From contig JAZDQA010000011.1 in the NCBI GenBank assembly GCA_043797085.1, positions 32,001 through 96,000 of the forward strand: a stretch of DNA of 64,000 nucleotides. Reading direction: 5' to 3'. Numbering within the stretch: the stretch's first letter is position 1; the number at the start of each line of letters is the position of its first letter. Positions 1 through 64,000 of the stretch are shown here, one piece after another. Under the pieces are notes generated by a model. It was not told the DNA's origin. It saw nothing but the letters and a program-made list of their open reading frames with translations, and ran no database searches. The position numbers were made by a program, and so were the translations under genes. Origin of the DNA: Pseudomonadota bacterium (GTDB lineage: Bacteria > Campylobacterota > Campylobacteria > Campylobacterales > Sulfurimonadaceae).

Positions 1-338
1 AATGCAGCATATTGTTCAACATTGGTGACAAAAGCATTCAGAAAATTGGCAACGGAGTAAAGAATAATAGAGGCAAAAAGAACGGAAAGACGACCTTTTT
101 TATCTCCTAATATTCCCCATAAAATACCACCGAGGAGCATTCCGCCCATTTGCATATTTAGTATCGTCGAGCCCCATGAGGTAATTTCATCGGCATTTAG
201 ACCAAGTTCGCTCAAACTTGCCACTCGGACAACACCGAATAAAATGAGGTCATAGATATCGACAAAATACCCCATCGCGATGACGATAACGGGAAGTGTC
301 AATACTTGACGAAGGGTAGAAAGAGTTGAAGTTGGCAT
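1..338 (-). CDS. MFS transporter, N-terminal part (runs off window start)
   Basis: Manual translation from ATG at 338: MPTSTLSTLRQVLTLPVIVIAMGYFVDIYDL...GGMLLGGILWGILGDKKGR, a typical MFS TM1 and loop 2-3 motif. Confidence 0.8.
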   Translation of the reverse strand, partial: MPTSTLSTLRQVLTLPVIVIAMGYFVDIYDLILFGVVRVASLSELGLNADEITSWGSTILNMQMGGMLLGGILWGILGDKKGRLSVLFASIILYSVANFLNAFVTNVEQYAA

Positions 339-448
339 TAAGGCTCCCAGAGTATAGTGTTTTATTATAATCTATTTTGACTTAGATGAAGAAATAGGAG
401 ATAGTTGTATTATAATATTAATAAATATAATAAGGATGGTATAGAACA

Positions 449-721
449 ATGGTGCAAGAAATCCAAAAAGATATTATTCGATTTGCTCTTGACTTGGCGA
501 TTGATAGCATTAATACGTATTCAGGGTATAAAGGTGATTTGGTCGTTAAAATTCGTACAAGAAATAAAAGCGATGTTTTGGAAATCCGAAAACATGCCCT
601 TTTTTTAGAAATTAAAGAAGTGGTTATAAAAGAAAAGCTTGATACAGCGCAATATGAGATTTATTGTGTCACTAAAGATGATAGTATTTATCATTTGAGA
701 GAAGATACTAATTTTTTCTAA
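449..721 (+). CDS. hypothetical protein
   Basis: 90-aa ORF with AAGGA RBS-like sequence upstream; no motif recognised. Confidence 0.55.
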   Translation: MVQEIQKDIIRFALDLAIDSINTYSGYKGDLVVKIRTRNKSDVLEIRKHALFLEIKEVVIKEKLDTAQYEIYCVTKDDSIYHLREDTNFF

Positions 722-1664
722 TACTTGTTCCGGTTAAAAATACATAATCTTTACCTGTTAGGGTTACTCTAAATTTCTTTTGTTGCAAATATTTTTTACA
801 ATAATAGACATCTTTGTAGAGCAACGTCATTTCAGAATACGGATAATTCGGCGCTTTGGCACCGTAAATCATCTCTCCACCCATCCAGCGACAGTTTGGA
901 AATCCTAAAATCATCGCTCCGTCTCGTACTAAATATTCTTGGACGAGCTGCATGAACAGCAGTTTAAAATCAATACCGGGACTTTGGAGAGTACCGATGG
1001 AGATGATGAGGTCAAATTTTCCTAATCCCAGTGAAGCTAAATCATTAATATCATGGACAAAAAAGGTTGCATTTCCTTGCGAAAAACGTTCTCGTGCGTG
1101 AGAAATAGCCGTTTGAGAATGATCGATTCCAACAAGTTCGAGATTGAGATACTCATCATGGGGCAAAATTTGACGAATAAGATCAAATTCGTCTCCGGTA
1201 TTAATACCTAGATTCAAAATTCGCTTTCGCTCACCGACGTGAACACTTCTCAATGCTCGTAAATAAGGATTAAGAAATGCAGGTTCTTCATTTTTATGAA
1301 GTGTTGAAAATTTAGATTGCGTTCCGTATTTTTCTTCTTTTTCATCACTGTGATGAAATGAGTCGCTGAGATCGAGTTTTTCATACGTAATTTGTACAGT
1401 ATGATCCGATAAAAGTTTCGGGGTTAACATTCGGCAAAAAAGTATTTCGCCCAAATCGCTCCATGCCTTGTAGCTGCGGTAAAGATAGTCTGTTTCATCA
1501 ATCGTAATGGTCTCACCCGCGTAGTGTCCACGTTCGATGTCAGGATTGAGAACTTCGAATGTCAGGGTATCAAATTCTTTTAATACGTTTTGCCCCCACG
1601 TAAGAATTTCAACAAGGGGTTCAATGCTAAAAGATTTCAAAACAATTCCCACGGTTGATTCCAT
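708..1664 (-). CDS. class I SAM-dependent methyltransferase
   Basis: ILNLGINTGDE motif I-like segment, VGID, FDLIIS. Confidence 0.75.
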   Translation of the reverse strand: MESTVGIVLKSFSIEPLVEILTWGQNVLKEFDTLTFEVLNPDIERGHYAGETITIDETDYLYRSYKAWSDLGEILFCRMLTPKLLSDHTVQITYEKLDLSDSFHHSDEKEEKYGTQSKFSTLHKNEEPAFLNPYLRALRSVHVGERKRILNLGINTGDEFDLIRQILPHDEYLNLELVGIDHSQTAISHARERFSQGNATFFVHDINDLASLGLGKFDLIISIGTLQSPGIDFKLLFMQLVQEYLVRDGAMILGFPNCRWMGGEMIYGAKAPNYPYSEMTLLYKDVYYCKKYLQQKKFRVTLTGKDYVFLTGTSIRKN

Positions 1665-2401
1665 ACATCAAGTTGCGTTTTGCACTCGACACTCACAAAC
1701 CGCTCTCCCTCATCGGGTGCTGAAATAAAACTAAATACCTCATCGTTTAGACGAAAACGCAGGGCATACGCGTGCAAATAGCCTCTCTCTTCTTTGCGGG
1801 CAACATCGGCTTGCGCGTAGCGCTCATCTCCCGCAATAGGGGAACCCAGGCTTTTGAGGGCAACACGGATTTGATGGGTTTTTCCGGTGTGAGGCTTGAT
1901 GAGAAAAAATCGCTCGTGTGTACGCAGTGCGCAGCTGATAAACTGAGTGATAGCCGGATTGTTCATTGTCGGCAGAAGCTTATAATCACCGCGTCTGGCG
2001 CTTCCCATATCTGCCTTGACCCACCCCATTTTTTTCTTCGGTTTGCGCATACTAATAGCAAGATAGTATTTCTCTATCTCACGGCTTTCGAACATTTTTC
2101 CAAACTGTGCAGCGGTTTGCGAATCTTTGGCGAGGATGACGAGCCCTGAAGTCATTTTATCGAGACGGTGGACGGGAAAGAGGGGGATTCCAAGCTGTTG
2201 GGAGACTTGCACAACAAATCCCGCTTCCCCTTCGGAGTGGAAGTTGACTCCTGCACGTTTAACGGTAATGGCAAAATGGTCGTTTTGATACAAAACAGTT
2301 GAATTTTTAGGAAGCTCAATCAAGCAGTCTCTTTTATAATAGATACGTGATTGTAGCAAGAGTAAACCTTGTTCCCATTTATTGTATCTAATGATGTACA
2401 A
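1637..2401 (-). CDS. RluA-family pseudouridine synthase (true start probably near 2320)
   Basis: HRLDKMTSG catalytic motif, TGKTHQIRVAL, PIAGD, YLHA. Confidence 0.9.
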   Translation of the reverse strand: MYIIRYNKWEQGLLLLQSRIYYKRDCLIELPKNSTVLYQNDHFAITVKRAGVNFHSEGEAGFVVQVSQQLGIPLFPVHRLDKMTSGLVILAKDSQTAAQFGKMFESREIEKYYLAISMRKPKKKMGWVKADMGSARRGDYKLLPTMNNPAITQFISCALRTHERFFLIKPHTGKTHQIRVALKSLGSPIAGDERYAQADVARKEERGYLHAYALRFRLNDEVFSFISAPDEGERFVSVECKTQLDVWNQPWELF

Positions 2402-2437
2402 TCTATCTAGTTCTCAAACCTAAATAAAGGAGACCTA

Positions 2438-4741
2438 ATGGCAAAAGATATTGTCTGCGGAATGGAGGTTTCCCCTTCGACACCGTACCAAAGTGATTAT
2501 AAAAATCAACATTACCTTTTTTGCTCCGAGCATTGTCAGCACAAATTTGAAGAGCACCCTGAAAACTTTCTCCACTCTGAAAGCGTATCGTGTCCCAATC
2601 ATAGCTGTTCCATCGATACCGCCAAGAGTGTTCTCTATACGTGTCCTATGCATCCTGAAGTGGAGCAAATAGGACCCGGAAGCTGTCCAAAATGCGGTAT
2701 GGCACTCGAACCCAAAACAGTGCAGCTCGACGATGATACGACAGAATACGATACGATGAAGCGCCGTTTTTGGATCAGTAGCGTGTTGTCTCTCTTTGTT
2801 TTAATCAGTGCGATGGGTTCGGAGTTTTTTCCCGAACAATTTGATACGATGATCGATCCCAAATCGCGTCAGTGGTTTGAAATGCTCCTCTCCGCTCCGG
2901 TCGTATGGTGGGGCGGATCGATCTTTTATATAAGGGCTTACGAATCAATTCGTAACCGCAGCCTGAATATGTTTACACTTATCGCACTGGGTACTTCGAC
3001 CTCATGGATATACAGTGCCGTTGCCGTCCTTTTTCCTGCTATTTTCCCCGAAAATCTATCTATGCATATGGGGATTATCCCGGTTTATTTCGAAGCAGCA
3101 GCAGTCATCACCACCCTTGTCTTATTGGGGCAGGTATTGGAACTTCGCGCCCGCAGCCGAACGAACGATGCAATCCGGCTGTTGCTTGGACTCTCAGCGA
3201 AGAGTGCACGTATTATCCGCCCGGACGGAAGCGAAGAGGAAATATCCCTCAAACTCGTTCAGCCGGGGGATCGGCTCCGTATCCGTCCGGGTGAGAAGAT
3301 TCCGGTAGATGGTATCGTCGTTGATGGGGAGAGTCATGTGGATGAGTCGATGGTGACCGGAGAACCGATTCCGCTCTCCAAAAAAAACGGAGAGCATCTG
3401 ATCGGTGCGACCATCAATACGACGGGAAGCCTTGTCATGGAGGCGCAGAAAGTGGGAGCCGATACGCTCCTCTCCCAGATCGTCTCAATGGTTTCTCAGG
3501 CACAGCGTTCCCGCGCGCCGATTCAGAAGAGTGCGGATCGGGTATCGGGCTATTTTGTCCCTGTGGTTATTTTTATCGCCGTGGTGACGTTTATCGTTTG
3601 GTATTTTTTCGGACCCGAACCCTCATTGGGGTATGCTCTCGTTAATGCCGTCGCGGTATTGATTATCGCTTGTCCGTGCGCACTGGGATTGGCCACACCC
3701 ATATCGATTATGGTCGGCACCGGCAAAGGGGCAATAGAGGGTGTTTTGATCAAAAATGCCGAAGCTTTGGAGATGATGGAAAAGATCGATACCCTCGTCG
3801 TCGATAAGACGGGGACGTTAACGGAGGGAAAACCGAAACTGGTCTCCGTTATCGCACAAGAGGGATGGGATGAAAACAAAATTGTTTCTTTAGCGGCCTC
3901 ATTGGAGCGTTCCAGCGAACACCCGCTCGCCTCAGCGGTAGTGAATGCCGCGCAGGAGAGAGGAGTGCCACTGAGTGAAACGGATCAGTTCCGATCGGTA
4001 ACGGGCAAAGGGGTTGTCGGAAAAGTTGAGGGGTTGGAAATCGCCTTGGGAAATATCAAATTGATGGAAGAACTGGGAATCGAAACGGCAGGACTCTCGG
4101 CTGTGGCGGACGATTTGCGCCGCGAAGGTGAAAGTGTGATGTTTCTTGCCATCGATCATACGCTAGCAGGGCTACTCGGTGTTGCCGACCCGATCAAAGA
4201 GACCACCGCGCAAGCAATCCGTGATTTGCACGAGGAGGGGATAACGGTTGTGATGCTCAGCGGAGACAGCCGTATCACCGCCGAAGCGGTCGCCGCCCGA
4301 TTGGGGATTGATCACTTTGAAGCCGAAGTTCTGCCGCAGCAAAAAGCCGAAACGATAAAACGGCTCCAGAGTGAGGGGCATATCGTCGCGATGGCAGGAG
4401 ATGGGATTAACGATGCCCCCGCATTGGCTCAGGCTCAGGTGGGGATCGCTATGGGGAGCGGAACCGATGTCGCGATGGAGAGTGCGGGAATCACCCTCGT
4501 CAAAGGAGACCTTCGCGGTATCGTCCGCGCACGCCGTCTCAGCCGCGCCACGATGCGCAATATTCGCCAAAACCTCTTTTTCGCCTTTATTTACAACAGT
4601 GCGGGGATACCGATTGCGGCGGGAGTCCTTTATCCATTTTTCGGAGTACTGCTCTCACCGATGATTGCGGCGGCTGCTATGAGCTTCAGTTCGGTGTCGG
4701 TGATTACGAATGCATTGAGATTACGAGGGGAAAAGCTTTAA
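2438..4741 (+). CDS. copA: Cu(I)/Ag-translocating P1B-type ATPase with N-terminal YHS and YTCPMHP metal-binding domains
   Basis: [30 protein letters not shown] and MSFSS motifs; N-terminal DIVCGM...FCSEHC. Confidence 0.92.
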
Positions 4742-4835
4742 AGCTCTTCACATATATAGTAAAAAGATAGTTACTGAAACTTGACATGCTAGAATATAAT
4801 GTATATAATCATTACATACATTTAGTAAAAGGTGA

Positions 4836-5144
4836 GTGATGTTTGATTGTCTCGATGTCGAACGATTGTGCGGGTTTGATTGGAATGATGGCAATATCCA
4901 AAAAAACAAACTCAAACACGATCTCGATTTTTGGCTGATCGAAGAGATATTTTTCAACGAACCGTTACTCATCTACGAAGATAATGCCCACTCAGAACAA
5001 GAGTGCCGATGCTACGCATTGGGAAAAACCGATGATGGGCAATTGCTCTTTGTCGCTTTTACCGTGCGGGGGCAAAGAATTAGAGTGATTTCGGCACGTC
5101 CGATGAGCAAAAAGGAGAGAAGCTACTATGAAAAAAATACCTGA
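4836..5144 (+). CDS. brnT: BrnT-family toxin (type II TA)
   Basis: FDWNDGNIQKNKLKH...E.R..ALG...RIRVISAR...ER..YE pattern. Confidence 0.85.
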   Translation: MMFDCLDVERLCGFDWNDGNIQKNKLKHDLDFWLIEEIFFNEPLLIYEDNAHSEQECRCYALGKTDDGQLLFVAFTVRGQRIRVISARPMSKKERSYYEKNT

Positions 5145-5385
5145 ACTGAAAACCGAAGATGAGATTGCGACATTTTGGGACGAACATGATTCGACGGAGT
5201 ATATTGACTGGGACAAAGCCAAACCGATGCGTTTGGCAAATCTACAAAAGAGTGCGAAAACGATTTCAATCCGTATGCCTGTTGATATGATCGAAACCCT
5301 CAAAATTCAAGCAAATAAAAACGACATTCCCTATCAGTCGTATCTAAAGATGTTGATTGCGGATGGTTTGAGGGCACATGGGTAA
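5128..5385 (+). CDS. BrnA/CopG-type antitoxin
   Basis: FWDEHDSTEY and ISIRMP...IPYQSYLK ribbon-helix-helix; overlaps the toxin gene end. Confidence 0.8.
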   Translation: MKKIPELKTEDEIATFWDEHDSTEYIDWDKAKPMRLANLQKSAKTISIRMPVDMIETLKIQANKNDIPYQSYLKMLIADGLRAHG

Positions 5386-5387
5386 AT

Positions 5388-5414
5388 GTCATTCCCGCGT
5401 AGGCGGGAATTCAG
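5388..5414 (+). repeat. REP/dRS3-like palindromic element ATTCCC-N8-GGGAAT
   Basis: gtcATTCCCgcgtaggcGGGAATtcag; inverted copy at 6390-6416. Confidence 0.75.
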
Positions 5415-5430
5415 TAAAGCTATGTTGAAT

Positions 5431-6324
5431 TTAACTTATGTCATTGAGAATTTTATTGATAGTTTTTAAAACCTCAATTAAGCCTTTGTAGTCAAATTCA
5501 TTAGGTATTTTGCCATCTATATAATATTTTGAATCAAAACATCTGAATTCCTTTGATATAAATAGAAATATTTGTTTGTCTACAACAGCCAATGACATAT
5601 CACTATCTAATTCATTTAAAACTTTTAGAAGTTTTTCTTCTGCAAGTGAATTCAAAGATTTTGTTATTACAGTATGATTATCGCTATAGGTAGAAATGGG
5701 TGAAAAATCTTTTTTTAGCGATTGACGTAACTGTTCTAAAGATGGGAAAATATTTTTTTCATAAATATATATTTCATCAATCCATGATGTGTGAGTTTCA
5801 ATACTAATAAATAATCCTTTATTCATTTTATTAATAAAAATAGGATTTTCAAGATTGAAAAAATCAATATAGATTGAAGCTACTGTGGTTTTTTTATTTG
5901 AAATCTGTATATTAAATGCCCAATATTGCTGTATTGTACTTGATACAATAAATAAATCATATAAAAGAAAAAATCCAGATTTTTTTGCATTTTTGTTTAA
6001 ATCGGAATAGCCAATAAATGCACCTTTTTCATCGATACATTTTAATGTATTTGCAAAAATAGTAGTTGTTAATTCATCTTGGTATTCATATCTAAATGCA
6101 TAAGTTCCTATATAAAAAATCATTGCAGCTATGAATAAAGACATAATGAAAAAGATAATATGCAGACCAAAATGCTGTGTTAAAAGAAAAATACCAATGA
6201 CTACAGCTAATAGTGAAACTGTTAAAATGATAAGCTTATTTTCGACAGCATCTATTTTAGTCTTTAAAGTTAAAATATCAGATTGAACTTTTTGCATATA
6301 CAAATGTTTAAACTTATCATACAT
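5431..6324 (-). CDS. AT-rich hypothetical membrane protein (two N-terminal TM helices)
   Basis: 297-aa ORF, hydrophobic stretches near residues 32-77, visibly more AT-rich than its neighbours. Confidence 0.7.
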   Translation of the reverse strand: MYDKFKHLYMQKVQSDILTLKTKIDAVENKLIILTVSLLAVVIGIFLLTQHFGLHIIFFIMSLFIAAMIFYIGTYAFRYEYQDELTTTIFANTLKCIDEKGAFIGYSDLNKNAKKSGFFLLYDLFIVSSTIQQYWAFNIQISNKKTTVASIYIDFFNLENPIFINKMNKGLFISIETHTSWIDEIYIYEKNIFPSLEQLRQSLKKDFSPISTYSDNHTVITKSLNSLAEEKLLKVLNELDSDMSLAVVDKQIFLFISKEFRCFDSKYYIDGKIPNEFDYKGLIEVLKTINKILNDIS

Positions 6325-6389
6325 GGATTTACTTTTAATGTTTTTTTTATGATACGGTATTTTAACTTATAAAGTGAAATAAAATTAAG

Positions 6390-6416
6390 CTGGATTCCCG
6401 CTTACGCGGGAATGAC
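6390..6416 (-). repeat. REP/dRS3-like palindromic element, inverted partner of 5388-5414
   Basis: ctggATTCCCgcttacgcGGGAATgac; reverse complement differs from the first copy at 2 of 27 positions. Confidence 0.75.
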
Positions 6417-6419
6417 GGA

Positions 6420-7166
6420 TTAGTTCGGTATCTCTTCTTGGGATAGTATCCGATACTCCCCATCTTTTAAATTCCCAAGAGTTAAATTTCCAATACGGGA
6501 GCGGTGCAATGCCGTGACATGATTCCCCACCGCCGCGAACATTCGCCGTACCTGATGGTATCGTCCTTCGGTGATTTCTAATGTCACATGTGTTTCATCG
6601 ATTATGGTGAGTTTGGCAGGAAGACACGGAGATTTTTCACCATTTAGCATCAATGTACCTGTTGCGAAAATATTCGTTTCATTACCGTTTAATGGTCGAT
6701 CCAGTGTTACTTCGTAGAGTTTAGGGACATGATATTTAGGGGACGTAAGGCGATGAAGGAGTTGCCCGTCATCCGTAAGCAGAAGTAATCCGCTCGTCTC
6801 TTTGTCGAGTCGTCCGATGGTGGAAATCTTAGGATCACGTTTCTGCCATCTTGAGGGAAGCAGGGAATAAACGAGTTTTCCTTCGCCATCATCATGGGAA
6901 CAGACAAAATCAAGCGGTTTATTCATCATAATAACCATCCCCTCACGCGTGTCGAGTGGTTCACCCTGAAATGCTACATCGTGATGAAATGCTTTGAAAT
7001 CGGTTTTTTTTATGATCTCTCCATCAACGGTAACAAGACCTGCGGCAATGAGTTTTTTGGATTCATTGCGACTTGCATATCCCAGACTGGTGAGAAGTTG
7101 ATCGAGTCGTTGTTTAGAGGGTTTGGAGTTTTTCATCGGTCTCTTTAGTGATTCTATCGAATTCAT
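6420..7166 (-). CDS. RsuA-family rRNA pseudouridine synthase (start possibly near 7136)
   Basis: S4 domain RLDQLL, GRLDKETSGLLLLTDDG, EGRYHQVRRMF. Confidence 0.9.
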   Translation of the reverse strand: MNSIESLKRPMKNSKPSKQRLDQLLTSLGYASRNESKKLIAAGLVTVDGEIIKKTDFKAFHHDVAFQGEPLDTREGMVIMMNKPLDFVCSHDDGEGKLVYSLLPSRWQKRDPKISTIGRLDKETSGLLLLTDDGQLLHRLTSPKYHVPKLYEVTLDRPLNGNETNIFATGTLMLNGEKSPCLPAKLTIIDETHVTLEITEGRYHQVRRMFAAVGNHVTALHRSRIGNLTLGNLKDGEYRILSQEEIPN

Positions 7167-8946
7167 TACTGGCTGTTTCTAATCTCTCAAACAAGTTTTC
7201 AATTTCTTTCTCATCCACAGAAATACTTTTTGAAAGTTCTTGGAGCTTACCGCTATCACCTTGATTGGAATATTCGATCAGTTTTTCGTGCGATATTTTG
7301 AGCTTATCTTCGAGTTTCATAATTGTATTTTCGCAAGTGTCAATCTCTTTTTTGAGAGGATTAAGGAGTCGTGAACGCTCTTGGATTAGTTCAGCGCGCT
7401 GCTGCTTTTGCTCTTTTTTATTGCTGTTTTGGGTTGCTTTGGCAGGTTTTGGTGCCTCAGATATTTCTTCATCCCATCCGATTTTTTCTAAAAATTGATC
7501 GTAGTTGCCATCAAAAAACTCAGCTCCGCCTTCACGGAAGATAATCAGCTGATCGGCAAGTTCACGCAACAGCATCTCAGAGTGGGTGACGATGACAACA
7601 GAGCCGTCAAAGCGTTTAAGCGCATCGCATAGGGAGTCAATGGACTGCATATCGAGGTGATTGGTCGGTTCATCTAAAAAGAGGAGATTGGCGGGGGTGG
7701 CGATGATTTTACCCAGCATTACGCGAGAGCGTTCACCTCCTGAGAGGATAGAGATTTTTTTATCGGCATCGTCACCGCTAAACATCATCGTTCCGCAAAT
7801 GGATCGGACACGGACATTTTGGAGGGTATTGTCAGCACTTTGAATTTCGTCCGCAATGGTATTATTTTTATCTAACCGATCGATGTTGGTTTGACCGAAG
7901 TGGGCGATAGCGGTCGAGGGATGAGAAATGATTTCTCCGGTAGGTTTTAAAACACCTGCCATTGTATTGAGAAGCGTTGATTTTCCTTTCCCATTTTTCC
8001 CGATAATAGCGAGGCATTTGTTCTTTTCCAAACTAAACGAGAGATTTTGAAAAAGCAGTTCATCCGCAGTGTAGCCAAATGAGAGGTTTTTGATTTCCAT
8101 AATAACTTTGGCGGGAGTAGGGCGATAGGAAAAAGAGAAGGATAAATCTTTTTCACCCTCCAAGGATTCCATAATCCCCATTTTTTCCAGCTCTTTGGCT
8201 TTGGATTGTGCCATGACAGCAGTGGATGCACGGGCTTTGTTGCGAGCGACAAAGTCGATGAGCTCTTCCCGTTTTTTATCATGATTGATTTTGGTCTTGA
8301 CGTACAATTCGTCTTCCCCTGCCATCATTTCATAATATTTGGCACTGCCGCCTTTGATGATCGATACATTACGGCGACGTAATCCCATGGTATGCGTAGA
8401 AACGGAATCCATAAAATCACGATCATGGGTGATAAGAATCACTTCTCCCTCAAATGCACGGATAAACGAGGCAAGCCAGCGAAGTGAGACGATGTCGAGG
8501 TAGTTGGTCGGTTCATCGAGAAGGAGTAAATTGGGTTCGGTAACGAGAAGTTTGACGAGGTTCATCCGTATCTGATAGCCACCTGAAAAGCTCAAGGGAT
8601 CTTTATCCAAATCTTCTTGGGTAAATCCCAAACCGAAAAGAATTTTTTCAACCTTATAGACATCATGTTGGGCATCTCCCACCAAGACAGAGGCACACTC
8701 TTCGCGAACGGTTTTATGGGTGAAATGGAGATGTTGTCGCAATGTTCCGATACGGTAATTTCGCGGGATGAGTATTTCGCCCTTATCGTAAGGCTCTTCA
8801 CTCAAAATGATTTTAAATAGAGTTGATTTACCGGAACCGTTGCGTCCGACAAACCCGATTTTTTGACCTGCGGAGAGTTTGAGATTGAGATTCTCAAACA
8901 GTACGCGTGTTCCGTAGCTTTTTGTAAGATTATTTATTTGAATCAT
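7114..8946 (-). CDS. ABC-F family ATP-binding protein
   Basis: Two ABC domains (GRNGSGKST/FSGG/LLLDEPTN and GKNGKGKST/LSGGE/FLDEPTN), no TM segments, C-terminal coiled coil. Confidence 0.9.
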   Translation of the reverse strand: MIQINNLTKSYGTRVLFENLNLKLSAGQKIGFVGRNGSGKSTLFKIILSEEPYDKGEILIPRNYRIGTLRQHLHFTHKTVREECASVLVGDAQHDVYKVEKILFGLGFTQEDLDKDPLSFSGGYQIRMNLVKLLVTEPNLLLLDEPTNYLDIVSLRWLASFIRAFEGEVILITHDRDFMDSVSTHTMGLRRRNVSIIKGGSAKYYEMMAGEDELYVKTKINHDKKREELIDFVARNKARASTAVMAQSKAKELEKMGIMESLEGEKDLSFSFSYRPTPAKVIMEIKNLSFGYTADELLFQNLSFSLEKNKCLAIIGKNGKGKSTLLNTMAGVLKPTGEIISHPSTAIAHFGQTNIDRLDKNNTIADEIQSADNTLQNVRVRSICGTMMFSGDDADKKISILSGGERSRVMLGKIIATPANLLFLDEPTNHLDMQSIDSLCDALKRFDGSVVIVTHSEMLLRELADQLIIFREGGAEFFDGNYDQFLEKIGWDEEISEAPKPAKATQNSNKKEQKQQRAELIQERSRLLNPLKKEIDTCENTIMKLEDKLKISHEKLIEYSNQGDSGKLQELSKSISVDEKEIENLFERLETASNEFDRITKETDEKLQTL

Positions 8947-10022
8947 TATTCTTCTATTTTGTGAGGAAGTTTTCCGGGCATCGCCTCTTTATTGGCGAGG
9001 AGATCTTCGATCTGACGTTTTACTTTGTCGTAGCGAAACTGCTCTTTAAACCCATTGATTCGTCCACCTGCAGCATTAGGATGTCCGCCGCCACCTGCCC
9101 ATTCGCCTGCCATCATGGCAACATCGACTTGGTCGTGTCCTCGTAGACTCATTGTCCCGCGCGTACTGATATCAACGATAAAATCAAAATCAGGAAATGC
9201 GGTGACAAAACCATTTCCGATGATGGACGTATTACCCAAGCCGTAACTTAAAAATCCGCGCCATCCTTTGTAATAGATGGTCATAGTAGAGCGTTTGCTT
9301 CCCAGTAGTGCTACGATGTATTTTGTAGAGAGATTATCGAGTGTATTGTCTATACCGTCTTTGAAAAAATCTTTTTTCATGCTATGGATTGCTTCATCCA
9401 GTACAATATTTCCATTGGGTATAAATCGCATTGTTGCGGCACGTTCCAATAGGCTTAGCTTGTACTCACGGTCTTCATTCGCAAACATCACACGGCTAAG
9501 TTCACGGGCATCACTGATGAGGCGCATACAGACTTTTCCGTACTCAAAATCTTCTTCTTCCTCTTGTTTCCACAAATCGACGGCATTAACGACTTTGACA
9601 AACGCTTCGAGCCATCCTCCCGCACTCAATCCATAGTTTTCAATGGCATATTCGTACACGATTTTCGTTGCACATCGATCGGTATCCAACGTATACCATT
9701 CGTATTGCACCGCCGAATCCTTGCCGCTTCCGTGATGATCGAGGAGAGTTAGTGTAATCGTCCATCCTGCTTCGTTGAGTTTTCGTACTTCATGATGAAG
9801 CCATTTTGCTTCGTCGGGACTGAGATTGAGATCACTGATAAGAATCGTCGCTTCTTGTTTATTTTTTTTGAGCGTATCCACGATTTCTTCGAGACGCTCC
9901 ATGACTTCTGCCCCGTAATTGGCATTATAACTGTTCATAGTGTGCTGTGTTTGAGCCATAACCAGTTGGCAACTGTAACCGTCTAGGTCGGTGTGCGAGA
10001 GGTGGTAAAAAGTTTTTTTCAT
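8946..10022 (-). CDS. DHH/DHHA1-family phosphoesterase
   Basis: SHTDLDG, ISDL, LDHH and GGGGHPNAAG motifs. Confidence 0.85.
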   Translation of the reverse strand: MKKTFYHLSHTDLDGYSCQLVMAQTQHTMNSYNANYGAEVMERLEEIVDTLKKNKQEATILISDLNLSPDEAKWLHHEVRKLNEAGWTITLTLLDHHGSGKDSAVQYEWYTLDTDRCATKIVYEYAIENYGLSAGGWLEAFVKVVNAVDLWKQEEEEDFEYGKVCMRLISDARELSRVMFANEDREYKLSLLERAATMRFIPNGNIVLDEAIHSMKKDFFKDGIDNTLDNLSTKYIVALLGSKRSTMTIYYKGWRGFLSYGLGNTSIIGNGFVTAFPDFDFIVDISTRGTMSLRGHDQVDVAMMAGEWAGGGGHPNAAGGRINGFKEQFRYDKVKRQIEDLLANKEAMPGKLPHKIEE

Positions 10023-10029
10023 AACTGTC

Positions 10030-12219
10030 CTATTTGTCTAAAGTAATGGAGCCGAGAACTTCGAATTTGGCACTCGAATCGATCTCAGCATGGGAGAGAA
10101 CAACAATATCAAGATTAAACCGCTCGAAAATCTCTGCCAATGGACGACGAAGTTTCGGGTCAACAATAATGATAATGGGAGAGATTCCGCGTTGAAGAAG
10201 CTCGCCCGCTTTCGCGCTGCTGGCTTGAATCAGACCGTTGATTTCCCCTACATTGAGTTGAAGTTGGCGAGTACCGTCTCGATCATTCGATTTTTCCAGC
10301 AGTCGTTGTTCGCTCATCGTTTCAAATGTTAGCAGCTTTATAATTCCATCAGGACCGGTGTAAATTTGGGTAATAATTCGAGAAAGCTTGGCTCGAACGT
10401 GCTCGGTGATGGTATCTATATTTTTGGTATATTCACTGACATCGGCAATGGTTTCTAAGATGGTTATCATATCTTTGAGAGGGATACGTTCATGTAATAA
10501 TGCTCTGAATACTCGTTGAATCAGACCGATATTAGCGACTTTGAGCAAATCATCAATCAAAACAGGATAGTCATTTTTAATTTTATCAATAAGAGATTGT
10601 GTCTCTTGACGTGTCAGGAGCTCTTCCGCATGTTTTTTGACCAATTCGCTCATGTGAGTAGAAATAACCGTTGAAGGGTCAACCACGGTATACCCGTTGA
10701 TAATGGCATCTTCTTTGAGCTCAGGAGCAATCCAAAATGCATCCAGTCCAAATGCCGGTTCTTTTGTCGCTTCCCCTTCAATCTCACCGATTGCCATACC
10801 GCTGTCCATGGCTAAAAACTTATCAGGCTGGATGAGACCATCACCGATCATTACACCTTTTAGAAGGATGGAATATTGTGTCGGTTTGAGATGAAGATTA
10901 TCACGAATACGTACTTGAGGCATTAAAAATCCAAAATCGGAGGCAATCTTGCGGCGCATGGATCGGATACGCTCGAGTAAATCGCCTCCTTGATTGTTAT
11001 CGGCAAGACGAATGAGCTGATACCCAAGAGTGAGTTCGAGCATCTCGATTTTTAAAATATCTTCAAGCGCCGCTTCTTCGTCTTTGGCAATTTCTTCATT
11101 GCTCTTTCGGCGAGGAGTTGTAGAAGATGTTCCATCACCAGATGTTTGACTTCCTGCAGATGCCGCACCGCTTTTCGCAACTGCAGGGGCGGAAGTGAGA
11201 ACAAGATCCCCTTTTTCATACTTGTAAAGCGCGTAGCCAAGTCCTAGGAAGATCAAACCGACAAAGCCCATTGAAAGTGTTGGCAAGCCTGGAGTAAGAG
11301 CAAACATCATCATGATTACTCCGACAATAATCATCACTTTTGCATTGCCCATCAGTTGTTTGATACTGCCCTCGGCAAAGTTGCTTTGATCATCATTAGA
11401 GCCGCGGGTGATCATAATACCGGTTGCGGTGGAGATGATAAGTGCCGGAATCTGAGAGACTAGACCGTCTCCAATTGTGAGGATAGTATACGTTTGAGCA
11501 CTGGTAGCAACGTCGAGATCAAACTGAAAGACTCCGATTAAAAAGCCGCCGATGATATTGATAAAGGTGATGATAATCCCCGCAACCGCGTCTCCTTTGA
11601 TAAACTTGCTCGAACCGTCCATCGCCCCATAGAAATTGGCATCTTGTAAAATCGCTGCACGACGTTGCTTGGCTTCAGATTCATCAATCAGTCCACTGTT
11701 TAAATCCGCATCAATCGCCATTTGTTTTCCGGGCATTGCATCCAATGTAAAACGGGCTGCAACTTCTGCAACGCGTCCTGAACCTTTGGTGATAACCATG
11801 AAATTGATTAAAACCAAGATTGTAAAGACAATTATCCCGATAACCATATTCCCGCCGACAACAAAATTTCCAAAGCTGGTAATGATGTCACTGACGGCTT
11901 CTGGTCCTTCATGTCCGTTACTTAAAATCATACGAGTCGTTGCTATGTTGAGAGAAAGCCTAAAAAGGGTGATTATCAACAATAAAGTTGGAAAAGTGGT
12001 AAGATCGGTAGGTTTGGGGATATACAGTGAAATAAGCAGAATCAAAACAGACATTGAAATGACAATGGCGAGAAAAAAATCGAGCATTCCACTGGGAAGC
12101 GGGATGATGATAATCGCCAAAATCGTCATGACAAAAACAACGACACTCAAATCTCGTGATGCAAAAATCAGTGAGATGATACTTTGTGTGGTTGGGGTTT
12201 TATTTTTTACTTTTGCCAA
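10030..12219 (-). CDS. flhA: flagellar export protein FlhA
   Basis: RVAEVAARFTLDAMPGKQMAIDADL, FYGAMDGSSKF, GDGLVSQIPAL. Confidence 0.95.
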   Translation of the reverse strand: MAKVKNKTPTTQSIISLIFASRDLSVVVFVMTILAIIIIPLPSGMLDFFLAIVISMSVLILLISLYIPKPTDLTTFPTLLLIITLFRLSLNIATTRMILSNGHEGPEAVSDIITSFGNFVVGGNMVIGIIVFTILVLINFMVITKGSGRVAEVAARFTLDAMPGKQMAIDADLNSGLIDESEAKQRRAAILQDANFYGAMDGSSKFIKGDAVAGIIITFINIIGGFLIGVFQFDLDVATSAQTYTILTIGDGLVSQIPALIISTATGIMITRGSNDDQSNFAEGSIKQLMGNAKVMIIVGVIMMMFALTPGLPTLSMGFVGLIFLGLGYALYKYEKGDLVLTSAPAVAKSGAASAGSQTSGDGTSSTTPRRKSNEEIAKDEEAALEDILKIEMLELTLGYQLIRLADNNQGGDLLERIRSMRRKIASDFGFLMPQVRIRDNLHLKPTQYSILLKGVMIGDGLIQPDKFLAMDSGMAIGEIEGEATKEPAFGLDAFWIAPELKEDAIINGYTVVDPSTVISTHMSELVKKHAEELLTRQETQSLIDKIKNDYPVLIDDLLKVANIGLIQRVFRALLHERIPLKDMITILETIADVSEYTKNIDTITEHVRAKLSRIITQIYTGPDGIIKLLTFETMSEQRLLEKSNDRDGTRQLQLNVGEINGLIQASSAKAGELLQRGISPIIIIVDPKLRRPLAEIFERFNLDIVVLSHAEIDSSAKFEVLGSITLDK

Positions 12220-12222
12220 AAA

Positions 12223-12630
12223 TTACTCTTCTAAAATGGCTTCAAGGGTTAGAACACCTAAAAAGCCATCTACTTTACCCTGTAATCGGTTTAGAAATGG
12301 CCATAAAGAACACGTAGTCGCTTTATTCGACGGGCACTCTTCTTTTGAAGGCGAACAGTTAAAGACAGCAGGACTTTTCCCCTCAGCTGCTTCCATTACC
12401 TCAAGCATAGTGATTTCTGAACTGGGACGTGCCAGTTCAAATCCACCATTTACCCCTTTAAAAGATTTTAAAATCCCTTTTCGGGCAAGCGATTGAAGAA
12501 TCTTGGCTAAAAAACTTTTAGAAATATCGAGTTCTCGAGAGAGCGTGTCAACATCAAGAGGATGTGATGCTTTGGCTAAAATGATGAGTGACAATAGAGC
12601 GTATTCACTCGCTTTGGTCATCAGCATCAC
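12223..12630 (-). CDS. Rrf2-family transcriptional regulator
   Basis: SEYAL...ISKSFLAKILQSL...S.KG.NGGF.LARP; three Cys in the C-terminal part. Confidence 0.9.
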   Translation of the reverse strand: MMLMTKASEYALLSLIILAKASHPLDVDTLSRELDISKSFLAKILQSLARKGILKSFKGVNGGFELARPSSEITMLEVMEAAEGKSPAVFNCSPSKEECPSNKATTCSLWPFLNRLQGKVDGFLGVLTLEAILEE

Positions 12631-12792
12631 GATACCCCCGTAATTTATTTATTTTTATAGAAAAGATATTATAGCTAAATATCATTAGAGAGAGTTTCAC
12701 CGCAAAAAAAGAGTTTTTCAGTTATAATTCCGGTCCTGCTTGAAGAGAACTCTCTTTATCAAGTAAATTCAACTACCCATCAGGAGGCTATT

Positions 12793-13068
12793 ATGGCTTT
12801 AGATACGGCTAAAAAAACTGAAATTATTAAAGAATTTCAACGCACAGAAGGCGATACCGGTTCAAGTGAAGTGCAAATTGCATTGCTTTCAAAGCGTATC
12901 AGTGATCTTACTGAACACCTTAAAATTTTCAAAAAAGATCACTCATCACGTCTTGGTCTTTTGAAATTGGTTGGTCAACGTCGTCGTTTGATGCGTTATT
13001 TGAAACGTACAAATCGTGCAAGCTACAACAAGCTTATTGCTGAACTTGGTATCCGCGACAACATCTAA
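12793..13068 (+). CDS. rpsO: 30S ribosomal protein S15
   Basis: [12 protein letters not shown]...[19 protein letters not shown]. Confidence 0.97.
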
Positions 13069-13085
13069 ATTTTACGATTTAGAAC

Positions 13086-13112
13086 TTCCGCCTCTTTTGA
13101 GGCAGAATTTTT
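13086..13112 (+). terminator. probable rho-independent terminator after rpsO
   Basis: gcctc-tttt-gaggc stem-loop followed by a T-rich tract. Confidence 0.6.
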
Positions 13113-13145
13113 CCTTCTTTTTTTCTTTTATTTCCACAAAATTAA

Positions 13146-13538
13146 TCAAGCATCATGATGATAATGATCCAGTATACGTTTGTACTCTTCACAAATTTCT
13201 TCCACCGATAATGAGTTTTTATACATACGCAAAATTTGGCGAACAAAATCAAGAGGATATTCTACGCTCAACCCTCGGTTACGTTTGTATATTTCGCTCA
13301 GGACATTGTACATCTCTTCATACACCTCTGGCGATTCATTTTTAAGTCGTTCAAGATTTTCTTGCGCTTGGAGTAATTTAGCATCGTTAAATTCCCCGCG
13401 TTCGGTGGTGCTTTTACGATATTGTACGTAGTCATTAAGACTTTTTTTGTTGAGTATATGATCGGTGAAAGCTTCTATCAATAACATTGTATCTCCTTGA
13501 TTAAATATCCATGTACAACCATTGTACGCCTCAAACAT
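13146..13538 (-). CDS. hypothetical protein (start probably near 13487)
   Basis: ORF with AAGGAG before the internal ATG (MLLIEAF...). Confidence 0.65.
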   Translation of the reverse strand: MFEAYNGCTWIFNQGDTMLLIEAFTDHILNKKSLNDYVQYRKSTTERGEFNDAKLLQAQENLERLKNESPEVYEEMYNVLSEIYKRNRGLSVEYPLDFVRQILRMYKNSLSVEEICEEYKRILDHYHHDA

Positions 13539-13651
13539 AGCAACAGTATAGCAGTTATAGTAGATTGGTTGTATAAATTATATACATAATACCCCATTTG
13601 ATTTTTAAGCATAATAAGGCATAATAATCAAAAATATATGGAGAAATTATC

Positions 13652-14050
13652 ATGAAAATTGCTGTACCTGTTGTGGACGATTCGTTAAAAATGGCTGGAA
13701 ATGCGGGACATACTCCTTATTTCGCTATTTTTAATCTCAAAGGCGGAATGTTCCGAAGCTTTGAGCTAGAAGGTTTACGCGCCAATCCAAAAGTTGCCGG
13801 AGAAGAAGAGGATCATCATGGTCATGATGAAGGTCACACCTGTGATCACGATGAAAATGATGTTGAACATATCAAAGCACACGATACGATGGCAGATGCT
13901 ATTCACGATTGCGATTATCTCGTGGTTAAAATGGCGTGTAAAAATACGGCTAAAAGTATGAGTAATTTAGGGATAAAAATTAAAAAGTACAACGGTACAG
14001 AAGCATCAGCTCAAAAGATTTTGATGGAATTAGCTCCACAGTTTGCATAA
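13652..14050 (+). CDS. NifB/NifX-like (dinitrogenase FeMo-cofactor family) protein with His-rich insert
   Basis: MKIAVP...GH.PYFAIF N-terminus, H/D/E-rich insert, DCDYLV. Confidence 0.7.
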   Translation: MKIAVPVVDDSLKMAGNAGHTPYFAIFNLKGGMFRSFELEGLRANPKVAGEEEDHHGHDEGHTCDHDENDVEHIKAHDTMADAIHDCDYLVVKMACKNTAKSMSNLGIKIKKYNGTEASAQKILMELAPQFA

Positions 14051-14070
14051 ATTAAAAAGATTTTTTGGGT

Positions 14071-14790
14071 TTAAATCCCAAAAATCTTTTTTGCCCTCTC
14101 CAAATCTTCCACCGTATCGATCCCGAACCCTGCACTTGCCACTTTTACCATAGAAATTTTCTTACCATGATAGAGGGCGCGGAGCTGTTCAAGTTTTTCG
14201 ATATCTTCCAACGGTGCTTCTCCTAGCGTACAAAAATCATGCAAACTTTTTTTCGTAAATCCATAAATCCCGATGTGTCCGAAATACGATGCTTCCCCGC
14301 TACGGTTAAACGGGATAGGGGAACGGGAAAAATAGATGGCATTGTGGGCATCATCGGTAATGACTTTTACCATATTCGGGTCATTTGCGGATTCAGTATT
14401 GATAGCGTTGTAGCAGCTAGCCATAATGAAGGGAATATTTTGTGACTTAAGGGCGTTAAGTCGTTTGATGAGCTGAACCAAAACTTCGGTTTCGATAAAA
14501 GGTTCATCGGCTTGAACATTGATGATAAGTTCATCGTCACTAATGTCAAGGAGTTGTGCGCATTCGTTGATCCGATCCGTTCCGCTTTTATGCGTTGTAG
14601 AAGTGAGACGCGCTTCGACACCGAAAGCAGCACAAATTTCGAGGATTTTTTCATCATCGCACGCAACAACGACACGATCGATGGATGCGACCCGTTTAGC
14701 GGTACGAATCACCATCGGCAAACCGCCGATATCGGCTAAAACTTTTTGTGGAAAACGGGTTGAGGCTAGACGGGCAGGGATGATAATCAT
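14071..14790 (-). CDS. kdsB: 3-deoxy-manno-octulosonate cytidylyltransferase
   Basis: IIPARLASTRFP, SGTDRI, NVQADEP, YFSRSPIP, EKLEQLR. Confidence 0.95.
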   Translation of the reverse strand: MIIIPARLASTRFPQKVLADIGGLPMVIRTAKRVASIDRVVVACDDEKILEICAAFGVEARLTSTTHKSGTDRINECAQLLDISDDELIINVQADEPFIETEVLVQLIKRLNALKSQNIPFIMASCYNAINTESANDPNMVKVITDDAHNAIYFSRSPIPFNRSGEASYFGHIGIYGFTKKSLHDFCTLGEAPLEDIEKLEQLRALYHGKKISMVKVASAGFGIDTVEDLERAKKIFGI

Positions 14791-14843
14791 TAGTAAACCT
14801 TGGTAACGATATAATTATTAAATTATAACTCAAAGGTAGATAA

Positions 14844-15536
14844 TTGCTTCTTTATCAATTCGACGGCGGCTATTGTTACAACAGTGATTCGATACTTTTG
14901 TATGGATTTATCACTTCATTTGTACCAAAAGGTAGAATGCTCGATGTTGGTGTAGGGTGTGGAATTGTTGGACTTTTGGTTGCTCGTGATTGTGATGTTG
15001 CACTTGAGGGAGTTGAAAAACAAACTTCTTATGCTCAGATAGCTCGTCGTAACGGAGAGATCAATCGTATCGAGTACAGTGTGCATGAAGGAGATTTTGC
15101 CGAATTTAATGATGCAAAAGGATTTGACTGGATCGTTTCCAATCCCCCTTTTTATCATGAAGGTTCTGCGCGTTCTGAAAACCAAATGCTTCATCAAGCC
15201 CGTTATAATATCCATTTACCCATTGAGATTTTTGCACGTAAAATTTCGAAACTTTTGAAGCCAAAAGGGCAAACGGCTATTTGTTATGATGCTAGGCAGT
15301 TTGTCTCATTATGCAGTGCATTTGAAGATGCAGGCTTAAGAGTCGTTAATGTACAATTCGTCCATTCAAAGCTGGATCGTACTAGTACATTGGTGATGAT
15401 ACATGCGAAAAAAAATAGTAAATCAATGACCAATATTTTGCCGCCATTGATAACATTAGAAGACGAGTGTTACACTCCTGCGGTGCAGGAAATTTATGAC
15501 AGAGCAAAGGTGCACAGTATCAAATGTCCGATTTAA
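14844..15536 (+). CDS. tRNA1(Val) A37 N6-methyltransferase-like
   Basis: LDVGVGCG motif I, VSNPPF motif, DSILL N-terminus. Confidence 0.8.
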   Translation: MLLYQFDGGYCYNSDSILLYGFITSFVPKGRMLDVGVGCGIVGLLVARDCDVALEGVEKQTSYAQIARRNGEINRIEYSVHEGDFAEFNDAKGFDWIVSNPPFYHEGSARSENQMLHQARYNIHLPIEIFARKISKLLKPKGQTAICYDARQFVSLCSAFEDAGLRVVNVQFVHSKLDRTSTLVMIHAKKNSKSMTNILPPLITLEDECYTPAVQEIYDRAKVHSIKCPI

Positions 15537-15901
15537 TGACACAAGAAGGATTTTGTTATGCCTTTAATCCAGATGCATGTTCTTCATGCGGCGGTAACTG
15601 CTGTACGGGTGAGAGTGGAAATATTTTTGTTTCGGTAACGGAAATTACTGCTATTGCAAAGCTTTTAGAAATGGATGAGCGCGAATTTCGGCGTAATTAT
15701 TTGCGTAAAGAAGGATACCGCTATTCGCTTCAAGAGCGCATCGTGAAGGGTTCGCACGATTGTGTGTTTTTTGATCGTTCACGAAATGGGTGTAGTATTT
15801 ACACAGCCCGTCCCCTACAGTGTCGAACATTTCCGTTTTGGGATTATTTTCGTCATCGCATTGATGAGCTAAAGCAAGAATGTCCGGGGATAATAGGATG
15901 A
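15524..15901 (+). CDS. YkgJ-family cysteine cluster protein
   Basis: CSSCGGNCC, C.FFD...CSIY..RP.QCR.FPFW. Confidence 0.85.
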   Translation: MSDLMTQEGFCYAFNPDACSSCGGNCCTGESGNIFVSVTEITAIAKLLEMDEREFRRNYLRKEGYRYSLQERIVKGSHDCVFFDRSRNGCSIYTARPLQCRTFPFWDYFRHRIDELKQECPGIIG

Positions 15902-17172
15902 ACAAAATTTTCTTAATCGTGCTTGTAATGACATTAGGTTTAGAGGGTGCTGTAAAGCCCAAGCAAGAAAAAAACAATGTTTTACCCATTGAAATCAATG
16001 ATGAGACGTATATTTTGGGCGCTTTAGATGCTCAAATGCGTCAAAAACATGATTTAGCCTCGAGCTATTTTGAGGCACTGTATGGTAAAACCGGACGTAA
16101 AGAGTATTTGTATCAATCTTTGCGGATGCTTGAACAAAGTAATAATACTGAAAAGCTCACGCGTTTAACCCAAAGCGCATTAGCTGCAAACCCTGAAGAT
16201 CAAACCTTACAGCGTTTTGCCGTTATTGCATTGCTTAAAAGCGGGAAATATTCGCAAGCAGCACAGGAATCATCGACGCTAAGTGAGAAAACAAAGGCAG
16301 CGGGTGATTATGCATTAAATGCAGAAGCACTTATAAAGCTTGGTAATTTTCAAGGTGCTTATACTGCTCTCAAAAAAGGGTATGAGCTTACTCATGACCA
16401 AGAAATGGCGGATCGCATATCACTTATCATGTATGCCCATTTGGAACAAAAAAAAGAGGCGATAGCCTTTTTAAAAGAGCATATTGTATTATATGGAAAC
16501 AGCAAAATTATTGGAAAACGTTTGGGCAGTTTGTATGCTGATAGCGGTGAGCTTAATGATGCGGCGTTGATGTATGAGCAAACGTATGATTTGACCCTTG
16601 ATCCTTTGATTGCGCAAGAGGCAATTAAGATTTACGCCTATCAACAAGATATTGTTAAACTCAATGTACTACTTGAAAAATCAGGTGTTAATGATGCACT
16701 TCTATTGGATCTTTATGTTCGAAATAAACAATTCGATAAAGCCTCTGAATTGGCAAAAAAATTGTATAAACAAGACCAAAACCCTCTCTATTTGGCGCAA
16801 AGTTCTGTTTTCGCATACGAAGCCTCTCCTAACAAAAATGATCCTATCCTTTTGACTGCGGTAGTTGACGGACTGAAAGAAGCGAACAGTGAGATGGAAA
16901 GTCCTTTGTATGCTAATTATTTAGGCTATTTGATGATTGATCACGATATTGATATCGATGGTGGGATTGTGTATGTCAAAAAAGCGTTGCTTGCACAGCC
17001 TGAGTCACCGTTTTATCTCGATTCTCTCGCATGGGGATATTATAAAAAAGGTGAATGTGCCGAAGCCCTGCGCCTGATGAAACAAGTTGAGTCGATGATT
17101 GGCACAGATGAACAAGAAGTAAAAGATCATCTCAAAGCGATTGAGACGTGTAAAACTAAGGAGAAAAAATGA
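15880..17172 (+). CDS. exported TPR-like repeat protein
   Basis: Signal-peptide-like N-terminus; NYLGY...[12 protein letters not shown]-terminal TPRs. Confidence 0.75.
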
Positions 17173-17954
17173 TACTTGATGACATCATCAAAAAAACAAA
17201 AGAAGATTTAATAGAGCGCGAAGCGAAGTTTAGTATGGAGTGGTTGGGACGTTCTTTAGCATTTAATGCACGTGCTCCGCGTGATGTGCGTCCGTTTTTG
17301 ACGGCAACTCCTGATGAGCCGTACCGCATCATTTCAGAAGTTAAAAAAGCGAGTCCTTCTCGTGGCATTATTCGCGAGGATTTTGATCCTGTGGCGATAG
17401 CGCAAAGCTATGAGCGTGGCGGTGCAAATGCGATTTCAATTTTAACGGAACCTCATTTTTTCCAAGGTAATCTCGATTATCTCGCGGAGATCCGCCGTTA
17501 TGTGAGTATTCCTCTTCTACGTAAAGATTTTATTATCTCCAAATATCAGCTTCTTGAAGCACTCGTTTACGGTGCTGATTTCGTCCTCCTGATTGCGGCA
17601 GCATTGTCCAAAAGTGAGCTCAAAGAGCTGTTAAACTATACACGCCATTTAGGAATGGAAGCTTTGGTGGAAATTCACGATAAATCCGAACTTACCAAAG
17701 CCATCTACGCGGGTGCGGATATTATTGGAATCAATCATCGTAATTTACAAACATTTGAAATGAATATGAACCTGAGTTACGATCTTATCCCCCTTATCCC
17801 TAACGGTAAAATAATTGTGGCTGAAAGCGGTATCTATGAACACGGTCAATTGGAAGATTTAAGCAAGGCAGGTGTGGATGCATTCTTGGTCGGTGAGTCA
17901 CTTATGCGTCAAGATAATGTAGAAGAGGCACTCAGAGTTTTAAAAAACGGATAA
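17169..17954 (+). CDS. trpC: indole-3-glycerol phosphate synthase
   Basis: [37 protein letters not shown]. Confidence 0.95.
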
Positions 17955-18165
17955 GCTTTTATAGCGGGTAAACAGGATCTATTATCTCTCTAAACTATAA
18001 TATTTCTTATATATTCTACTCACACTATCAAGCTACACGCTTGATGTGAGTCCTTTTTTCCTTTTTCCCCCTCATTTTCATTTAAAAATCAAAATTGCTT
18101 TTTTTTTAAGCAACCCTTGAGATTACTTTAGGATATCATAAGGAAGTCCACTATTTTTACAAGGG

Positions 18166-19536
18166 GTGTTCATGATTGAGCCAGTGAGTCCGGAGCTACA
18201 AAAGTTTTACGATATTTTTGAAAGTATTGATAAGAGTAAGATCCCTGAATTTAAAGATTTTTTAGAGGCTAATGCGGTTAACTTTAACCTATTCAAAGAA
18301 GGTAATTTTATTGAGAGATCCTTCCCTTTTGATATGATCCCCCGCATCATTCCGAAAAAAGAGTTTGATCATCTCGAAGCAGGTATTATTCAGCGCGTCA
18401 AAGCATTAAATGCTTTTTTGAATGATATTTACGGCGAACAGCGTATTATAAAAGATGGAATTGTTCCTCGTGAATACATCGATTCAGCGGTGGGTTTTCT
18501 CCCATCTTTTATGGGTGTCGTCCCTTCTCAGGGTATTCGAACCCATATCAGCGGTATTGATTTAGTCAAAGACAGCGTGAGTGGTGAATGGGTAATTCTT
18601 GAAGACAATCTGCGGGTCCCTAGCGGTGTCAGTTATCCGCTTACGATTCGTCGTGCATTTCGTCACACGTATCCTGAATTTTTTGAATCGATGAAAATCT
18701 CAAAGATCAAACAATATGGTGACCAGCTAAAAGCGGCTATGGATCATGTTAATACGGGTGGACTCAATGTCGTTCTTACCCCGGGACGATATAATTCTGC
18801 TTATTATGAGCACAGTTATTTGGCAAAAATCACGGGTGCAACCCTTGCCCTTGGTGAAGATTTGATCGTTGAAAACGAAGAAGTATTTTTGTGTGCATAC
18901 AACGGCGAGCGTAAACGTGTCGGAGCGATATACCGTCGGCTTGATGATGACTTTTTAGATCCCGAAGAGTTTGATAAAGAGAGTTTGATCGGAGTTCCGC
19001 ACCTTGCAAGCGTTTATCGAGCGGGTAATGTCGCCATCATGAACAGTATAGGAAACGGTGTTGCAGATGACAAAGGTATTTATTATTTTGTTCCGCAAAT
19101 GGTAAAGTATTATTTGGATGAAGAACCGTTGCTTAAAAATGCACCGACGTATCTCCCTTATTATGAAAAAGATCGTGAATATGTATTGGCAAATATTGAT
19201 AAATTGGTTATAAAAGACGTGGCGGAAGCAGGCGGTTATGGAGTACTGTTTGGTAATCGTTTGACGCCTGAAGAACGTGCTAATATCATAGAGATGATTT
19301 TAGAAAATCCTCGTCGTTTTATTGCTCAAGAGGTTATTGAATTTTATGATTTGCCTTGTATGCTGGAAGAAGGAATTCTTCCTAGAAAAGCAGATTTGCG
19401 TGCGTATGTCATCTATGGAGAAGAAGTAAGTGTGAGCATGGGCGGATTAACCCGTTATGCGATGGAAGAGGGCAATTACCTCGTCAATTCGTCTCAAGGG
19501 GGCGGATTTAAAGATACATGGGTGGTAGAATTATGA
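18166..19536 (+). CDS. circularly permuted type 2 ATP-grasp protein
   Basis: FPFDMIPRII, LEDNLRVPSGVSY, NSAYYEH, GNGVADDK, GGLTR, VNSSQGGGFKDTWV. Confidence 0.9.
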   Translation: MFMIEPVSPELQKFYDIFESIDKSKIPEFKDFLEANAVNFNLFKEGNFIERSFPFDMIPRIIPKKEFDHLEAGIIQRVKALNAFLNDIYGEQRIIKDGIVPREYIDSAVGFLPSFMGVVPSQGIRTHISGIDLVKDSVSGEWVILEDNLRVPSGVSYPLTIRRAFRHTYPEFFESMKISKIKQYGDQLKAAMDHVNTGGLNVVLTPGRYNSAYYEHSYLAKITGATLALGEDLIVENEEVFLCAYNGERKRVGAIYRRLDDDFLDPEEFDKESLIGVPHLASVYRAGNVAIMNSIGNGVADDKGIYYFVPQMVKYYLDEEPLLKNAPTYLPYYEKDREYVLANIDKLVIKDVAEAGGYGVLFGNRLTPEERANIIEMILENPRRFIAQEVIEFYDLPCMLEEGILPRKADLRAYVIYGEEVSVSMGGLTRYAMEEGNYLVNSSQGGGFKDTWVVEL

Positions 19537-20225
19537 TGACAAACGGTATTGCGATTTCGGTCAATACGGCGCAACGACTCTACTGGTTTGGTCGGTATGT
19601 ACAACGTGCGGAAACGATGCTCAAAGAGTTGGTAAACAGTTATGATTATGTCATCGATCGAGATATAGATGATGGACGTAAACTTTATGCCAAATTGGGT
19701 GTTAAGATCGAGTATAAAAATGCGCTCGATTTTCTCAAGCAGGGTGTTTATGGAACGTACGGCGGAAGTGTTGAGCAAATCATCAGCTGGGCGCGTGAAA
19801 ATGCGATAGAATCACGTCATTTACTTGATGAGAGAGGTTTTTCCACCCTCAATAAAATTCATAATCAGCTAGTAGCAGGACGAGATGATGCGGTAAGTCC
19901 AAGTAATCTCGAAGAGATTATTGATAACTGCAGTTTGATTTTGGGGATATTTTCGACGGAACTTGATCGAACTCAAGCGTATCAATTGATCCGTTTTGGG
20001 CAACAAATCGAACGTTTTGATTTGATTCTTCGGATGTATGGCGAGATTGAGATGGTAACGGCTGATATTGATGTGATTAATAGCATTGCCAGACAGTTAA
20101 ATCGCAATTATCGACCGATTAATGTAACGACTTCAGATATTCCGAAATTTTTGGTATTTCTCAACAGTGTTGTTGATCGGGTCATTGTCAAAGAGACTTG
20201 CTTAACACAATCACAAGAACAGTAG
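19518..20225 (+). CDS. alpha-E domain protein (start probably 19533)
   Basis: LYWFGRYVQRAE, ARENA and G..IER motifs; directly follows the ATP-grasp gene. Confidence 0.8.
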   Translation: MGGRIMMTNGIAISVNTAQRLYWFGRYVQRAETMLKELVNSYDYVIDRDIDDGRKLYAKLGVKIEYKNALDFLKQGVYGTYGGSVEQIISWARENAIESRHLLDERGFSTLNKIHNQLVAGRDDAVSPSNLEEIIDNCSLILGIFSTELDRTQAYQLIRFGQQIERFDLILRMYGEIEMVTADIDVINSIARQLNRNYRPINVTTSDIPKFLVFLNSVVDRVIVKETCLTQSQEQ

Positions 20226-21178
20226 GAGAAAATATGGGCGTTATTGAAGAAGTTTTTACCATTGAGCTCCCTGTAGGGGAAAATTTTAGAATTCAGCGCT
20301 GTAGGTATACTTCTCCCAATGCAAAAGCTAAAAATGAAAAAAGAATCTCTATTGTCAGCGGCATCCACGGCGATGAACTAGAGGGGCAATATGTCTGTTT
20401 TTTACTCGGTGAGTGGCTACGTGCCAATGGTGATAAAATCAAAGGGACGATAGATATTTATCCCGCTATTAATTCGTTAGGGCTTGACAGTATCACACGT
20501 TCTATCCCTTTTTACGATGTTGATCTAAATCGTACCTTTCCGGGAAGCAAAAACGATTTTCTCCCTGCTCAGATTGCTGATGGTGTAGTGGATGTGATGC
20601 GTGGGAGCGATTTTGCTATTGATATTCACTCCAGTAATGTCTTTTTACGCGAAATTCCTCAAGTACGTATCGCAAAAGCGCAAGAAGCATCGTTAGTTCC
20701 TCTGGCAAATTTACTTAATATCGATTTTGTGTGGGTGCATGATGCGGTAACGGTTTTGGAATCGACTTTTGCCCATGCTATGAATACAATCGGTACGAAA
20801 ACATTGGTCGTTGAGATGGGTGTAGGGATGCGCTTAGGACATGCGTACGGTCATCAATTGCTCAAAGGTCTTTTAAATCTTATGGCACACGAAGGGATTC
20901 TCGATATTGAACCCCTTGATGTCCGTTTTCCGATACAGTCCCATGTGGGCGAAGTAGCATATCTCAATGCCTCATGTCCCGGATTGTTTGTTCCTGCCAT
21001 AGAGCATTGTCAAATGATTGTCAAAGGAGACGTTGTCGGGCACATTGTGAGTGCTTTGAGTGGTGAAGTGATGGATGAAGTGATAGCTCCGATAGGGGGC
21101 ATACTTTTTACCCTTAGAGCTTATCCTATCGTATACGAGGGTTCATTGCTTGGACGGATTTTTGGAGAAAAACAATGA
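20198..21178 (+). CDS. M14-family metallopeptidase (succinylglutamate desuccinylase/aspartoacylase type)
   Basis: GIHGDE, DLNRTFPG, IDIHS, VEMG motifs plus C-terminal barrel-sandwich segment. Confidence 0.85.
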   Translation: MLNTITRTVGENMGVIEEVFTIELPVGENFRIQRCRYTSPNAKAKNEKRISIVSGIHGDELEGQYVCFLLGEWLRANGDKIKGTIDIYPAINSLGLDSITRSIPFYDVDLNRTFPGSKNDFLPAQIADGVVDVMRGSDFAIDIHSSNVFLREIPQVRIAKAQEASLVPLANLLNIDFVWVHDAVTVLESTFAHAMNTIGTKTLVVEMGVGMRLGHAYGHQLLKGLLNLMAHEGILDIEPLDVRFPIQSHVGEVAYLNASCPGLFVPAIEHCQMIVKGDVVGHIVSALSGEVMDEVIAPIGGILFTLRAYPIVYEGSLLGRIFGEKQ

Positions 21179-22137
21179 AACGATTTGATATAGTAACCCT
21201 AGAATCCCCCAACCGAGCACCTTTAAGAATTGAAGGCTTTTTATTTGGTGAAGAAAATACGAAAGGTCCTTCTATCGCAATCGTCGGTGCTATGAGCGGT
21301 GATCATATCAATCAGCTTTATGTTGCATCCGGATTGGTTGAGTATTTGCGTATCAAAGAAGAAGAGGGGAAGATTAGCGGACGAATTCTCGTTATCCCTG
21401 CCGTCAATGCCTATGCTCTTAATATGGGAGAAAAAAACTGGCCACTCGATAAAACAGATCTCAATATGATGTTTCCCGGATATGCGCAGGGTGAAACGAC
21501 TCAGCGCATTGCATCACGGCTTTTTGATGAGCTCAAAGGGTATGATTACGGAATTATTTTAGAAGGTCGTCGTGATCAGGGGATGTGTCTCCCATACGTC
21601 AAGCTCATTCAAAGTGGTTATGAAGATTTAGAGTGTGTCAAAGATTTGGGGATGGGTTTTGTCCATTATCGTCCTCATGAACCTATTGAAACGGCTATGC
21701 TTCAGTATAACTGGCAATTGTGGGAAACGAAAGCTTTTTCGATTGTTTTTGGTAAAAATGGATCCATTGATCAAAATGATACGGATCAAGTTCATACCGC
21801 AATTGTGAGATTTCTGTCAAAACGTGATATCCTTGATTTTCATGTTTTTGAAGGACATAAAAGTAATATTCTGGATCCTAATCGTATAACAATAGTCAAA
21901 GCATCACGTGCAGGAATTTTTATTTCCAAAGTGCATTGCGGTTCATCCATTAAAAAAGGTGAAGTTGTAGGGGTGATTATGGACGCATTGAGCGGCAAAA
22001 AACTCGAAAAAATGCTTTCGCCTTGTGAGGGGATTGTTACGTGCCAATATTCTCATCCACTTATTTTTCAAAATTCGATTGCTTTTCGAATTGCATCCGT
22101 AGAATTGTGTTGTCAAATCGACACTAAACGGGAATAG
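21175..22137 (+). CDS. M14-family paralog with degenerate active site
   Basis: Aligns with the upstream gene (DLNMMFPG) but HGDE is replaced by SGDH and DIH by ILE. Confidence 0.75.
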   Translation: MKRFDIVTLESPNRAPLRIEGFLFGEENTKGPSIAIVGAMSGDHINQLYVASGLVEYLRIKEEEGKISGRILVIPAVNAYALNMGEKNWPLDKTDLNMMFPGYAQGETTQRIASRLFDELKGYDYGIILEGRRDQGMCLPYVKLIQSGYEDLECVKDLGMGFVHYRPHEPIETAMLQYNWQLWETKAFSIVFGKNGSIDQNDTDQVHTAIVRFLSKRDILDFHVFEGHKSNILDPNRITIVKASRAGIFISKVHCGSSIKKGEVVGVIMDALSGKKLEKMLSPCEGIVTCQYSHPLIFQNSIAFRIASVELCCQIDTKRE

Positions 22138-22225
22138 TAGTGGGAATATAAAAATTAAATTACATTTTCAGTTTAAGAATATAAAGTTATAATTTGACAC
22201 TTTTCTTTTTAAGGTGTTTTAATTA

Positions 22226-24247
22226 ATGAAAACATATACAACTTATAAACGTTTGATTGCAAAAACGGTGATTTTATCATTATTGGCAAGTTTGGCGATT
22301 GCATTCGTATATGGAATTTATATTAAACAGCGTGCCATTGATCAACTTGCACGAGTTGATGCTCGCAAAACAAGCCGTTTAGCTTTTGAAGCACTTTACT
22401 CTGCTATGGAAAAAGGGTGGAGCAAGAAAGAACTTGATTCAATTATTCTTCGTTTAAATCAAGTTGAGCCCAATATGCACATCAGTGCATATCGAAGTCC
22501 TGTTGTAGCAGAGCTGTTTGGCGATAGGAAGAAGGATAAACAAGTACGAGAACATGATCCGGTAGTTGCACGAGCAATGTTAGGTGAAGAGATTCTAAGC
22601 GGGGATGAAGAAATCCGTTACCTTTATCCTATTATTGTTAAGCAAGAATGTATTTCCTGTCATACCAATGCAAAAATAGGGGATGTTAACGGTGTTCTCG
22701 ATGTCCGTTTTCCTGTGGCAAATCTGAAAATATCTTTAACGACAATGGTTAATTCCTTTATTATCTTTTTTGTCTTTTTTACGATCCTTATCTTTGCTAT
22801 TTTGTATTTCAGGCTCAATACTTTGCTTGTGCAGCCGATTAATCAGTTTATTGGATTAATCCAAGAAATTATTAACAAAAATGATATGGCAAAGAGAGTC
22901 AGTCTCAAAACAAAAATACTTGAAGTTAAAAATATCGAAAATTTTTTCAATAAAATGCTCGACTCAATTCAAGACTATTATGAAAAGCTTCAAGAACTTT
23001 CGGATCGTGATTATCTTACGGGACTTTATAATCGTCGAAAATTTGAAGAGTTTCTTTCGTATGAGATTCTTCGCTCATTGCGTCATCACCATAAATTTAC
23101 AGTTATTATGATTGATTTAGATAATTTTAAATACATTAATGACACCTATGGTCATGCATCAGGGGATTTAGTACTTAAGGAAGTAACAGATATTTTCAAA
23201 CATAATCTTCGTAATGCTGATATTTTAGCTCGTTTGGGAGGTGATGAATTTGCTATTATTTTGCCAGAAACCCCCTACGAAAACGGTTATGTTGTGATTG
23301 AAAAACTTCGCTCACGTTTAGAGTCTTCTACAATTTCATTGATGATTGACCAAATATCACTGACAGCCAGTTTTGGAATTGCTGAATATCCAGATCAGGG
23401 GGAGAATATCGAGTCATTATTGACCGGATCAGATTTAGCAATGTATAAAGCTAAAAAATCGGGAAAAAATACCATCGCCCGTGCTGATCAAAATGATCAG
23501 GAAATTGCAGCAGAGATGCAGAAAAAAGGAGAATTTATCCGCCGTGCAATCGATGAAGATCGTATTGAGCCCTTTTTTCAACCCATATATGATATTCGTA
23601 CTAATAAGCTCTTCGGATATGAAGTACTCGCCCGTATACGTGACGGTCAGCGTTATATGGCAGCCGGACAATTTATAGAAATTGCGGAGAGTCTTGGATT
23701 GGCTTCAAGAATTGATCATATCGTATTAGCCAAAGGGCTTGAAGCAAGAGCAAGATTAACAATGTGGGACAAAAAATTCTTTTTTAATCTCTCAAGCCAT
23801 AGTCTTTTTACAGGAGATTATGTTTCAATAATTAAAGAACATTGCACACAAAATCCTCACGCAACCGTGGAAACGAATGTTGTAATTGAAATCTTAGAGA
23901 GGGAAGCAATTCATAATGTCAATGCTCTAATAACTATTATTGAAGAGACAAAAGAACAGGGAATAGGGTTTGCGCTGGATGATTTTGGCTCCGGCTTTTC
24001 ATCGTTTGTTTATTTGAAATATTTTGATACCAATTATGTCAAAATTGATGGCGAATTTGTCAAAAATATTGTCGTTAACGAGAAAGACCGTATTTTTGTC
24101 AAGCATATCAATCAAATTTCACAGGAGTTTGGTAAAGAGACGATTGCTGAATATGTAGAGGATGAAGAGACATTAATGGTACTCAAGGAGCTTGGAGTCA
24201 ACTATGCGCAAGGATATTACCTCGGAAAACCGAACCAGTTGAGCTAA
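22226..24247 (+). CDS. membrane GGDEF-EAL protein with periplasmic CxxCH sensor domain
   Basis: Two TM helices, CISCH, DYLTGLYNRR, GGDEF, EVL, ALDDFGSG, KIDGEF, QGY. Confidence 0.9.
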   Translation: MKTYTTYKRLIAKTVILSLLASLAIAFVYGIYIKQRAIDQLARVDARKTSRLAFEALYSAMEKGWSKKELDSIILRLNQVEPNMHISAYRSPVVAELFGDRKKDKQVREHDPVVARAMLGEEILSGDEEIRYLYPIIVKQECISCHTNAKIGDVNGVLDVRFPVANLKISLTTMVNSFIIFFVFFTILIFAILYFRLNTLLVQPINQFIGLIQEIINKNDMAKRVSLKTKILEVKNIENFFNKMLDSIQDYYEKLQELSDRDYLTGLYNRRKFEEFLSYEILRSLRHHHKFTVIMIDLDNFKYINDTYGHASGDLVLKEVTDIFKHNLRNADILARLGGDEFAIILPETPYENGYVVIEKLRSRLESSTISLMIDQISLTASFGIAEYPDQGENIESLLTGSDLAMYKAKKSGKNTIARADQNDQEIAAEMQKKGEFIRRAIDEDRIEPFFQPIYDIRTNKLFGYEVLARIRDGQRYMAAGQFIEIAESLGLASRIDHIVLAKGLEARARLTMWDKKFFFNLSSHSLFTGDYVSIIKEHCTQNPHATVETNVVIEILEREAIHNVNALITIIEETKEQGIGFALDDFGSGFSSFVYLKYFDTNYVKIDGEFVKNIVVNEKDRIFVKHINQISQEFGKETIAEYVEDEETLMVLKELGVNYAQGYYLGKPNQLS

Positions 24248-24249
24248 GG

Positions 24250-24693
24250 TTAGCTCAATAGTTTTTTAGCACACTCGTTGATTCGTTTTCCATCGGCTTG
24301 AGCTCCAAGTGTTTTAGAAGCGGCACCCATTATTTTTCCAATTTCTTTTATTGAAGCGGCACCTACTTCGGTGATGATAGCACGCAGTGCACTTTCTAAT
24401 TCGTCATCACTGAGCTGCTTGGGTAAGTATGCTTCAAAAATCAGTGCTTCGGATGCCTCTTGCTCATACAAATCATCCCGTCCTGCACTTTTGTACTGTG
24501 TCATTGCGTCGTAACGCTGCTTGACTTGTTTTTGAATGATTTTGATAACATCCTCATCCGTTAGTTCTTTACGCTCATCGATTTCAATTTGTTTCATAGC
24601 GCTGCTTAGAAGACGCAATGCGTCACGAACAGCATTCTCTTTTGCTTTCATCGCGGTTTTAATATCGTTGTTAATTTGTTCTCGTAATGACAT
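24250..24693 (-). CDS. GatB/YqeY domain protein
   Basis: MSLREQI..D.KTAMKAK, K.VKQR, YLPKQLS. Confidence 0.9.
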   Translation of the reverse strand: MSLREQINNDIKTAMKAKENAVRDALRLLSSAMKQIEIDERKELTDEDVIKIIQKQVKQRYDAMTQYKSAGRDDLYEQEASEALIFEAYLPKQLSDDELESALRAIITEVGAASIKEIGKIMGAASKTLGAQADGKRINECAKKLLS

Positions 24694-24750
24694 AGGTACC
24701 CTTTGGAACTATTTTTGCTTATTATAGCTAAATAATCATCGGGATGGGCT

Positions 24751-25467
24751 ATGCGATTATCACTCTATTTTTCAGTATTAGCGGCGTCATTGTTACTTAG
24801 TGGATGTACTGCCAAGCTCACAGAACCTGAAATCACGTTTACTCCTCCGAAATATGTTGAAGAGATGCCCTCACGTGAAGAGGAGAGCAGTTTTACTTCT
24901 CAGGGAAGTTTGTTCGGGCAGGGTGACAGTCCTCTTTTTTCGGATCATAAAGCGATGCATGTTAATGATATTGTTACCGTCGTAATCTCAGAAACAGCCA
25001 CGAGCTCAAATAAAGCAAGTAAAGCATTAAGTGAAGCGGATGCACTTGGGCTGGGCGGTGGTGCTTTTACCTCTGTAGGGCAAAATTCAGCAGTTAATGC
25101 TGCAGTTGGAAAGCTCAACGGAGCGGCTAATATTGGATTTACGGGTGGGTCAACATCCAGTTATAGCGGATCCGGTGCTGCAACTAAAAATGCTTCATTT
25201 ACAACGACCGTATCGGCACGTATTGTAAAAGTAATGTCCAACGGGAATTATTTTATTGTAGGACGTCGAGAAATCATGGTTGATGATCAGAAACAAGTTA
25301 TGCAACTAAGCGGAGTGATCCGTCCTTATGATATTGATCAAAATAATCAAATTAATTCTGCAAAAGTTTCGGATGCCAAAATACTGTATGCAAATGAAGG
25401 TGATGTAGACCGCTCAGTTAACCGAGGCTGGGGAAGCAAGCTTATCGAAACCATTTGGCCGTTTTGA
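24751..25467 (+). CDS. flgH: flagellar L-ring lipoprotein
   Basis: Lipobox LLSGC, LFSDHKA..V.DIVTV, SGVIRPYDI, C-terminal WPF. Confidence 0.92.
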   Translation: MRLSLYFSVLAASLLLSGCTAKLTEPEITFTPPKYVEEMPSREEESSFTSQGSLFGQGDSPLFSDHKAMHVNDIVTVVISETATSSNKASKALSEADALGLGGGAFTSVGQNSAVNAAVGKLNGAANIGFTGGSTSSYSGSGAATKNASFTTTVSARIVKVMSNGNYFIVGRREIMVDDQKQVMQLSGVIRPYDIDQNNQINSAKVSDAKILYANEGDVDRSVNRGWGSKLIETIWPF

Positions 25468-25491
25468 TTGTATTTGAACGGAAGTGATTTT

Positions 25492-26709
25492 TTACCTAAT
25501 CACTTGCAGTGGATCGATATGGGCATTGCGTTGGGTTACTTGGAACATAAGTTCACGACCTACGCGTCCGATGATAGAGCCTTGTTTTAGGCGCTGACCT
25601 ACTACTACGGTGGGAGCGATTTTATCAAGGTGCGCATAGATGGTATGAAGTCCGTTATCGTGTTCGATGATAATAACGTTTTCAAGCATGGCGGTAGGTT
25701 TAGCAAGAATAACCTTACCGTTTAGAATGGCTTTAACTTTTGCATCCGAATCGGTTGGACGCAGTGAAACGGATTCATTGTATATTTTTATGCCATACAC
25801 GGGATCTGTATAGGGACCAAAACGTTTGGTAACGACATATCCATCAAGAGGCGCGATGGTGCGTTCACCGCTGTACGCTGCAGTATTTGAGGGTTGATAC
25901 TTAGAGATAGCTTCTCTGGCTCCTGCCGGTAGAGGTTTTGAGCCAGGTTTTTGAACGACAAGCGCAGGAGGAGCTTTTTTCGGCTTCATTGCCTCACGCT
26001 TGATGATATTCAAACTTGCGAGAGTATTTTGAAGCGAACGCTGTTGGTTTAGGATGTGACCAAGAGAGCGTTTGTACTCATTTTTTTCTTTTTCCAAGAG
26101 GGCAATGGCTTTTTCATTTTCTTGTTTGGTTGCGATGACCGTTTGTTTTTGCTTGTCAATAACGGCAATGGATTGCTTTAAGACGGTTGTTTGACTGGAA
26201 AGAGAAGAGATTTTTTCGGCATTTTCACCAAAAATAAAATTGAGCTCTTTGATTTCAGAATTGATTTGTTTGAGATGCAGCTTGAGTGCTTCTTCTGTGA
26301 TAATCGTATTGGCTTCTTTGGCGCGATCATCATTGATGAGTAAGGATATAGAAGTATTTCGAGCAATGGCAAAGACAAGCTTTTGTTCAATCTCATTTTG
26401 TGTTTTTACTAAGAGATCTTGTTGGGTTTGCAGCCCGTGAAGGCTTTGTTTGTTCGATTGATAAACATTTTCTTTACTTTGCAGTTCGTTTACGAGGGTG
26501 TTGATACGCTGTTGCTGCGCTCCAACTATTTGGCGTTGAAGGATAATTTTATTGGCAGTTGCTGCGAGTTTCGCATTGAGTGAGGTATAGGTTTGCTTGG
26601 TCTCGCTTAACTTAGATGCAGTTGTTTTGATCCGTTCATCGATTTTAGCCCCGTTGAGAGAGAGCGCTAAAAAAGAGGCAAGAATAAGAGAACTAGAGAA
26701 ACGAACCAT
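25492..26709 (-). CDS. EnvC-like murein hydrolase activator (coiled coil plus M23 domain)
   Basis: Long coiled coil, C-terminal TIYAHL; downstream of ftsEX. Confidence 0.85.
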   Translation of the reverse strand: MVRFSSSLILASFLALSLNGAKIDERIKTTASKLSETKQTYTSLNAKLAATANKIILQRQIVGAQQQRINTLVNELQSKENVYQSNKQSLHGLQTQQDLLVKTQNEIEQKLVFAIARNTSISLLINDDRAKEANTIITEEALKLHLKQINSEIKELNFIFGENAEKISSLSSQTTVLKQSIAVIDKQKQTVIATKQENEKAIALLEKEKNEYKRSLGHILNQQRSLQNTLASLNIIKREAMKPKKAPPALVVQKPGSKPLPAGAREAISKYQPSNTAAYSGERTIAPLDGYVVTKRFGPYTDPVYGIKIYNESVSLRPTDSDAKVKAILNGKVILAKPTAMLENVIIIEHDNGLHTIYAHLDKIAPTVVVGQRLKQGSIIGRVGRELMFQVTQRNAHIDPLQVIR

Positions 26710-27540
26710 TTATTCTTCTTCGCTGTTAAACATAACGATGGTAAACGTAAGGACTATTGAAATTCCAAGTGAAATAGCTAATGAGCGCAGTGAATCATGT
26801 ACAAAATTAAAAAGTTCAACACTTATTCCTATCTCTTTGAGAGGCAGTGCTAAAATAGCATAGTAATCAATGATAAAAAATGCTAAACACAAAATCATCG
26901 TTGCAATAATGGCATCCACGATAGCAAGACGGAAAAGCACAGCAGAACGAAGCCAAACCGGTGCTCCAAAAAGTGCCATGATGTTCATTCGCTCTGCATG
27001 CTGAAACTGCCACAGACGCATCTCTTTTAGGATGAGCAATGAGGTTACAGCAGCAATAGCAATAGAGAAAACTTGAACGACATCTTTGAAAAGAATCATC
27101 AGTTTGTAGACGGTATCGTGTGTTTGAGAAAATCCCTCTACCCGCTCAATGGCACTGTTCTTTTGAAGCTTTTTCTGAAGAGTATTGATCTCCTTTGGAG
27201 TTGGAAAACGATTAAGATAGATACGATAAAACTTAGGTAAAGTAAGTTTTAAGAGAGCAAGATTTTTTTCGCTCATCTCTCCTTTTAGTCTTTCTAAAAC
27301 TTGTGAAGTGCTAATAGGTTCACTTCGCTCGATCATCGAACTCATGTTTTTAAATTCTTCCGGCGTAAAGGCTTTGTTGGCAACAACAATAACAGAATAA
27401 TCGTTTTTTAGGTGAGATTCGTATGCTGCGATTGTGCGATCAACGGCTACGTAAATTTGAACAGATGCTAGAACTGTGAAAAGGGCGATGATGAGAGAAA
27501 TGTGATTTTTAAGGGATTTCATTGATGTTTCCAAACTCAA
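26710..27540 (-). CDS. ftsX: cell division permease FtsX
   Basis: Four-TM topology, IMALFGA motif, adjacent to ftsE. Confidence 0.85.
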   Translation of the reverse strand: MSLETSMKSLKNHISLIIALFTVLASVQIYVAVDRTIAAYESHLKNDYSVIVVANKAFTPEEFKNMSSMIERSEPISTSQVLERLKGEMSEKNLALLKLTLPKFYRIYLNRFPTPKEINTLQKKLQKNSAIERVEGFSQTHDTVYKLMILFKDVVQVFSIAIAAVTSLLILKEMRLWQFQHAERMNIMALFGAPVWLRSAVLFRLAIVDAIIATMILCLAFFIIDYYAILALPLKEIGISVELFNFVHDSLRSLAISLGISIVLTFTIVMFNSEEE

Positions 27541-28195
27541 TATGATAATGTTTATAGGGGACTTTTAGCCCCTCTGGAATGTGGTGCGTCACGACAACGA
27601 CGGTTGTTTTCAGCTGGGTATTTGCCCCTTCAAGAAGACTCCAGATTACTGAGGACGAGTAGTCATCGAGGTTACCTGTGGGTTCATCGGCGAGAATAAG
27701 AATAGGGTTGTGCGCAAGAGCCCGCGCCATAGCAACACGTTGCTGCTCTCCCCCACTAAGCTCAGGAGGGTATTTCCCTGCTTGATGGGTTAGTTTTACG
27801 TGACCCAAAAGTTTTTGTACTTGAGCGCCGCTTACATCACCGGTATAACCCGAAATGATGAGGGGAAGCATCACGTTTTTTTCAATCGTCCATTCGTTAA
27901 TGAGCTTATAGTCTTGGAAGACGATACCGATGTGACGACGTAAGAAATTAAGCTTTGAGGTGCTGATACGGTTCATCTTCACCCCTCCGACACTTAAGTT
28001 TCCTTGACGCGGTTCAATGGCACCGTAAAACGATTTAAGGAGTGTTGATTTACCGCTGCCACTTGCACCGGTAATAAAGACAAAGCTTCCGGAATCAATA
28101 CTGAAAGAGGCTTTTGAGATGATGGTTTCAAACTCTTTATACGAGAGTGAAAGGTTTTCGGCAACTATTACTTTATCCATGGAGTAGCTCGTCAA
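27509..28195 (-). CDS. ftsE: cell division ATPase FtsE
   Basis: [40 protein letters not shown]. Confidence 0.9.
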
Positions 28196-29348
28196 GTAAG
28201 ATATGGGCTTTTAGGTTTGTGCTGGAACGGACGGGAACGGTTGGAAAATATCGGGCTTTTCCCTCTTTAACGATTAAATAAAGGTGTTCAGGTCGGTCAA
28301 AACTTCCCATTGCAAGTCGAATCATCCATCCTCCGTCGTGTATATCAAAACTAGCTTCTGCGTTTAAAAATCCCCATTCACGGCGATAAGTCTGACGCTC
28401 TATTTTCGGTAGTATAGCATCATTAATCGGTGTTTTAGAGAATATAAATTCTCCTTCGAGTCTTTTTTCAGGACTTTCTAAGTCGTTAATGAGAGTAACA
28501 TCATAAATATTTTTTTCCATCTTTTTCCAACGGTCTTCATATTTGCTGGTGATGGCAATCTCTTGATTTTTACGTACCTCAAAACTGACATGGAGCGGGT
28601 GCGAATAGGTTTCGAGTGCAAATCGATAGTAGTTTTCACTGTCTGTGCGCAGTTCAAGCCTTCCTTGTGGGGCTAATGCGCGAATCGCTTCCTCTACAAA
28701 CGCATCACCAATAACACGGCGGTGCGCTTTTTTGTCCCATGGAACAGGAAAGTGGACATAGATACGGTTCAAAGAATTGGATGGAACAAATTCTAAAAAA
28801 AGTCGGGCATCGTAATCCAAAATCATGATATTGGTCAAATTTTGGATGGTGATTTGTTTGAGCGCCTGTTCAATAGAGGGCTTATGAATCTCCAACCCGA
28901 TGAAAAGAACATCTGGATTGCTGATGGCTTGATGGAGCAGATGACGCGCTGATCCAAAACCCACTTCAAGACGTATTTCGCGTTCACGCGGGAAATCAGT
29001 AGCAAAAAAATCGACGGATTTTAGAGCATCGTGCTGTTTTAAGTGCACATTTTCACCTGCCGTATCGACATTGGAAGCTAAAATAGTGCTGCCAGAGTGA
29101 TTGGCATACGCGAGAAGGGCATGTTTGACCAAAAAATTTGGGCTTGGACGGGTGATTTTATCGCTTTTCAAAAGGTCTTTCTCACCGCTTTTTTTGTGCA
29201 GGATGAAAAATTCACGATCTTTATAGCGTGTTGCTATGAGTGTTTCTTTCCCTTCACCGCGAGAGAGAGCACTAAAGCCAAATGCTACATCCCCCTGTGA
29301 TGCAGGTAAGGAAACGTTACGAAATGAGTCTAAATGGAGATGCGGCAT
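28173..29348 (-). CDS. trmB: tRNA (guanine-N7)-methyltransferase
   Basis: LEVGFGS, GLEIH, HFPVPWDK, RTD, SKYE. Confidence 0.9.
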   Translation of the reverse strand: MPHLHLDSFRNVSLPASQGDVAFGFSALSRGEGKETLIATRYKDREFFILHKKSGEKDLLKSDKITRPSPNFLVKHALLAYANHSGSTILASNVDTAGENVHLKQHDALKSVDFFATDFPREREIRLEVGFGSARHLLHQAISNPDVLFIGLEIHKPSIEQALKQITIQNLTNIMILDYDARLFLEFVPSNSLNRIYVHFPVPWDKKAHRRVIGDAFVEEAIRALAPQGRLELRTDSENYYRFALETYSHPLHVSFEVRKNQEIAITSKYEDRWKKMEKNIYDVTLINDLESPEKRLEGEFIFSKTPINDAILPKIERQTYRREWGFLNAEASFDIHDGGWMIRLAMGSFDRPEHLYLIVKEGKARYFPTVPVRSSTNLKAHILLDELLHG

Positions 29349-29351
29349 AGG

Positions 29352-30623
29352 TTATTTTGTCTCAAAATAAAGTTCAATTCCCTGCGTAGGAAGAGAGCGG
29401 ATACCATCTTTGTCCACACCCATGACTTCGTATATATAGCCCGTATTGGCTTTAGTACCGGCATCATGAAATTTACTTCCTTTGATGTTGTTGATTTCCA
29501 CCGATTCACGCTTAATCCAGTTGATTTTAGTCGTTTTAATGACCGTATAGCTGACAATTCTCGGATCATCATTGGTCCATTGCAAATCAACGCCATTTGG
29601 ATAGATCTTACCGTCAAATGCGATAGGTGTATGGGGTTTTGCCAGACTCATCCCTTGGGTAACGAGTGCTCCCATTGGACTTTCTAAGCCATCTTTATCT
29701 ACTGCAGTAACCTTGTAATAAAAAGGTTCTCCGTCTTCTTTGGTCGTATCGGGAAAGGTTGTTTCTGTGAGTTTGACACGGTATGCATAGTTGCCGTTGG
29801 AGCTTGCGGCGCGATAAATGTTATAGTGACTCAAATCTTCCAAGGTACTTGCTTCCCATTTTAAGGCGATAGCTTTAGGCAAATTGGTAGTAGCAGTGAT
29901 ATTCTTTATTTCCGGAGGGAGTGGTTTTGTAACCAGTTTCGCTGTTTCACTTGGTTCTGTAGAGAGTTTGTCAAATGTAATCGCCCGTACGCGGTAATAA
30001 TAGACTTGACCGTCTTTGAGATCGGTATCAATGTACTCGGCGTTAAGACGTCCCTCTATGGTTTTAATCTCTGCCCATTTTTGATCGTTTACATTGAGTC
30101 TATCAATAATATAGCCGCTGATTCGTGTATTTGGATGCGGTCGCCAGAGTAGTTTTGCACTGCGAGGCATGTTGCCTACGGATTGAAAAAAGCTAATAGG
30201 CGCGATCATTGGCAACGTTGATACCGTCATCGTTTCACTGCCGTTAGATTCTCTGTTTTCTTTTCCGGTAGAGGTGAAACGATAGAGATATTGGGTATTA
30301 GGAGTTAATTTTTCATCAACATAATGCGTGGCAAATCGGCTGTTAATCGTGGCAATACGACTGAGTGTTTGATTGCTCTCAGCTGGGTTAGAGCGGTAAA
30401 TACTATAACCGCTAACGTCAGGATTACTAATCGCTTTCCACTCAAATGCTACGGTATTAATGTCTGATAATGACCCATTAAGAGAGGGTATAGGAAGTGT
30501 CGGATCGATAGTGATTTTGTTTTCAGGTGTTGGCTGTGGAGCACAGCCGCTAAAAAGACTAAGCGCTAAAGAGATGCTCAAAGCGTATTGAAGTGAACGT
30601 TGCATGCAATTCCTTTGGTTCAA
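29352..30623 (-). CDS. fibronectin type III domain lipoprotein
   Basis: Lipobox LFSGC; repeated W...GY.IYR...Y.YRV FN3 patterns. Confidence 0.85.
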   Translation of the reverse strand: MNQRNCMQRSLQYALSISLALSLFSGCAPQPTPENKITIDPTLPIPSLNGSLSDINTVAFEWKAISNPDVSGYSIYRSNPAESNQTLSRIATINSRFATHYVDEKLTPNTQYLYRFTSTGKENRESNGSETMTVSTLPMIAPISFFQSVGNMPRSAKLLWRPHPNTRISGYIIDRLNVNDQKWAEIKTIEGRLNAEYIDTDLKDGQVYYYRVRAITFDKLSTEPSETAKLVTKPLPPEIKNITATTNLPKAIALKWEASTLEDLSHYNIYRAASSNGNYAYRVKLTETTFPDTTKEDGEPFYYKVTAVDKDGLESPMGALVTQGMSLAKPHTPIAFDGKIYPNGVDLQWTNDDPRIVSYTVIKTTKINWIKRESVEINNIKGSKFHDAGTKANTGYIYEVMGVDKDGIRSLPTQGIELYFETK

Positions 30624-31527
30624 AATGTTTTTCTAAATAATCATCCATGACGGCATCCATAGGAGCCTTGAATGAGAGGGATTCACCGCTGGTCGGATGA
30701 ATCAAATACAGCATATAAGCGTGGAGCAAAATATGTTCCACCTTATTGTCTTTTTGGTGTGTTCCATAGAGATGGTCGCCAAGGATATGACGGCTGATGG
30801 ACTCCAAATGGACACGAATTTGATGGGTTCGTCCGGTGAAAAGTTTGCAGACAATAAGTTCACACGTAGCATCATGAGAAGGGAGTAATTTACGAAACAT
30901 TGTCTTGGCGTTTTTACCCGATTCGATAATCCCCATTTTGAGACGATTTTGGCTGCTGCGCCCGATTGGTTTATCGATGGTTGTCTCTTCTTCTTTGAGA
31001 GGAGGGGTGATGACAGCCAGATAATAGCGTCCCATTGTTTTGTCTTGAAGTTGGAGGGAAAGGGCTTCGTGTGCTTCATTATTTTTAGCAATGACCATCA
31101 CACCGCTAGTACCACGGTCAAGTCGGTGAACGATACCGTGACGCTCTTCACCGCTAAGCGTTGAGAGTGCAATTCCGCGTGTTTTGAGCCAATCGACAAG
31201 CGTTGGTTCTTTGACACTAGGGGCTGGATGGACTGTTAAGCCGCTTGGTTTGTTGATGACCATCATGTCATCGTCTTCAAATAAAACCTCGACATCAAAA
31301 TCGATAATATGAGCAGGGGTTGATTTCATTTTCGGAAAATAGACCGCTACACTTTGACCAACTTTAAGTTTAAGTCCTGCCTTCGCAGTCGCTTTGCCAT
31401 CGATAACGATTGCGTTTTGTTCGATAAGTTGAACAATCTGATTACGTGTTTGAGCCAGCATTGATGTTAAAAAAACATCCAAACGCATTGCTTCTTCAAC
31501 GATAAAGGTAATATTTTCGCGTTGCAT
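30559..31527 (-). CDS. rluD: RluD-type 23S rRNA pseudouridine synthase
   Basis: S4 domain RLDVFL, NKPSGLTVHP, GIVHRLDRGTSG, TGRTHQIRVH. Confidence 0.85.
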   Translation of the reverse strand: MQRENITFIVEEAMRLDVFLTSMLAQTRNQIVQLIEQNAIVIDGKATAKAGLKLKVGQSVAVYFPKMKSTPAHIIDFDVEVLFEDDDMMVINKPSGLTVHPAPSVKEPTLVDWLKTRGIALSTLSGEERHGIVHRLDRGTSGVMVIAKNNEAHEALSLQLQDKTMGRYYLAVITPPLKEEETTIDKPIGRSSQNRLKMGIIESGKNAKTMFRKLLPSHDATCELIVCKLFTGRTHQIRVHLESISRHILGDHLYGTHQKDNKVEHILLHAYMLYLIHPTSGESLSFKAPMDAVMDDYLEKHFEPKELHATFTSIRFEHLFSA

Positions 31528-31605
31528 CGATCTCCTTGGTGGAATAGTTGGGTTATGCTACAATTCAAGTGAACAAAAAATTTAATAATAAATGAGACAA
31601 TTCAA

Positions 31606-32715
31606 TTGCTTAATATTGATCGGCGAATTCTAGCACATTTTGACTATGTAACCGTTGCGTTATTGATTCCTATTGTTTTTTTATCAGGTTGGTTGATTTA
31701 TGAGATCCATCCGGTACTGGGACAAAAGCATTTGACGTACGTCAGTATCGGTATCGGTGTTTTTATTACACTTTTCTTGTTACCGATTCGGCGGATGTTT
31801 TGGTTGATCCCTATTGCGTATTGGGGAAGTATTCTTCTTTTGATCGCAGTTGAGTTTGTGGGTCATGCACGGTTGGGAGCAAAACGATGGATTGAGATAC
31901 CGTTTGTCCATTTTACGCTTCAGCCATCAGAGCTACTAAAACCTGCATTTGTCCTTATGCTTGCCTACCTCATCAGTCGTAATCCGCCACCTCGCGAGGG
32001 TTATGGAGTAAAAGCATTTTTGAAACTTTCGTTCTTTATCATGTTGCCTTTTTTCTTGATTGCCAAAGAGCCCGACCTTGGTACGGCAACCGTGTTGGCG
32101 TTGCTTGGATTCGGGATTTTATTTATCGTTGGTGTCCATTGGAAAATTTGGCTTGGACTTGGGGTGGTGTTTATTGTATCTCTTCCGTTGATTTACACCC
32201 AGTTGCATGATTATCAAAAACAGCGTTTGTACGATTTTGTAGGGGAAAAGCCAAGCTATCACGTCGAACAGTCGATTATCGCGATTGGTTCGGGCGGATT
32301 TTTGGGTAAACCCAAAGAAGAAGCGACGCAAACACAGATGAAATTTCTACCCATTGCTTCGAGTGATTTTATCTTCGCCTACGTCGTTGAGCGTTTTGGA
32401 TTTTTAGGGGCATTTTTTCTCATATCCTTGTACGCAGCATTGATTGTGCATTTACTGATACTCTCATCGTGGTCGGCTGATTATTATATCAAGGTGGTCA
32501 CTGGCGGACTGTCACTGCTGGTATTTATCTACATGAGTGTCAATATTGCTATGACCATGGGGCTTGCTCCGGTCGTTGGTGTTCCATTGCCGATGTTTAG
32601 TTATGGCGGGAGCAGTTTTGTTAATTTTATGGTCTTATTTGCCATTATGGAAAACCTCTTAGCCTATCGTTTTCGTTATATGTACGATAATGTTGGTAAA
32701 AAAAGCTTCGTCTAA
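31606..32715 (+). CDS. rodA: rod shape-determining SEDS protein RodA
   Basis: GAKRWI, QPSE..K, EPDLGT, QSIIAIGSGG, GVPLPMFSYGGSS. Confidence 0.9.
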   Translation: MLNIDRRILAHFDYVTVALLIPIVFLSGWLIYEIHPVLGQKHLTYVSIGIGVFITLFLLPIRRMFWLIPIAYWGSILLLIAVEFVGHARLGAKRWIEIPFVHFTLQPSELLKPAFVLMLAYLISRNPPPREGYGVKAFLKLSFFIMLPFFLIAKEPDLGTATVLALLGFGILFIVGVHWKIWLGLGVVFIVSLPLIYTQLHDYQKQRLYDFVGEKPSYHVEQSIIAIGSGGFLGKPKEEATQTQMKFLPIASSDFIFAYVVERFGFLGAFFLISLYAALIVHLLILSSWSADYYIKVVTGGLSLLVFIYMSVNIAMTMGLAPVVGVPLPMFSYGGSSFVNFMVLFAIMENLLAYRFRYMYDNVGKKSFV

Positions 32716-32727
32716 TCTAAGAGCGTT

Positions 32728-32733
32728 TATAAT
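32728..32733 (+). promoter_or_regulatory. -10 box of the host tRNA promoter
   Basis: TATAAT followed by GC-rich discriminator ggcgctcc just upstream of the tRNA 5' end. Confidence 0.55.
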
Positions 32734-32749
32734 GGCGCTCCACTTTCAC

Positions 32750-32790
32750 GGGTCAATAGTTCAGTGGTTAGAGCCCTCCGCTCATAACGG
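32750..32790 (+). pseudogene. 5' half of a tRNA(CAT) gene, truncated after the anticodon arm; candidate prophage attL
   Basis: gggtcaatagttcagtggttagagccctccgctcataacgg matches the full tRNA at 32886 (2 mismatches in 41 nt) and then diverges. Confidence 0.8.
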
Positions 32791-32850
32791 CTTAATCTGA
32801 ATTGATAGAACGCCTACAGACAGGGCGGTAAACGGTCTTTATTTTTTTAC

Positions 32851-32873
32851 GGTGACGGCTTAGGTGACGGCTT
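32851..32873 (+). repeat. direct repeat GGTGACGGCTT x2, candidate integrase arm-type sites
   Basis: Copies at 32851-32861 and 32863-32873, about 60 bp inside the att core. Confidence 0.55.
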
Positions 32874-32885
32874 CACTTCTTAAAT

Positions 32886-32961
32886 GGGTCAATAGTTCAA
32901 TGGTTAGAGCCCACCGCTCATAACGGTGTTGTTGCAGGTTCAAGTCCTGCTTGACCCACCA
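32886..32961 (+). tRNA. tRNA with CAT anticodon (probably Ile2/lysidine type; Met not excluded)
   Basis: 76-nt cloverleaf: GGGTCAA/TTGACCC acceptor, CACCG-CTCATAA-CGGTG anticodon arm, GCAGG-TTCAAGT-CCTGC T arm, encoded CCA. Confidence 0.93.
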
Positions 32962-32972
32962 TTTCTTCAAAA

Positions 32973-33161
32973 TCAAGCTGATTTATCAATACGATTTCTC
33001 TCTAAAAATTCTTCAATATCTGATATTTTATAAACAACAGCATTACCAAATTTTGAGTAAGATAGTTTTCGTTGGCTTCGATAGTTAGCCAGAGTACCTT
33101 TTGCAATACCGAATTTTTCCATAACTTGTTTATCTGTTATGTATTTGTCAAGCAATTCCAT
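32973..33161 (-). CDS. excisionase-like HTH protein
   Basis: 62 aa, YIT..QV...FGIAKGTLANYR...Y.K.G..V.Y...DIEEFL winged-helix pattern next to att. Confidence 0.75.
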   Translation of the reverse strand: MELLDKYITDKQVMEKFGIAKGTLANYRSQRKLSYSKFGNAVVYKISDIEEFLERNRIDKSA

Positions 33162-33345
33162 TTGCTCCCTCCTTCATAAATTTCGGAAGAAGTAAGCCCA
33201 TAAAGCAACTTCCTACCCCACCTTTTTTATATTTTGGCTTACTACCTGCTGAGCAACTCTTATCTCCGTTTACCCCTTTGATACATTCTGAACAGTCAAT
33301 ATTCCACTGTCCTCTTGTATCTTGTCCGCTGTATTTTGGTTTCAT
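33148..33345 (-). CDS. small Cys-containing phage protein
   Basis: 65 aa, CSEC...C...C, AAGGAG RBS. Confidence 0.55.
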   Translation of the reverse strand: MKPKYSGQDTRGQWNIDCSECIKGVNGDKSCSAGSKPKYKKGGVGSCFMGLLLPKFMKEGANGIA

Positions 33346-33409
33346 CCTGCTCTCCTTATTTTTTCAACAATTCTCTGCGCTTCCAATGTATCAAAGTAAT
33401 CATCAACAC

Positions 33410-33925
33410 TCATAAAATCACTTCGTTTAATTTCTTCTTCGCTCTGCGTTTCGATGCTTCTTCCCGTCTGCGCTTCAGGTTCTCTTCGGGGTGATTGTCT
33501 CTCCACTTCTTTACTGACTGATAAGATAGTGTCGGGTGAAGCTTCCGGTAGTTTTTCATGTATGTCCGCTTGTACTCTCTCTTCTCTTCGATTGACATCG
33601 GTTTTTTCTTCGGATTTGTTTGGAGCGGATCCGTCACCGCTTTGGACTTTTTTGGCTGCACAACCTTTTTACCAATATCGGAAATATGGTTATCCATAAG
33701 ATTTATCATAAGTGGTTTAGAACTTACTTTTTTAGTATCATGATTTGATAGTGTTGGGGCAGCGTTTTTATGGCTGGCATTTTTTCGAGATATTGAAGGA
33801 ATATGTTCTTCCTCCTTGATCCCTATAGCTTTTTTCCATTCTTTTTCAGACATAGGATGTTTCATCCCTTTTGACTTTAGAATGTCGAGGTATTTTTTAT
33901 ATCCTTCATGCATTACCAATACCAT
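33410..33925 (-). CDS. highly basic phage hypothetical protein
   Basis: Lys/Arg-rich ORF in the leftward operon. Confidence 0.65.
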   Translation of the reverse strand: MVLVMHEGYKKYLDILKSKGMKHPMSEKEWKKAIGIKEEEHIPSISRKNASHKNAAPTLSNHDTKKVSSKPLMINLMDNHISDIGKKVVQPKKSKAVTDPLQTNPKKKPMSIEEKREYKRTYMKNYRKLHPTLSYQSVKKWRDNHPEENLKRRREEASKRRAKKKLNEVIL

Positions 33926-34805
33926 TACCTATAATTGATTTTAATCTCTTTCTTTCTCCATCCCGTCTCCATTTTGCACGTAATTTTTCAATACGATCAG
34001 GGTCATCTTTGATTTGTTGATAGCGATTACGTTCTTTTTCAAGGCGACGTTCGACAGCTGCTATATTTTGTTTAAAGCGCTCACGTTTTTTTGGCCCACG
34101 AGCTCTATCTTGAGCCCGTATTTTTTCAGCATTTTGCTTTCGGTACTCCCGAGCTTTTGCACGATGTTCTTCCCATTGCTGAGGAGTCCAATCTTTTTTC
34201 TTATCACGCTGTTTGCGGTTGTATTCAGATACCTTGTCTTTATTGCTTTGAGCATATTCACGATTTCTATCAAGACTTTTCTTTTTATTTTTTGCGTAAT
34301 ATTCTCGCTGATATTCATTTCGCTTTCGTTTTGTTTCATCCGGAGATTGTCGAGGAGATACTCCTTTTTCTAATCTCTTTTTAGCCTGATACTCACGAGC
34401 ACTTTTACGATTACGCTCTATCAACTCTTCATGAGTTAATTTTACTCGCTTTGGTTTCTCTATTTTTAGAGCAGCTTCTTTTTTTACTTTCAGATCTTTG
34501 ACAGGTTTTGGTTTTATCGATCGGAGTACTCTTAGTTTTGTCGTGACGCTTTTCGCTTTGATCGCCGTTTCACTTAGTTTTGGGGCTGGGGCCTTTTTTG
34601 CTTTGGATAGCTCCTCGATGCTGACACGATTTTCATCTTTTATTTTCTCCTGATCTATCAGATACCCGAAAACAGAGCGCTTCGTCCCAGGCTTAATCTT
34701 CATCTCTTTGCATTTTTCTAAGTAACTTTTATAAAGGGTGTCGATGTTATTCATGGAGGCTCCTTTGATTAATCTATTTCTTACTCTTTCCATACTTTGC
34801 ATCAT
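33906..34805 (-). CDS. highly basic helical phage protein (start probably 34754)
   Basis: Repeated R-E-Y-type helical motifs; AAGGAG before MNNIDTL. Confidence 0.7.
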   Translation of the reverse strand: MMQSMERVRNRLIKGASMNNIDTLYKSYLEKCKEMKIKPGTKRSVFGYLIDQEKIKDENRVSIEELSKAKKAPAPKLSETAIKAKSVTTKLRVLRSIKPKPVKDLKVKKEAALKIEKPKRVKLTHEELIERNRKSAREYQAKKRLEKGVSPRQSPDETKRKRNEYQREYYAKNKKKSLDRNREYAQSNKDKVSEYNRKQRDKKKDWTPQQWEEHRAKAREYRKQNAEKIRAQDRARGPKKRERFKQNIAAVERRLEKERNRYQQIKDDPDRIEKLRAKWRRDGERKRLKSIIGNGIGNA

Positions 34806-34897
34806 GAGGGTTCGTGCCCCATCTGCGCTTTGTTTTGATAGAACCTATTCCTATTGCGATGATCAGAAATAGAATTAATGCTATTCCTATAATTTTA

Positions 34898-35146
34898 TCA
34901 GCGAACATTTTTAACTCCTAAATCAGTAGTAATCTGATCGATGGTGTACGGCAGCACAACTCCTCCAATTTCAACATCGAAGTATTTTGTTCCTTCGTAC
35001 CTACGTATTCGCACAACTCTTCCTTTGAACTGACCGTACACATAAATCCATTGACCAGGCTTGATGTCATTTTTAGTTTGCATCACGCTATACCTCCAAC
35101 AATAAATAATCCGATAATTCCAAACATAAAAGCAACAACTCCCCAA
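34898..35146 (-). CDS. small phage hypothetical protein (start probably MQTKND near 35083)
   Basis: GGAGG RBS before the internal ATG; small beta-rich sequence. Confidence 0.5.
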   Translation of the reverse strand: MGSCCFYVWNYRIIYCWRYSVMQTKNDIKPGQWIYVYGQFKGRVVRIRRYEGTKYFDVEIGGVVLPYTIDQITTDLGVKNVR

Positions 35147-35370
35147 AAACCTTGCGACTTTTCACGAAAGACGGTACCATACAAGACAGCAGCGGTTATA
35201 AAATAGATCGTAGCTGCCAAAGGCATGATTGCAAACGCCAAAATGAGAGGAATAATTACAGCATGAACAGCACCTTTGAAGGCTTTATCGTAAGCGTCAT
35301 TATTTTCGTAGGATATAAAATCTATAGCGACCCCGTTTGGTGTGCTAAGGTTGAGCGTTTCTTTTAACAT
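35083..35370 (-). CDS. small phage membrane protein
   Basis: Hydrophobic helices, AAGGAG RBS. Confidence 0.6.
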   Translation of the reverse strand: MLKETLNLSTPNGVAIDFISYENNDAYDKAFKGAVHAVIIPLILAFAIMPLAATIYFITAAVLYGTVFREKSQGFWGVVAFMFGIIGLFIVGGIA

Positions 35371-35458
35371 AGTTTCTCCTTTGGTAATTCTTCAATGATT
35401 CGTAGCGCCCACCATAGTGGGAGCCCATTAAGAGATTCTAAAATTCTTTTGAACTTCA

Positions 35459-36265
35459 TTAGATCTCCTCAATAGTGACTTTGTACTGTTTATCAGCAAG
35501 CAAAACACCTAAGTCTCGAAACTCTCTATAAATTTCATATGACATAAGTGCATGACCACTTTTTTTTAATTGTTTAACTACTTTTTTCCCCTGGTAAACC
35601 TTCTCCACTTTCGGTTTCGCCGCTTCTTTGAAATCATCACGCTTAATCTCACCAGAGTTGTATCTCTGATAGATTTCACGCTGTTTTTCAGGATCTTTTA
35701 CCCTGCTTAGTTCTTCGAGTACTGATAACCCGATATCGCGTTTGTTTGCTTCGATGTCAGCTTTGATCATAGGGTCGAGCTTGAAGCATCCGAATGCTTT
35801 AGAGACATAGGATAATGGTTTGCCTATAGCTCCCGCTAACTCTTGCTTCTGAGTGTATTTACCTGATTCCCATAGCCTTACTATCGCCATCGATGTCTCA
35901 TAGTCAGTCAAGTCCTCACGCTGGATGTTCTCGATTAGAGCCATTTCATCCACTGAGTGATCGTCGCTATAAAATACGATTGATTTAATCGTTATTGCTC
36001 CATTAATCTTGGATGATTCGTATCTGCGCTGCCCTGCGATAATCATGTATTTGTCTGATTTACGTACCACACTGATTGGTTGTAGTAGTCCTTTGGTTTT
36101 GATAGACTCTGCCAGTTCTAAAAGTGAAACGGGGTCAAAATGTTTGCGTGGTTGGTCGGGGTTTGGGTATATCTTCGATATCTCTATCTCCATCAGAGAG
36201 CTAATACCTGATGTTCTGGGAGCAGTTTGATTAGTTGCGTTTTTAAGGGCGGATAAGTTCATCAC
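35459..36265 (-). CDS. parB: ParB-family partition protein
   Basis: PNPDQPRKHF, GLLQPISV, IIAGQRR, ALIENIQREDL, HTH. Confidence 0.9.
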   Translation of the reverse strand: MMNLSALKNATNQTAPRTSGISSLMEIEISKIYPNPDQPRKHFDPVSLLELAESIKTKGLLQPISVVRKSDKYMIIAGQRRYESSKINGAITIKSIVFYSDDHSVDEMALIENIQREDLTDYETSMAIVRLWESGKYTQKQELAGAIGKPLSYVSKAFGCFKLDPMIKADIEANKRDIGLSVLEELSRVKDPEKQREIYQRYNSGEIKRDDFKEAAKPKVEKVYQGKKVVKQLKKSGHALMSYEIYREFRDLGVLLADKQYKVTIEEI

Positions 36266-36848
36266 GTACTCCTATGATCTCAGCTCTCGAAGTATCGAAA
36301 GAACTGATAGATGAATGAAACACACTCTTACCGTCCCCCATGGTCGACCGGTATATTTTACGTGATCGTATGACCGAGTCAAGCAAAACGATATTAGTAT
36401 CGCTGATTGCCTCTTTAATCGTGTCAAAGTTACGGGTAAGAGGGTGGATGTTGTTAAACACCATATACGCTTCGGCATCACTACCGATCTCAGATAGGAT
36501 CGATTTGAACGTATGAAATCCAAGAACCTCAGTAATGCTGTCGCTGATTGGTATGAGTATTTTGTCGCTATAGGCAAGAGCAGTACGGTTGATATCGCTA
36601 TCAAACCCTCCGACGTCTATAATGACCACTTTATCACTCGGTGTTGCTTTGAGTATCTCGATGAGCTCTGAGGAGGTATGAGGCTGTATTACGTTAAGCG
36701 TTCCACCACTCATTAGATTGAGATAGTGGATTGTTTGCTGAAAGTCTAAGTCGATGACATCAGCATGGTTAGCAAATGAGTGAGCCAAATGCCACGCAAG
36801 AGTTGATTTCCCAACTCCTCCCTTAGTGTGTGAAATAGTAATAATCAT
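36243..36848 (-). CDS. parA: ParA-family ATPase (short type)
   Basis: Deviant Walker A KGGVGKST, IDLDFQ, VIIDVGG. Confidence 0.9.
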   Translation of the reverse strand: MIITISHTKGGVGKSTLAWHLAHSFANHADVIDLDFQQTIHYLNLMSGGTLNVIQPHTSSELIEILKATPSDKVVIIDVGGFDSDINRTALAYSDKILIPISDSITEVLGFHTFKSILSEIGSDAEAYMVFNNIHPLTRNFDTIKEAISDTNIVLLDSVIRSRKIYRSTMGDGKSVFHSSISSFDTSRAEIIGVRDELIRP

Positions 36849-36867
36849 GGTTGGATTCCTTGGTTTG

Positions 36868-36885
36868 ATTTTCCCGCGGGAAATT
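36868..36885. promoter_or_regulatory. palindrome ATTTTCCCGCGGGAAATT, candidate parS/operator
   Basis: 20 bp upstream of the parA start; near-identical perfect 18-bp palindrome at 48930-48947. Confidence 0.45.
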
Positions 36886-36949
36886 TTGTGAGCTCTCTAC
36901 GTGACTCAGCGAACCACAAAGGGAACCTGCGCCTCGTAGAAAGCTATGG

Positions 36950-36979
36950 GACGGCTCCGACATGAATGTCGGAGCCGTC
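36950..36979. repeat. perfect GC-rich inverted repeat (hairpin/cruciform)
   Basis: GACGGCTCCGACA-tgaa-TGTCGGAGCCGTC between the second DGR target and parA. Confidence 0.8.
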
Positions 36980-37013
36980 ATTAAACTTGAAACGCTTTCA
37001 CACCTTCAATGCC

Positions 37014-37913
37014 TTACATTACCTTCTCTTCTTGATTGTTATCACTCACTTCCGTTCGTTCTGTCATGGGCTCAATGTAGGCTGGACGGAACCCGATGAA
37101 GCTGTACGAGACCGAACGAGCAGCGCCCAGATACAAGGCACCGAGCCCAGCATCCGCACCACCGTACCAATTCCCGCCACGGAACGGCAAACGTTCATCG
37201 CAGTTATCAGCCCAAAAATAGCCTTTTATATCTGTCATGTTGTGTTGTTGAGGTGGTACGATCAACGCTTTGAATAGAAGCTCATCGATTACAACACCGT
37301 CCAATACTTTGGTTTCAACCCAGCGGTTACCGTCATAATCTTCATTTGTAACCGCATTTCCGAAAATTGGTATTCCGTCATTGATGTCCACATGGGTATC
37401 AAATCGTTTCCATTCAGACTCATGCGCTGAAAAATCATTATCATGAGGCATAATGATCTGACCATCGATAAGCTTTAACCCATCGACCCACTCCCATAAC
37501 GATCCGACTCCACCGACGGCGTTTTTACCCTCTTTCAGGCTCCACATTGCCATCGCTGACCACTCCCAGTTCGTCATGAGATGCCATCCTGCACCTTTAT
37601 CCGAACAATGTTTTTTCGCATCATCAAAATCAATCCTTACTACCGGACTGCCGTTCTCATCTTTCTCGTGCCCCATACCGATATGGATGGCATCAATCTC
37701 GACCCCGTTAATGATGAATGCTGGATGAATGCCAGATCCGAATCGTGGGTCCACATCTTCAATGCGAAACTTTGGTATGATTTTCATATCATTATTTTTG
37801 CCATGCTGATCATAGATGGCTGTTATCTCTTTTTGCATAATTTTCTCCCAATATACAAAGCCGTACCGTGTAGCTACCGTGACACGCACTTTTTTCTTTA
37901 TTCTGAGTCCCAC
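37014..37913 (-). CDS. second (remote) DGR target protein, Mtd-like/CLec-fold paralog; alternative start at 37838
   Basis: Shares HPAFI.NGVE, KGAGWH.MTNWEW, WEW.DGLKL and RGG.W...GFRPAY with the 58394 gene; carries VR2. Confidence 0.9.
   Translation of the reverse strand: MGLRIKKKVRVTVATRYGFVYWEKIMQKEITAIYDQHGKNNDMKIIPKFRIEDVDPRFGSGIHPAFIINGVEIDAIHIGMGHEKDENGSPVVRIDFDDAKKHCSDKGAGWHLMTNWEWSAMAMWSLKEGKNAVGGVGSLWEWVDGLKLIDGQIIMPHDNDFSAHESEWKRFDTHVDINDGIPIFGNAVTNEDYDGNRWVETKVLDGVVIDELLFKALIVPPQQHNMTDIKGYFWADNCDERLPFRGGNWYGGADAGLGALYLGAARSVSYSFIGFRPAYIEPMTERTEVSDNNQEEKVM
37082..37191 (-). repeat. DGR variable repeat VR2
   Basis: Ungapped 110-nt match to TR (59848-59957) with 14 mismatches, all at TR adenines. 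Confidence 0.95.
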
Positions 37914-37958
37914 TGGAACTACCTCATATTTTTATAGAACTCCATGTATGGAATGTGG

Positions 37959-38738
37959 TTAAACCTGATACGATTTAACGCCCTCAATACTGTCACAGAT
38001 ACTCTGTGTGAGTTGTCGGCGTGTTTCCTCTTCGAGTTGGTCGATGTTGTAACAGATCAGCTCTGCAACAAACGCACCGTCCTGAGCACTCAAAAATAAC
38101 TCTGTCTCAAAGCGGGTGGTTAGTTCACGATCATTGGTATAGATTGGAAACTCAAAAGTAATAATCCGTGGGATTTCAACGTTTGCTTTTCCAGTTCGGA
38201 CAGTGGCATCAATGCTAAACTTGTTTGATGCATTTCGCTGGATGCTGTCAATTGTTGTGATTCCCTGCAAGCTCTCTGCCATGTCGATGATGTCCATGTC
38301 ATCTGCTTTTTTGTTATCCAGTGCAACGATGAACGGCTCCATACGTTTAAGGAAGCGAATAAAATCTTTTTGACTGATTGATCTTCCATTGTTTGCTCGG
38401 TAATGTTTATAGTCATCAGTTTGGATCAGAGGCATAAGCGCTGCACTGTCACCGTAATCAGGTTGTGAAGCTGTGATATAGTTGAATACGGCTTTTACCC
38501 TGCCATCATCATAGAAAAGCTTTGTAGCGTTTGTTTTGTACTCAGTAACGAATGCAATGAAGTCATCTTTGTTGATGATACTTTGTGATACAACATGCCG
38601 TGCCAATTCAGGCTTAAGGTGGAGTGGCTGCATACTATTATCAATTTTATAGTCTTGGTGTGTAGCTCTAGCCCCATTATCAAGAAGTACACTTGGTATT
38701 CTAAATGCATCGATAAGCGGTCTTAAAAAATCTTTCAT
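37959..38738 (-). CDS. DUF2303 (YfdQ-like) phage protein
   Basis: DFIAFV, AVFNY, SQKDFIRFL and F.FPIY pattern, paired with a ~108-aa upstream gene. Confidence 0.6.
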   Translation of the reverse strand: MKDFLRPLIDAFRIPSVLLDNGARATHQDYKIDNSMQPLHLKPELARHVVSQSIINKDDFIAFVTEYKTNATKLFYDDGRVKAVFNYITASQPDYGDSAALMPLIQTDDYKHYRANNGRSISQKDFIRFLKRMEPFIVALDNKKADDMDIIDMAESLQGITTIDSIQRNASNKFSIDATVRTGKANVEIPRIITFEFPIYTNDRELTTRFETELFLSAQDGAFVAELICYNIDQLEEETRRQLTQSICDSIEGVKSYQV

Positions 38739-39061
38739 TGGTTAACTCCCGGAAGTATTTGTTGGTTTGGACGGTTACGTGATGGCATAAATGTTTGCTC
38801 ATTAACAAAGAAGCCTGTTTTGATCTTAGGTCGAGGGATGGTATGACTTACATCTCCAACCATAGTGATCTGATCATCAGCGACTTTGGAAATTTCGAGC
38901 TTGATAGTGATGGTCGATTTTTTCTCCTGAATCATGGTGGCTTTTACACATTCTTTCAGTGCTCGGGCGGTGTTATCCGCAATGTCTCCGTTTCCAATAG
39001 TTCTAAAAGCATTGATAAACGCATCGATCTCAGAGGCGAAAACCTCGGGGTTCTGTTCCAT
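38735..39061 (-). CDS. phage hypothetical protein (usual partner of DUF2303)
   Basis: K..ITIKLEI...P.....FFV......SR..P.Q pattern; coupled to the downstream gene. Confidence 0.6.
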   Translation of the reverse strand: MEQNPEVFASEIDAFINAFRTIGNGDIADNTARALKECVKATMIQEKKSTITIKLEISKVADDQITMVGDVSHTIPRPKIKTGFFVNEQTFMPSRNRPNQQILPGVNQ

Positions 39062-39185
39062 AGTGATTCCTTCGGGTTGAGTATTTAATCAGGGCAGGCG
39101 CCTTACCCTCATGTAGATACTCGATTTTCATGGTGAAACCCTCTGATATAATGTTGCTGCAACACAAATCAAAACAAAAGGCTTC

Positions 39186-39455
39186 ATGATGGAAATAACG
39201 GTTAATTATCAAGGGCATAGCGGAGTAAATCTCAGTGTTAAAGATTCAATGAGCTATATGCCAAGAGTAGGGGAAATGATTCATAATCCATCTGTCGAAG
39301 ATAGTGGGTGTACGGGCATGTTTGTTATCTATGATATTACACATGAACGTGCAGATGATGGATCGTTCTCATGTGTTGTTCAATGTATTGAATTTGGAGA
39401 TGTTGATGATAAACGTGACAGGCTTGCTGAAAGCGGCCATCTTACCTATCATTAA
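39186..39455 (+). CDS. hypothetical protein on the strand opposite the early operon
   Basis: 89-aa ORF with MPRVGE motif. Confidence 0.55.
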   Translation: MMEITVNYQGHSGVNLSVKDSMSYMPRVGEMIHNPSVEDSGCTGMFVIYDITHERADDGSFSCVVQCIEFGDVDDKRDRLAESGHLTYH

Positions 39456-39679
39456 GCTGATATAAACAACGCTTCAAACTCTTTACGAAATTTGATGATC
39501 TCATCGCGTAGTTTCATCATTTTTTCGTTGTATGCTTTTATATCTTCTGCTCTGTCAATATTATTTTTTGAATAATAACTACCTAGAGGAGAAAATGAGT
39601 AATATAAATCTTGCTCAATATTTCTAAGATTATTGGATACTTCTACCGCTTTTCGTATTTCATCAAATTTAACTTCCAT
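39452..39679 (-). CDS. phage hypothetical protein
   Basis: 75-aa ORF, AAGGAG RBS. Confidence 0.55.
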   Translation of the reverse strand: MEVKFDEIRKAVEVSNNLRNIEQDLYYSFSPLGSYYSKNNIDRAEDIKAYNEKMMKLRDEIIKFRKEFEALFISA

Positions 39680-39884
39680 AATCTCTCCTTGAGTATTTTG
39701 TAAACCACCTCGAAAGATGATTTATTAAAAACTCTTGCACCACTGCTTCGTGGCTCAGTCACCCTCACGGTAACTCATCCCAAACCAGCACCACCGATCA
39801 ACGGCTTCTTTCCACTGTAGGGCTCAGGGAAACTCTTCCCCGTATTTTGAGCATAGGCTCAATAGATCACACGCTATGTGTAAT

Positions 39885-40136
39885 CTATGAAACTATTTTT
39901 ATATCGTTTGAGCGGCAGTAGGTATGGAACCCGTTGCAGTTCTTTTTTAGGTATTCGTAAATTAGTTTGTCGAGAGGAGTACTCTTTCCGTTTCGAACTA
40001 ATTTATCATGAAGACGTTGCTTCATAGATGATGGTTTTGCTCCTATCTCTTTTGATGCAGTTTCAAAGCTTTTGCCTGAAACTAACAATCCTAGTTTTAC
40101 GTTTTGATATAGAGATAGATGCTGGTTAAATGCCAT
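39885..40136 (-). CDS. small putative DNA-binding protein (Cro/Ner-like position)
   Basis: First gene after the leftward promoter, HTH-like SFETASKEIG.KPSSMKQRL. Confidence 0.55.
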   Translation of the reverse strand: MAFNQHLSLYQNVKLGLLVSGKSFETASKEIGAKPSSMKQRLHDKLVRNGKSTPLDKLIYEYLKKNCNGFHTYCRSNDIKIVS

Positions 40137-40210
40137 TTTTGTTAAACCTTTTGAGTATTGCTAATCATGCGTTATAATCTTGTTTACGTTATGCAAACGT
40201 AAACGGATAA

Positions 40211-40267
40211 AGCAATTATAGACAACATTGTCAAGTAATGTCAAGAGGAAGTGTCAAGTTATGTCAA
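40211..40267 (-). promoter_or_regulatory. leftward phage promoter and TGTCAA operator array
   Basis: Minus strand TTGACA-18nt-TATAAT; TGTCAA at 40229, 40239, 40252 and 40262. Confidence 0.7.
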
Positions 40268-40932
40268 CATGGTATGAAAGATTAAAAAAATTACGTGAAC
40301 AAAAGAGCCTTAGTCAGACTCAATTAGGTGAAAAAATAGGCAAAGACTTAACCGCAATAAGTAGGTATGAGAATGGAAGTGGAGCACAAAATCTTACTTA
40401 TAAATTAAAACAAAGTTTACGCTGGGTATTTACGCCTGAAGAAATAGAGTATATTGAGCATGGTGCTATAGTTGAACCTGATAATACGACTAATAATGGA
40501 GTGGTAAAAAATACAATATTAGTTCCCATTATATCTGCAAAGGCAAGTGGTTCACCGGTTGGTGAGATTCACTATGAGGTTGTGACAAAAGGGGAGCTAT
40601 CGATTGCAAGGATGCTATTTAGGACAATGCCAAACGTAGAAAATATACAAGCGATAGAGGTGATCGGGAATAGTATGTCCCCTCGAATTAATCCTGGGGA
40701 TTATGTCATTATCGATAAAGCCGATTCTTTTAATCAAGATGGGGTTTATGTGTTGCAGTTTGATAGTATGTTATTAGTGAAAAGATTGCAGGTAACGACA
40801 AAAGGGATTAAGATCATCAGCGATAACCGATCATACGATGATGACATGTATGATCCCGAAGATGATCAGCGTATGATGCATATCATCGGAAAAGTTATTT
40901 TAGTGATCAATAGAGATATGGCATCGTTCTGA
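40261..40932 (+). CDS. CI-like phage repressor (XRE HTH plus S24 peptidase)
   Basis: RLKKLREQKSLSQTQLG...ISRYENG; V.GNSMSP.I..GD and VKRL autocleavage motifs. Confidence 0.9.
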   Translation: MSTWYERLKKLREQKSLSQTQLGEKIGKDLTAISRYENGSGAQNLTYKLKQSLRWVFTPEEIEYIEHGAIVEPDNTTNNGVVKNTILVPIISAKASGSPVGEIHYEVVTKGELSIARMLFRTMPNVENIQAIEVIGNSMSPRINPGDYVIIDKADSFNQDGVYVLQFDSMLLVKRLQVTTKGIKIISDNRSYDDDMYDPEDDQRMMHIIGKVILVINRDMASF

Positions 40933-40943
40933 TAGTCACTTAA

Positions 40944-41600
40944 TTATTTTGGCGCTGCACTACTATATTCACCATAAAATTCATTTAACCATTCTTCGCC
41001 TTGAGCAGTAAAAATATCTAGTTTTGCATAAGAGAAAAATTGAAGGTAAGTGAGATTATTCCATTTATCTGGCAAATAATTTCTACTTACTTCAATCCTT
41101 GCCCACGTATTTGAATGATCACCATCCCAAATAACAAAAGTAATTTTTCCAATATCTGATCTAGCAAATAATTTTTTACTTAGATTAAATGCTTTAATTG
41201 CAACACTATTCCATGCCTGTACCCCACTCCAACTACTTGATTCTATCTCTATGTCGATATTATTAAGCCCTTTATGTTCTCCTGCATATTGCATTTGTAT
41301 GTTAGCAGATACAACATCAGAAGATATTGACTTTATAGATTCTTCTGATAATTTTTTAGTATTTATGTAGGTATCACTTTCTATTATAGCAACTTCTTTT
41401 TGTTCATTTTTTGGTGTATTAATATTTTCAGATTTTGGAGCTGCAATAGCTATAATAATCGTCCATACTAGAAAACCTGCTACCCCACCTACTAAATGAG
41501 AAATAATCTTTCCATCCCCTTTTCCTATTCTATTTTTTGATAGGTATTTCCATGTAAAGTATGCTGCGATTCCGCCTACAATAAAAAATAAAAATGTCAC
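40944..41600 (-). CDS. AT-rich membrane-anchored phage accessory (moron-like) protein
   Basis: Two N-terminal TM helices then a soluble domain; convergent with the repressor. Confidence 0.65.
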   Translation of the reverse strand: MTFLFFIVGGIAAYFTWKYLSKNRIGKGDGKIISHLVGGVAGFLVWTIIIAIAAPKSENINTPKNEQKEVAIIESDTYINTKKLSEESIKSISSDVVSANIQMQYAGEHKGLNNIDIEIESSSWSGVQAWNSVAIKAFNLSKKLFARSDIGKITFVIWDGDHSNTWARIEVSRNYLPDKWNNLTYLQFFSYAKLDIFTAQGEEWLNEFYGEYSSAAPK

Positions 41601-41609
41601 AATAGTCTC

Positions 41610-41858
41610 CTAATTACATAGTGATTCGCATGGAACCCCATCTTTGTCTCTGTCGAGTTTTCTAACTCCACACTCATTTAGATAAAACTTTGCCTCAGCA
41701 CAGGTATTCATCTCTTTACATTTATCTTTTCCGCTGCAAGAGAATCTCTCTGACTTTTGCTTTGGCTCTTTTTTCTGTTTTTCTGCCGCGTTTAGCGTGC
41801 ATGAGCTCATAATTATAACCGACAACACGGCAACTTTTAGTATTTTGTATTCTTTCAT
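41610..41858 (-). CDS. exported Excalibur calcium-binding domain protein
   Basis: Signal peptide then C....C.EM.TC.EA...L..C....LDRDKDGVPCE. Confidence 0.8.
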   Translation of the reverse strand: MKEYKILKVAVLSVIIMSSCTLNAAEKQKKEPKQKSERFSCSGKDKCKEMNTCAEAKFYLNECGVRKLDRDKDGVPCESLCN

Positions 41859-41880
41859 TTAAGACTCCTAAAATTAAAAA

Positions 41881-41926
41881 ACTTGACAATACTTGACAAT
41901 AGTGTCAATTAATGTCTATAATTGCA
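41881..41926 (+). promoter_or_regulatory. rightward phage promoter with TTGACA/TGTCAA operator repeats
   Basis: ACTTGACAAT tandem repeat, TTGACA-18nt-TATAAT (41893-41922). Confidence 0.7.
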
Positions 41927-41981
41927 GACCAACCTATTTATCTGAGCGGCGGTTGGACCTTCGGGGCCGCTCTTCAGATAA

Positions 41982-42518
41982 GTGTCCAAAGGATACACAA
42001 TGCCTATCTCGAAAACTACATGGTTCTATAAAGCAATCGACTCAGCTCTAAACGCTTTTGGTGAACGTCATCACATAACAGCTCGCCAACATTTCGCGCC
42101 ATTGCTCGGATATCATGGTGATAATGCAAGCATACAGCTCGGAACCGCTCTGAATTGTACCACATACAACCCCATCACCCCAAAACCTATTTCTATCGAT
42201 CAACTCTCTGTCTTACTTGATGAGCTTGGAAGTGATAAAAAAATCATCCTAGATGCTATTGCAAAACAATGTGATGGCGTTTTTAACTTCAGTGCACAGG
42301 CTTCACCAACACAAAGTGAAAGTGTAAAGGATGAGTTGTTGATGATCGCAGCATTTGCCGGTAACTTATCGGCAAAGTTTTTGGAGTACAAAAACAATGA
42401 CGGATGCATCGATGAACTTGAGGCGAATGAGCTAGAGCGTATCGCGTATGAGACACGACAACACTTGAGATCATTCGAAGATATGATTGAACTTCAAAAA
42501 GCAAAAATGGAGGATTGA
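41982..42518 (+). CDS. phage regulatory protein, CII-like (start probably 42000)
   Basis: First gene after the rightward promoter; C-terminal DG.ID..EA..L motif seen in phage CII-type proteins. Confidence 0.55.
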   Translation: MSKGYTMPISKTTWFYKAIDSALNAFGERHHITARQHFAPLLGYHGDNASIQLGTALNCTTYNPITPKPISIDQLSVLLDELGSDKKIILDAIAKQCDGVFNFSAQASPTQSESVKDELLMIAAFAGNLSAKFLEYKNNDGCIDELEANELERIAYETRQHLRSFEDMIELQKAKMED

Positions 42519-42798
42519 TATGGCAAAGATAACGTTTAAAAAAGGTTCCACACCGTATACGCTTCACACTCACTTCTCTTTAGGGGGGTCATTTACTTAT
42601 GATGAAGCCTACCAAAAAGATATTCGCCATCTTTCTCAGCGTATTGCTGATCTAAAGTCTAAATTTTTAGAAGCTGGTATCAAAGATTTGATCATGGTAA
42701 TCGATGAGCCAAATGAGCGTGGTGGATTTCATGCCCGGTATTTTTATCGTGGGTATGGTTGCCTGCTGGAAAATAAAGATGGAGCGAGGGTCTACTAA
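42487..42798 (+). CDS. small winged-helix phage protein (start probably 42520)
   Basis: T..EA....I..LSQRIADL....ARY pattern; GGAGG RBS. Confidence 0.55.
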   Translation: MNFKKQKWRIDMAKITFKKGSTPYTLHTHFSLGGSFTYDEAYQKDIRHLSQRIADLKSKFLEAGIKDLIMVIDEPNERGGFHARYFYRGYGCLLENKDGARVY

Positions 42799-42934
42799 TG
42801 AGAATTAAACATAATCTCCTCCTCACTGCTAATAAGATCGTTATGAAAACCCCTATCCTATCATTTAATATCAAAGTAAAAATTAGAAAAATAATTATGA
42901 CTGAGCTGAAATCCAGCGGGTTTAAAGGTCTATA

Positions 42935-44197
42935 ATGGAACAGCACCTCTATAACCTTGCTTTTGAGCGTTCAGTTCTTTCATCGCTTTTGTTTATTCAT
43001 GATTTTGATACTGTAGATGAGATGGTAGCTCTACTCAATGAAGATCTGTTTTTTCTCCAATCCCACAAAGATATTTGTGCTGCCATTATTAAGCTTCAAT
43101 TATCTGGGTTACCGATCGAAGAGAGTTTTATCCAAAAACACATGGTGCAAACTGGTAAGTTCGATGAAAGAGTGATGGTTGAAATCCTGACAGCTAACAG
43201 CATGGCGAACATAAAACCATATATCGATGCTCTTATGGAGTTTGCACGAAAGCGAAAGCTAGAACAGCTGTCATTCAATATCCGAAAAATGATTAGTGAA
43301 GAAAATAATAGTGCTGATGACATTGAATCCATGCTAGAACTATCTCTCAGTGAGTCTCAGATCAAGAGCGGTATGACGATGCCTGTCACAATGGAGAGAG
43401 CTATCGAAGAGTTCCATAACATGACAATCCCTGAACCGATTCGTACTGGTATAGAAAGCCTCGATAATCTACTGTGTGGAGGGTTTGAACCTGCACAACT
43501 CGTTCATATCGGTGGAGAGCGTAACGTCGGTAAAACAACGCTCATGAAGCAGATATTATTTAATACATCAGTCAACTACGACACACTCTTCTTTAGCTTC
43601 GAAATGCCTAAATGGAAGATGGCCAAATATACTGAGCGTATGACCGGTAAAAGCAATATGAAGCGGTATCACATCATCGACACGAACATGATGAAAAGCC
43701 GTGACGTTACTGATGTAGCACGTATGATCAGAACAATGTGGAGAAAACACGGTATACGATTCGCGCTGATAGATTCAAAGATGAAACTAAACCACCGTTC
43801 TTATAAAGGGAACAGTGACGCTGAGAAAAAAGGAGAGATTGACTCTATCCTCAGTGCAGTAACGCAAGAGACTGGAATCGTTATCCTGATGATTGTACAG
43901 GCTTCACGTGAAGAGCTAAAGAACGGAAAGATGGGAAGCTACGGTTCTGTATTGTCCGACTATGAGACAGATATGCAGCTGATGCTTAAAAAGACTGATG
44001 GTGGGATAGAAGTAAGTTGTGAGAAGAATCGACAAGAGGTATTACATTACCCTGCGAAACTTTGGTTTAACGAGAAAGAGCTGAAGTTTGACAGTATAAA
44101 AGCGGACATTGTGCACTATAAGATGCCATCATCGTATACGGATCGCGCTTCTTTGATTGCAGGCAATGATGAGAAAGTTGAGATTGTAGTCCTATGA
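42935..44197 (+). CDS. DnaB-like replicative helicase
   Basis: ERSVLSSLL N-terminal domain, TGIESLDNL..GF, Walker A GERNVGKT, FFSFEM, Q.SRE, KNR. Confidence 0.85.
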   Translation: MEQHLYNLAFERSVLSSLLFIHDFDTVDEMVALLNEDLFFLQSHKDICAAIIKLQLSGLPIEESFIQKHMVQTGKFDERVMVEILTANSMANIKPYIDALMEFARKRKLEQLSFNIRKMISEENNSADDIESMLELSLSESQIKSGMTMPVTMERAIEEFHNMTIPEPIRTGIESLDNLLCGGFEPAQLVHIGGERNVGKTTLMKQILFNTSVNYDTLFFSFEMPKWKMAKYTERMTGKSNMKRYHIIDTNMMKSRDVTDVARMIRTMWRKHGIRFALIDSKMKLNHRSYKGNSDAEKKGEIDSILSAVTQETGIVILMIVQASREELKNGKMGSYGSVLSDYETDMQLMLKKTDGGIEVSCEKNRQEVLHYPAKLWFNEKELKFDSIKADIVHYKMPSSYTDRASLIAGNDEKVEIVVL

Positions 44198-45030
44198 GAA
44201 TGAATTATAAGAGCTACCCAACCGATTTTATTCAACAACTCAAACGTGAGCGTGGTGTAGCAGGCCGTAAGAAAGCGCGTGCGTTTATGGAGTTTTGGGA
44301 TGATATGGAACATGGAGATCACAACAGTGAATCATTTTATGCAAAGTCATGGGACGTATCTCGCAGTACTTCTCATGAATGGATCAAAGAGTTTAAAATA
44401 GAAATGGACTTATATATCGATCACATGTTCTTAAAAAATCAGCAACACTATAATCACGCTGTATTTTCAACCGAGCAAAACGAGCAAAGACAACCGAGCA
44501 AAACGAGCACAAATAAACCCCGTACTATAGGCACTTCTACAATATCAACCGAGCAAACCGAGCAAGGCTTACCGAGGGAAGCTTTTAATCTATATGATAA
44601 TAATAACGTGCGTGAACTTCGTAGAGAATGGTGGAATGATGCTGAGTTTAACGATTTGTTTTTTATCTACTCTCAGAATACTAAGTTCGTCGGTAAAAAA
44701 GAGGATGCATTCGAACAATTCACTAAAACAGAAATGAACCCATCTATCATAATCCTATCCGCTGTCCAATATCTACATGATCCTGCTATCGGTGGGAAAC
44801 ACTATAATCTTGCAAACTTCCTCAAAAATGAAACATACTTGGCATATATTCCTAAGATGATCAAGGTGCGCCATGGTGATCAAGACATCGTCGGTGAGTA
44901 TGATCGAGTCAATCAGCGTATCATTGAGAGTGGAAGCAATCGTTTTATAGTGTTGACTCCCGAGCGATTAGTTGAATTATTCAAAGCAGGTGCATTAGAG
45001 TTTATCAAACCAGTGGGGAGAGCAGCATGA
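44194..45030 (+). CDS. putative phage replication initiator
   Basis: N-terminal HTH-like segment, central iteron-encoded linker, KKEDAFEQF and L.NFLK C-terminal motifs; coupled to the helicase gene. Confidence 0.65.
   Translation: MRMNYKSYPTDFIQQLKRERGVAGRKKARAFMEFWDDMEHGDHNSESFYAKSWDVSRSTSHEWIKEFKIEMDLYIDHMFLKNQQHYNHAVFSTEQNEQRQPSKTSTNKPRTIGTSTISTEQTEQGLPREAFNLYDNNNVRELRREWWNDAEFNDLFFIYSQNTKFVGKKEDAFEQFTKTEMNPSIIILSAVQYLHDPAIGGKHYNLANFLKNETYLAYIPKMIKVRHGDQDIVGEYDRVNQRIIESGSNRFIVLTPERLVELFKAGALEFIKPVGRAA
44468..44610 (+). repeat. iteron cluster and AT-rich tract, candidate phage replication origin
   Basis: CGAGCA at 44472, 44481, 44495, 44504, 44550 and 44559, followed by ttttaatctatatgataataataa. 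Confidence 0.65.
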
Positions 45031-45617
45031 TCGTAACGATTGATATGACTGGGCAAGAAGCATTACTCAAAGCAGTTAACCCAAACACTGCAAAGAAAGC
45101 AATCAAGAGAACACTCAAGGAATTAATGAGCAGCGCTATGACTGCCGGACAAAAAGAAGTAACAAAAACATACAACCTCAAGACCTCACAGCTCAAAAGA
45201 TATATTGGAAGTCGTGTCGTATCTAATGCAGGGCTACAGGTATCTGTATCTATCCGATCGCAAGGATATGTCTCTATGTTTAATTTTATAAACAAGGCGA
45301 GTATCCAAAGCTCACTTACCCGTAAAAACAAAAATAGTAAGGGCAAAGTTAAAGTGAAGATCATCAAAGGAGGCGGTGCTCATACGTTCCGTCATGCATT
45401 CGTGATGATAGGAAAGAGTGGAAACATCGGTATCTTTGAGCGTGTACGTGGAGTGAAGTCATCAACGGGTAACGATAAGATCACTCGCCTCAATACTGTT
45501 GGACCTATAGGGATGTTCGAGAAGATTGGACTCCCTATCATCCAAGATCATGTGACATCACGCGCTGCTAATGTACTAAAGCGAAACCTTGCATTCTATA
45601 TGAGTAAAGAGTCATGA
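45027..45617 (+). CDS. lambda gpZ-like minor tail/completion protein
   Basis: Basic protein, A..RTL...V.K.Y.L, AFVM......IFER pattern. Confidence 0.55.
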   Translation: MIVTIDMTGQEALLKAVNPNTAKKAIKRTLKELMSSAMTAGQKEVTKTYNLKTSQLKRYIGSRVVSNAGLQVSVSIRSQGYVSMFNFINKASIQSSLTRKNKNSKGKVKVKIIKGGGAHTFRHAFVMIGKSGNIGIFERVRGVKSSTGNDKITRLNTVGPIGMFEKIGLPIIQDHVTSRAANVLKRNLAFYMSKES

Positions 45618-45752
45618 TAAAAACATTAAGGTACTCCGCCATAGTTACCGTAGTGCGGGGCTTAAGACTCGCGGAAAGTCTCTATTTTTTGAGTCCTAAA
45701 CTTCCTAAACTTTCCAGTTGTGGAATGTTTACTAAACAAACAATAGGGTAGA

Positions 45753-46448
45753 TTGATGGTTAATTTAATTACTGCTTCACAATGTTTGATCAAGCTTGAG
45801 AATGATGGTATTAAATATACAAAAGGGTATTTTTCCCAAATGACAAGCGACGGTAAAATTCCATGGCACCCAAAAGCAGATAGCCCAAAAAAATTCTATA
45901 TTTACGAAGAGGTACTTGAAGCAATCAAAAACACTCAAGATCCAACCCGTGACGCTCAAAGAGAAGCAAACGAGCAAAAGCGTGCAGAGCCCATCGATTT
46001 GTTTGCTGCCGTCGGAACGTATGAGAGTATTGCCGATATGAGTGATGATGAGCGTGAGGCCTATGACATCGAATGTAGAAGAGAGCTAGAAGAGGCACGT
46101 AAGGCAAGAGAAGCCGCTTTAGCAGCTGGAGCAAAAGATACCAGTGATAATGAAGAAAAAGACCTTACAACAATGAAATTGAACGATGTAAAAATTGCTA
46201 AAGAGTATTGGTTGGGAGAAAAAGCAAAAGCTGAAGTCGAACAGATGAAAAAAGTACTCATCCCAAAAAATGAGGTTGCCGGGGTAATTGAGTTTATGAT
46301 CTCTCCAATCAATACCAAACTCGATGAGATACCACATAAGATGAGGGCTAATTTTAGTGATTTTCCTGAGAAACAATACCGTTGGCTAATTGATCATATC
46401 AATCATCTCAAAGAAGAGCTCCATAACAGTGGGAAAGAGCTTCTATGA
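45753..46448 (+). CDS. terminase small subunit (putative)
   Basis: N-terminal winged-helix-like part, coiled C-terminus, overlaps the terL start. Confidence 0.7.
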   Translation: MMVNLITASQCLIKLENDGIKYTKGYFSQMTSDGKIPWHPKADSPKKFYIYEEVLEAIKNTQDPTRDAQREANEQKRAEPIDLFAAVGTYESIADMSDDEREAYDIECRRELEEARKAREAALAAGAKDTSDNEEKDLTTMKLNDVKIAKEYWLGEKAKAEVEQMKKVLIPKNEVAGVIEFMISPINTKLDEIPHKMRANFSDFPEKQYRWLIDHINHLKEELHNSGKELL

Positions 46449-48304
46449 CTCAGATCATGAGCCAACGTCAGATTGAGCTTGTAGCGTTTGGTCTAATGCT
46501 ATTTAAACCAAAGCCAATCTTAACAGGAAGTGAGTGGGCAGATGAGTATTTTTATCTCTCTCCAGAGTCAAGCGCTCGCCCAGGAAAGTGGAAAACAGAT
46601 CCGTGGCAAAAAGAAATACTCGATGAGATGACTAATGCTACTACCCCTTTTGTGTCGGTTGAAAAATCAGCACGTGTAGGGTACACCAAAATGCTCAATA
46701 TCACGCAGTGCTATTTTATCCATCAGGACCCATGCTCAATACTTCATGCCCAACCAACCGACGGAGATATCATAGGGTATGCAGAGGATGAATTTGAGCC
46801 TATGGTGCGTGATAATGACGTCATACGTGAAAGAGTAAATACACACAACAATCGAGGGCGTAATAAGCGAGAAAAAACGGTTAAAAAAATGTATCCGGGA
46901 GGAATATGGGAAGGGATTGGAGCACATTCTCCTCGTAATTTTAGACGGAGAACAACCAGAGTGACGATGGGAGATGAGATCGATGGATGGGAATTTGAAG
47001 CTGGTAAGGAAGGTGACCCTATAGCATTGTTCCAAAAACGTTCTCATGGGTTTTGGAATAGAAAGAATATTTTAGGCGGTACACCTACGCTTTTGAGAAT
47101 ATCAAAGATACATAAAAGTGTTAAAAGCGGTGATGGGCGCCGTAGATTTTTACCATGTCCCCATTGTAATTATATGCAAACGATTGAGTTTGATAATTTT
47201 CGATATGAGATCGATGAGATCGGGATGCTTGTCAAAGAATCGGTTATGCTTGAGTGTATAAACTGCTCAAAACTCATAGAAGAGAACAAAAAGATGTCAA
47301 TGGACGAAAAAGGGGAATGGAGAGCGGAGCGCCCATTTAACGGCCATGCTACTTTTATTATCTGGTCCGCATACGCACATGATCCTAACTATCGATGGCA
47401 CCACATTGTTCAGGAATATCTTGATAGCAAAGACGATGAGCTAAAGCTAAAGGTTTTTACCAATACGGTGCTTGGTAAACCATGGGAAGATAAGATCGAG
47501 AAGAATCAACCGGAGGATATCTTATCGCTCAAGATTGATTTATCAGAGGGGATCGTTCCTCCTAAAACTGCTGCATTGGTTATGGCGGTTGACGTCCAGA
47601 AAGATCACTTTTGGTTTGAGGTAAAAGGCTTGATCTATGGAAATGGTACACACCTGGTACGCTATGGGCGTGCTGAGACGTGGGCAGATATCGAAATGAT
47701 TATGAGAACACCGTATGTTGATGCATTAGGAGGGGTCCACATGGTACGCATTTGTGCAGTAGACTCAGGGTATTTGGCGGATGAAGTCTATGAGTTTTGT
47801 GCGATGAACTCAGATATCTGTATCCCAGTAAAGGGTGCCAGTCAGCGCATGAGCTCTCCCTATACTGTGAGCAATGTTGACAAAGACATAAATGGTCGCC
47901 CAGTAGCAACTGGGTTGAAGCTCTACAAGCTTGATACAGAGTTTTACAAAGATATCCTCGATGCAAAGATAAAGCGATCCATAGCAGCAGTATCGAACGA
48001 TGAGACGGCTCAAAATAATCTTATGAGCTTTCATAGCAGTACCGATGCTCTTTATGTGAAGCAATATACCAGTGAGTACAAACATACCGAAACCAATTCA
48101 AAAACAGGAGTAGAAAAAAGCGAATGGCGTAAAGTTGGGGAAAAAGCACCGAACCACCTTTGGGACTGTGGCACCTATATCACATTTCTAGGGGAATTAC
48201 TCGGAATACGGTTTTTGCCGTCCGAACCGATTGAAACGGTGGCACGATCACGCCGCCGCGAGCGTCCGGTTAGACAGCATGAAGATGATGAATCAAATTA
48301 TTAG
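46445..48304 (+). CDS. terminase large subunit, lambda GpA family
   Basis: KSARVGYT, GDEIDG, EGDP, GTP, CPHC...CINC, VDVQ, DSG, NHLWDC. Confidence 0.93.
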   Translation: MTQIMSQRQIELVAFGLMLFKPKPILTGSEWADEYFYLSPESSARPGKWKTDPWQKEILDEMTNATTPFVSVEKSARVGYTKMLNITQCYFIHQDPCSILHAQPTDGDIIGYAEDEFEPMVRDNDVIRERVNTHNNRGRNKREKTVKKMYPGGIWEGIGAHSPRNFRRRTTRVTMGDEIDGWEFEAGKEGDPIALFQKRSHGFWNRKNILGGTPTLLRISKIHKSVKSGDGRRRFLPCPHCNYMQTIEFDNFRYEIDEIGMLVKESVMLECINCSKLIEENKKMSMDEKGEWRAERPFNGHATFIIWSAYAHDPNYRWHHIVQEYLDSKDDELKLKVFTNTVLGKPWEDKIEKNQPEDILSLKIDLSEGIVPPKTAALVMAVDVQKDHFWFEVKGLIYGNGTHLVRYGRAETWADIEMIMRTPYVDALGGVHMVRICAVDSGYLADEVYEFCAMNSDICIPVKGASQRMSSPYTVSNVDKDINGRPVATGLKLYKLDTEFYKDILDAKIKRSIAAVSNDETAQNNLMSFHSSTDALYVKQYTSEYKHTETNSKTGVEKSEWRKVGEKAPNHLWDCGTYITFLGELLGIRFLPSEPIETVARSRRRERPVRQHEDDESNY

Positions 48305-48313
48305 GAGAAATAA

Positions 48314-48511
48314 ATGTCATTTTGGGATAGAAGAGAAAATATCAAGAATAAACCCTCGGTTGAGCTGCGAACATCTCGCGTAATTGAAAAAATTATGGAC
48401 GATTATGAGATACCAATGGGGGTTGCCATAGAAAAATTGATGCGAGAAGATGGACTTTATGCCGAAACAATTGAACAATTATCTAAACTTTACCCAGATA
48501 TTACTAGCTAA
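48314..48511 (+). CDS. phage hypothetical protein
   Basis: 65-aa ORF, AGGAG RBS. Confidence 0.55.
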   Translation: MSFWDRRENIKNKPSVELRTSRVIEKIMDDYEIPMGVAIEKLMREDGLYAETIEQLSKLYPDITS

Positions 48512-48686
48512 TAGTTCTAAACTTTTATAAAAACTAAACTTTTAACCCCTATTTTGTGAACTTTTAATGAAGTAGCAGAAAAAAAAGAAAAAGTTTAGGG
48601 TAATAGTTTTTGAGCATGACCTAATTTTGATACCCTAAACAAACTTTTTGTATTTTCCTAAACTGCCACCATACTTTTAGAAAGGT

Positions 48687-48923
48687 TTGGTTTTGGCACA
48701 AACACTCGGACAACAACTTGACGCTGTTCAAACTGCTATCTCAGCTGTAGAGACTTCTCAAAGCTATGAGATGGACGGCAGGAAACTTACCAGAGCCGAT
48801 CTTTCAACACTTTACAAACGCGAAGATTCCCTAATCTCAAAGATCGAGATTTTCGGACGCGACTATGCACCTGGACAAAATACATCTCCTATGAAAACGA
48901 GAGCTAATGTTCGATTCTCTTAA
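48687..48923 (+). CDS. gpW-like head-tail joining protein
   Basis: QSYEMDGRKLTRADL..L motif between terL and portal. Confidence 0.7.
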   Translation: MVLAQTLGQQLDAVQTAISAVETSQSYEMDGRKLTRADLSTLYKREDSLISKIEIFGRDYAPGQNTSPMKTRANVRFS

Positions 48924-50307
48924 AAGCGTATTTTCCCGCGGGAAAATCAAGCGTGGTTTTTATGAGGGCGGAAAACGCACCGGGACCAATCAAGATTTTT
49001 GGAATGCTAACAGTGATTTTGAGAATACTGCTTCACCTGATCGTGATACGATGCGTGCTCGCGCTCGTTGGCTCCATGAGAACAATGCGATCATGGCCAA
49101 TATCGATGCAACCATCGTCCGTAACAGTGTCGGGAATGGGTTCACCTTTCAATCCAAGTGTGGTAAAGAGAATATCGATAAGCAAATTGAAACTCTTTGG
49201 AATGCGTGGGTACAGCCTAAGAACTGTGATGTTACCGGGCGTCAGCATTTTGGCGGGATTCAGCAACTCATCCTTTCTCAGCGAATGTGTGACGGTGAAA
49301 TCGTTATCAAAAAGCATCTCTCTAAAAACAAAAAGAATCCTTTTCAAGTACAACTTATTGAGGCAGATCGTTTTGATACATCATATCGTGTTCGCGTAGA
49401 TAATTCAAATATTCTAAATAGCGTAGATGGTATCGAGCTGGACACGATGGGAGCTCCTCAAAACTATGTTTTTAGAGATGGGCTTATGAGCAACGTCAAG
49501 GTCCCAGCATCAGAAGTCATTCATTATTTTAAAATGGGGAATCGCTCTTCTCAGTACCGTGGATTATCAGAATATAAACAATCTATTGTTGATCTTCGCA
49601 ACTTCGCAGGGTATCAAACCTCTACTCTTAAATCTGCTCGTGCACGATCTAGCGTCGCCTACGCAATTGAGACAAACAACGTACAAGGGCACATGGCTTC
49701 TATGCTTCAAGGGAATAAAGAGGGAAGTGATCCAATCTATGACATTAACGGAGTAATGGTTCAATATCTGAATCAAGGTGAAAAACTCCATCAGTATGAC
49801 CCGGCCGTAAAAGGTGCGGAATATGGTGAGTTTGTTCGCGCATGTGTTCGCCTAATAGCTACTGCTCGACAGATCAGCTATGAGCTCGCATTTCGTGATT
49901 ATTCTCAGGTTAATTTTTCCAGTGCTCGCGCCTCTTTTATCCAAGATCACAAACGTTTCAGTAATGAACAGTGGCACATGGTTACCTATGTTCTTAATCC
50001 ACTGTTTGAATCATGGCTCGATGTGAATGTAATGGCTGGAAATATTAAAGGACTAGGAGTAAGTGCCTATTTCATAAATAAATCTGATTTTTGTCAGCCT
50101 CGCTGGGTAGCTCCTGCTCGTGAGTGGGTTGATCCACTTAAAGATATCAATGCAATTCAAAAAGAGATCGACATGGGTATCACAACTATTGAAGAGGTAG
50201 CTGCTGCACGAGGTAAAGACTTAGAAGATGTTATCGCATCAAGAGTAAAAATAAATAAGATGCTTAAAGATGCTGGAATTTTAACAAAGGAGGAAGCGAA
50301 TGCCTAA
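48907..50307 (+). CDS. portal protein, lambda family
   Basis: RARAR.L..NN, DGE, LIEADR, QYRG, DYSQVNFSSAR, WVDPLKD. Confidence 0.92.
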   Translation: MFDSLKSVFSRGKIKRGFYEGGKRTGTNQDFWNANSDFENTASPDRDTMRARARWLHENNAIMANIDATIVRNSVGNGFTFQSKCGKENIDKQIETLWNAWVQPKNCDVTGRQHFGGIQQLILSQRMCDGEIVIKKHLSKNKKNPFQVQLIEADRFDTSYRVRVDNSNILNSVDGIELDTMGAPQNYVFRDGLMSNVKVPASEVIHYFKMGNRSSQYRGLSEYKQSIVDLRNFAGYQTSTLKSARARSSVAYAIETNNVQGHMASMLQGNKEGSDPIYDINGVMVQYLNQGEKLHQYDPAVKGAEYGEFVRACVRLIATARQISYELAFRDYSQVNFSSARASFIQDHKRFSNEQWHMVTYVLNPLFESWLDVNVMAGNIKGLGVSAYFINKSDFCQPRWVAPAREWVDPLKDINAIQKEIDMGITTIEEVAAARGKDLEDVIASRVKINKMLKDAGILTKEEANA

Positions 50308-52246
50308 AGAAATTAGCGCAGAAAAATTACTAGAAAATAGTGATTTTGTCCGTGCTCAGATAGAACCTGGATCAGTAAATTCAGATGAGCGACGTGTTGC
50401 TATTTTGATCTCTACTGAAACTCCAGTTCGCCGTTATGACTATTACAGCGGTCAGTATTATGAAGAGGTATTACTACATGGAGAAGAGAATGTTGATCTA
50501 ACCCGCGCTATCACTGCAAAGCTACGCTGGATGCATGGAAGTGGAAAATATGGAGAGCTACCAATAGGGAAGCTTGAAAACGTTACTTTGGCAAACCGAC
50601 AGCTTCGCGCCGAGGCGGTATTTTCTAAGGCCAACCCAGACGCGGATATGTTCTGGCGTATGGTCGAAGAGGAGACGCTTACTGAGATATCAGTAGGTGG
50701 GTCAAAACAAGAGAATCGTGTAACTGAGAGAGATGGAAGCATCGCTCTTGTAGAAGTGACACGATGGGCATTCCACGAAGCTTCGCTCGTGGATATTGGT
50801 GCCGATCCGAGTGCTGGAATCGGTCGAAGTGAAAATCAAAACAAAGGGGTAAACGTGAACGAAGAATTGGAAGCGCTAAAGCGCCAACTTGAAGAAATGA
50901 GAGCATCGGGCGCAGCTAATGATGCAATTGCTCGTAAAAATGAAGAAATTCAAGCAAAAGTATCAGCACTTGCTGCTGAAAATACAGAGCTAAAACGTGT
51001 AGCTAGTATTCGTGATCTCGTAGCTGCTAAACCAGGCGTGATTGGTAAAGATGAAATTAACCGTTTCATCGGTGATACAACAAAAAATGCTGATGATTTA
51101 GCACGAGCAATGCTCGACGTTGCAACATCAAAGCAAACAAATGTAGATTTTCAACGTGGTGAAGATACTCCACAGGTGTATGTAATAGGTCAGCAAAATC
51201 GTGGAGACTTGATGCGCGCTATCGGCGATAGCTTGATCCTTCGTGCCGGTATGAGTGTTGCAGAACCTCATAAAGATGTGGATCAGTTCCGTGGAGCATC
51301 CATGGTGGAGATCGCACGTATGGTTACTGGGTACAGCGGATACGATCGCAATGAGATTATCAAACGTGCAATGAGTACGAGTGATTTTCCAGTGTTGCTC
51401 GGAAACGTAGCAAATCGTGTCCTTTCCCAAGCGTATGACGAAGAGATGGGGACATTTGATGCATGGACAACTCCGGTTGACGTTGCGGATTTCAAAACTC
51501 GTACAGAGGTAAGCCTTGATCGTTTCGGTGGTCGATTGCGTAAACTCACCGAGGGTGGAGAGAAGAAAAACAAAGAGACAACCGAGAGCGCAGAACAATG
51601 GCGTCTATTCAGCTACGGTGAAAAAATCCGTATCACTCGTGAAATGCTGATCAATGATGACCTTGGGGCATTTGAGGGGATTATCCTCGGGTTTGGCCAA
51701 ATGGCAAAACGTACCGCGAATGGACAAGTTTATGACTTGCTACAAAACAAAGGTGATTTTGCAAACTATGTCATGGGTGATACTAAAGCAATCTTCCATA
51801 CAGATCATGCAAACTATACAGCAACCGGAACAGCACTTGGAACTGATTCGCTGACCGCAGCTCGTACCTTGGTTCGTCGTCAAAAAGACAAATCTGGTAC
51901 CGCTCTAAACATCACACCAAAATACATGATTGTCTCTCCTGAAAAAGAGACATTAGCTCGTCAGTTGATTACTAGCGAAGCAGCTCTTGGCCAAACGAAT
52001 CCTGGGATTATTAATCCATTCCGTAACTCTATGGATATTATCGTTGAGTCTGAGTTATCTGCTACTGCATGGTATCTCGCCGCTGCGCGCCGTACTCTCA
52101 AAGTAGGGTATCTGCAAGGTACAAATCGTCGTCCAATTGTCAATGAAAAAAGCCGTGATCTTAGCGGTGTCGAGTATGAGTGTGTGTTTGATTTCGGCGT
52201 ATTCGCTGAAGATTACCGCGGTCTTTACAAAAATAACGGTCAATAA
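50300..52246 (+). CDS. fused prohead protease and major capsid protein
   Basis: N-terminal HK97-type protease (H, ISVG, EASLVDIGAD); C-terminal capsid (TSDFP.LL, DFK, ITREMLINDDLG, DFG....DYRG). Confidence 0.88.
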   Translation: MPKEISAEKLLENSDFVRAQIEPGSVNSDERRVAILISTETPVRRYDYYSGQYYEEVLLHGEENVDLTRAITAKLRWMHGSGKYGELPIGKLENVTLANRQLRAEAVFSKANPDADMFWRMVEEETLTEISVGGSKQENRVTERDGSIALVEVTRWAFHEASLVDIGADPSAGIGRSENQNKGVNVNEELEALKRQLEEMRASGAANDAIARKNEEIQAKVSALAAENTELKRVASIRDLVAAKPGVIGKDEINRFIGDTTKNADDLARAMLDVATSKQTNVDFQRGEDTPQVYVIGQQNRGDLMRAIGDSLILRAGMSVAEPHKDVDQFRGASMVEIARMVTGYSGYDRNEIIKRAMSTSDFPVLLGNVANRVLSQAYDEEMGTFDAWTTPVDVADFKTRTEVSLDRFGGRLRKLTEGGEKKNKETTESAEQWRLFSYGEKIRITREMLINDDLGAFEGIILGFGQMAKRTANGQVYDLLQNKGDFANYVMGDTKAIFHTDHANYTATGTALGTDSLTAARTLVRRQKDKSGTALNITPKYMIVSPEKETLARQLITSEAALGQTNPGIINPFRNSMDIIVESELSATAWYLAAARRTLKVGYLQGTNRRPIVNEKSRDLSGVEYECVFDFGVFAEDYRGLYKNNGQ

Positions 52247-52256
52247 GGAGTAAGTA

Positions 52257-52598
52257 ATGGCAAAAGAAGCAACACAATATCAAGATGGTGATGTAATCGA
52301 CTATACCTTAGCAGGTGCAGTCGATGTAGGGGATGTTGTACCACTGGGTACAGGTATGATCGGTATTGCACTGAGTAGCGGATTAGCTGGAGAGGTTATT
52401 GGGCTTGCAATTGAAGAGGTTTATGAGATCAATGCAACTACAGCAGATGTAATCGCAATCGGTGATATTGTTTATTTTAATGCTACTACGCGGGCAATTA
52501 CAATAACAGCAACATCAAATACTCGTGCGGGCCGTGCAGTAAGTAAAAAAGCAGCAGCAACAGCCGGTACTGTTTTTGTAAAAATTAACGCAGCGTAA
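52257..52598 (+). CDS. DUF2190-type capsid decoration/cement protein
   Basis: Q.GD.IDY....V..GDVV....GIA....G..VY pattern after the capsid gene. Confidence 0.75.
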   Translation: MAKEATQYQDGDVIDYTLAGAVDVGDVVPLGTGMIGIALSSGLAGEVIGLAIEEVYEINATTADVIAIGDIVYFNATTRAITITATSNTRAGRAVSKKAAATAGTVFVKINAA

Positions 52599-52609
52599 GG
52601 GGGCATTCG

Positions 52610-52882
52610 ATGTTTGTGAAACTTCATCGCAATGAAACATATCGTGGCGCTAGTCATCAAGAGGGGGACATCATCGAAGTTGGTGATGATCTCGGAGGTC
52701 GTATGATCTTGTCCGGTACAGCAACCAAGGCTACAAAGCCAGAGGATAAAGTAACTGCTGAAACTATTGATGCAATGCCATATAAAGATATGAAGAAACT
52801 TGTATCTGAATTAAGTATTGAAACATCAGATACAAAAATGCCAACTTATTCGGCAGCGCTTAAAGCGCACTACGGGGTATAA
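52610..52882 (+). CDS. phage hypothetical protein
   Basis: 90 aa in the head-tail module. Confidence 0.6.
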   Translation: MFVKLHRNETYRGASHQEGDIIEVGDDLGGRMILSGTATKATKPEDKVTAETIDAMPYKDMKKLVSELSIETSDTKMPTYSAALKAHYGV

Positions 52883-52884
52883 AA

Positions 52885-53193
52885 ATGTTTAAAGAGCAGC
52901 TTCAAAAAGATTTGGATGTTTTTATAAACCCAAATGAGTTTGGATCGGCTGCTCTTTATAATGGAGAACCAATAGCTGTTGATTTTAGAAGCTCCAGCGA
53001 TGTTGTTTTTGATCGTGGAAATATTCACGATGTCAGCAGTTCTGTCCCTGTATGTTTTTGCAAAGAAAGTGATATCCAAGGTATAGAAAATGGAGACTCG
53101 ATTGTGATCGATGGCGCTATTTTTTATGTTTTAGATTCTGATGAATCATCAGGTGGGATACAAAAAATTTATTTAAGTAAGGATAGACCGTGA
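52885..53193 (+). CDS. head-tail joining protein
   Basis: FKEQLQKDL.VF.N..EF...GD.I.IDG..F.V. Confidence 0.65.
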   Translation: MFKEQLQKDLDVFINPNEFGSAALYNGEPIAVDFRSSSDVVFDRGNIHDVSSSVPVCFCKESDIQGIENGDSIVIDGAIFYVLDSDESSGGIQKIYLSKDRP

Positions 53194-53597
53194 GTAAACG
53201 TCAAATAATTGTCGATGCAATTATCACCCGTCTATCTGCTATACCAAACATCATCAGCGTTGATGATTGGAAAGTCCATAAGCTCAGCGAAAAAGAGATG
53301 CCTGCAATCATTATTCGTGATGTTGGGTCAAAAACAGATTCATCAGCGTATGGATCTATAGGCCACTCTTTATCTATTGAAGTTGATTTATTAGTTAGTG
53401 ATAGTTCAACAACGATGGCAACATTGAGAACAATCATGTCAAGTATTTTGACAGCAATAGGTACTGAGGGTGATGATTTACTCGATCACGTTACTTATGA
53501 AGGTGATGATATTTTAGCAGAGCATCAGGATTATTTTTATGGTGGTGCTAGAATGAAATTTAGCGTGGACTATTCCACGGCGGCATGGGAGATATGA
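53190..53597 (+). CDS. tail terminator-like protein
   Basis: R..I..AI...L, MPAI motif; position before the baseplate genes. Confidence 0.55.
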   Translation: MSKRQIIVDAIITRLSAIPNIISVDDWKVHKLSEKEMPAIIIRDVGSKTDSSAYGSIGHSLSIEVDLLVSDSSTTMATLRTIMSSILTAIGTEGDDLLDHVTYEGDDILAEHQDYFYGGARMKFSVDYSTAAWEI

Positions 53598-54106
53598 TGA
53601 TTGATAACCTAATCCAAATCGGAACTATTGTCAACGTTGATCCTGAGAATCGCGCATTAGTACGTGTTGAACTGTTTGAGCGTGTCACGGACTGGATCCC
53701 TTATAAGATGATCGTTAATTCTCATATCCGTATTTGGACACCTCCTCGTGTCGGTGAGCAGGTGATCGTATTCTCTCCTTTTGGTGAAGGTGATGATGGG
53801 ATTGTTATTGGTGGGATTTATAACGTTAATCAAAAAGAGCCGACAGGATCAAATGATCATACAAGTGTCATTGTATTTGAAGATGGTACCTCGATCACAT
53901 ATGACACGACAGCCAAAGCTTTGACAATCAATGCGTCCGGTTCGGTTGCTGTCACGGCTCCCTCTGGTATGTCGATCACGGCGGATGTCACGATCACTGG
54001 TAATCTGAATGTATCTGGTACGGTTACTGACGAAAAAGGATCATTGACTACTCATATTCATAGCGGTGTGATGGCTGGACCATCAAATACGGGAGCGCGT
54101 CCATGA
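53585..54106 (+). CDS. baseplate spike protein (P2 gpV-like)
   Basis: TDWIP, PRVGEQV, FEDGTSITYD, C-terminal H-x-H (HIHSGV). Confidence 0.88.
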   Translation: MGDMMIDNLIQIGTIVNVDPENRALVRVELFERVTDWIPYKMIVNSHIRIWTPPRVGEQVIVFSPFGEGDDGIVIGGIYNVNQKEPTGSNDHTSVIVFEDGTSITYDTTAKALTINASGSVAVTAPSGMSITADVTITGNLNVSGTVTDEKGSLTTHIHSGVMAGPSNTGARP

Positions 54107-54378
54107 ATTTAGCACAGCGCATTACCCGAATCCTTACGACTCGTCCAGGCGAACGTGTCGCTCTTCCGACGTATGGCTCAGAGCTATACAAGCTACGCGA
54201 CAGAGCGCTGACTAATGAGGTACGTTTGATGTTTACCATGTACTGTAAAGCGGCCATCGAGAAATGGGAAAACGTGAAGGTATCCAAAGCAGAACTTACT
54301 GCTATCAATACGACGGATGGGTCATTCTCATTTACGATATCACTCTCAAACGGTGAAACTATTGCGGGGGTAGCGTGA
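54103..54378 (+). CDS. baseplate wedge protein (GPW/gp25 family)
   Basis: I.RILTT.PGERV..P.YGS, AI..WE. Confidence 0.85.
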   Translation: MNLAQRITRILTTRPGERVALPTYGSELYKLRDRALTNEVRLMFTMYCKAAIEKWENVKVSKAELTAINTTDGSFSFTISLSNGETIAGVA

Positions 54379-55448
54379 TGTTGATACCTCCTATGTGTGT
54401 AGTGAAGAGTTATGATGAGATCAAAGCGGAAATGGTAGCTACTTATCAAACCGTCGTTCCGTTTTATATTCCGAATGAATCGGATGATGTTATGAGCGTA
54501 CTTGAAGCGTTTGCGTATCGAGAACTGATGCTTAGAACATTTTTCAATACTCAGGTTGCAAACAGTTTTTGGCAAACTGCCACGGGCGAATATCTCGATT
54601 TTATCGCACAGTTTTTCGATGTTTTCCGCCTGATTGGAGAGAAACCTACTGCATCAGCTACGTTTACTATTAATACTATCCTTGGATATGACTATGTCCT
54701 TGAGGCGGGCGCTGAACTGCTTAATAATGACGGATCTATATCAGTACTTATCCAAAACATCACGATACTAGCAGGAAGTGTCGAAGTATCAGGAATCATC
54801 GAGCTTCAGATCGAGACTGCTCAAAGTTCTGCTGCGGTATCTAGCATTATGATTCCTCGACCTTATCTCAAAAGCGTTATCCAAACTACCACGTTTAGCG
54901 GTGGATCGGATACCGAAACGGACGATGAGATGCGCGAGCGAATCAAGCTCTCATTCGAAGAGGTCACGACCGCAGGATCAGTGAGCTCGTATCGAGCTTA
55001 TGCACTCAAAGCAGATGAGCGTATCGATGATGTCGCGGTATTAAGTCCTACTCCCGGGGTTGTTGACGTCATTCTACACTCACTCAGTGCTGTGGATGCA
55101 GCGATGATCAGTCGCGCATATACCGCACTCTCCGCAGATAAGGCCAGACCGCTATGTGACACGGTACAAGTTCGCGCTGCCACTGTTACGAGCTATACCG
55201 TCAATGCGGTTCTCACTCTCGATCCGTTGTCTGATCCCGCATCAACACTGGAAGCAGCACGGCTACGACTTAAAGAGCGTGTGGACAGTATCCTCATCGG
55301 TCAGAGTATCACAACCTCCTCGATGATTGCGGCACTGTCGGTTGATGGGGTGGATGATGTAACGCTGATCGCTCCCGCTTTGGCCGTATCGGTACTCTCT
55401 GATGGCGTAGCAATCTGTACGCTCATCGATATCAGCGTAGGAGCATAA
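54375..55448 (+). CDS. baseplate J/gp47 family protein
   Basis: AYREL, ATGEYLD, GG.D.E.D...R.R, AGS...Y, SP.PG.V, RPL.D.V. Confidence 0.9.
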   Translation: MMLIPPMCVVKSYDEIKAEMVATYQTVVPFYIPNESDDVMSVLEAFAYRELMLRTFFNTQVANSFWQTATGEYLDFIAQFFDVFRLIGEKPTASATFTINTILGYDYVLEAGAELLNNDGSISVLIQNITILAGSVEVSGIIELQIETAQSSAAVSSIMIPRPYLKSVIQTTTFSGGSDTETDDEMRERIKLSFEEVTTAGSVSSYRAYALKADERIDDVAVLSPTPGVVDVILHSLSAVDAAMISRAYTALSADKARPLCDTVQVRAATVTSYTVNAVLTLDPLSDPASTLEAARLRLKERVDSILIGQSITTSSMIAALSVDGVDDVTLIAPALAVSVLSDGVAICTLIDISVGA

Positions 55449-55449
55449 A

Positions 55450-56211
55450 ATGAATATTATTGATAATGCAGCATGGGATGACATCTATCTAATCGAAACG
55501 AGCGATTACGTTTTAGGGGGAGTAGAGGGAACCAGCAACGAACAGGCAAAAGCTCTCGCTAACCGTACCCGATATCTGCGCGATTTGCTTGAAGCAATTG
55601 AAAATGAAATAGCGCTAATGCCGACATCGAATGTGATGAATCAGGCGCTTTCGCTCAAAGCTGATAAAACCTATACAGATACGGAGCTTGGCAAAAAAGC
55701 CGACAAAACCTATGCAGATAACAAGCTGGGGCTCAAAGCGGATAAAACCTATGTCGATGATGGGTTTGCTATAAAATCGTCGGTAACTGCCAAAGCTGAT
55801 AAAACCTATACAGACACGGAGCTTGGCAAAAAAGCTGACAAATCTTATACAGACACGGAGCTTGGCAAAAAAGCGGATAAAAGCTATGTTGATAATAACT
55901 TTTTGGCAGCATCAAAAATTGTTACTGCAACATCCGGTGAGGTACAAACTTCAGCCCGTGCAGGTGGACAATTGCAGGCCAATTGGAACTATAACTTCGC
56001 AGATATATATCCTCCATCAGGGTTTACGATGTCAAATTTAATTGGCTTTATATGCTCCCCTGCAATTATTTACTTTAATGGAGCGGTAAATGGAGATGAT
56101 ACTTTGTACTGCCGTTGGGAACGACGGCTTGATTATGTGCGTGTCATCTGCCAAAACAGTGAAAACCGAGCAGTCAGTTCTATAAACTATCTTGCGATGT
56201 GGCAAAAATGA
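55450..56211 (+). CDS. tail fibre-like protein with KADK repeats
   Basis: W..IYLIETSD.VLGG..G.SN.QA..LANRT.YL N-terminus typical of tail fibre proteins; six KADK(T/S)Y repeats. Confidence 0.75.
   Translation: MNIIDNAAWDDIYLIETSDYVLGGVEGTSNEQAKALANRTRYLRDLLEAIENEIALMPTSNVMNQALSLKADKTYTDTELGKKADKTYADNKLGLKADKTYVDDGFAIKSSVTAKADKTYTDTELGKKADKSYTDTELGKKADKSYVDNNFLAASKIVTATSGEVQTSARAGGQLQANWNYNFADIYPPSGFTMSNLIGFICSPAIIYFNGAVNGDDTLYCRWERRLDYVRVICQNSENRAVSSINYLAMWQK
55657..55895 (+). repeat. 39-bp (13-aa) coding repeats KADK(T/S)YxDxxLGx
   Basis: Six units, several nearly identical in DNA (aaagctgataaaacctatacagatacggagcttggcaaa). Confidence 0.85.
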
Positions 56212-56918
56212 TTAACTCACTCTTGCCTACTCATTACACACCGCGAGAGCATGCGCTCGATGCGGTCAGCGAAGAGGTTCGTAATAAGCTCTCCAATGAT
56301 TTATGGGATGCTCCGATTCTCGATCCAATACGGTGTAATGAGAAATTTTTACCGATGCTCGCCAAATTCTACGGGGCCGAACTGTGGATGAGCAATATGA
56401 CTACTGATCAGCAGCGTAAAGCGATCGGAGATTCGATTGTAATCCGTAAAAAGCGCGGTACTGCATGGTCTGTCAAACAGGTTATTAAAAGCTTTGACGA
56501 GGGTGCGAGTGTCATCGAGGGGGTATCGCCGATTCGGTATGACGGTACTCATCATTATGATGGAACACAGCAACACGGTGTTAATGACGAATGGGCGGAG
56601 TACTCCGTCATGCTCACTCAGCCGATACCCAGTGCGGACGATCAGATCCGCTTTATGAATATGCTGGGAAGTTACGCTCCAGCACGGTGCCATCTCGTCG
56701 GTATCGACTGGCGTCTTAGTGCAGGCTCACAGTGTGATGTTGAGAGTAGTGCTATTTTTGCAATCGATCCTTATTCATTACTTAGCATAAGTGCCTCATC
56801 GCCCTGTGCTCATAAGGCTTCGGCTGTATTCGAATGGGATTGTGAGAGCGAACTTTCGATAAGTGCTTCTCTCGCATCCTCAGTATCTATGGGTGCAATG
56901 ACGCACTTAAACATATAA
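56199..56918 (+). CDS. tail protein I (P2 gpI-like)
   Basis: DP..C...FLP.LA, R..I......KKRGT..SVK, APARCHL. Confidence 0.8.
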   Translation: MAKMINSLLPTHYTPREHALDAVSEEVRNKLSNDLWDAPILDPIRCNEKFLPMLAKFYGAELWMSNMTTDQQRKAIGDSIVIRKKRGTAWSVKQVIKSFDEGASVIEGVSPIRYDGTHHYDGTQQHGVNDEWAEYSVMLTQPIPSADDQIRFMNMLGSYAPARCHLVGIDWRLSAGSQCDVESSAIFAIDPYSLLSISASSPCAHKASAVFEWDCESELSISASLASSVSMGAMTHLNI

Positions 56919-56928
56919 GGAGAAACCA

Positions 56929-58074
56929 ATGGCAGTTACAGGCATACCAACAACATCAGGCTTAACGATCCTATCCGGATCACTTAAAGAAGGGGTAACG
57001 AAATTTGCCCTCTACGGCACATCGACCGCTACTACTGACGTACCGTTTACGGAAGTGAGCACGATCGCAACGCTTGCATCGTATTTGGTTGGAACGTTTG
57101 ATGTGAGCCGTGGGTATTTTGATCAGACTGGCGTGCTCACATTTGAGTGTCCAATTCCATACAACACCGATTCGACTAAATGGGTAGGAGCATGCGGCCT
57201 GATCCATGTCAATCCATCTACCGGAGAAAGCACACTCGTTGCGATAACTCAGGTACCTAAGTTTCAAAAGGTATCCGGTATCGGAGGAACTATTATCTAT
57301 AAAGTGCCAATCGCAGGAACAGCTGGATCACCGGTATTTGGTACTGAGAGCTATGCGACCAGTGTGCAGGTCGATGAGCGTCTCAATGAACTATATAGCG
57401 GTTTAATGATCGCGATGGATCAGGCGGGGCTTGCTAATAAAGAGATTGAAAAGACACGAACTAAGCGGATACAGTCGGGGGTGATCACACTCAAAAATCG
57501 AGGGGTTATCAAAGGGTGTACTCTCACAAAAAGTATTACGGCTACTCGTAACCTGAGTCTTGGCAATGGCACGGCATACATGAACGGACAAATCCTTGCG
57601 GTAGCTGATCAGCTCAATACCGCTGTGGTACCGGTTAATACCGATGTCGTTTCGAAGACATGTTATGCCTATATGTGGATCGATACGTCTGGCAACGTGC
57701 AGGTGGACTGTACTGCTTTGGGTGGAAGTGTCCCTAGTACCGCTATGGCTATGTATCTCATCACGGTACCCGCCAACTCTACGGAGGCAACCGATCCGAA
57801 TCTCGCACTGTGTACTCTGACCGACGTACGGGTAATCGAGCCGAGCTATCCGAAGATGCTGGTCAATGCTCCATATACCTATGTCGCGCTTCCTTACGAC
57901 ATGATCGAAACCGATTACAGCATCGAGCTAGACGTGATGGAGTTCTCAGGTGGAGGATTTCAAATGGGTTATGTCTATGCTGGTGCTCGTGCTAAAAACG
58001 GTTTTTCTATATATATGAACGGTACCTCCGATACTTTAACAGTACGCTGGACCGCTAAAAAAACAAACTTATAA
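56929..58074 (+). CDS. tail fibre/collar protein
   Basis: 381-aa beta-rich protein after gpI and upstream of the DGR target. Confidence 0.6.
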   Translation: MAVTGIPTTSGLTILSGSLKEGVTKFALYGTSTATTDVPFTEVSTIATLASYLVGTFDVSRGYFDQTGVLTFECPIPYNTDSTKWVGACGLIHVNPSTGESTLVAITQVPKFQKVSGIGGTIIYKVPIAGTAGSPVFGTESYATSVQVDERLNELYSGLMIAMDQAGLANKEIEKTRTKRIQSGVITLKNRGVIKGCTLTKSITATRNLSLGNGTAYMNGQILAVADQLNTAVVPVNTDVVSKTCYAYMWIDTSGNVQVDCTALGGSVPSTAMAMYLITVPANSTEATDPNLALCTLTDVRVIEPSYPKMLVNAPYTYVALPYDMIETDYSIELDVMEFSGGGFQMGYVYAGARAKNGFSIYMNGTSDTLTVRWTAKKTNL

Positions 58075-58084
58075 AGGGGAATGA

Positions 58085-58393
58085 ATGATTGTTAAAGAAA
58101 TGCAGCCGGACGGAAACTTCGAAGATTACTTATTAGAAGGATCGGTTCTTAAAATCGGTAAGCAGATTATGGATATCGACGAGCTTCAAAAAGAGGAACA
58201 AGTCATCATCGACATCATCGAGGATGGACGCTTTGTTGCCAATATCATAATACCCCCTGCTGTGTATGAAGAAATACAGGAGCCTACGGTGGAGGGTGAG
58301 CCATCTATTCCACCAGTAAAGGTTCTGATAGACATGGACGCGGTCAAACTTATCCTATGGGATAAACCAATCTTAACAGTAGAAGGAGAATAA
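58085..58393 (+). CDS. phage hypothetical protein (possible fibre adaptor)
   Basis: 102 aa, abuts the DGR target gene start. Confidence 0.6.
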   Translation: MIVKEMQPDGNFEDYLLEGSVLKIGKQIMDIDELQKEEQVIIDIIEDGRFVANIIIPPAVYEEIQEPTVEGEPSIPPVKVLIDMDAVKLILWDKPILTVEGE

Positions 58394-59455
58394 ATGCCGA
58401 CGATTTTTACAAAAGACACACTCCGTGCGAGTGTAGAGGCCAGCACTGGCGGAAAGGTCACCGTGCTCTATGATGACAAAGGATACCCGAGCTATATGCA
58501 CGTCGTTCCGAAATTCAATGTTCAGGATATCGATGTTTCTTTGGGTACCGGAGTACACCCGGCGTTTATCGTCAATGGTGTGGAGAAGAGCGAAATCTTT
58601 ATCGGTCAGCATCTCGCGCACGTTCGTGATGATCGTGCGGTAAGTTTGCCAGGTCTTGATCCTAAAACCGGAGTCACATTTGATCAGGCACGTACGTATT
58701 GTAAAAACAAGGGTGCAGGCTGGCACATGATGACGAACTGGGAGTGGGCGGCCGTCTCACTATGGGCACTTAAAAATGGGTTTCAGCCTCGAGGTAACAC
58801 GAACTATGGACGAAGCCATGAGGCGACGTATGAAACGGCAGCACGAATGGACGGCGGAGCACCTGGTGTCACTACCGGAACTCCTCGAACACTAACCGGA
58901 GGCGGACCAGCATCATGGCGTCATGATAATACCTATGCGGGTATCGCTGATCTCGTCGGGAACGTGTGGGAGTGGCAAGATGGGCTCAAACTCGTGGATG
59001 GAAAAATCATAATGCCCGCCGATAACCACTACTCTCTCGATGAAGCGTCATGGGCGGATACCGGTGTGCGTTTTGATGGTACGGTTGCCTCTGCTGGGTT
59101 GGACGGATCGTACGGAGATGTCGGTGATCCGATCCTAAGCGACGCGATCATCAACTACCTCGGGCCAACCGGGGACAATGGCTCTTACGATTACTCGACG
59201 ATTGCGAACTGGAGAAGCCTCACGGCAAAAGCCGGATACACAGTCCCTAATAACATGAAGCAGGCATTGATCTATCCATACGATGCGGTAAACCCAAAAG
59301 GTTATCTCTATATGCGTAACTACGGGGAGCGTTTGCCGGTCCGTGGCGGGTATTGGAGCGATGGTGCGGGTGCTGGGCTCGGTGCCTTGAATCTGACCAA
59401 TGCTCGTTCGTACTCGGGCAGCCACATCGGGTTCCGTCCAGCCTACATTATGTAG
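58394..59455 (+). CDS. DGR target protein 1, Mtd-like receptor-binding protein (CLec/FGE-sulfatase-like fold)
   Basis: MTNWEW, DLVGNVWEW, C-terminal RGG.W...R......IGFRPA containing VR1; lies in the tail fibre module. Confidence 0.92.
   Translation: MPTIFTKDTLRASVEASTGGKVTVLYDDKGYPSYMHVVPKFNVQDIDVSLGTGVHPAFIVNGVEKSEIFIGQHLAHVRDDRAVSLPGLDPKTGVTFDQARTYCKNKGAGWHMMTNWEWAAVSLWALKNGFQPRGNTNYGRSHEATYETAARMDGGAPGVTTGTPRTLTGGGPASWRHDNTYAGIADLVGNVWEWQDGLKLVDGKIIMPADNHYSLDEASWADTGVRFDGTVASAGLDGSYGDVGDPILSDAIINYLGPTGDNGSYDYSTIANWRSLTAKAGYTVPNNMKQALIYPYDAVNPKGYLYMRNYGERLPVRGGYWSDGAGAGLGALNLTNARSYSGSHIGFRPAYIM
59332..59441 (+). repeat. DGR variable repeat VR1
   Basis: Ungapped 110-nt match to TR with 10 mismatches, all at TR adenines. 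Confidence 0.96.
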
Positions 59456-59491
59456 CAGTGATGGATTGAGCGATAGCGAAAGGATCTAAGA

Positions 59492-59827
59492 ATGAACGGA
59501 AGATATCTCCTGCTGGAGAAAAAGATCAGAGACCTGAAAATGTATCTTGGGGTGATGCTTCGCAATTATCCACGGTACGAAAAATTCGCTATCGCGCATG
59601 AGATACAGTCGAACATCACCATGATGCAAAGAATGGTGATCGCAACGGGCAAAAAGTATTTTAAAAAGACGGATCTTCGCGATCTTGATATCGAGCATGA
59701 AATGCTCCGACAAAATATACTCATCTCGTATGAGATGAAGTACATCGATATGAGACGGTTCGAATATGTATCCGGTCTGATCGACGAAGTCGGAAGACTC
59801 ATCGGCGACTGGATATCAAAAATTTAG
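59492..59827 (+). CDS. avd: DGR accessory variability determinant (Avd-like four-helix protein)
   Basis: 111 aa, basic; YPRYEKFAI, L..LD.E..ML, EVGRLIG.W motifs; between VR and TR. Confidence 0.88.
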   Translation: MNGRYLLLEKKIRDLKMYLGVMLRNYPRYEKFAIAHEIQSNITMMQRMVIATGKKYFKKTDLRDLDIEHEMLRQNILISYEMKYIDMRRFEYVSGLIDEVGRLIGDWISKI

Positions 59828-59847
59828 GTTGCACTTCTCTTGTGTGT

Positions 59848-59957
59848 TTTGCCGATCCGTGGCGGGAATTGGAACGATGGTGCGAATGCTGGGCTCGGTG
59901 CCTTGAATCTGAACAATGCTCGTTCGAACTCGAACAGCAACATCGGGTTCCGTCCAG
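59848..59957 (+). ncRNA. DGR template repeat (TR), part of the DGR RNA in the avd-RT spacer
   Basis: Intergenic, 23 adenines, nine AAY codons in the VR reading frame; matches both VRs except at A. Confidence 0.95.
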
Positions 59958-60117
59958 ACTGTACGGCTGTTATTGAAGCTCATGGCGTATTCGCCTCGAG
60001 ATGAATGTTGTATAGGGTAGAAGTGCGACCTGTATCCTTAACCGGACGAAATAAATGCTTGAATAGCATAAGCCTTGAGCTGCGTGCTAACTGTAGGCCA
60101 TTACCAAAGAGGGAAAC

Positions 60118-61212
60118 GTGGGAAAAGTATTCGATCAAATCATAATGATGGAGAACGCCTTGGATGCTTTCAGACTGATTCGAAAAGGGCATTCAGAAGA
60201 TTATTCGATGCTCAAGTTCGAAAGCAACCTGATGGCCAATATCCAAACGATTGTCGGGAGCATAAAAGACGGGACCTACTCCGTAAAGGGGTATCGGATA
60301 CTCGTCGTGCGAGAACCGAAAGAGCGAAATATTTACGCACCTTATATTGAGGATCGATTAGTACAGCAGATGATCTACAGCGCCATCGAACCTTTTCTTG
60401 ACCGAAAGATGGACCATTATTCCGGTGCATGCAGGATTGGAAAAGGGGTTGAGTTTTCACGTAAAAGTACTCAGCGCATGATGCGTTATCGCGATTCAAT
60501 TTGGTATGTCAAGCTCGACATTGATAAGTTTTTTGCGTCTATCGATCACGATGTTCTCAAAAGCATACTTGCAAAGCATATCCGGGACAAAGCCGTGCTA
60601 GAACTGCTTGAGTGTTTTATCGGGAACGGTTTCGGGGACAAGGGGATACCGATCGGCAATCTGCTCAGTCAGCTCTTCGCCAACTTGTATCTCAATGAAC
60701 TCGATCAGTTTGTCCGGCACGATACTAAAGCCGTCCATTATGTTCGGTATATGGATGATTTTATCTGTTTTGCCAAAGATAAAGAATCTGCCCGTGAGTT
60801 AAAGATAGAAGCGATCCGCTTCGTTAATGAACAGCTGAAGCTGAACATTGATAACCGAAAGGTGAAACTTCAAAAGGTTAAACACGGGATCACGTTCCTG
60901 GGGTGCAAGATAAAGGCAAAAAAGATGTTTTTGTCCAAGACGAAAATCAAGAAGATCCGCCATCGGATCAAGCGGTACATTCAAAGCGGATGTTCCACCC
61001 CGATGCAGCATTCGTTCGCGAATATTGTTCCGGAGGATGATACGTTTGTTTTGGCAAAAATATTCCATGTCTACAATGAATTCGCAGGGCGCGGCGAAAA
61101 GCTCCTCATGCTTAAGGCATGCTCTAAAAAGTTCAATGTGTTCATGTCAGGTCAATACCTATTTATAGGTGGCGCAAAAAAGTTATCAAAAATTAAGGAG
61201 GTAACACTATGA
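60118..61212 (+). CDS. DGR reverse transcriptase
   Basis: EPKER.I, DRLVQQ, KLDIDKFFASIDH, GIPIGNLLSQLFAN (SQ motif of DGR RTs), YVRYMDDF, FLG. Confidence 0.95.
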   Translation: MGKVFDQIIMMENALDAFRLIRKGHSEDYSMLKFESNLMANIQTIVGSIKDGTYSVKGYRILVVREPKERNIYAPYIEDRLVQQMIYSAIEPFLDRKMDHYSGACRIGKGVEFSRKSTQRMMRYRDSIWYVKLDIDKFFASIDHDVLKSILAKHIRDKAVLELLECFIGNGFGDKGIPIGNLLSQLFANLYLNELDQFVRHDTKAVHYVRYMDDFICFAKDKESARELKIEAIRFVNEQLKLNIDNRKVKLQKVKHGITFLGCKIKAKKMFLSKTKIKKIRHRIKRYIQSGCSTPMQHSFANIVPEDDTFVLAKIFHVYNEFAGRGEKLLMLKACSKKFNVFMSGQYLFIGGAKKLSKIKEVTL

Positions 61213-62309
61213 GTTTAAATTTTGGAATTAACGGAAGCATCAGCGTCAATGCTGCGCGTCCGATAACAGTCGATTCGACAACCCCGATCGCTATCGTAGC
61301 GACAACGGATATTGTCAATCTTGGAATAAAGTTTTTCGGTAATGCTGAATTGGCACGTTTAGAGTATTCCGCTTCGACAGCCGGTACTCTTATCTCAGCA
61401 CTCGATGCGATCATTGCCCAGGGTGTTCGTTGTCCGATCATTCTTAATATGCTAGATGATTCAGCAACAGATATACAGGTGATAGCAGCGATTAATGCTC
61501 TATCGACCTCTGAAGCCATTACAGGATATCGACCTGATCTTATTATTGCTCCTGGGTTCTCTAGTTCTGCTGCGGTAGGTGCCGCGATGGATGCTATTGC
61601 ATCACGTCTATGGTGTACTGCTATCGTCGATGTGACTGCAACGACTGAGAGTTTAGCACTATCGTTTGCCGGTAACTTCGGAAGCCGTCACGTTCTCCTC
61701 GTTGGTCCCGAATCGATCAGCATTGGTGGGATCGGTATGGCACCATCGGCAGTCTATGCCGGTGTGATCGCGGCGATGGATGCTTCCAATCCATTTGGAT
61801 GGGCAGAGTCTGCATCAAACCGTATTGCCAAAGGGGTTAGCTCAACAACCCGCATCGTCGATTATGCGGACGGTCAGGATTCGGAAGCACGTCGTCTTCG
61901 TAATGCCGGTGTCGCATCAATCGTTCGTGATGTGGGCTGGCGTACTTTTGGTTTTGAGACCACCGACATCGATCCGATCTGGTCACCGCTGAATCGTGTA
62001 CGCTCGTTTTACAAAATGCTTCGCGGCATGATCTTAGCTTCAAAATGGGCGCGTGACCGTGGAGCTGATGAGCTTCTCATGGTTAAACAATCAGTCGAAG
62101 AGTTTATGCGCGGTTTGAAAGGTGCGGGTGTCGTTCTCGGATTCGAGGCGTATTTCGATACTGAAAAGAACACAAAAACAACCGTCACCAATGGACAGTT
62201 TTATTTGACAGTAGAGGTTCAGGATATGCCAACGATCCGTGAACTTAACATCGAGCTTGTCTATGTAGACAATTACAGTGACGTTCTTCTCAACGTCATT
62301 AACGGTTAA
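61209..62309 (+). CDS. tail sheath protein
   Basis: P.LIIAPGFS, PS...AG, S.SNR, GWRTFG..T, VR patterns; precedes the tube gene. Confidence 0.88.
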   Translation: MSLNFGINGSISVNAARPITVDSTTPIAIVATTDIVNLGIKFFGNAELARLEYSASTAGTLISALDAIIAQGVRCPIILNMLDDSATDIQVIAAINALSTSEAITGYRPDLIIAPGFSSSAAVGAAMDAIASRLWCTAIVDVTATTESLALSFAGNFGSRHVLLVGPESISIGGIGMAPSAVYAGVIAAMDASNPFGWAESASNRIAKGVSSTTRIVDYADGQDSEARRLRNAGVASIVRDVGWRTFGFETTDIDPIWSPLNRVRSFYKMLRGMILASKWARDRGADELLMVKQSVEEFMRGLKGAGVVLGFEAYFDTEKNTKTTVTNGQFYLTVEVQDMPTIRELNIELVYVDNYSDVLLNVING

Positions 62310-62319
62310 GGAGTAAACA

Positions 62320-62817
62320 ATGGCTAAATCACGTCAAATCTTTCGCGATATGAACATCCTCGTGGATGGTATCGGCAACGTTGGAGTCAGCAAATCATGC
62401 GAACTCCCAAAAATCGAGTATCTCACGATCGAACGTGACGGTGCGATGGCAATGGAGGAAGTGATCCCCCTCATCAAAGCGATGAGTGCGAAGATCGTCC
62501 TCAACGAATACAACCCATTGGCATTCGTTGCAGCCAGTAACCTATTTGGACTCGGAACGCTGATCATCATTAAAGGGTCTACAGTACAGGATGGTAAATC
62601 TATCCCAGTACTCGCAACCCTTGGTGGAAGCGTCAAGGTTATTGAGTCTCCAATTCCTGAGCGAGGCAAAGAAGTAGAGATGACACTTGAGATCGCAGTA
62701 ACTTCGTATGCGCTTGTAGTAAACAACATTCCGCAAGTTGCGATCGATGTCAAAAACATGGTGTGCGTCATCGGTGGCGTTGATTTGTATGCTGAGCTTC
62801 GCGCTCATATTTTGTAG
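62320..62817 (+). CDS. major tail tube protein (P2 FII-like)
   Basis: N..VDG....G......LPK, ID..N....IGGVD. Confidence 0.85.
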   Translation: MAKSRQIFRDMNILVDGIGNVGVSKSCELPKIEYLTIERDGAMAMEEVIPLIKAMSAKIVLNEYNPLAFVAASNLFGLGTLIIIKGSTVQDGKSIPVLATLGGSVKVIESPIPERGKEVEMTLEIAVTSYALVVNNIPQVAIDVKNMVCVIGGVDLYAELRAHIL

Positions 62818-62827
62818 GGGGTAGACG

Positions 62828-63109
62828 ATGGCTGAAGAAAAAAAAGGATTGCCGGATTATGTTTCGGACGGTGCTGATGGAGCAAAAGTTGTCACTTTAA
62901 CGGATGCAACAAAAGTTACCATGCGTGAGCCTACAGTTAATGACATGATCGTTTCTGAGGATGAAAGCAAAGCGAAAAGCGAAGTTACACTCATCAGTAA
63001 TCTATGTATGTTAACTCCGGCTGATGTTCGGGCAATGAAGATTAAAAACTACACTCGCCTACAGGTGGTACTCGCGCATTTTTTGTACTCCCAAGACGAG
63101 AATGCATAA
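62828..63109 (+). CDS. tail assembly chaperone (P2 gpE-like)
   Basis: MREPTV.D, E..LISNLC.L pattern; ends in a TTTTTTG slippery site. Confidence 0.8.
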   Translation: MAEEKKGLPDYVSDGADGAKVVTLTDATKVTMREPTVNDMIVSEDESKAKSEVTLISNLCMLTPADVRAMKIKNYTRLQVVLAHFLYSQDENA

Positions 63110-63240
63110 GCATAATGGCTTTAGTGGGGCACTGGCTTCATTTTAGCTACACCGACATGCTCGGTATGAAGGTTTCTATTTTATTGGATTTTTTTGATGA
63201 GGCGGTATCGCTCGCAGAAAGTTCAAAAGGGCAGCAATAA
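63079..63240 (+). CDS. gpE'-like extension reached by -1 frameshift
   Basis: The -1 frame is open from T6G at 63079-63085: FFVLPRRECISIMALVGHWLHFSYTDMLGMKVSILLDFFDEAVSLAESSKGQQ*. Confidence 0.7.
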   Translation, partial: FFVLPRRECISIMALVGHWLHFSYTDMLGMKVSILLDFFDEAVSLAESSKGQQ

Positions 63241-63397
63241 AACTGGAAACGATAACCGCTCCTCCGAAATAAGGAGATGCGCTATCGAATCCAAACGCAG
63301 ATACGATCAGGGAAATAAATACCCCGATAAAGACAATTCCTATGATGGACATGGCAAACGTTGACATGGCTTTGATAGTAATGATGAAATTTTCCAT
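63176..63397 (-). CDS. small membrane protein, antisense to the tail operon
   Basis: MENFIITIK... with two TM helices; overlaps the end of the gpE' frame. Confidence 0.5.
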   Translation of the reverse strand: MENFIITIKAMSTFAMSIIGIVFIGVFISLIVSAFGFDSASPYFGGAVIVSSFIAALLNFLRAIPPHQKNPIK

Positions 63398-63429
63398 AAA
63401 AAAAGTATAGCACAGACAAGGAAAACACA

Positions 63430-64000
63430 ATGGATAAGATGCTGGCACTCGGAATCGTATTAAGCGCAAAAGATATGTTCTCCCCAGTGCTATCAAAGCT
63501 CAATGGTGGGATCGGTGATGTTCTAAAAAAAACCGATGCAATGGCTTCCAAAAAAGTCGACTTGAATCAAAAGCTCGATAAAGCCACGCTCTCTGCATAT
63601 GGTTTGGATAGACAGATCAAAGAGATAGATGATGAGCTGAAAGTACTCAATGCCAAAAAAATAAAACTGGATGAGCAATTCAAGTCAGGGGAAATATCTG
63701 CCGAAAAGTTCGGTGCAGAACTCAGCAAGGTCGAACGTAAAAAATCACTACTTGATTCTAAAAAGATGCGATTATCAAGCGACCTGGATGCAACTACCCA
63801 AAGTGCTAAAAAACTTGAAGCCGAACTTAACAAAATAGATAAAGCCACACGCTTTGAAAAAATAGGGAAAGCACTTAAAGAAATCCCAAAAAATGCTACT
63901 CTAGCAGGTACTGCTTTAATAGGGGTAAGCGTTGCTTCACGTGGGGCTGCTGAAACCGTTATCAAATCATATGTTGATTTTGAAGATGAACAAACCCAGT
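63430..64000 (+). CDS. tail tape measure protein, N-terminal part
   Basis: MDKMLALGIVLSAKDMFSPVL..., helical, open to the window end, follows the chaperone genes. Confidence 0.85.
   Translation, partial: MDKMLALGIVLSAKDMFSPVLSKLNGGIGDVLKKTDAMASKKVDLNQKLDKATLSAYGLDRQIKEIDDELKVLNAKKIKLDEQFKSGEISAEKFGAELSKVERKKSLLDSKKMRLSSDLDATTQSAKKLEAELNKIDKATRFEKIGKALKEIPKNATLAGTALIGVSVASRGAAETVIKSYVDFEDEQTQ

Follow-up and report, generated by a model that had tools for sequence, protein, structure and literature searches.

A prophage DGR whose single template very probably serves two paralogous targets, one of them remote and in the leftward operon

Gene map of the prophage and its DGR

The window, that is, the whole stretch of 64,000 nucleotides of DNA analysed here, holds the left end and the DGR of an integrated, myovirus-type prophage of ~38 kb. 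The prophage carries one complete DGR in the order T1-Avd-TR-RT, and a second target gene, T2, lies in its left arm. The following features are referred to below.

32886..32961, plus strand: tRNA-Met; attL, at its 3′ end, marks the left end of the prophage
35459-36265, minus strand: parB (Pfam, PHROG and NCBIfam matches); parA and parB together span 35459..36848
36243-36848, minus strand: parA (Pfam, PHROG and NCBIfam matches), immediately downstream of T2
36950..36979, minus strand: 13-bp perfect hairpin, 35 nt past the T2 stop codon and before parA
37014..37913 or 37014-37838, minus strand: T2, the remote DGR target (phrog_2889, E 1.3e-62)
37074..37098, minus strand: putative IMH, the 25-nt 3′ end CATCGGGTTCCGTCCAGCCTACATT, exact in VR2 and VR1 and inside coding sequence in VR2
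37082..37191, minus strand: VR2, the variable region of T2, with 22 codons downstream of it
37959..38738, minus strand: DUF2303 gene (PF10065, E 1e-15; phrog_210), directly upstream of T2
40215..40244, minus strand: leftward promoter with perfect consensus TTGACA-18-TATAAT, heading the operon that holds T2
40228..40932, plus strand: CI/LexA-type repressor (profile matches to HTH_3 and Peptidase_S24); its true start is probably the ATG near 40268
56929..58393, plus strand: genes for a fibre-like 381-aa protein and a 102-aa protein (p102), upstream of T1
58394..59455, plus strand: T1, the cassette target, 353 aa, FGE-sulfatase/CLec (PF03781, E 3.4e-8; phrog_2889, E 3.3e-135)
59332..59441, plus strand: VR1, the C-terminal variable region of T1, which differs from TR at adenines only
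59492..59827, plus strand: Avd accessory protein (Pfam bAvd, E 1.7e-19; phrog_3206, E 1.4e-24)
59848..59957, plus strand: TR, 110 nt with 23 adenines
60118..61212, plus strand: DGR reverse transcriptase (RT), 364 aa (RVT_1, E 1.1e-21; phrog_1423, E 1.6e-92)
69911-70969, minus strand: integrase, within the prophage
71139 (window-equivalent position, outside the window): 17-nt repeat at the right end of the prophage

The RT motifs, as read from the DNA, are IGNLLSQ and YMDD; the pattern [I/V]GxxxSQ is a hallmark of DGR reverse transcriptases.

One template and two variable regions

The initial annotation had described a gapless 110-nt match between TR and VR2 in which every mismatch falls on a TR adenine, and this is exactly what we find: 14/14 mismatches coincide with TR adenines (hypergeometric P=4.4e-12), and the non-adenine positions of TR are unchanged in VR2 (87/87). 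The alignment of TR with VR1 is likewise gapless, with 10/10 mismatches at TR adenines (P=2.4e-8). The two variable regions carry different substitutions, as had been proposed: six adenines are altered in both, four only in VR1 and eight only in VR2, and 5/23 are intact in both. Within the reading frame of the targets, 22 of the 23 TR adenines are first or second codon bases, most of these codons being AAC or AAT. A repeat search recovered both relationships, one as a direct repeat (59332-59444 and 59848-59960; 113 nt, 90%) and the other as an inverted repeat (37079-37191 and 59848-59960; 113 nt, 87%) with 22,656 nt separating its arms. Annotation of the neighbouring genes bears out the placement of the VR2 gene ~22.7 kb from TR, on the opposite strand, between DUF2303 and parAB.

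It was also correctly noted that VR2 continues in the same way as VR1: after CCAG, both run on with CCTACATT, whereas TR runs on with ACTGTACG. The TR-VR homology extends to 59960, past the IMH*/IMH difference, which reads CCAGACTG in TR and CCAGCCTA in the variable regions and is also found in the Aliarcobacter prophages described below. Only three TR/VR copies are present in the 2.40-Mb genome (TR, VR1 and VR2); a whole-genome search yielded no further copy, its two other matches being 17 nt long with E 1.5. By analogy with BPP-1, the TR RNA would be converted by RT and Avd into adenine-mutagenised cDNA, which would then replace either VR, directed by their common 3′ end CATCGGGTTCCGTCCAGCCTACATT that is absent from TR.

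T2 is a diverged paralog of T1

T1 and T2 share 36% identity (124/343; E 2e-64). Their nucleotide identity is 84% in the VR vs 53% upstream, and third codon positions are identical at 36/36 codons inside the VR vs 36.9% of 222 codons upstream, indicating that TR keeps overwriting VR2. Judged from these identities, T2 is an old paralog of T1, and VR2 is a current, repeatedly overwritten target 22.7 kb away on the opposite strand. This agrees with the earlier proposal of a single TR that serves two proteins; the remote one is a diverged paralog in the non-structural left arm.

T2 had been annotated as 37014-37913. The gene is intact, but the GTG start at 37913 is doubtful: 7 nt of the GTG 37913 extension are deleted both in L025, a near-identical phage, and in run X2, and L025 additionally has a stop codon there. 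Because the extension is broken in both, ATG 37838 is the start common to all relatives and the more likely one by this comparison, giving a protein of 274 aa instead of 299 aa. The window and all 5 close orthologs have an uninterrupted frame from ATG 37838. The scaffold upstream of the VR has a dN/dS of 0.12, and inside the VR dN is 0.159 and dS 0.069.

T2 consists of a single CLec/FGE-fold domain and a 19-aa acidic, disordered C-terminal tail; it shows no hydrophobic N-terminus or signal peptide. The Pfam FGE-sulfatase match is sub-threshold (17 bits vs a cut-off of 23.3). The AF2 model (pLDDT 92.3, pTM 0.90) has TaqVP (5vf4) as its best PDB match (E 6e-25, TMq 0.82, 25% identity). These comparisons mark T2 as a conserved, free-standing TaqVP-like protein under purifying selection. 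Family, defence and counter-defence models gave no match to T2 or its unknown neighbours, and T2 has neither an effector or signalling domain nor a PADLOC match.

T2 lies in a leftward operon headed by a consensus promoter

The initial annotation had placed T2 in a leftward operon. In line with this, T2 lies ~2.3 kb downstream of the perfect consensus leftward promoter, whose 13-nt −10 block TGTCTATAATTGC equals that of the rightward early promoter at 41893-41922. The leftward promoter opposes the promoter of the repressor gene (40151-40178, plus strand), and its region contains four TGTCAA repeats that also occur in the rightward early promoter (as TTGACA repeats). A promoter scan found no promoter-like site in the 45-nt gap before T2. 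From its position in the operon, we infer that T2 would be made early after induction or infection. Downstream of T2, the segment 36930-37020 (minus strand) folds with −34.8 kcal/mol (z −3.9), and 1/200 shuffles were as stable. The hairpin at 36950..36979 within it may serve as a terminator or stabilise the RNA end; it has no clear U-tract, and the terminator scan made no call there.

In a groundwater metatranscriptome, contigs with the same sequence as the window span 37084-39185 and include VR2, the T2 body and DUF2303; the sequences of this run, which covers the prophage very unevenly, are contigs and indicate presence only, not strand, timing or level, and RNA libraries can contain DNA.

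T2 and its variable region in related phages

Conservation analysis showed that VR2 variation among related prophages falls almost only at TR-adenine codons, as predicted for an active target. In six T2 orthologs, 13/13 TR-adenine codons vary (mean 4.0 residues), compared with 3/23 for the other VR codons and 85/238 for codons beyond the VR (Fisher P=2e-7). The window and L025 differ at 14 VR2 positions, 11 at TR-adenine sites and 3 at non-adenine sites, as scored against the window TR, L025 being a fragment without a TR of its own.

The search for the same remote target in other prophages, suggested at the outset, identified it in two Aliarcobacter MAG prophages, which keep the T2-ParA-ParB plus T1-Avd-TR-RT-sheath layout at protein identities to the window phage of 41% (TerL), 64% (RT) and 47% (T2). 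They also offer a natural counterpart to the proposed tagged-template experiment. TR position 84, a non-adenine polymorphism, is T in one prophage and C in the other, and in each of the two both VR1 and VR2 match their own TR (T/T/T vs C/C/C); in the second MAG, the contigs concerned are separate and linked by binning alone. On this pattern, a natural TR marker is copied into VR2 in this sister lineage.

T2-ParA-ParB is present in L011, L016 and L025, and T2-parAB linkage is the sole neighbourhood kept across all 4 T2-type loci found. The Aliarcobacter gene order is CI, a 312-aa unknown, T2, ParA, ParB, with T2 following the repressor gene and sharing its strand, so that an "early lytic" placement is not a conserved property. 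Contigs of run X3 join 36945 to 37959/37961 and thus bypass the T2 gene; judging from these contigs, some relatives may be without T2 or have a very different allele.

Possible roles of T2

That one prophage DGR diversifies two paralogous CLec-fold proteins, T1 and T2, is very probable, and we hold the explanation as a whole with confidence that is high, if a shade lower. For T2 itself, we tentatively favour, at somewhat less than an even chance, a cytoplasmic, early-expressed hypervariable ligand binder that is not a virion part. Such a binder would act in phage-host or phage-phage conflict, in counter-defence or exclusion. This preference is supported by the absence of fibre or p102 genes beside every T2-type gene and by the Faecalibacterium phage FP_Lagaffe, which has a second target in its early region. 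Against it stand the near-identical N-termini of Aliarcobacter T1 and T2, which would suit docking at one virion site, the position of Aliarcobacter T2 behind the repressor gene, and the absence of any family, defence or counter-defence match for T2 or its unknown neighbours.

We prefer a cytoplasmic binder to a second receptor-binding tip on the tail-fibre module of T1, which we consider rather unlikely. As such a tip, T2 would provide the virion with a second, independently diversified specificity, and its place in the left arm would be mere genome organisation. T2 is indeed paralogous to T1, with which a conserved fibre-p102-T1 module ends, and the only role demonstrated by experiment for a phage DGR is tropism switching (BPP-1; PMC8144416). 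Moreover, the authors of the Faecalibacterium study suggest that having two Mtd-like targets doubles the effect on host range (PMC11792537). The N-terminal ~125 aa of Aliarcobacter T1 and T2 are nearly identical (57 of the 59 residues aligned within the first 70 columns), as expected for one docking partner, but recent gene conversion would explain this equally well. In the window lineage, however, the N-terminus of T2 has diverged from that of T1 (22/60 residues identical), L025 and X2 have a disrupted T1-like extension, the ~52-aa insert kept by most family members is missing, and the C-terminal tail is different. T2 is also encoded on the other strand, downstream of the leftward promoter, amid DUF2303, parAB and xis-like genes, with the nearest tail gene ~17 kb away, and is unaccompanied by a fibre or adaptor gene. 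By tblastn, the C-terminal domain of the fibre-like 381-aa protein (H381) was found at 26/51 loci and p102 at 19/51, but neither at the three T2-type loci searched (0/3); a paralog of H381 or p102 elsewhere in the genome was not found.

Clearly less probable again is a rex-like exclusion or sensing factor made in the lysogen, whose variable face would recognise proteins brought in by phages or mobile elements and which may cooperate with the conserved neighbours parA and parB. The Aliarcobacter arrangement, with T2 behind the repressor gene, and the persistence of the T2-parAB neighbourhood at all four loci fit such a factor. In addition, the RNA run that covers T2 and the immunity region has little cover of replication, terminase and portal genes, contig depth being a poor measure, and cellular DGRs are described as diversifying putative antigen sensors (PMC10907252). 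Conversely, T2 is without an effector or signalling domain or a PADLOC match, the operon promoter in the window diverges from the repressor gene and resembles a repressed early promoter, and the 45-nt gap before T2 provides no promoter-like site of its own. Finally, VR2 as the relic of a duplicated, formerly diversified target that is now unused or non-functional is disfavoured as very improbable: the lack of a hairpin after the VR2 IMH (a small one follows VR1), the X3 contigs that bypass the gene and the lack of visible read-level VR2 variation, the runs being contigs, are set against an intact frame in the window and 5/5 close orthologs with constrained scaffold, 87/87 non-adenine positions equal to TR in a gene whose body is 53% identical to T1, differences at 13/13 TR-adenine codons among close relatives, and marker transfer in the sister lineage.

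Comparison with known systems

The system resembles BPP-1 (mtd-avd-TR-brt) in its order target-Avd-TR-RT, its adenine-specific TR-to-VR differences, a VR placed C-terminally in a CLec fold and, at the 3′ side, an IMH-type end whose sequence is not the same in VR and TR. In contrast, BPP-1 has one target, an adjacent virion protein, and its Mtd resembles T2 only weakly in fold (1yu4, E 4e-3, TMq 0.34). BPP-1 homing needs a hairpin, which has no counterpart after VR2. TaqVP of Thermus aquaticus (PDB 5vf4) is likewise a stand-alone CLec-fold DGR variable protein, but it is longer (381 aa) and part of a cellular DGR; with its 274 aa, T2 is missing ~100 TaqVP residues. We know of no ligand or function assigned to TaqVP. 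Among cultured phages, the nearest relatives of T1 and T2 by sequence are the DGR targets of Vibrio phages VHML and VP585 (ORF35 and gp18; 32-33% identity over 84% of T2); each genome has one matching place with this query, which gives no hint of another target.

Temperate phages with a second DGR target that is distal, non-structural and on the opposite strand have already been described. Wu et al. (2018, NAR 46:11, PMC5758913) mention "many examples" of phage-associated DGRs with a non-adjacent target <50 kb from the RT, including, as here, one adjacent and one non-adjacent target in the same prophage; their passages on such targets stay at survey level, without analysis of module or function. 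Remote second targets have also been published for Faecalibacterium phages in 2024 (PMC11792537) and gut prophages in 2025 (PMC12629997).

According to the published description of the two-target Quimbyvirus DGR (Benler et al. 2021, Microbiome 9:78, PMC8008677), one VR lies in a gene after the tail-fibre genes and a second in an opposite-strand C-type-lectin gene distal to the structural module, which its authors read as a non-structural protein in phage-host conflict. As there described, Quimbyvirus differs in being a gut Bacteroides phage with an RT split over three frames, and its second target is surrounded by methyltransferases, a nuclease and a tRNA ligase; T2, by contrast, lies between DUF2303 and parAB.

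FP_Lagaffe (NC_047911; PMC11792537) is, like the window phage, a P2/Mu-type myovirus with a lambda-like head. It differs in its Firmicute host and in gp40, which has 420 aa with an internal VR, shares the strand of the late genes and neighbours exonuclease, Gam, ERF and SSB genes, not parAB. Like T1, its first target (gp26) is followed by Avd and RT, here after baseplate J/I, and gp40 is a second FGE/CLec target that heads the early recombination and replication region. We computed that all mismatches in its two VRs fall at TR adenines (VR1 13/13, VR2 11/11), and gp40 is the best tblastn match of T2 in this phage (26.5% identity, E 7e-14).

One template repeat and two variable regions

A repeat search of 36000-64000 returned a direct pair (59332-59444 and 59848-59960; 113 nt, 90%) and an inverted pair (37079-37191 and 59848-59960; 113 nt, 87%), the latter with 22,656 nt between its arms. 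Their common member contains the template repeat (TR, 59848-59957), which is 110 nt long and has 23 adenines. The two partners are variable regions: VR1 (59332-59441), in the target gene T1 adjacent to the cassette, and VR2 (37082-37191, minus strand), in the remote target gene T2, a paralog of T1. All 10 mismatches between VR1 and TR (P=2.4e-8) and all 14 between VR2 and TR (hypergeometric P=4.4e-12) are located at TR adenines, so that the ungapped TR-VR2 match with adenine-only mismatches described in the initial annotation proved right in every particular. The two VRs carry different substitutions, as had also been claimed: six adenines are changed in both, four in VR1 only and eight in VR2 only, and five are unaltered in both. 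A hand count from the mismatch lists gives 17 positions at which VR1 and VR2 differ, all of them TR adenines. Gene conversion between the VRs was rejected as the cause of their likeness, since each is nearer to TR than to the other. The repeat has only three copies in the whole 2.40-Mb genome, which together with the mismatch pattern supports the proposal that a single TR serves two targets.

Read in the frame of both targets, 22 of the 23 TR adenines, most of them in AAC/AAT codons, occupy the first or second codon position, as do all 18 substituted sites. The 3′ flank of the VRs differs from that of TR, in agreement with the initial annotation: ...CCAG is followed by CCTACATT in both VRs and by ACTGTACG in TR. 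The putative IMH, i.e., the 3′ end of the VR, comprises 25 nt common to VR1 and VR2 and ending in CCAGCCTACATT, compared to CCAGACTGTACG in TR; the same kind of 3′-end difference is present in Aliarcobacter relatives. The putative IMH of VR2 sits within coding sequence, and conservation of the VR 3′ end may reflect the protein, as part of the putative IMH encodes a conserved PAYI motif. No DNA hairpin or cruciform distinguishable from shuffled sequences was detected after the VRs (z-scores 0.38 and 0.25), and VR1 is followed merely by a 5-6-bp stem. Hairpins are described as absent from most DGRs in the survey text of Wu et al. 2018 (PMC5758913).

The cassette lies within a prophage tail module

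The DGR cassette is complete, consisting of T1, Avd, TR and RT:

58394-59455, T1 (Pfam FGE-sulfatase, E 3.4e-8; phrog_2889)
59492-59827, Avd (Pfam bAvd, E 1.7e-19, 70.7 bits vs a cut-off of 40; phrog_3206)
59848-59957, TR
60118-61212, RT (RVT_1, E 1.1e-21; phrog_1423, E 1.6e-92)

The motifs IGNLLSQ and YMDD can be read from the DNA of the RT gene, the former of which we take to be a hallmark of DGR-type RTs; all NCBIfam matches of the RT (group II and Drt) are sub-threshold. A P2-like tail module surrounds the cassette, which is preceded by genes for homologs of gpV, gpW and gpJ, a 253-aa fibre-like protein, a gpI homolog, a 381-aa fibre-like protein (H381) and a 102-aa protein (p102), and followed by sheath, tube and tape-measure genes. 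Within the gene of the 253-aa fibre-like protein (55450-56211) a 106-nt direct repeat occurs in four interleaved copies at 55656-55935, spaced by 39, 96 and 39 nt and 62-84% identical.

The prophage is ~38.2 kb long and is bounded by the following elements:

32886-32961, tRNA-Met, the prophage integration site
69911-70969, integrase, adjoining a 17-nt repeat of the tRNA 3′ end at window-equivalent 71139

The repeat at 71139, which adjoins the integrase, is preferred as attR. An 18-nt match to the 3′ end of tRNA-Met at window-equivalent 97005 was rejected, as it apparently lies inside another tRNA. To the right of attR, outside the window (L006 8736-15000), are genes for a CI-repressor-HTH protein and a 196-aa integrase-family fragment, a large SNF2/helicase gene and then a 1526-aa ORF, a set that may represent another mobile or defence island sharing this tRNA locus.

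VR2 behaves as a live target

T1 and T2 are old paralogs with 124 of 343 residues identical (36%). In codon alignment, the parts preceding the VR share 53% of nucleotides, and 36.9% at third positions (222 codons); inside the VR, third positions are equal at 36 of 36 codons, and VR2 equals TR at all 87 non-adenine positions. Such a fresh VR within old paralogs is explained only by repeated copying of TR.

T2 is, judged from sequence comparisons, a functional gene. Its frame is intact, and the pre-VR part has a dN/dS of 0.12 against the near-identical phage fragment L025, compared to 0.03-0.14 for neighbouring genes. Inside the VR, dN (0.159) exceeds dS (0.069). L025, found in a viral-contig scan, is 98.5-99.8% identical to the window in TerL, ParA, ParB and DUF2303, and 88% identical in T2; nucleotide divergence is 9.3% in the T2 body and 0.4-4.6% in its flanks. 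The VR2 sequences of the two phages differ at 14 sites, 11 of which are TR-adenine sites, and the other three may mirror the TR of L025 itself, which is absent from that contig fragment. Compared to the window TR, VR2 of L025 has non-adenine differences at positions 2, 70 and 94. A protein search yielded four further T2 orthologs with 74-90% identity (P0001-P0004). When window T2, these four and L025 were compared, variation was seen at every one of the 13 codons whose first or second base is a TR adenine (mean 4.0 different residues). Of the remaining VR codons, by contrast, 3 of 23 varied, and beyond the VR 85 of 238 (Fisher P=2e-7). Thus, the change at TR-adenine positions that the initial annotation expected in VR2 is seen across relatives.

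Two prophages in Aliarcobacter MAGs (L011+L013 and L012+L016), which are 96.5-98.2% identical to each other over aligned pieces, share the layout of the window; the second of these MAGs has its two loci on different contigs. Their TRs have a single non-adenine difference, T vs C at position 84, and in both prophages VR1 and VR2 carry the base of their own genome's TR at this position. VR2 mismatches lie at TR adenines in 15 of 16 and 18 of 20 cases, with the IMH/IMH* (TR counterpart) difference as the common exception. Position 84 amounts to a natural tagged-template experiment in which TR information moved into both VRs, the equivalent in this lineage of the tagged-TR transfer that the initial annotation had proposed as a test. 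The comparative evidence thus identifies VR2 as a live target with ongoing mutagenic homing. By analogy with BPP-1, RT and Avd would copy TR RNA into adenine-mutagenised cDNA, as outlined by Roux et al. 2021 (PMC8144416), and this cDNA would then replace either VR.

The T2 protein

T2 (37014-37838, minus strand; to 37913 with an upstream GTG) matches phrog_2889 with an E-value of 1.3e-62. Its match to Pfam FGE-sulfatase is below the cut-off (17 vs 23.3 bits), whereas T1 is above it. The AlphaFold2 model, based on an alignment of 52 rows, has a pLDDT of 92.3 and a pTM of 0.90, with disorder confined to the last ~20 residues. The first Foldseek match in the PDB is TaqVP, a DGR variable protein of Thermus aquaticus (5vf4, E 6e-25, TMq 0.82), followed at far lower significance by TvpA (2y3c, E 1.7e-3), PvdO, Mtd (1yu4, E 4.4e-3) and FGE. 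T2 is therefore modelled as a single CLec/FGE-type domain of the Mtd/TvpA/TaqVP class with a near-C-terminal VR (codons 216-252 of 274). It is without the ~52-aa insert that is present in T1 and most family members, and ends in a 19-aa acidic tail after PAYI. The N-terminus, read from the sequence, is not hydrophobic, indicating that there is no signal peptide.

Use of the GTG at 37913 would add 25 residues similar to the N-terminus of T1. The stretch between GTG and ATG carries a 7-nt deletion in L025 and in a contig of run X2, and in L025 also a TGG to TAG change. As the extension is broken in both, the ATG at 37838 is the start common to all relatives. A perfect 13-bp hairpin (36950-36979) lies after the T2 stop and before parA; the 91-nt stretch folds at -34.8 kcal/mol (z -3.9). 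PADLOC and NCBIfam gave no matches for T2, T1 or the uncharacterised left-arm genes.

A non-structural, probably early location

Every gene of the left arm is on the minus strand, and the order of transcription is small ORFs from 40136 down, phrog_204, DUF2303, T2, ParA, ParB, a number of unknown ORFs and an excisionase-like HTH protein, while the CI/LexA-type repressor gene is on the plus strand:

40228-40932, plus, CI/LexA-type repressor gene
38735-39061, minus, phrog_204 gene
37959-38738, minus, DUF2303 gene
36243-36848, minus, ParA
35459-36265, minus, ParB
32973-33161, minus, excisionase-like HTH protein

T2 is hence flanked by DUF2303 and parAB, on the strand opposite to all head and tail genes, and our annotation bears out this placement of the VR2 gene in the leftward operon. 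A promoter scan revealed two perfect TTGACA-18-TATAAT sites:

40244 to 40215, leftward promoter, reading into the T2 operon
41893 to 41922, rightward promoter, reading into CII-like, DnaB and structural genes

Both have an identical 13-nt −10 block and TTGACA/TGTCAA repeat arrays, and the leftward promoter opposes the likely repressor promoter at 40151-40178. We infer that they would form a repressor-controlled early pair. Of the early-operon location claimed for T2, the non-structural part thus stands, and the early part is probable from promoter sequence.

A 9-bp inverted repeat (GTTTACGTT / AACGTAAAC) at 40182-40204, in between the leftward promoter and that of the repressor, is a candidate operator. 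The segment from the repressor to the rightward promoter (40944-41858, minus strand) encodes a 218-aa unknown protein and an 82-aa protein with an Excalibur calcium-binding domain, a possible pair of lysogenic-conversion genes. This region is swapped in L025 (40934-41611 without alignment) and lies beneath the deepest RNA-library contig.

RNA and DNA contigs over the T2 region

In the groundwater metatranscriptome X1, 86% of sampled words of 36700-38800 are present, and all 25 contigs on 33000-52999 have at least 99% identity to the window. Among the matches listed, they cover 33000-35748, 37084-39861, 40185-42526, 43591-44114 and 50275-52877. The left arm and immunity region have a summed word depth of 18-44, compared to 2-7 for parAB and 0-5 for 42.5-50.2 kb; derived from contigs, this depth carries no strand, end or level information and is unsuited to ranking genes. 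This uneven cover favours RNA over contaminating DNA, and RNA of the T2 region probably exists in nature. One X1 contig identical to the window (37084-39185) spans T2, DUF2303 and phrog_204 and ends within the T2 frame, 2 bases from the 3′ edge of VR2, which may reflect a break in the assembly, the end of an RNA or coincidence; word depth stays low from this point to the end of parAB. In the DNA run X3, three contigs link 36945 to 37959/37961, so that exactly T2 and the hairpin are missing, the intervening sequence not being known. Some relatives may therefore be without T2 or hold a much diverged allele, and T2 may be a replaceable cassette.

Conservation of the layout

Conservation was analyzed in 51 loci retrieved with T2 from genome and viral contigs. 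The ordinary arrangement, a target followed directly by Avd and/or RT, occurs in 23 of them, and most others are cut off by the edge of a contig. In 26 of the 51 loci the target is preceded by the H381 C-terminal domain, and in 19 by p102. The remote target sought in related prophages, a short T2-type gene, was found only in L011, L016 and L025, besides the window, and at all four loci ParA and ParB follow at once. A search of 300 further genomes from the host's family did not detect T2, blastn of 35400-39100 against a phage collection gave no match, and a metagenome-contig scan returned the contig of L025 and one weak match. A Geobacter MAG contig (L015 9947-13544) has two T1-type targets in tandem directly upstream of Avd-TR-RT, so that both targets of this two-target DGR adjoin the cassette, whereas in the window one of them is remote.

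The Aliarcobacter phages are 41% identical to the window phage in TerL, 64% in RT, 65% in T1 and 47% in T2. Window T2 and Aliarcobacter T2 share the same deletion, indicating that the T2 type predates the split of these phages. The Aliarcobacter T2 (L011 9947-10795) shares its strand with the repressor gene, which precedes it, and DUF2303 is absent. Its N-terminal ~125 aa are almost identical to those of Aliarcobacter T1 (L013 9959-10945), with 57 of 59 identities in the first 70 columns and 125 of 213 beyond the shared stretch. The pattern is suggestive of recent gene conversion affecting the two genes, or of selection for a shared N-terminus; together with the repressor-side position, it cautions against a simple story.

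Possible roles of T2

T2 may be expressed early and act in the cytoplasm as a binder in conflicts of the phage with its host or with other phages, a reading to which we give slightly less than an even chance. It follows from the operon position, the opposite strand, the lack of fibre partners, the loss of the T1-like N-terminus and the analogous early-region position in unrelated phages. Somewhat more tentatively still, T2 could be an early-made, antibody-like binder that is hypermutated against variable intracellular opponents (host defence proteins or competing-phage proteins), maybe together with the adjacent ParA/ParB. Its layout recurs in unrelated phages of Campylobacterota, Firmicutes and Bacteroidota, which, if the reading is true, would make this a second general role for phage DGRs besides receptor switching.

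An alternative tail tip, suggested by the paralogy of T2 and T1 and by their identical N-terminus in Aliarcobacter, appears less likely than the binder, as in gene context neither H381 nor p102 is near the T2 gene or any of the three other T2-type genes (0 of 4 loci), and no paralog was found in the host genome. A predicted complex of H381 residues 153-381, p102 and T2 scored 0.00 in both runs, which were made without controls and weigh neither for nor against docking of T2 on the fibre. We regard an exclusion or sensor factor expressed in the lysogen as improbable, and give hardly any credence to VR2 being a relic.

Comparison with known two-target DGRs

To our knowledge, tail-fibre tropism switching is the sole demonstrated use of phage DGRs. 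The existence of a conserved, hypervariable protein that is under purifying selection and has its gene in an early region points to phages also using accelerated evolution on an intracellular actor. With 274 aa and a confident fold, T2 is a convenient candidate for ligand fishing.

The two-target layout is already in print, and our case does not open the question. The survey text of Wu et al. 2018 (PMC5758913) counts 73 non-adjacent targets in 45 of 372 DGRs, with "many examples" among phage-associated DGRs less than 50 kb from the RT, i.e., within the same prophage. The account of Roux et al. 2021 (PMC8144416) describes remote targets as undetectable by the method used. Two VRs in three phages are described in a Faecalibacterium study (PMC11792537), whose authors term their function intriguing, and phage DGR targets acting inside the cell were already raised by Benler 2021 (PMC8008677) and later papers. 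None of the articles returned by our literature search described this phage lineage or a DGR target linked to parAB.

The window case widens the known range of the layout beyond the gut phyla, to a prophage lineage from groundwater, and adds three elements that are mostly missing from published cases: the contrast between VR and scaffold divergence, which reflects continued overwriting, a natural transfer of a TR marker into both VRs, and a conserved linkage of T2 to parAB. The phenomenon itself is no longer surprising, and its interest lies in what early-region hypervariable proteins bind. By its sequence and location, T2 would be a distal, non-structural second target that shares its TR with a tail-side target, of the kind of Quimbyvirus ORF84 and Lagaffe gp40. 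We checked the latter: in FP_Lagaffe, gp26-Avd-RT follows baseplate J/I, gp40 heads the exonuclease-Gam-ERF-SSB-replication region, and the mismatches lie at TR adenines in 13 of 13 and 11 of 11 cases in the two VRs. Thus, gp40 is an early-region second target of its own DGR, as T2 probably is in the window phage.

What the first reader, a model, noticed from the sequence alone, without database searches (positions are those of the whole stretch)
58394..61212. Complete, apparently intact DGR cassette inside the tail operon
Seen: target gene with C-terminal VR1, avd, TR and an RT with YMDD and GNLLSQ motifs; the RT stop overlaps the sheath start (ATGA at 61209). TR has 23 adenines, 18 of them in nine AAY codons, and VR1 differs at 10 positions, all TR adenines. 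Known: this is the architecture of the Bordetella BPP-1 tropism-switching DGR. Inference: host-range diversification in a contractile-tailed prophage of a probable Campylobacterota host.
Basis: partly seen in the sequence, partly recalled or inferred. Interest (0 to 1): 0.85.

Follow-up and report, generated by a model that had tools for sequence, protein, structure and literature searches.

The report
Sulfuricurvum prophage DGR with two targets
A prophage of the groundwater bacterium Sulfuricurvum carries an intact targeted-mutation cassette (a diversity-generating retroelement) whose one template matches the variable tips of two related binding proteins, one that likely sits on the tail fibre and picks the host, and a second, 22 kb away among the early genes, that likely works off the virion; this two-target layout is already published for gut phages.

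Summary
TR 59849-59957 has 23 adenines (18 in nine AAY codons), VR1 differs at 10 positions, all TR adenines, and avd, RT and the ATGA overlap are as stated. The RT groups with DGRs (100/99), not group II introns or retrons. The host is Sulfuricurvum, and the prophage is a ~38 kb myovirus type. Additions: (1) the target is a full-length homologue of monomeric TaqVP (5VF4) and VHML ORF35, not of trimeric Mtd. (2) The same TR matches a second VR at 37082-37190 (-), with 14 of 14 mismatches at adenines. It lies in a shortened paralogue in the early operon, before parA-parB. (3) Both VRs are hypervariable at adenine codons across sister phages (14 of 15 and 15 of 16 alleles distinct). (4) Aliarcobacter prophages share the layout. 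(5) The target hairpin is non-canonical: a GRNA loop on a stem with predicted G·A mismatches. Receptor binding and the role of target 2 are untested. Distal second targets are published (Benler 2021, Dahlman 2025, Lagaffe), and this scan noted the layout in at least 21 other genomes. Verdict: new member of a known kind.

The parts
56929..58074 (+). Putative tail fibre stalk (381 aa): tail-collar-like N-terminus plus a C-terminal domain that is conserved upstream of this target family
   Evidence: No Pfam/NCBIfam/PHROG hit. Atlas leads to PF12571 at 0.86, lead only. C-domain found upstream of the target in 65 of 83 cassette loci, and in 0 of 816 downstream control ORFs.
58085..58393 (+). 102-aa protein, predicted adaptor between fibre and variable protein (role inferred from gene order only)
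   Evidence: phrog_8734 E 4.9e-7. Upstream of the target in 59 of 83 cassette loci, 0 of 816 control ORFs.
58394..59455 (+). Target 1 (T1), 353-aa FGE-type C-type-lectin-fold variable protein, TaqVP/VHML ORF35 family
   Evidence: PDB 5VF4 E 6e-84, residues 6-353. FGE-sulfatase E 3.4e-8. phrog_2889 E 3e-135. VHML ORF35 47%, ACA1 antireceptor 44%.
59333..59441 (+). VR1
   Evidence: 10 of 10 mismatches with TR at adenines
59442..59449 (+). IMH (8 nt shared with VR2, different from the IMH* after TR)
   Evidence: alignment
59467..59480 (+). Non-canonical target hairpin motif: GATA (GRNA) loop, 2 Watson-Crick pairs, predicted tandem G·A mismatches, 1 closing pair
59492..59827 (+). avd
   Evidence: Pfam PF22296 E 1.7e-19; phrog_3206
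59827..59838 (+). 5' arm of the predicted RNA duplex that encloses TR (cPRT-Stop-like)
   Evidence: Pairs with 60019-60030, with compensatory changes among 4 loci
59849..59957 (+). TR (109 nt, 23 A, nine AAY codons, 13 variable codons)
   Evidence: One-nucleotide difference from the TR of sister phage L006.
59958..60117 (+). IMH* and spacer: predicted duplex 59959-59967/60007-60015 (possibly template:primer), 3' duplex arm 60019-60030, stem-loop 60035-60046 followed by adenosines
   Evidence: architecture as described for BPP-1 in 10.1101/2023.10.23.563531 (passages)
60118..61212 (+). DGR reverse transcriptase (YMDD, PIGNLLSQ), intact ORF
   Evidence: Best PDB hit 8UB7 E 8e-43 vs 5e-24 for the next. 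DGR clade 100/99. dN/dS 0.06 vs sister phage.
61209..62309 (+). Tail sheath gene, start overlapping the RT stop (context)
   Evidence: Pfam Phage_sheath_1C E 1.5e-6, over cut-off
37014..37838 (-). Target 2 (T2), 274-aa paralogue. It lacks T1's N-terminal ~19 residues and ~52 residues of insert 1', has a 19-aa C-terminal extension, and lies between DUF2303 and parA-parB in the early leftward operon
   Evidence: 36% identity to T1. AF2 pLDDT 92.8. Foldseek 5VF4 E 6e-25, TMq 0.82. Neighbours. Start at ATG 37838 because the upstream GTG extension is broken in L005.
37082..37190 (-). VR2
   Evidence: 14 of 14 mismatches with TR at adenines
37045..37058 (-). Second copy of the non-canonical GRNA-loop motif (GGAA loop), inside T2's C-terminal extension
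40215..40244 (-). 12/12 sigma-70 consensus site heading the leftward operon that contains T2, divergent from the cI-like repressor at 40261-40932
   Evidence: consensus match only; total site count no higher than in shuffles

Best explanation
This is an intact diversity-generating retroelement in a Sulfuricurvum myovirus-type prophage whose single template matches two adenine-mutated variable regions, and it likely rewrites both: VR1 in a lectin-fold protein predicted to tip the tail fibre and change which receptor the phage binds, and VR2, 22 kb away, in a shortened paralogue that is likely made from the early operon and likely works as a free binding protein off the virion. Shown: gene anatomy, A-only mismatches in both VRs, shared IMH, RT in the DGR clade, CLec fold by homology (T1) and by predicted model (T2), and hypervariation at adenine codons across sister phages. 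Inferred from BPP-1 knowledge: RT-Avd copies the cis-primed TR RNA with errors at A, and the cDNA replaces each VR 5' of the IMH. Inferred here: T1 docks on the fibre through the 381-aa and 102-aa proteins (0.7). T2 is non-virion and binds a host or phage factor in the cell, such as a defence or takeover target (0.5). Component odds: DGR 0.98; both VRs true targets 0.97; lineage recently active 0.93.
For: A-only mismatches in VR1 (10/10) and VR2 (14/14). RT tree: 25 DGR rows including BPP-1-type, VHML, ACA1 and Lagaffe form one side of a 100/99 branch, against 7 group II, 7 retron-like and 3 other RTs. Alleles: T1 14 of 15 VRs distinct, 139/195 variable-codon positions changed vs 14/345 invariant. 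T2 15 of 16 distinct, 149/208 vs 15/368 (frameshifted P0144 left out). Sister phage VR1 11 of 12 and VR2 12 of 14 mismatches at A. T2 body dN/dS 0.12, and 0.13 in Aliarcobacter. T1 follows the fibre-C and adaptor genes in 65 and 59 of 83 loci, and structural neighbours of this fold are C-terminal domains of tail fibres. ACA1 and ACA2, on two Pseudoalteromonas species, differ mainly in the VR of a T1 homologue (PMC10612066, passages). T2 sits on the opposite strand among DUF2303/parA/parB/xis. Remote T2s of Lagaffe, G667 and G668 also start after the N-terminal helix.
Against: No binding, virion or expression data for this phage. TaqVP is monomeric, and in the parts of PMC6328139 I read (parts 1-2 of 4 plus passages) no ligand or virion role is given. 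In ACA1 preparations the antireceptor peptides were very abundant and of the prophage allele, with cellular contamination, so that study does not prove virion location. Against T2 being non-virion: Aliarcobacter T2 keeps T1's N-terminus (93% DNA identity over 373 nt). Most Sulfuricurvum T2 database entries are called with a 25-aa N-terminal extension that aligns loosely with T1's helix. T1 and T2 show similar residue spectra at AAY codons. The canonical Watson-Crick hairpin is absent. Allelic diversity is across strains and does not show present activity in this genome.
Confidence: 0.6

Rival explanations
1. T2 is an alternative fibre-tip subunit. Both paralogues dock on the same adaptor, so virions carry two independently diversified binding sites and the system is purely host-range diversification.
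For: Aliarcobacter T2 has an N-terminal region almost identical to its T1. Same fold and similar residue spectrum. Suggested in print for Lagaffe_CP (PMC11792537, passages).
Against: Early, opposite-strand location behind a cI-divergent promoter. Loss of the N-terminal helix in 4 of 5 lineages examined. Loss of most of insert 1' and a more acidic pI, 4.8 vs 6.0.
Confidence: 0.22
2. T2 is mainly a reservoir: a second mutated VR that can be recombined into T1, or a passenger copy with little function as a protein.
For: Contigs in two runs join 36945 to ~37960, skipping the T2 gene, so it is accessory (likeness 80). T1-to-T2 homogenisation occurred in Aliarcobacter. One allele is frameshifted in its VR (P0144).
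Against: T2 body dN/dS 0.12-0.13. Its VRs stay in frame in 16 of 17 alleles.
Confidence: 0.1
3. T1 is not the infection receptor-binding protein but an accessory adhesin or decoration, or a protein acting in the lysogen. The primary receptor binder would be the 253-aa fibre-like protein at 55450-56211.
For: 55450-56211 matches PHROG tail-fibre families. TaqVP is monomeric. ACA1 peptides were unusually abundant and of the prophage allele.
Against: In ACA1 the T1 homologue replaces the C-terminal antireceptor part of the P2 gpH fibre. Fibre-adaptor-T1 synteny is conserved across phyla.
Confidence: 0.2
4. The element is a fossil in this genome: VR differences are old and retrohoming no longer works, for example because the hairpin has decayed.
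For: No stable hairpin by ViennaRNA at five VRs. No raw reads were available to see within-sample variants.
Against: The same mismatched motif sits 23-26 nt after GFRP in all 8 Campylobacterota-type VR flanks examined. RT dN/dS is 0.06. Sister phages at 93-99% T1 body identity almost all carry different VRs.
Confidence: 0.06

Closest known systems
Bordetella phage BPP-1 DGR (mtd-avd-TR-brt)
   Same: Gene order, A-specific TR/VR relation, IMH/IMH* asymmetry, RT clade (best PDB hit 8UB7, which I recall as BPP-1 bRT), predicted duplex enclosing TR.
   Different: Target is a single CLec domain without Mtd's trimerisation domains. Contractile tail. Second remote target. Hairpin stem is not Watson-Crick. 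RT lies on a long Campylobacterota-associated branch.
Thermus aquaticus prophage TaqVP (PDB 5VF4), Vibrio phage VHML ORF35 and Pseudoalteromonas ACA1 gp42 DGRs
   Same: Full-length homology of T1 (E 6e-84; 47%; 44%), with the VR colinear to TaqVP's surface-exposed VR. VHML has the same position between baseplate/fibre genes and the sheath.
   Different: T2 lacks most of insert 1', which in TaqVP braces the VR main chain. VHML and ACA1 gave one matching place per record.
Faecalibacterium phage Lagaffe / Lagaffe_CP two-target DGR (PMC11792537)
   Same: Two homologous targets of this same family, one in the tail module and one among early genes (integrase, exonuclease, Gam, ERF, SSB), both with A-only mismatches (13/13 and 11/11). 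T2 starts after the N-terminal helix.
   Different: Lagaffe T2 keeps insert 1', is on the same strand and ~9 kb away, and the host is a Bacillota gut bacterium.
Quimbyvirus distal DGR target (Benler 2021, PMC8008677) and the four double-VR gut prophages of Dahlman 2025 (PMC12629997)
   Same: Second VR distal to the structural module; in Quimbyvirus on the opposite strand and proposed to be non-structural.
   Different: Those lie near methyltransferases and other counter-defence genes in gut phages. Here the neighbours are DUF2303 and parA-parB.

Membership tests
DGR | TR/VR pair differing at TR adenines only | tested here: met
   VR1 10/10, VR2 14/14
DGR | RT in the DGR clade with intact catalytic motif | tested here: met
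   100/99 branch, 42 rows, LG+G4; PMSF quick tree 99; YMDD
DGR | Avd accessory gene | tested here: met
   PF22296 over cut-off; NF033474 75.5 vs 80 bits, just under
DGR | IMH after VR differing from IMH* after TR | tested here: met
   8-nt IMH shared by VR1 and VR2, different in TR
DGR | Target protein with CLec (or Ig) fold and VR at the binding surface | tested here: met
   T1 colinear with 5VF4 through the VR; T2 model matches 5VF4, TMq 0.82. Surface exposure is taken from the TaqVP paper, not measured on my model.
DGR | RNA duplexes around TR (cPRT Stop, template:primer) | tested here: inconclusive
   Predicted, with compensatory pairs, but only 4 sequences of which two are near-identical, and no shuffle control
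DGR | Ongoing mutagenic retrohoming | tested here: inconclusive
   Strong between-strain signal; only contigs, no raw reads
BPP-1-type phage DGR target site (Guo 2011, PMC3240598) | 7-10 bp GC-rich Watson-Crick stem with GRNA loop after VR | tested here: not met
   GRNA loop present, but only 2+1 canonical pairs around two G·A appositions; no stable fold
Mtd-type tropism determinant | Trimeric beta-prism/beta-sandwich plus CLec protein | tested here: not met
   No Mtd hit by sequence at E<=1; T1 aligns over its whole length with single-domain TaqVP
Tropism-switching DGR | VR change switches receptor or host | not testable with these tools
   Needs adsorption and host-range assays
Group II intron / retron RT | RT in those clades, YADD, maturase or msr-msd | tested here: not met
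   TIGR04416 151 vs 300 bits, NF038233 64 vs 235; outside both clades

The most novel reading that the evidence does not exclude
Campylobacterota prophages use a distinct DGR sub-lineage whose target signal is a one-strand hairpin held by sheared G·A pairs, which cannot form a cruciform. It drives a second, early, insert-less lectin-fold protein acting as an evolving intracellular binder, a phage 'antibody' against host defence or partition/replication factors.
Probability: 0.2. Interest if true: 0.75.

Novelty: new member of a known kind. Interest (0 to 1): 0.4.

Why it matters
The cassette is a textbook DGR, so that part is ordinary. Its value is as a test case for two open questions. First, what remote early targets do: here T1 and T2 are paralogues that differ by defined deletions, with 15-16 natural alleles each. 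Second, whether the target hairpin must be a double-strand cruciform: this lineage conserves the GRNA loop, but on a stem that only the sense strand could form. It also puts DGRs in prophages of groundwater sulfur oxidisers, where they look rare (0 of 300 family and 0 of 400 class genomes searched, overlapping samples).

Tried and rejected
Single-sequence AF2 of T1 failed (pLDDT 31) and was not used. Complex prediction of fibre-C + adaptor + T1 was not available, so docking is untested. Read-level variant calling was impossible because all 24 runs were contigs. In run X1 three short contigs cover VR2 with 16-24 differences, but two haplotypes also occur outside the VR, so strains and retrohoming cannot be separated. 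In RNA run X15 a 2.1-kb contig matches 37084-38100 without differences, but DNA carry-over is not excluded and depth cannot rank genes, so this is not used as evidence of expression. Single origin of Sulfuricurvum and Aliarcobacter T2 is unresolved: two groups in both partial trees, monophyly not rejected (AU p 0.36). A regex count of the N-terminal helix was too strict to be informative. Entropy values included a mis-framed row, the T2 distinct count used a faulty window, and the L005 VR2 comparison was one base off. replace them. Fibre-C profile against PDB gave only an unconvincing hit to 4gt6. The Atlas gave only unnamed clusters for the 102-aa protein. A paper search for DGR with Campylobacterota/Sulfuricurvum/Arcobacter showed no DGR paper among the 20 listed of 984. 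This is weak, and RT-bearing Helicobacter prophage records exist, so I do not claim a first for the phylum. The scan's notes near this place returned nothing.
Full report
Observation. Every stated feature is present. VR1 (59333-59441) and TR (59849-59957) align without gaps over 109 nt. TR has 23 adenines, 18 in nine AAY codons, and all 10 mismatches fall on adenines (P 2.7e-8). Thirteen codons can vary, giving about 1e13 protein variants in theory. The avd product matches Pfam bAvd. The RT has YMDD and PIGNLLSQ, and its TGA overlaps the sheath ATG at 61209.

Context. The window is C11:32001-96000 of a 2.4-Mb, 96% complete genome. The host TrpC falls in a 90% cluster whose named members are mostly Sulfuricurvum. 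The prophage runs from a split tRNA(CAT) at about window 32790 to attR at C11:103111, about 38 kb. It has an integrase-like ORF beside attR (named from motifs, no family scan), xis, a cI-like repressor, a DnaB-like helicase, terminase, portal, capsid, baseplate, sheath and tube. Near-identical phage DNA occurs in groundwater, sediment and wastewater runs of 10 studies, at word shares up to 0.43 (five runs laid). The target family was not found in 300 other family genomes or 400 class genomes (overlapping samples).

RT. The best solved relative is 8UB7 (E 8e-43; recalled as BPP-1 bRT), against 5e-24 for the next, group II-type entries. In a 42-row tree the window RT and its two closest relatives form a long branch (100/100). 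With 22 other DGR RTs, including a BPP-1-species phage, VHML, ACA1 and Lagaffe, they form one side of a 100/99 branch apart from group II and retron-like RTs. The outgroup labels come from plasmid annotation (6 of 7 group II rows) and below-cut-off retron model matches.

Target 1. It is a full-length homologue of TaqVP (5VF4, E 6e-84), colinear through the VR. The TaqVP paper (PMC6328139, parts 1-2 of 4 and passages read) describes a monomeric single FGE-type CLec domain with solvent-exposed variable residues, unlike trimeric Mtd. Homologues include VHML ORF35 and the ACA1 'antireceptor'. In 83 distinct cassette loci with enough flank, 65 have the C-domain of the 381-aa gene and 59 the 102-aa gene just upstream; 0 of 816 downstream ORFs match. 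I infer a fibre stalk-adaptor-CLec tip module. The complex predictor was unavailable, so docking is untested. PMC10612066 (passages) reports that ACA1 and ACA2, on different host species, differ mostly in this VR, but its peptide data are ambiguous about virion location.

Target 2. An adenine-wildcard scan of the whole genome found one more copy of TR, at 37082-37190 on the minus strand, with 14 of 14 mismatches at adenines and the same 8-nt IMH as VR1. Its ORF is 36% identical to T1, folds confidently (pLDDT 92.8) and matches TaqVP (TMq 0.82). It lacks about 52 residues of insert 1' and, from the ATG at 37838, the N-terminal helix. An upstream GTG frame is open here and in most alleles but broken in L005, so the start is probable, not certain. 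It lies between DUF2303 and parA-parB, in the operon headed by a perfect sigma-70 consensus divergent from cI. Contigs that skip the gene exist in two runs. Outside the VR it is under purifying selection (dN/dS 0.12).

Activity. Among database alleles of 93-100% body identity, T1 has 14 distinct VRs in 15, with 139 of 195 variable-codon positions changed against 14 of 345 invariant ones. T2 (74-100% body identity) has 15 distinct in 16, with 149 of 208 against 15 of 368, after leaving out one frameshifted fragment. Six T1/T2 pairs matched by identical longest-contig length (an assumption of co-location) share 3.3 of 13 variable residues against 4.0 for cross pairs, which fits independent diversification. 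This is between-strain evidence; no raw reads were available.

Conservation of the layout. Two Aliarcobacter MAGs have the cassette between the same fibre/adaptor genes and the sheath (complete in L010; L009 is cut upstream). They also have an insert-less T2 directly before parA-parB, with adenine-specific VR2 (15 of 16 and 18 of 20 mismatches). In one both lie on a single contig about 19 kb apart in opposite orientation. There T2 keeps T1's N-terminus at 93% DNA identity, which argues against T2 always lacking a docking end. Of five RT-less or multi-hit genomes checked, three (Lagaffe, G667, G668) have a remote paralogue matching their own TR; two gave one match and no RT with this query.

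Cis elements. By eye, many of 112 relative loci have a perfect GRNA-loop hairpin after the VR, as described by Guo 2011 (PMC3240598, passages). The window's two VRs and six Campylobacterota-type relatives instead share Y-GA-RC-GRNA-GY-GA-R. The motif occurred in 8 of 112 flanks (6 of this group, 2 others) against 1 and 0 in two controls and 0.1% in shuffles. ViennaRNA finds no stable hairpin. Stabilisation by sheared G·A pairs is my inference from general knowledge. A 12-bp duplex enclosing TR, followed by a stem-loop and adenosines, is predicted with compensatory changes in 4 sequences, resembling the cPRT Stop element (10.1101/2023.10.23.563531, passages).

Mechanism. RT-Avd likely copies TR RNA with errors at adenines and the cDNA homes to both VRs. 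T1 likely diversifies receptor binding at the fibre tip (0.7). T2 is likely an early, non-virion binder (0.5); alternative tip (0.22) and reservoir (0.1) are the rivals.

Prior art. Distal second targets are in print: Benler 2021 (PMC8008677, passages), Dahlman 2025 (PMC12629997, passages), Lagaffe_CP with two homologous targets (PMC11792537, passages), Toutatis (10.1101/2024.10.15.618418, passages), and tentaclins (PMC10743442, passages). Roux 2021 notes that its survey could not see remote targets (PMC8144416, passages). No supplements were read, and DGR catalogues there may already list relatives of this phage. This scan holds 21 similar notes from other genomes. Verdict: real, intact, new member of a known kind; interest 0.4.

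Noticed in passing
window 32750-32961 and G000 C11:103111-103163: The prophage integrates in the anticodon loop of a host tRNA(CAT) (core CTCATAACGG), leaving the 5' half at attL and the 3' half at attR. It carries a complete replacement copy of that tRNA ~95 nt inside attL.
   Followed up: partly
G000 C11:103200-129029: A second island follows attR and ends in another copy of the tRNA 3' half. It holds an integrase-like ORF and large helicase/restriction-type ORFs, judged from motifs only.
   Followed up: no
window 55450-56211: 253-aa fibre-like protein with 13-residue KADK repeats placed between baseplate J and tail protein I; possibly a second fibre.
   Followed up: partly
window 36945-37960: Contigs of related elements in two runs join across this stretch, so T2 is a ~1-kb accessory insertion beside a perfect inverted repeat near 36950-36985.
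   Followed up: partly
L008:9947-10320 vs L010:9941-10320: Aliarcobacter T1 and T2 share 373 nt at 93% identity at their 5' ends while their middles diverge, suggesting recombination between paralogues.
   Followed up: partly
L053, L055, L060, L069, L071, L073: Members of this CLec family in Clostridia sit among housekeeping genes (several after carB-like genes) with no RT, avd or phage gene matched in the locus; possibly domesticated or remote cellular targets.
   Followed up: no
L064, L143, L124; Klebsiella and Vibrio phages: T1 homologues occur in tail modules with no avd or RT matched between target and sheath (L064, L124, L143), apparently after DGR loss; the Klebsiella and Vibrio records were not checked for an RT.
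   Followed up: no
P0020, P0021, P0032: Treponema-labelled and related homologues have an independent deletion of insert 1' with different boundaries.
   Followed up: no
window 33410-34805 (-): Two very basic, lysine/arginine-rich ORFs (299 and 171 aa) without Pfam match at the end of the early operon.
   Followed up: no
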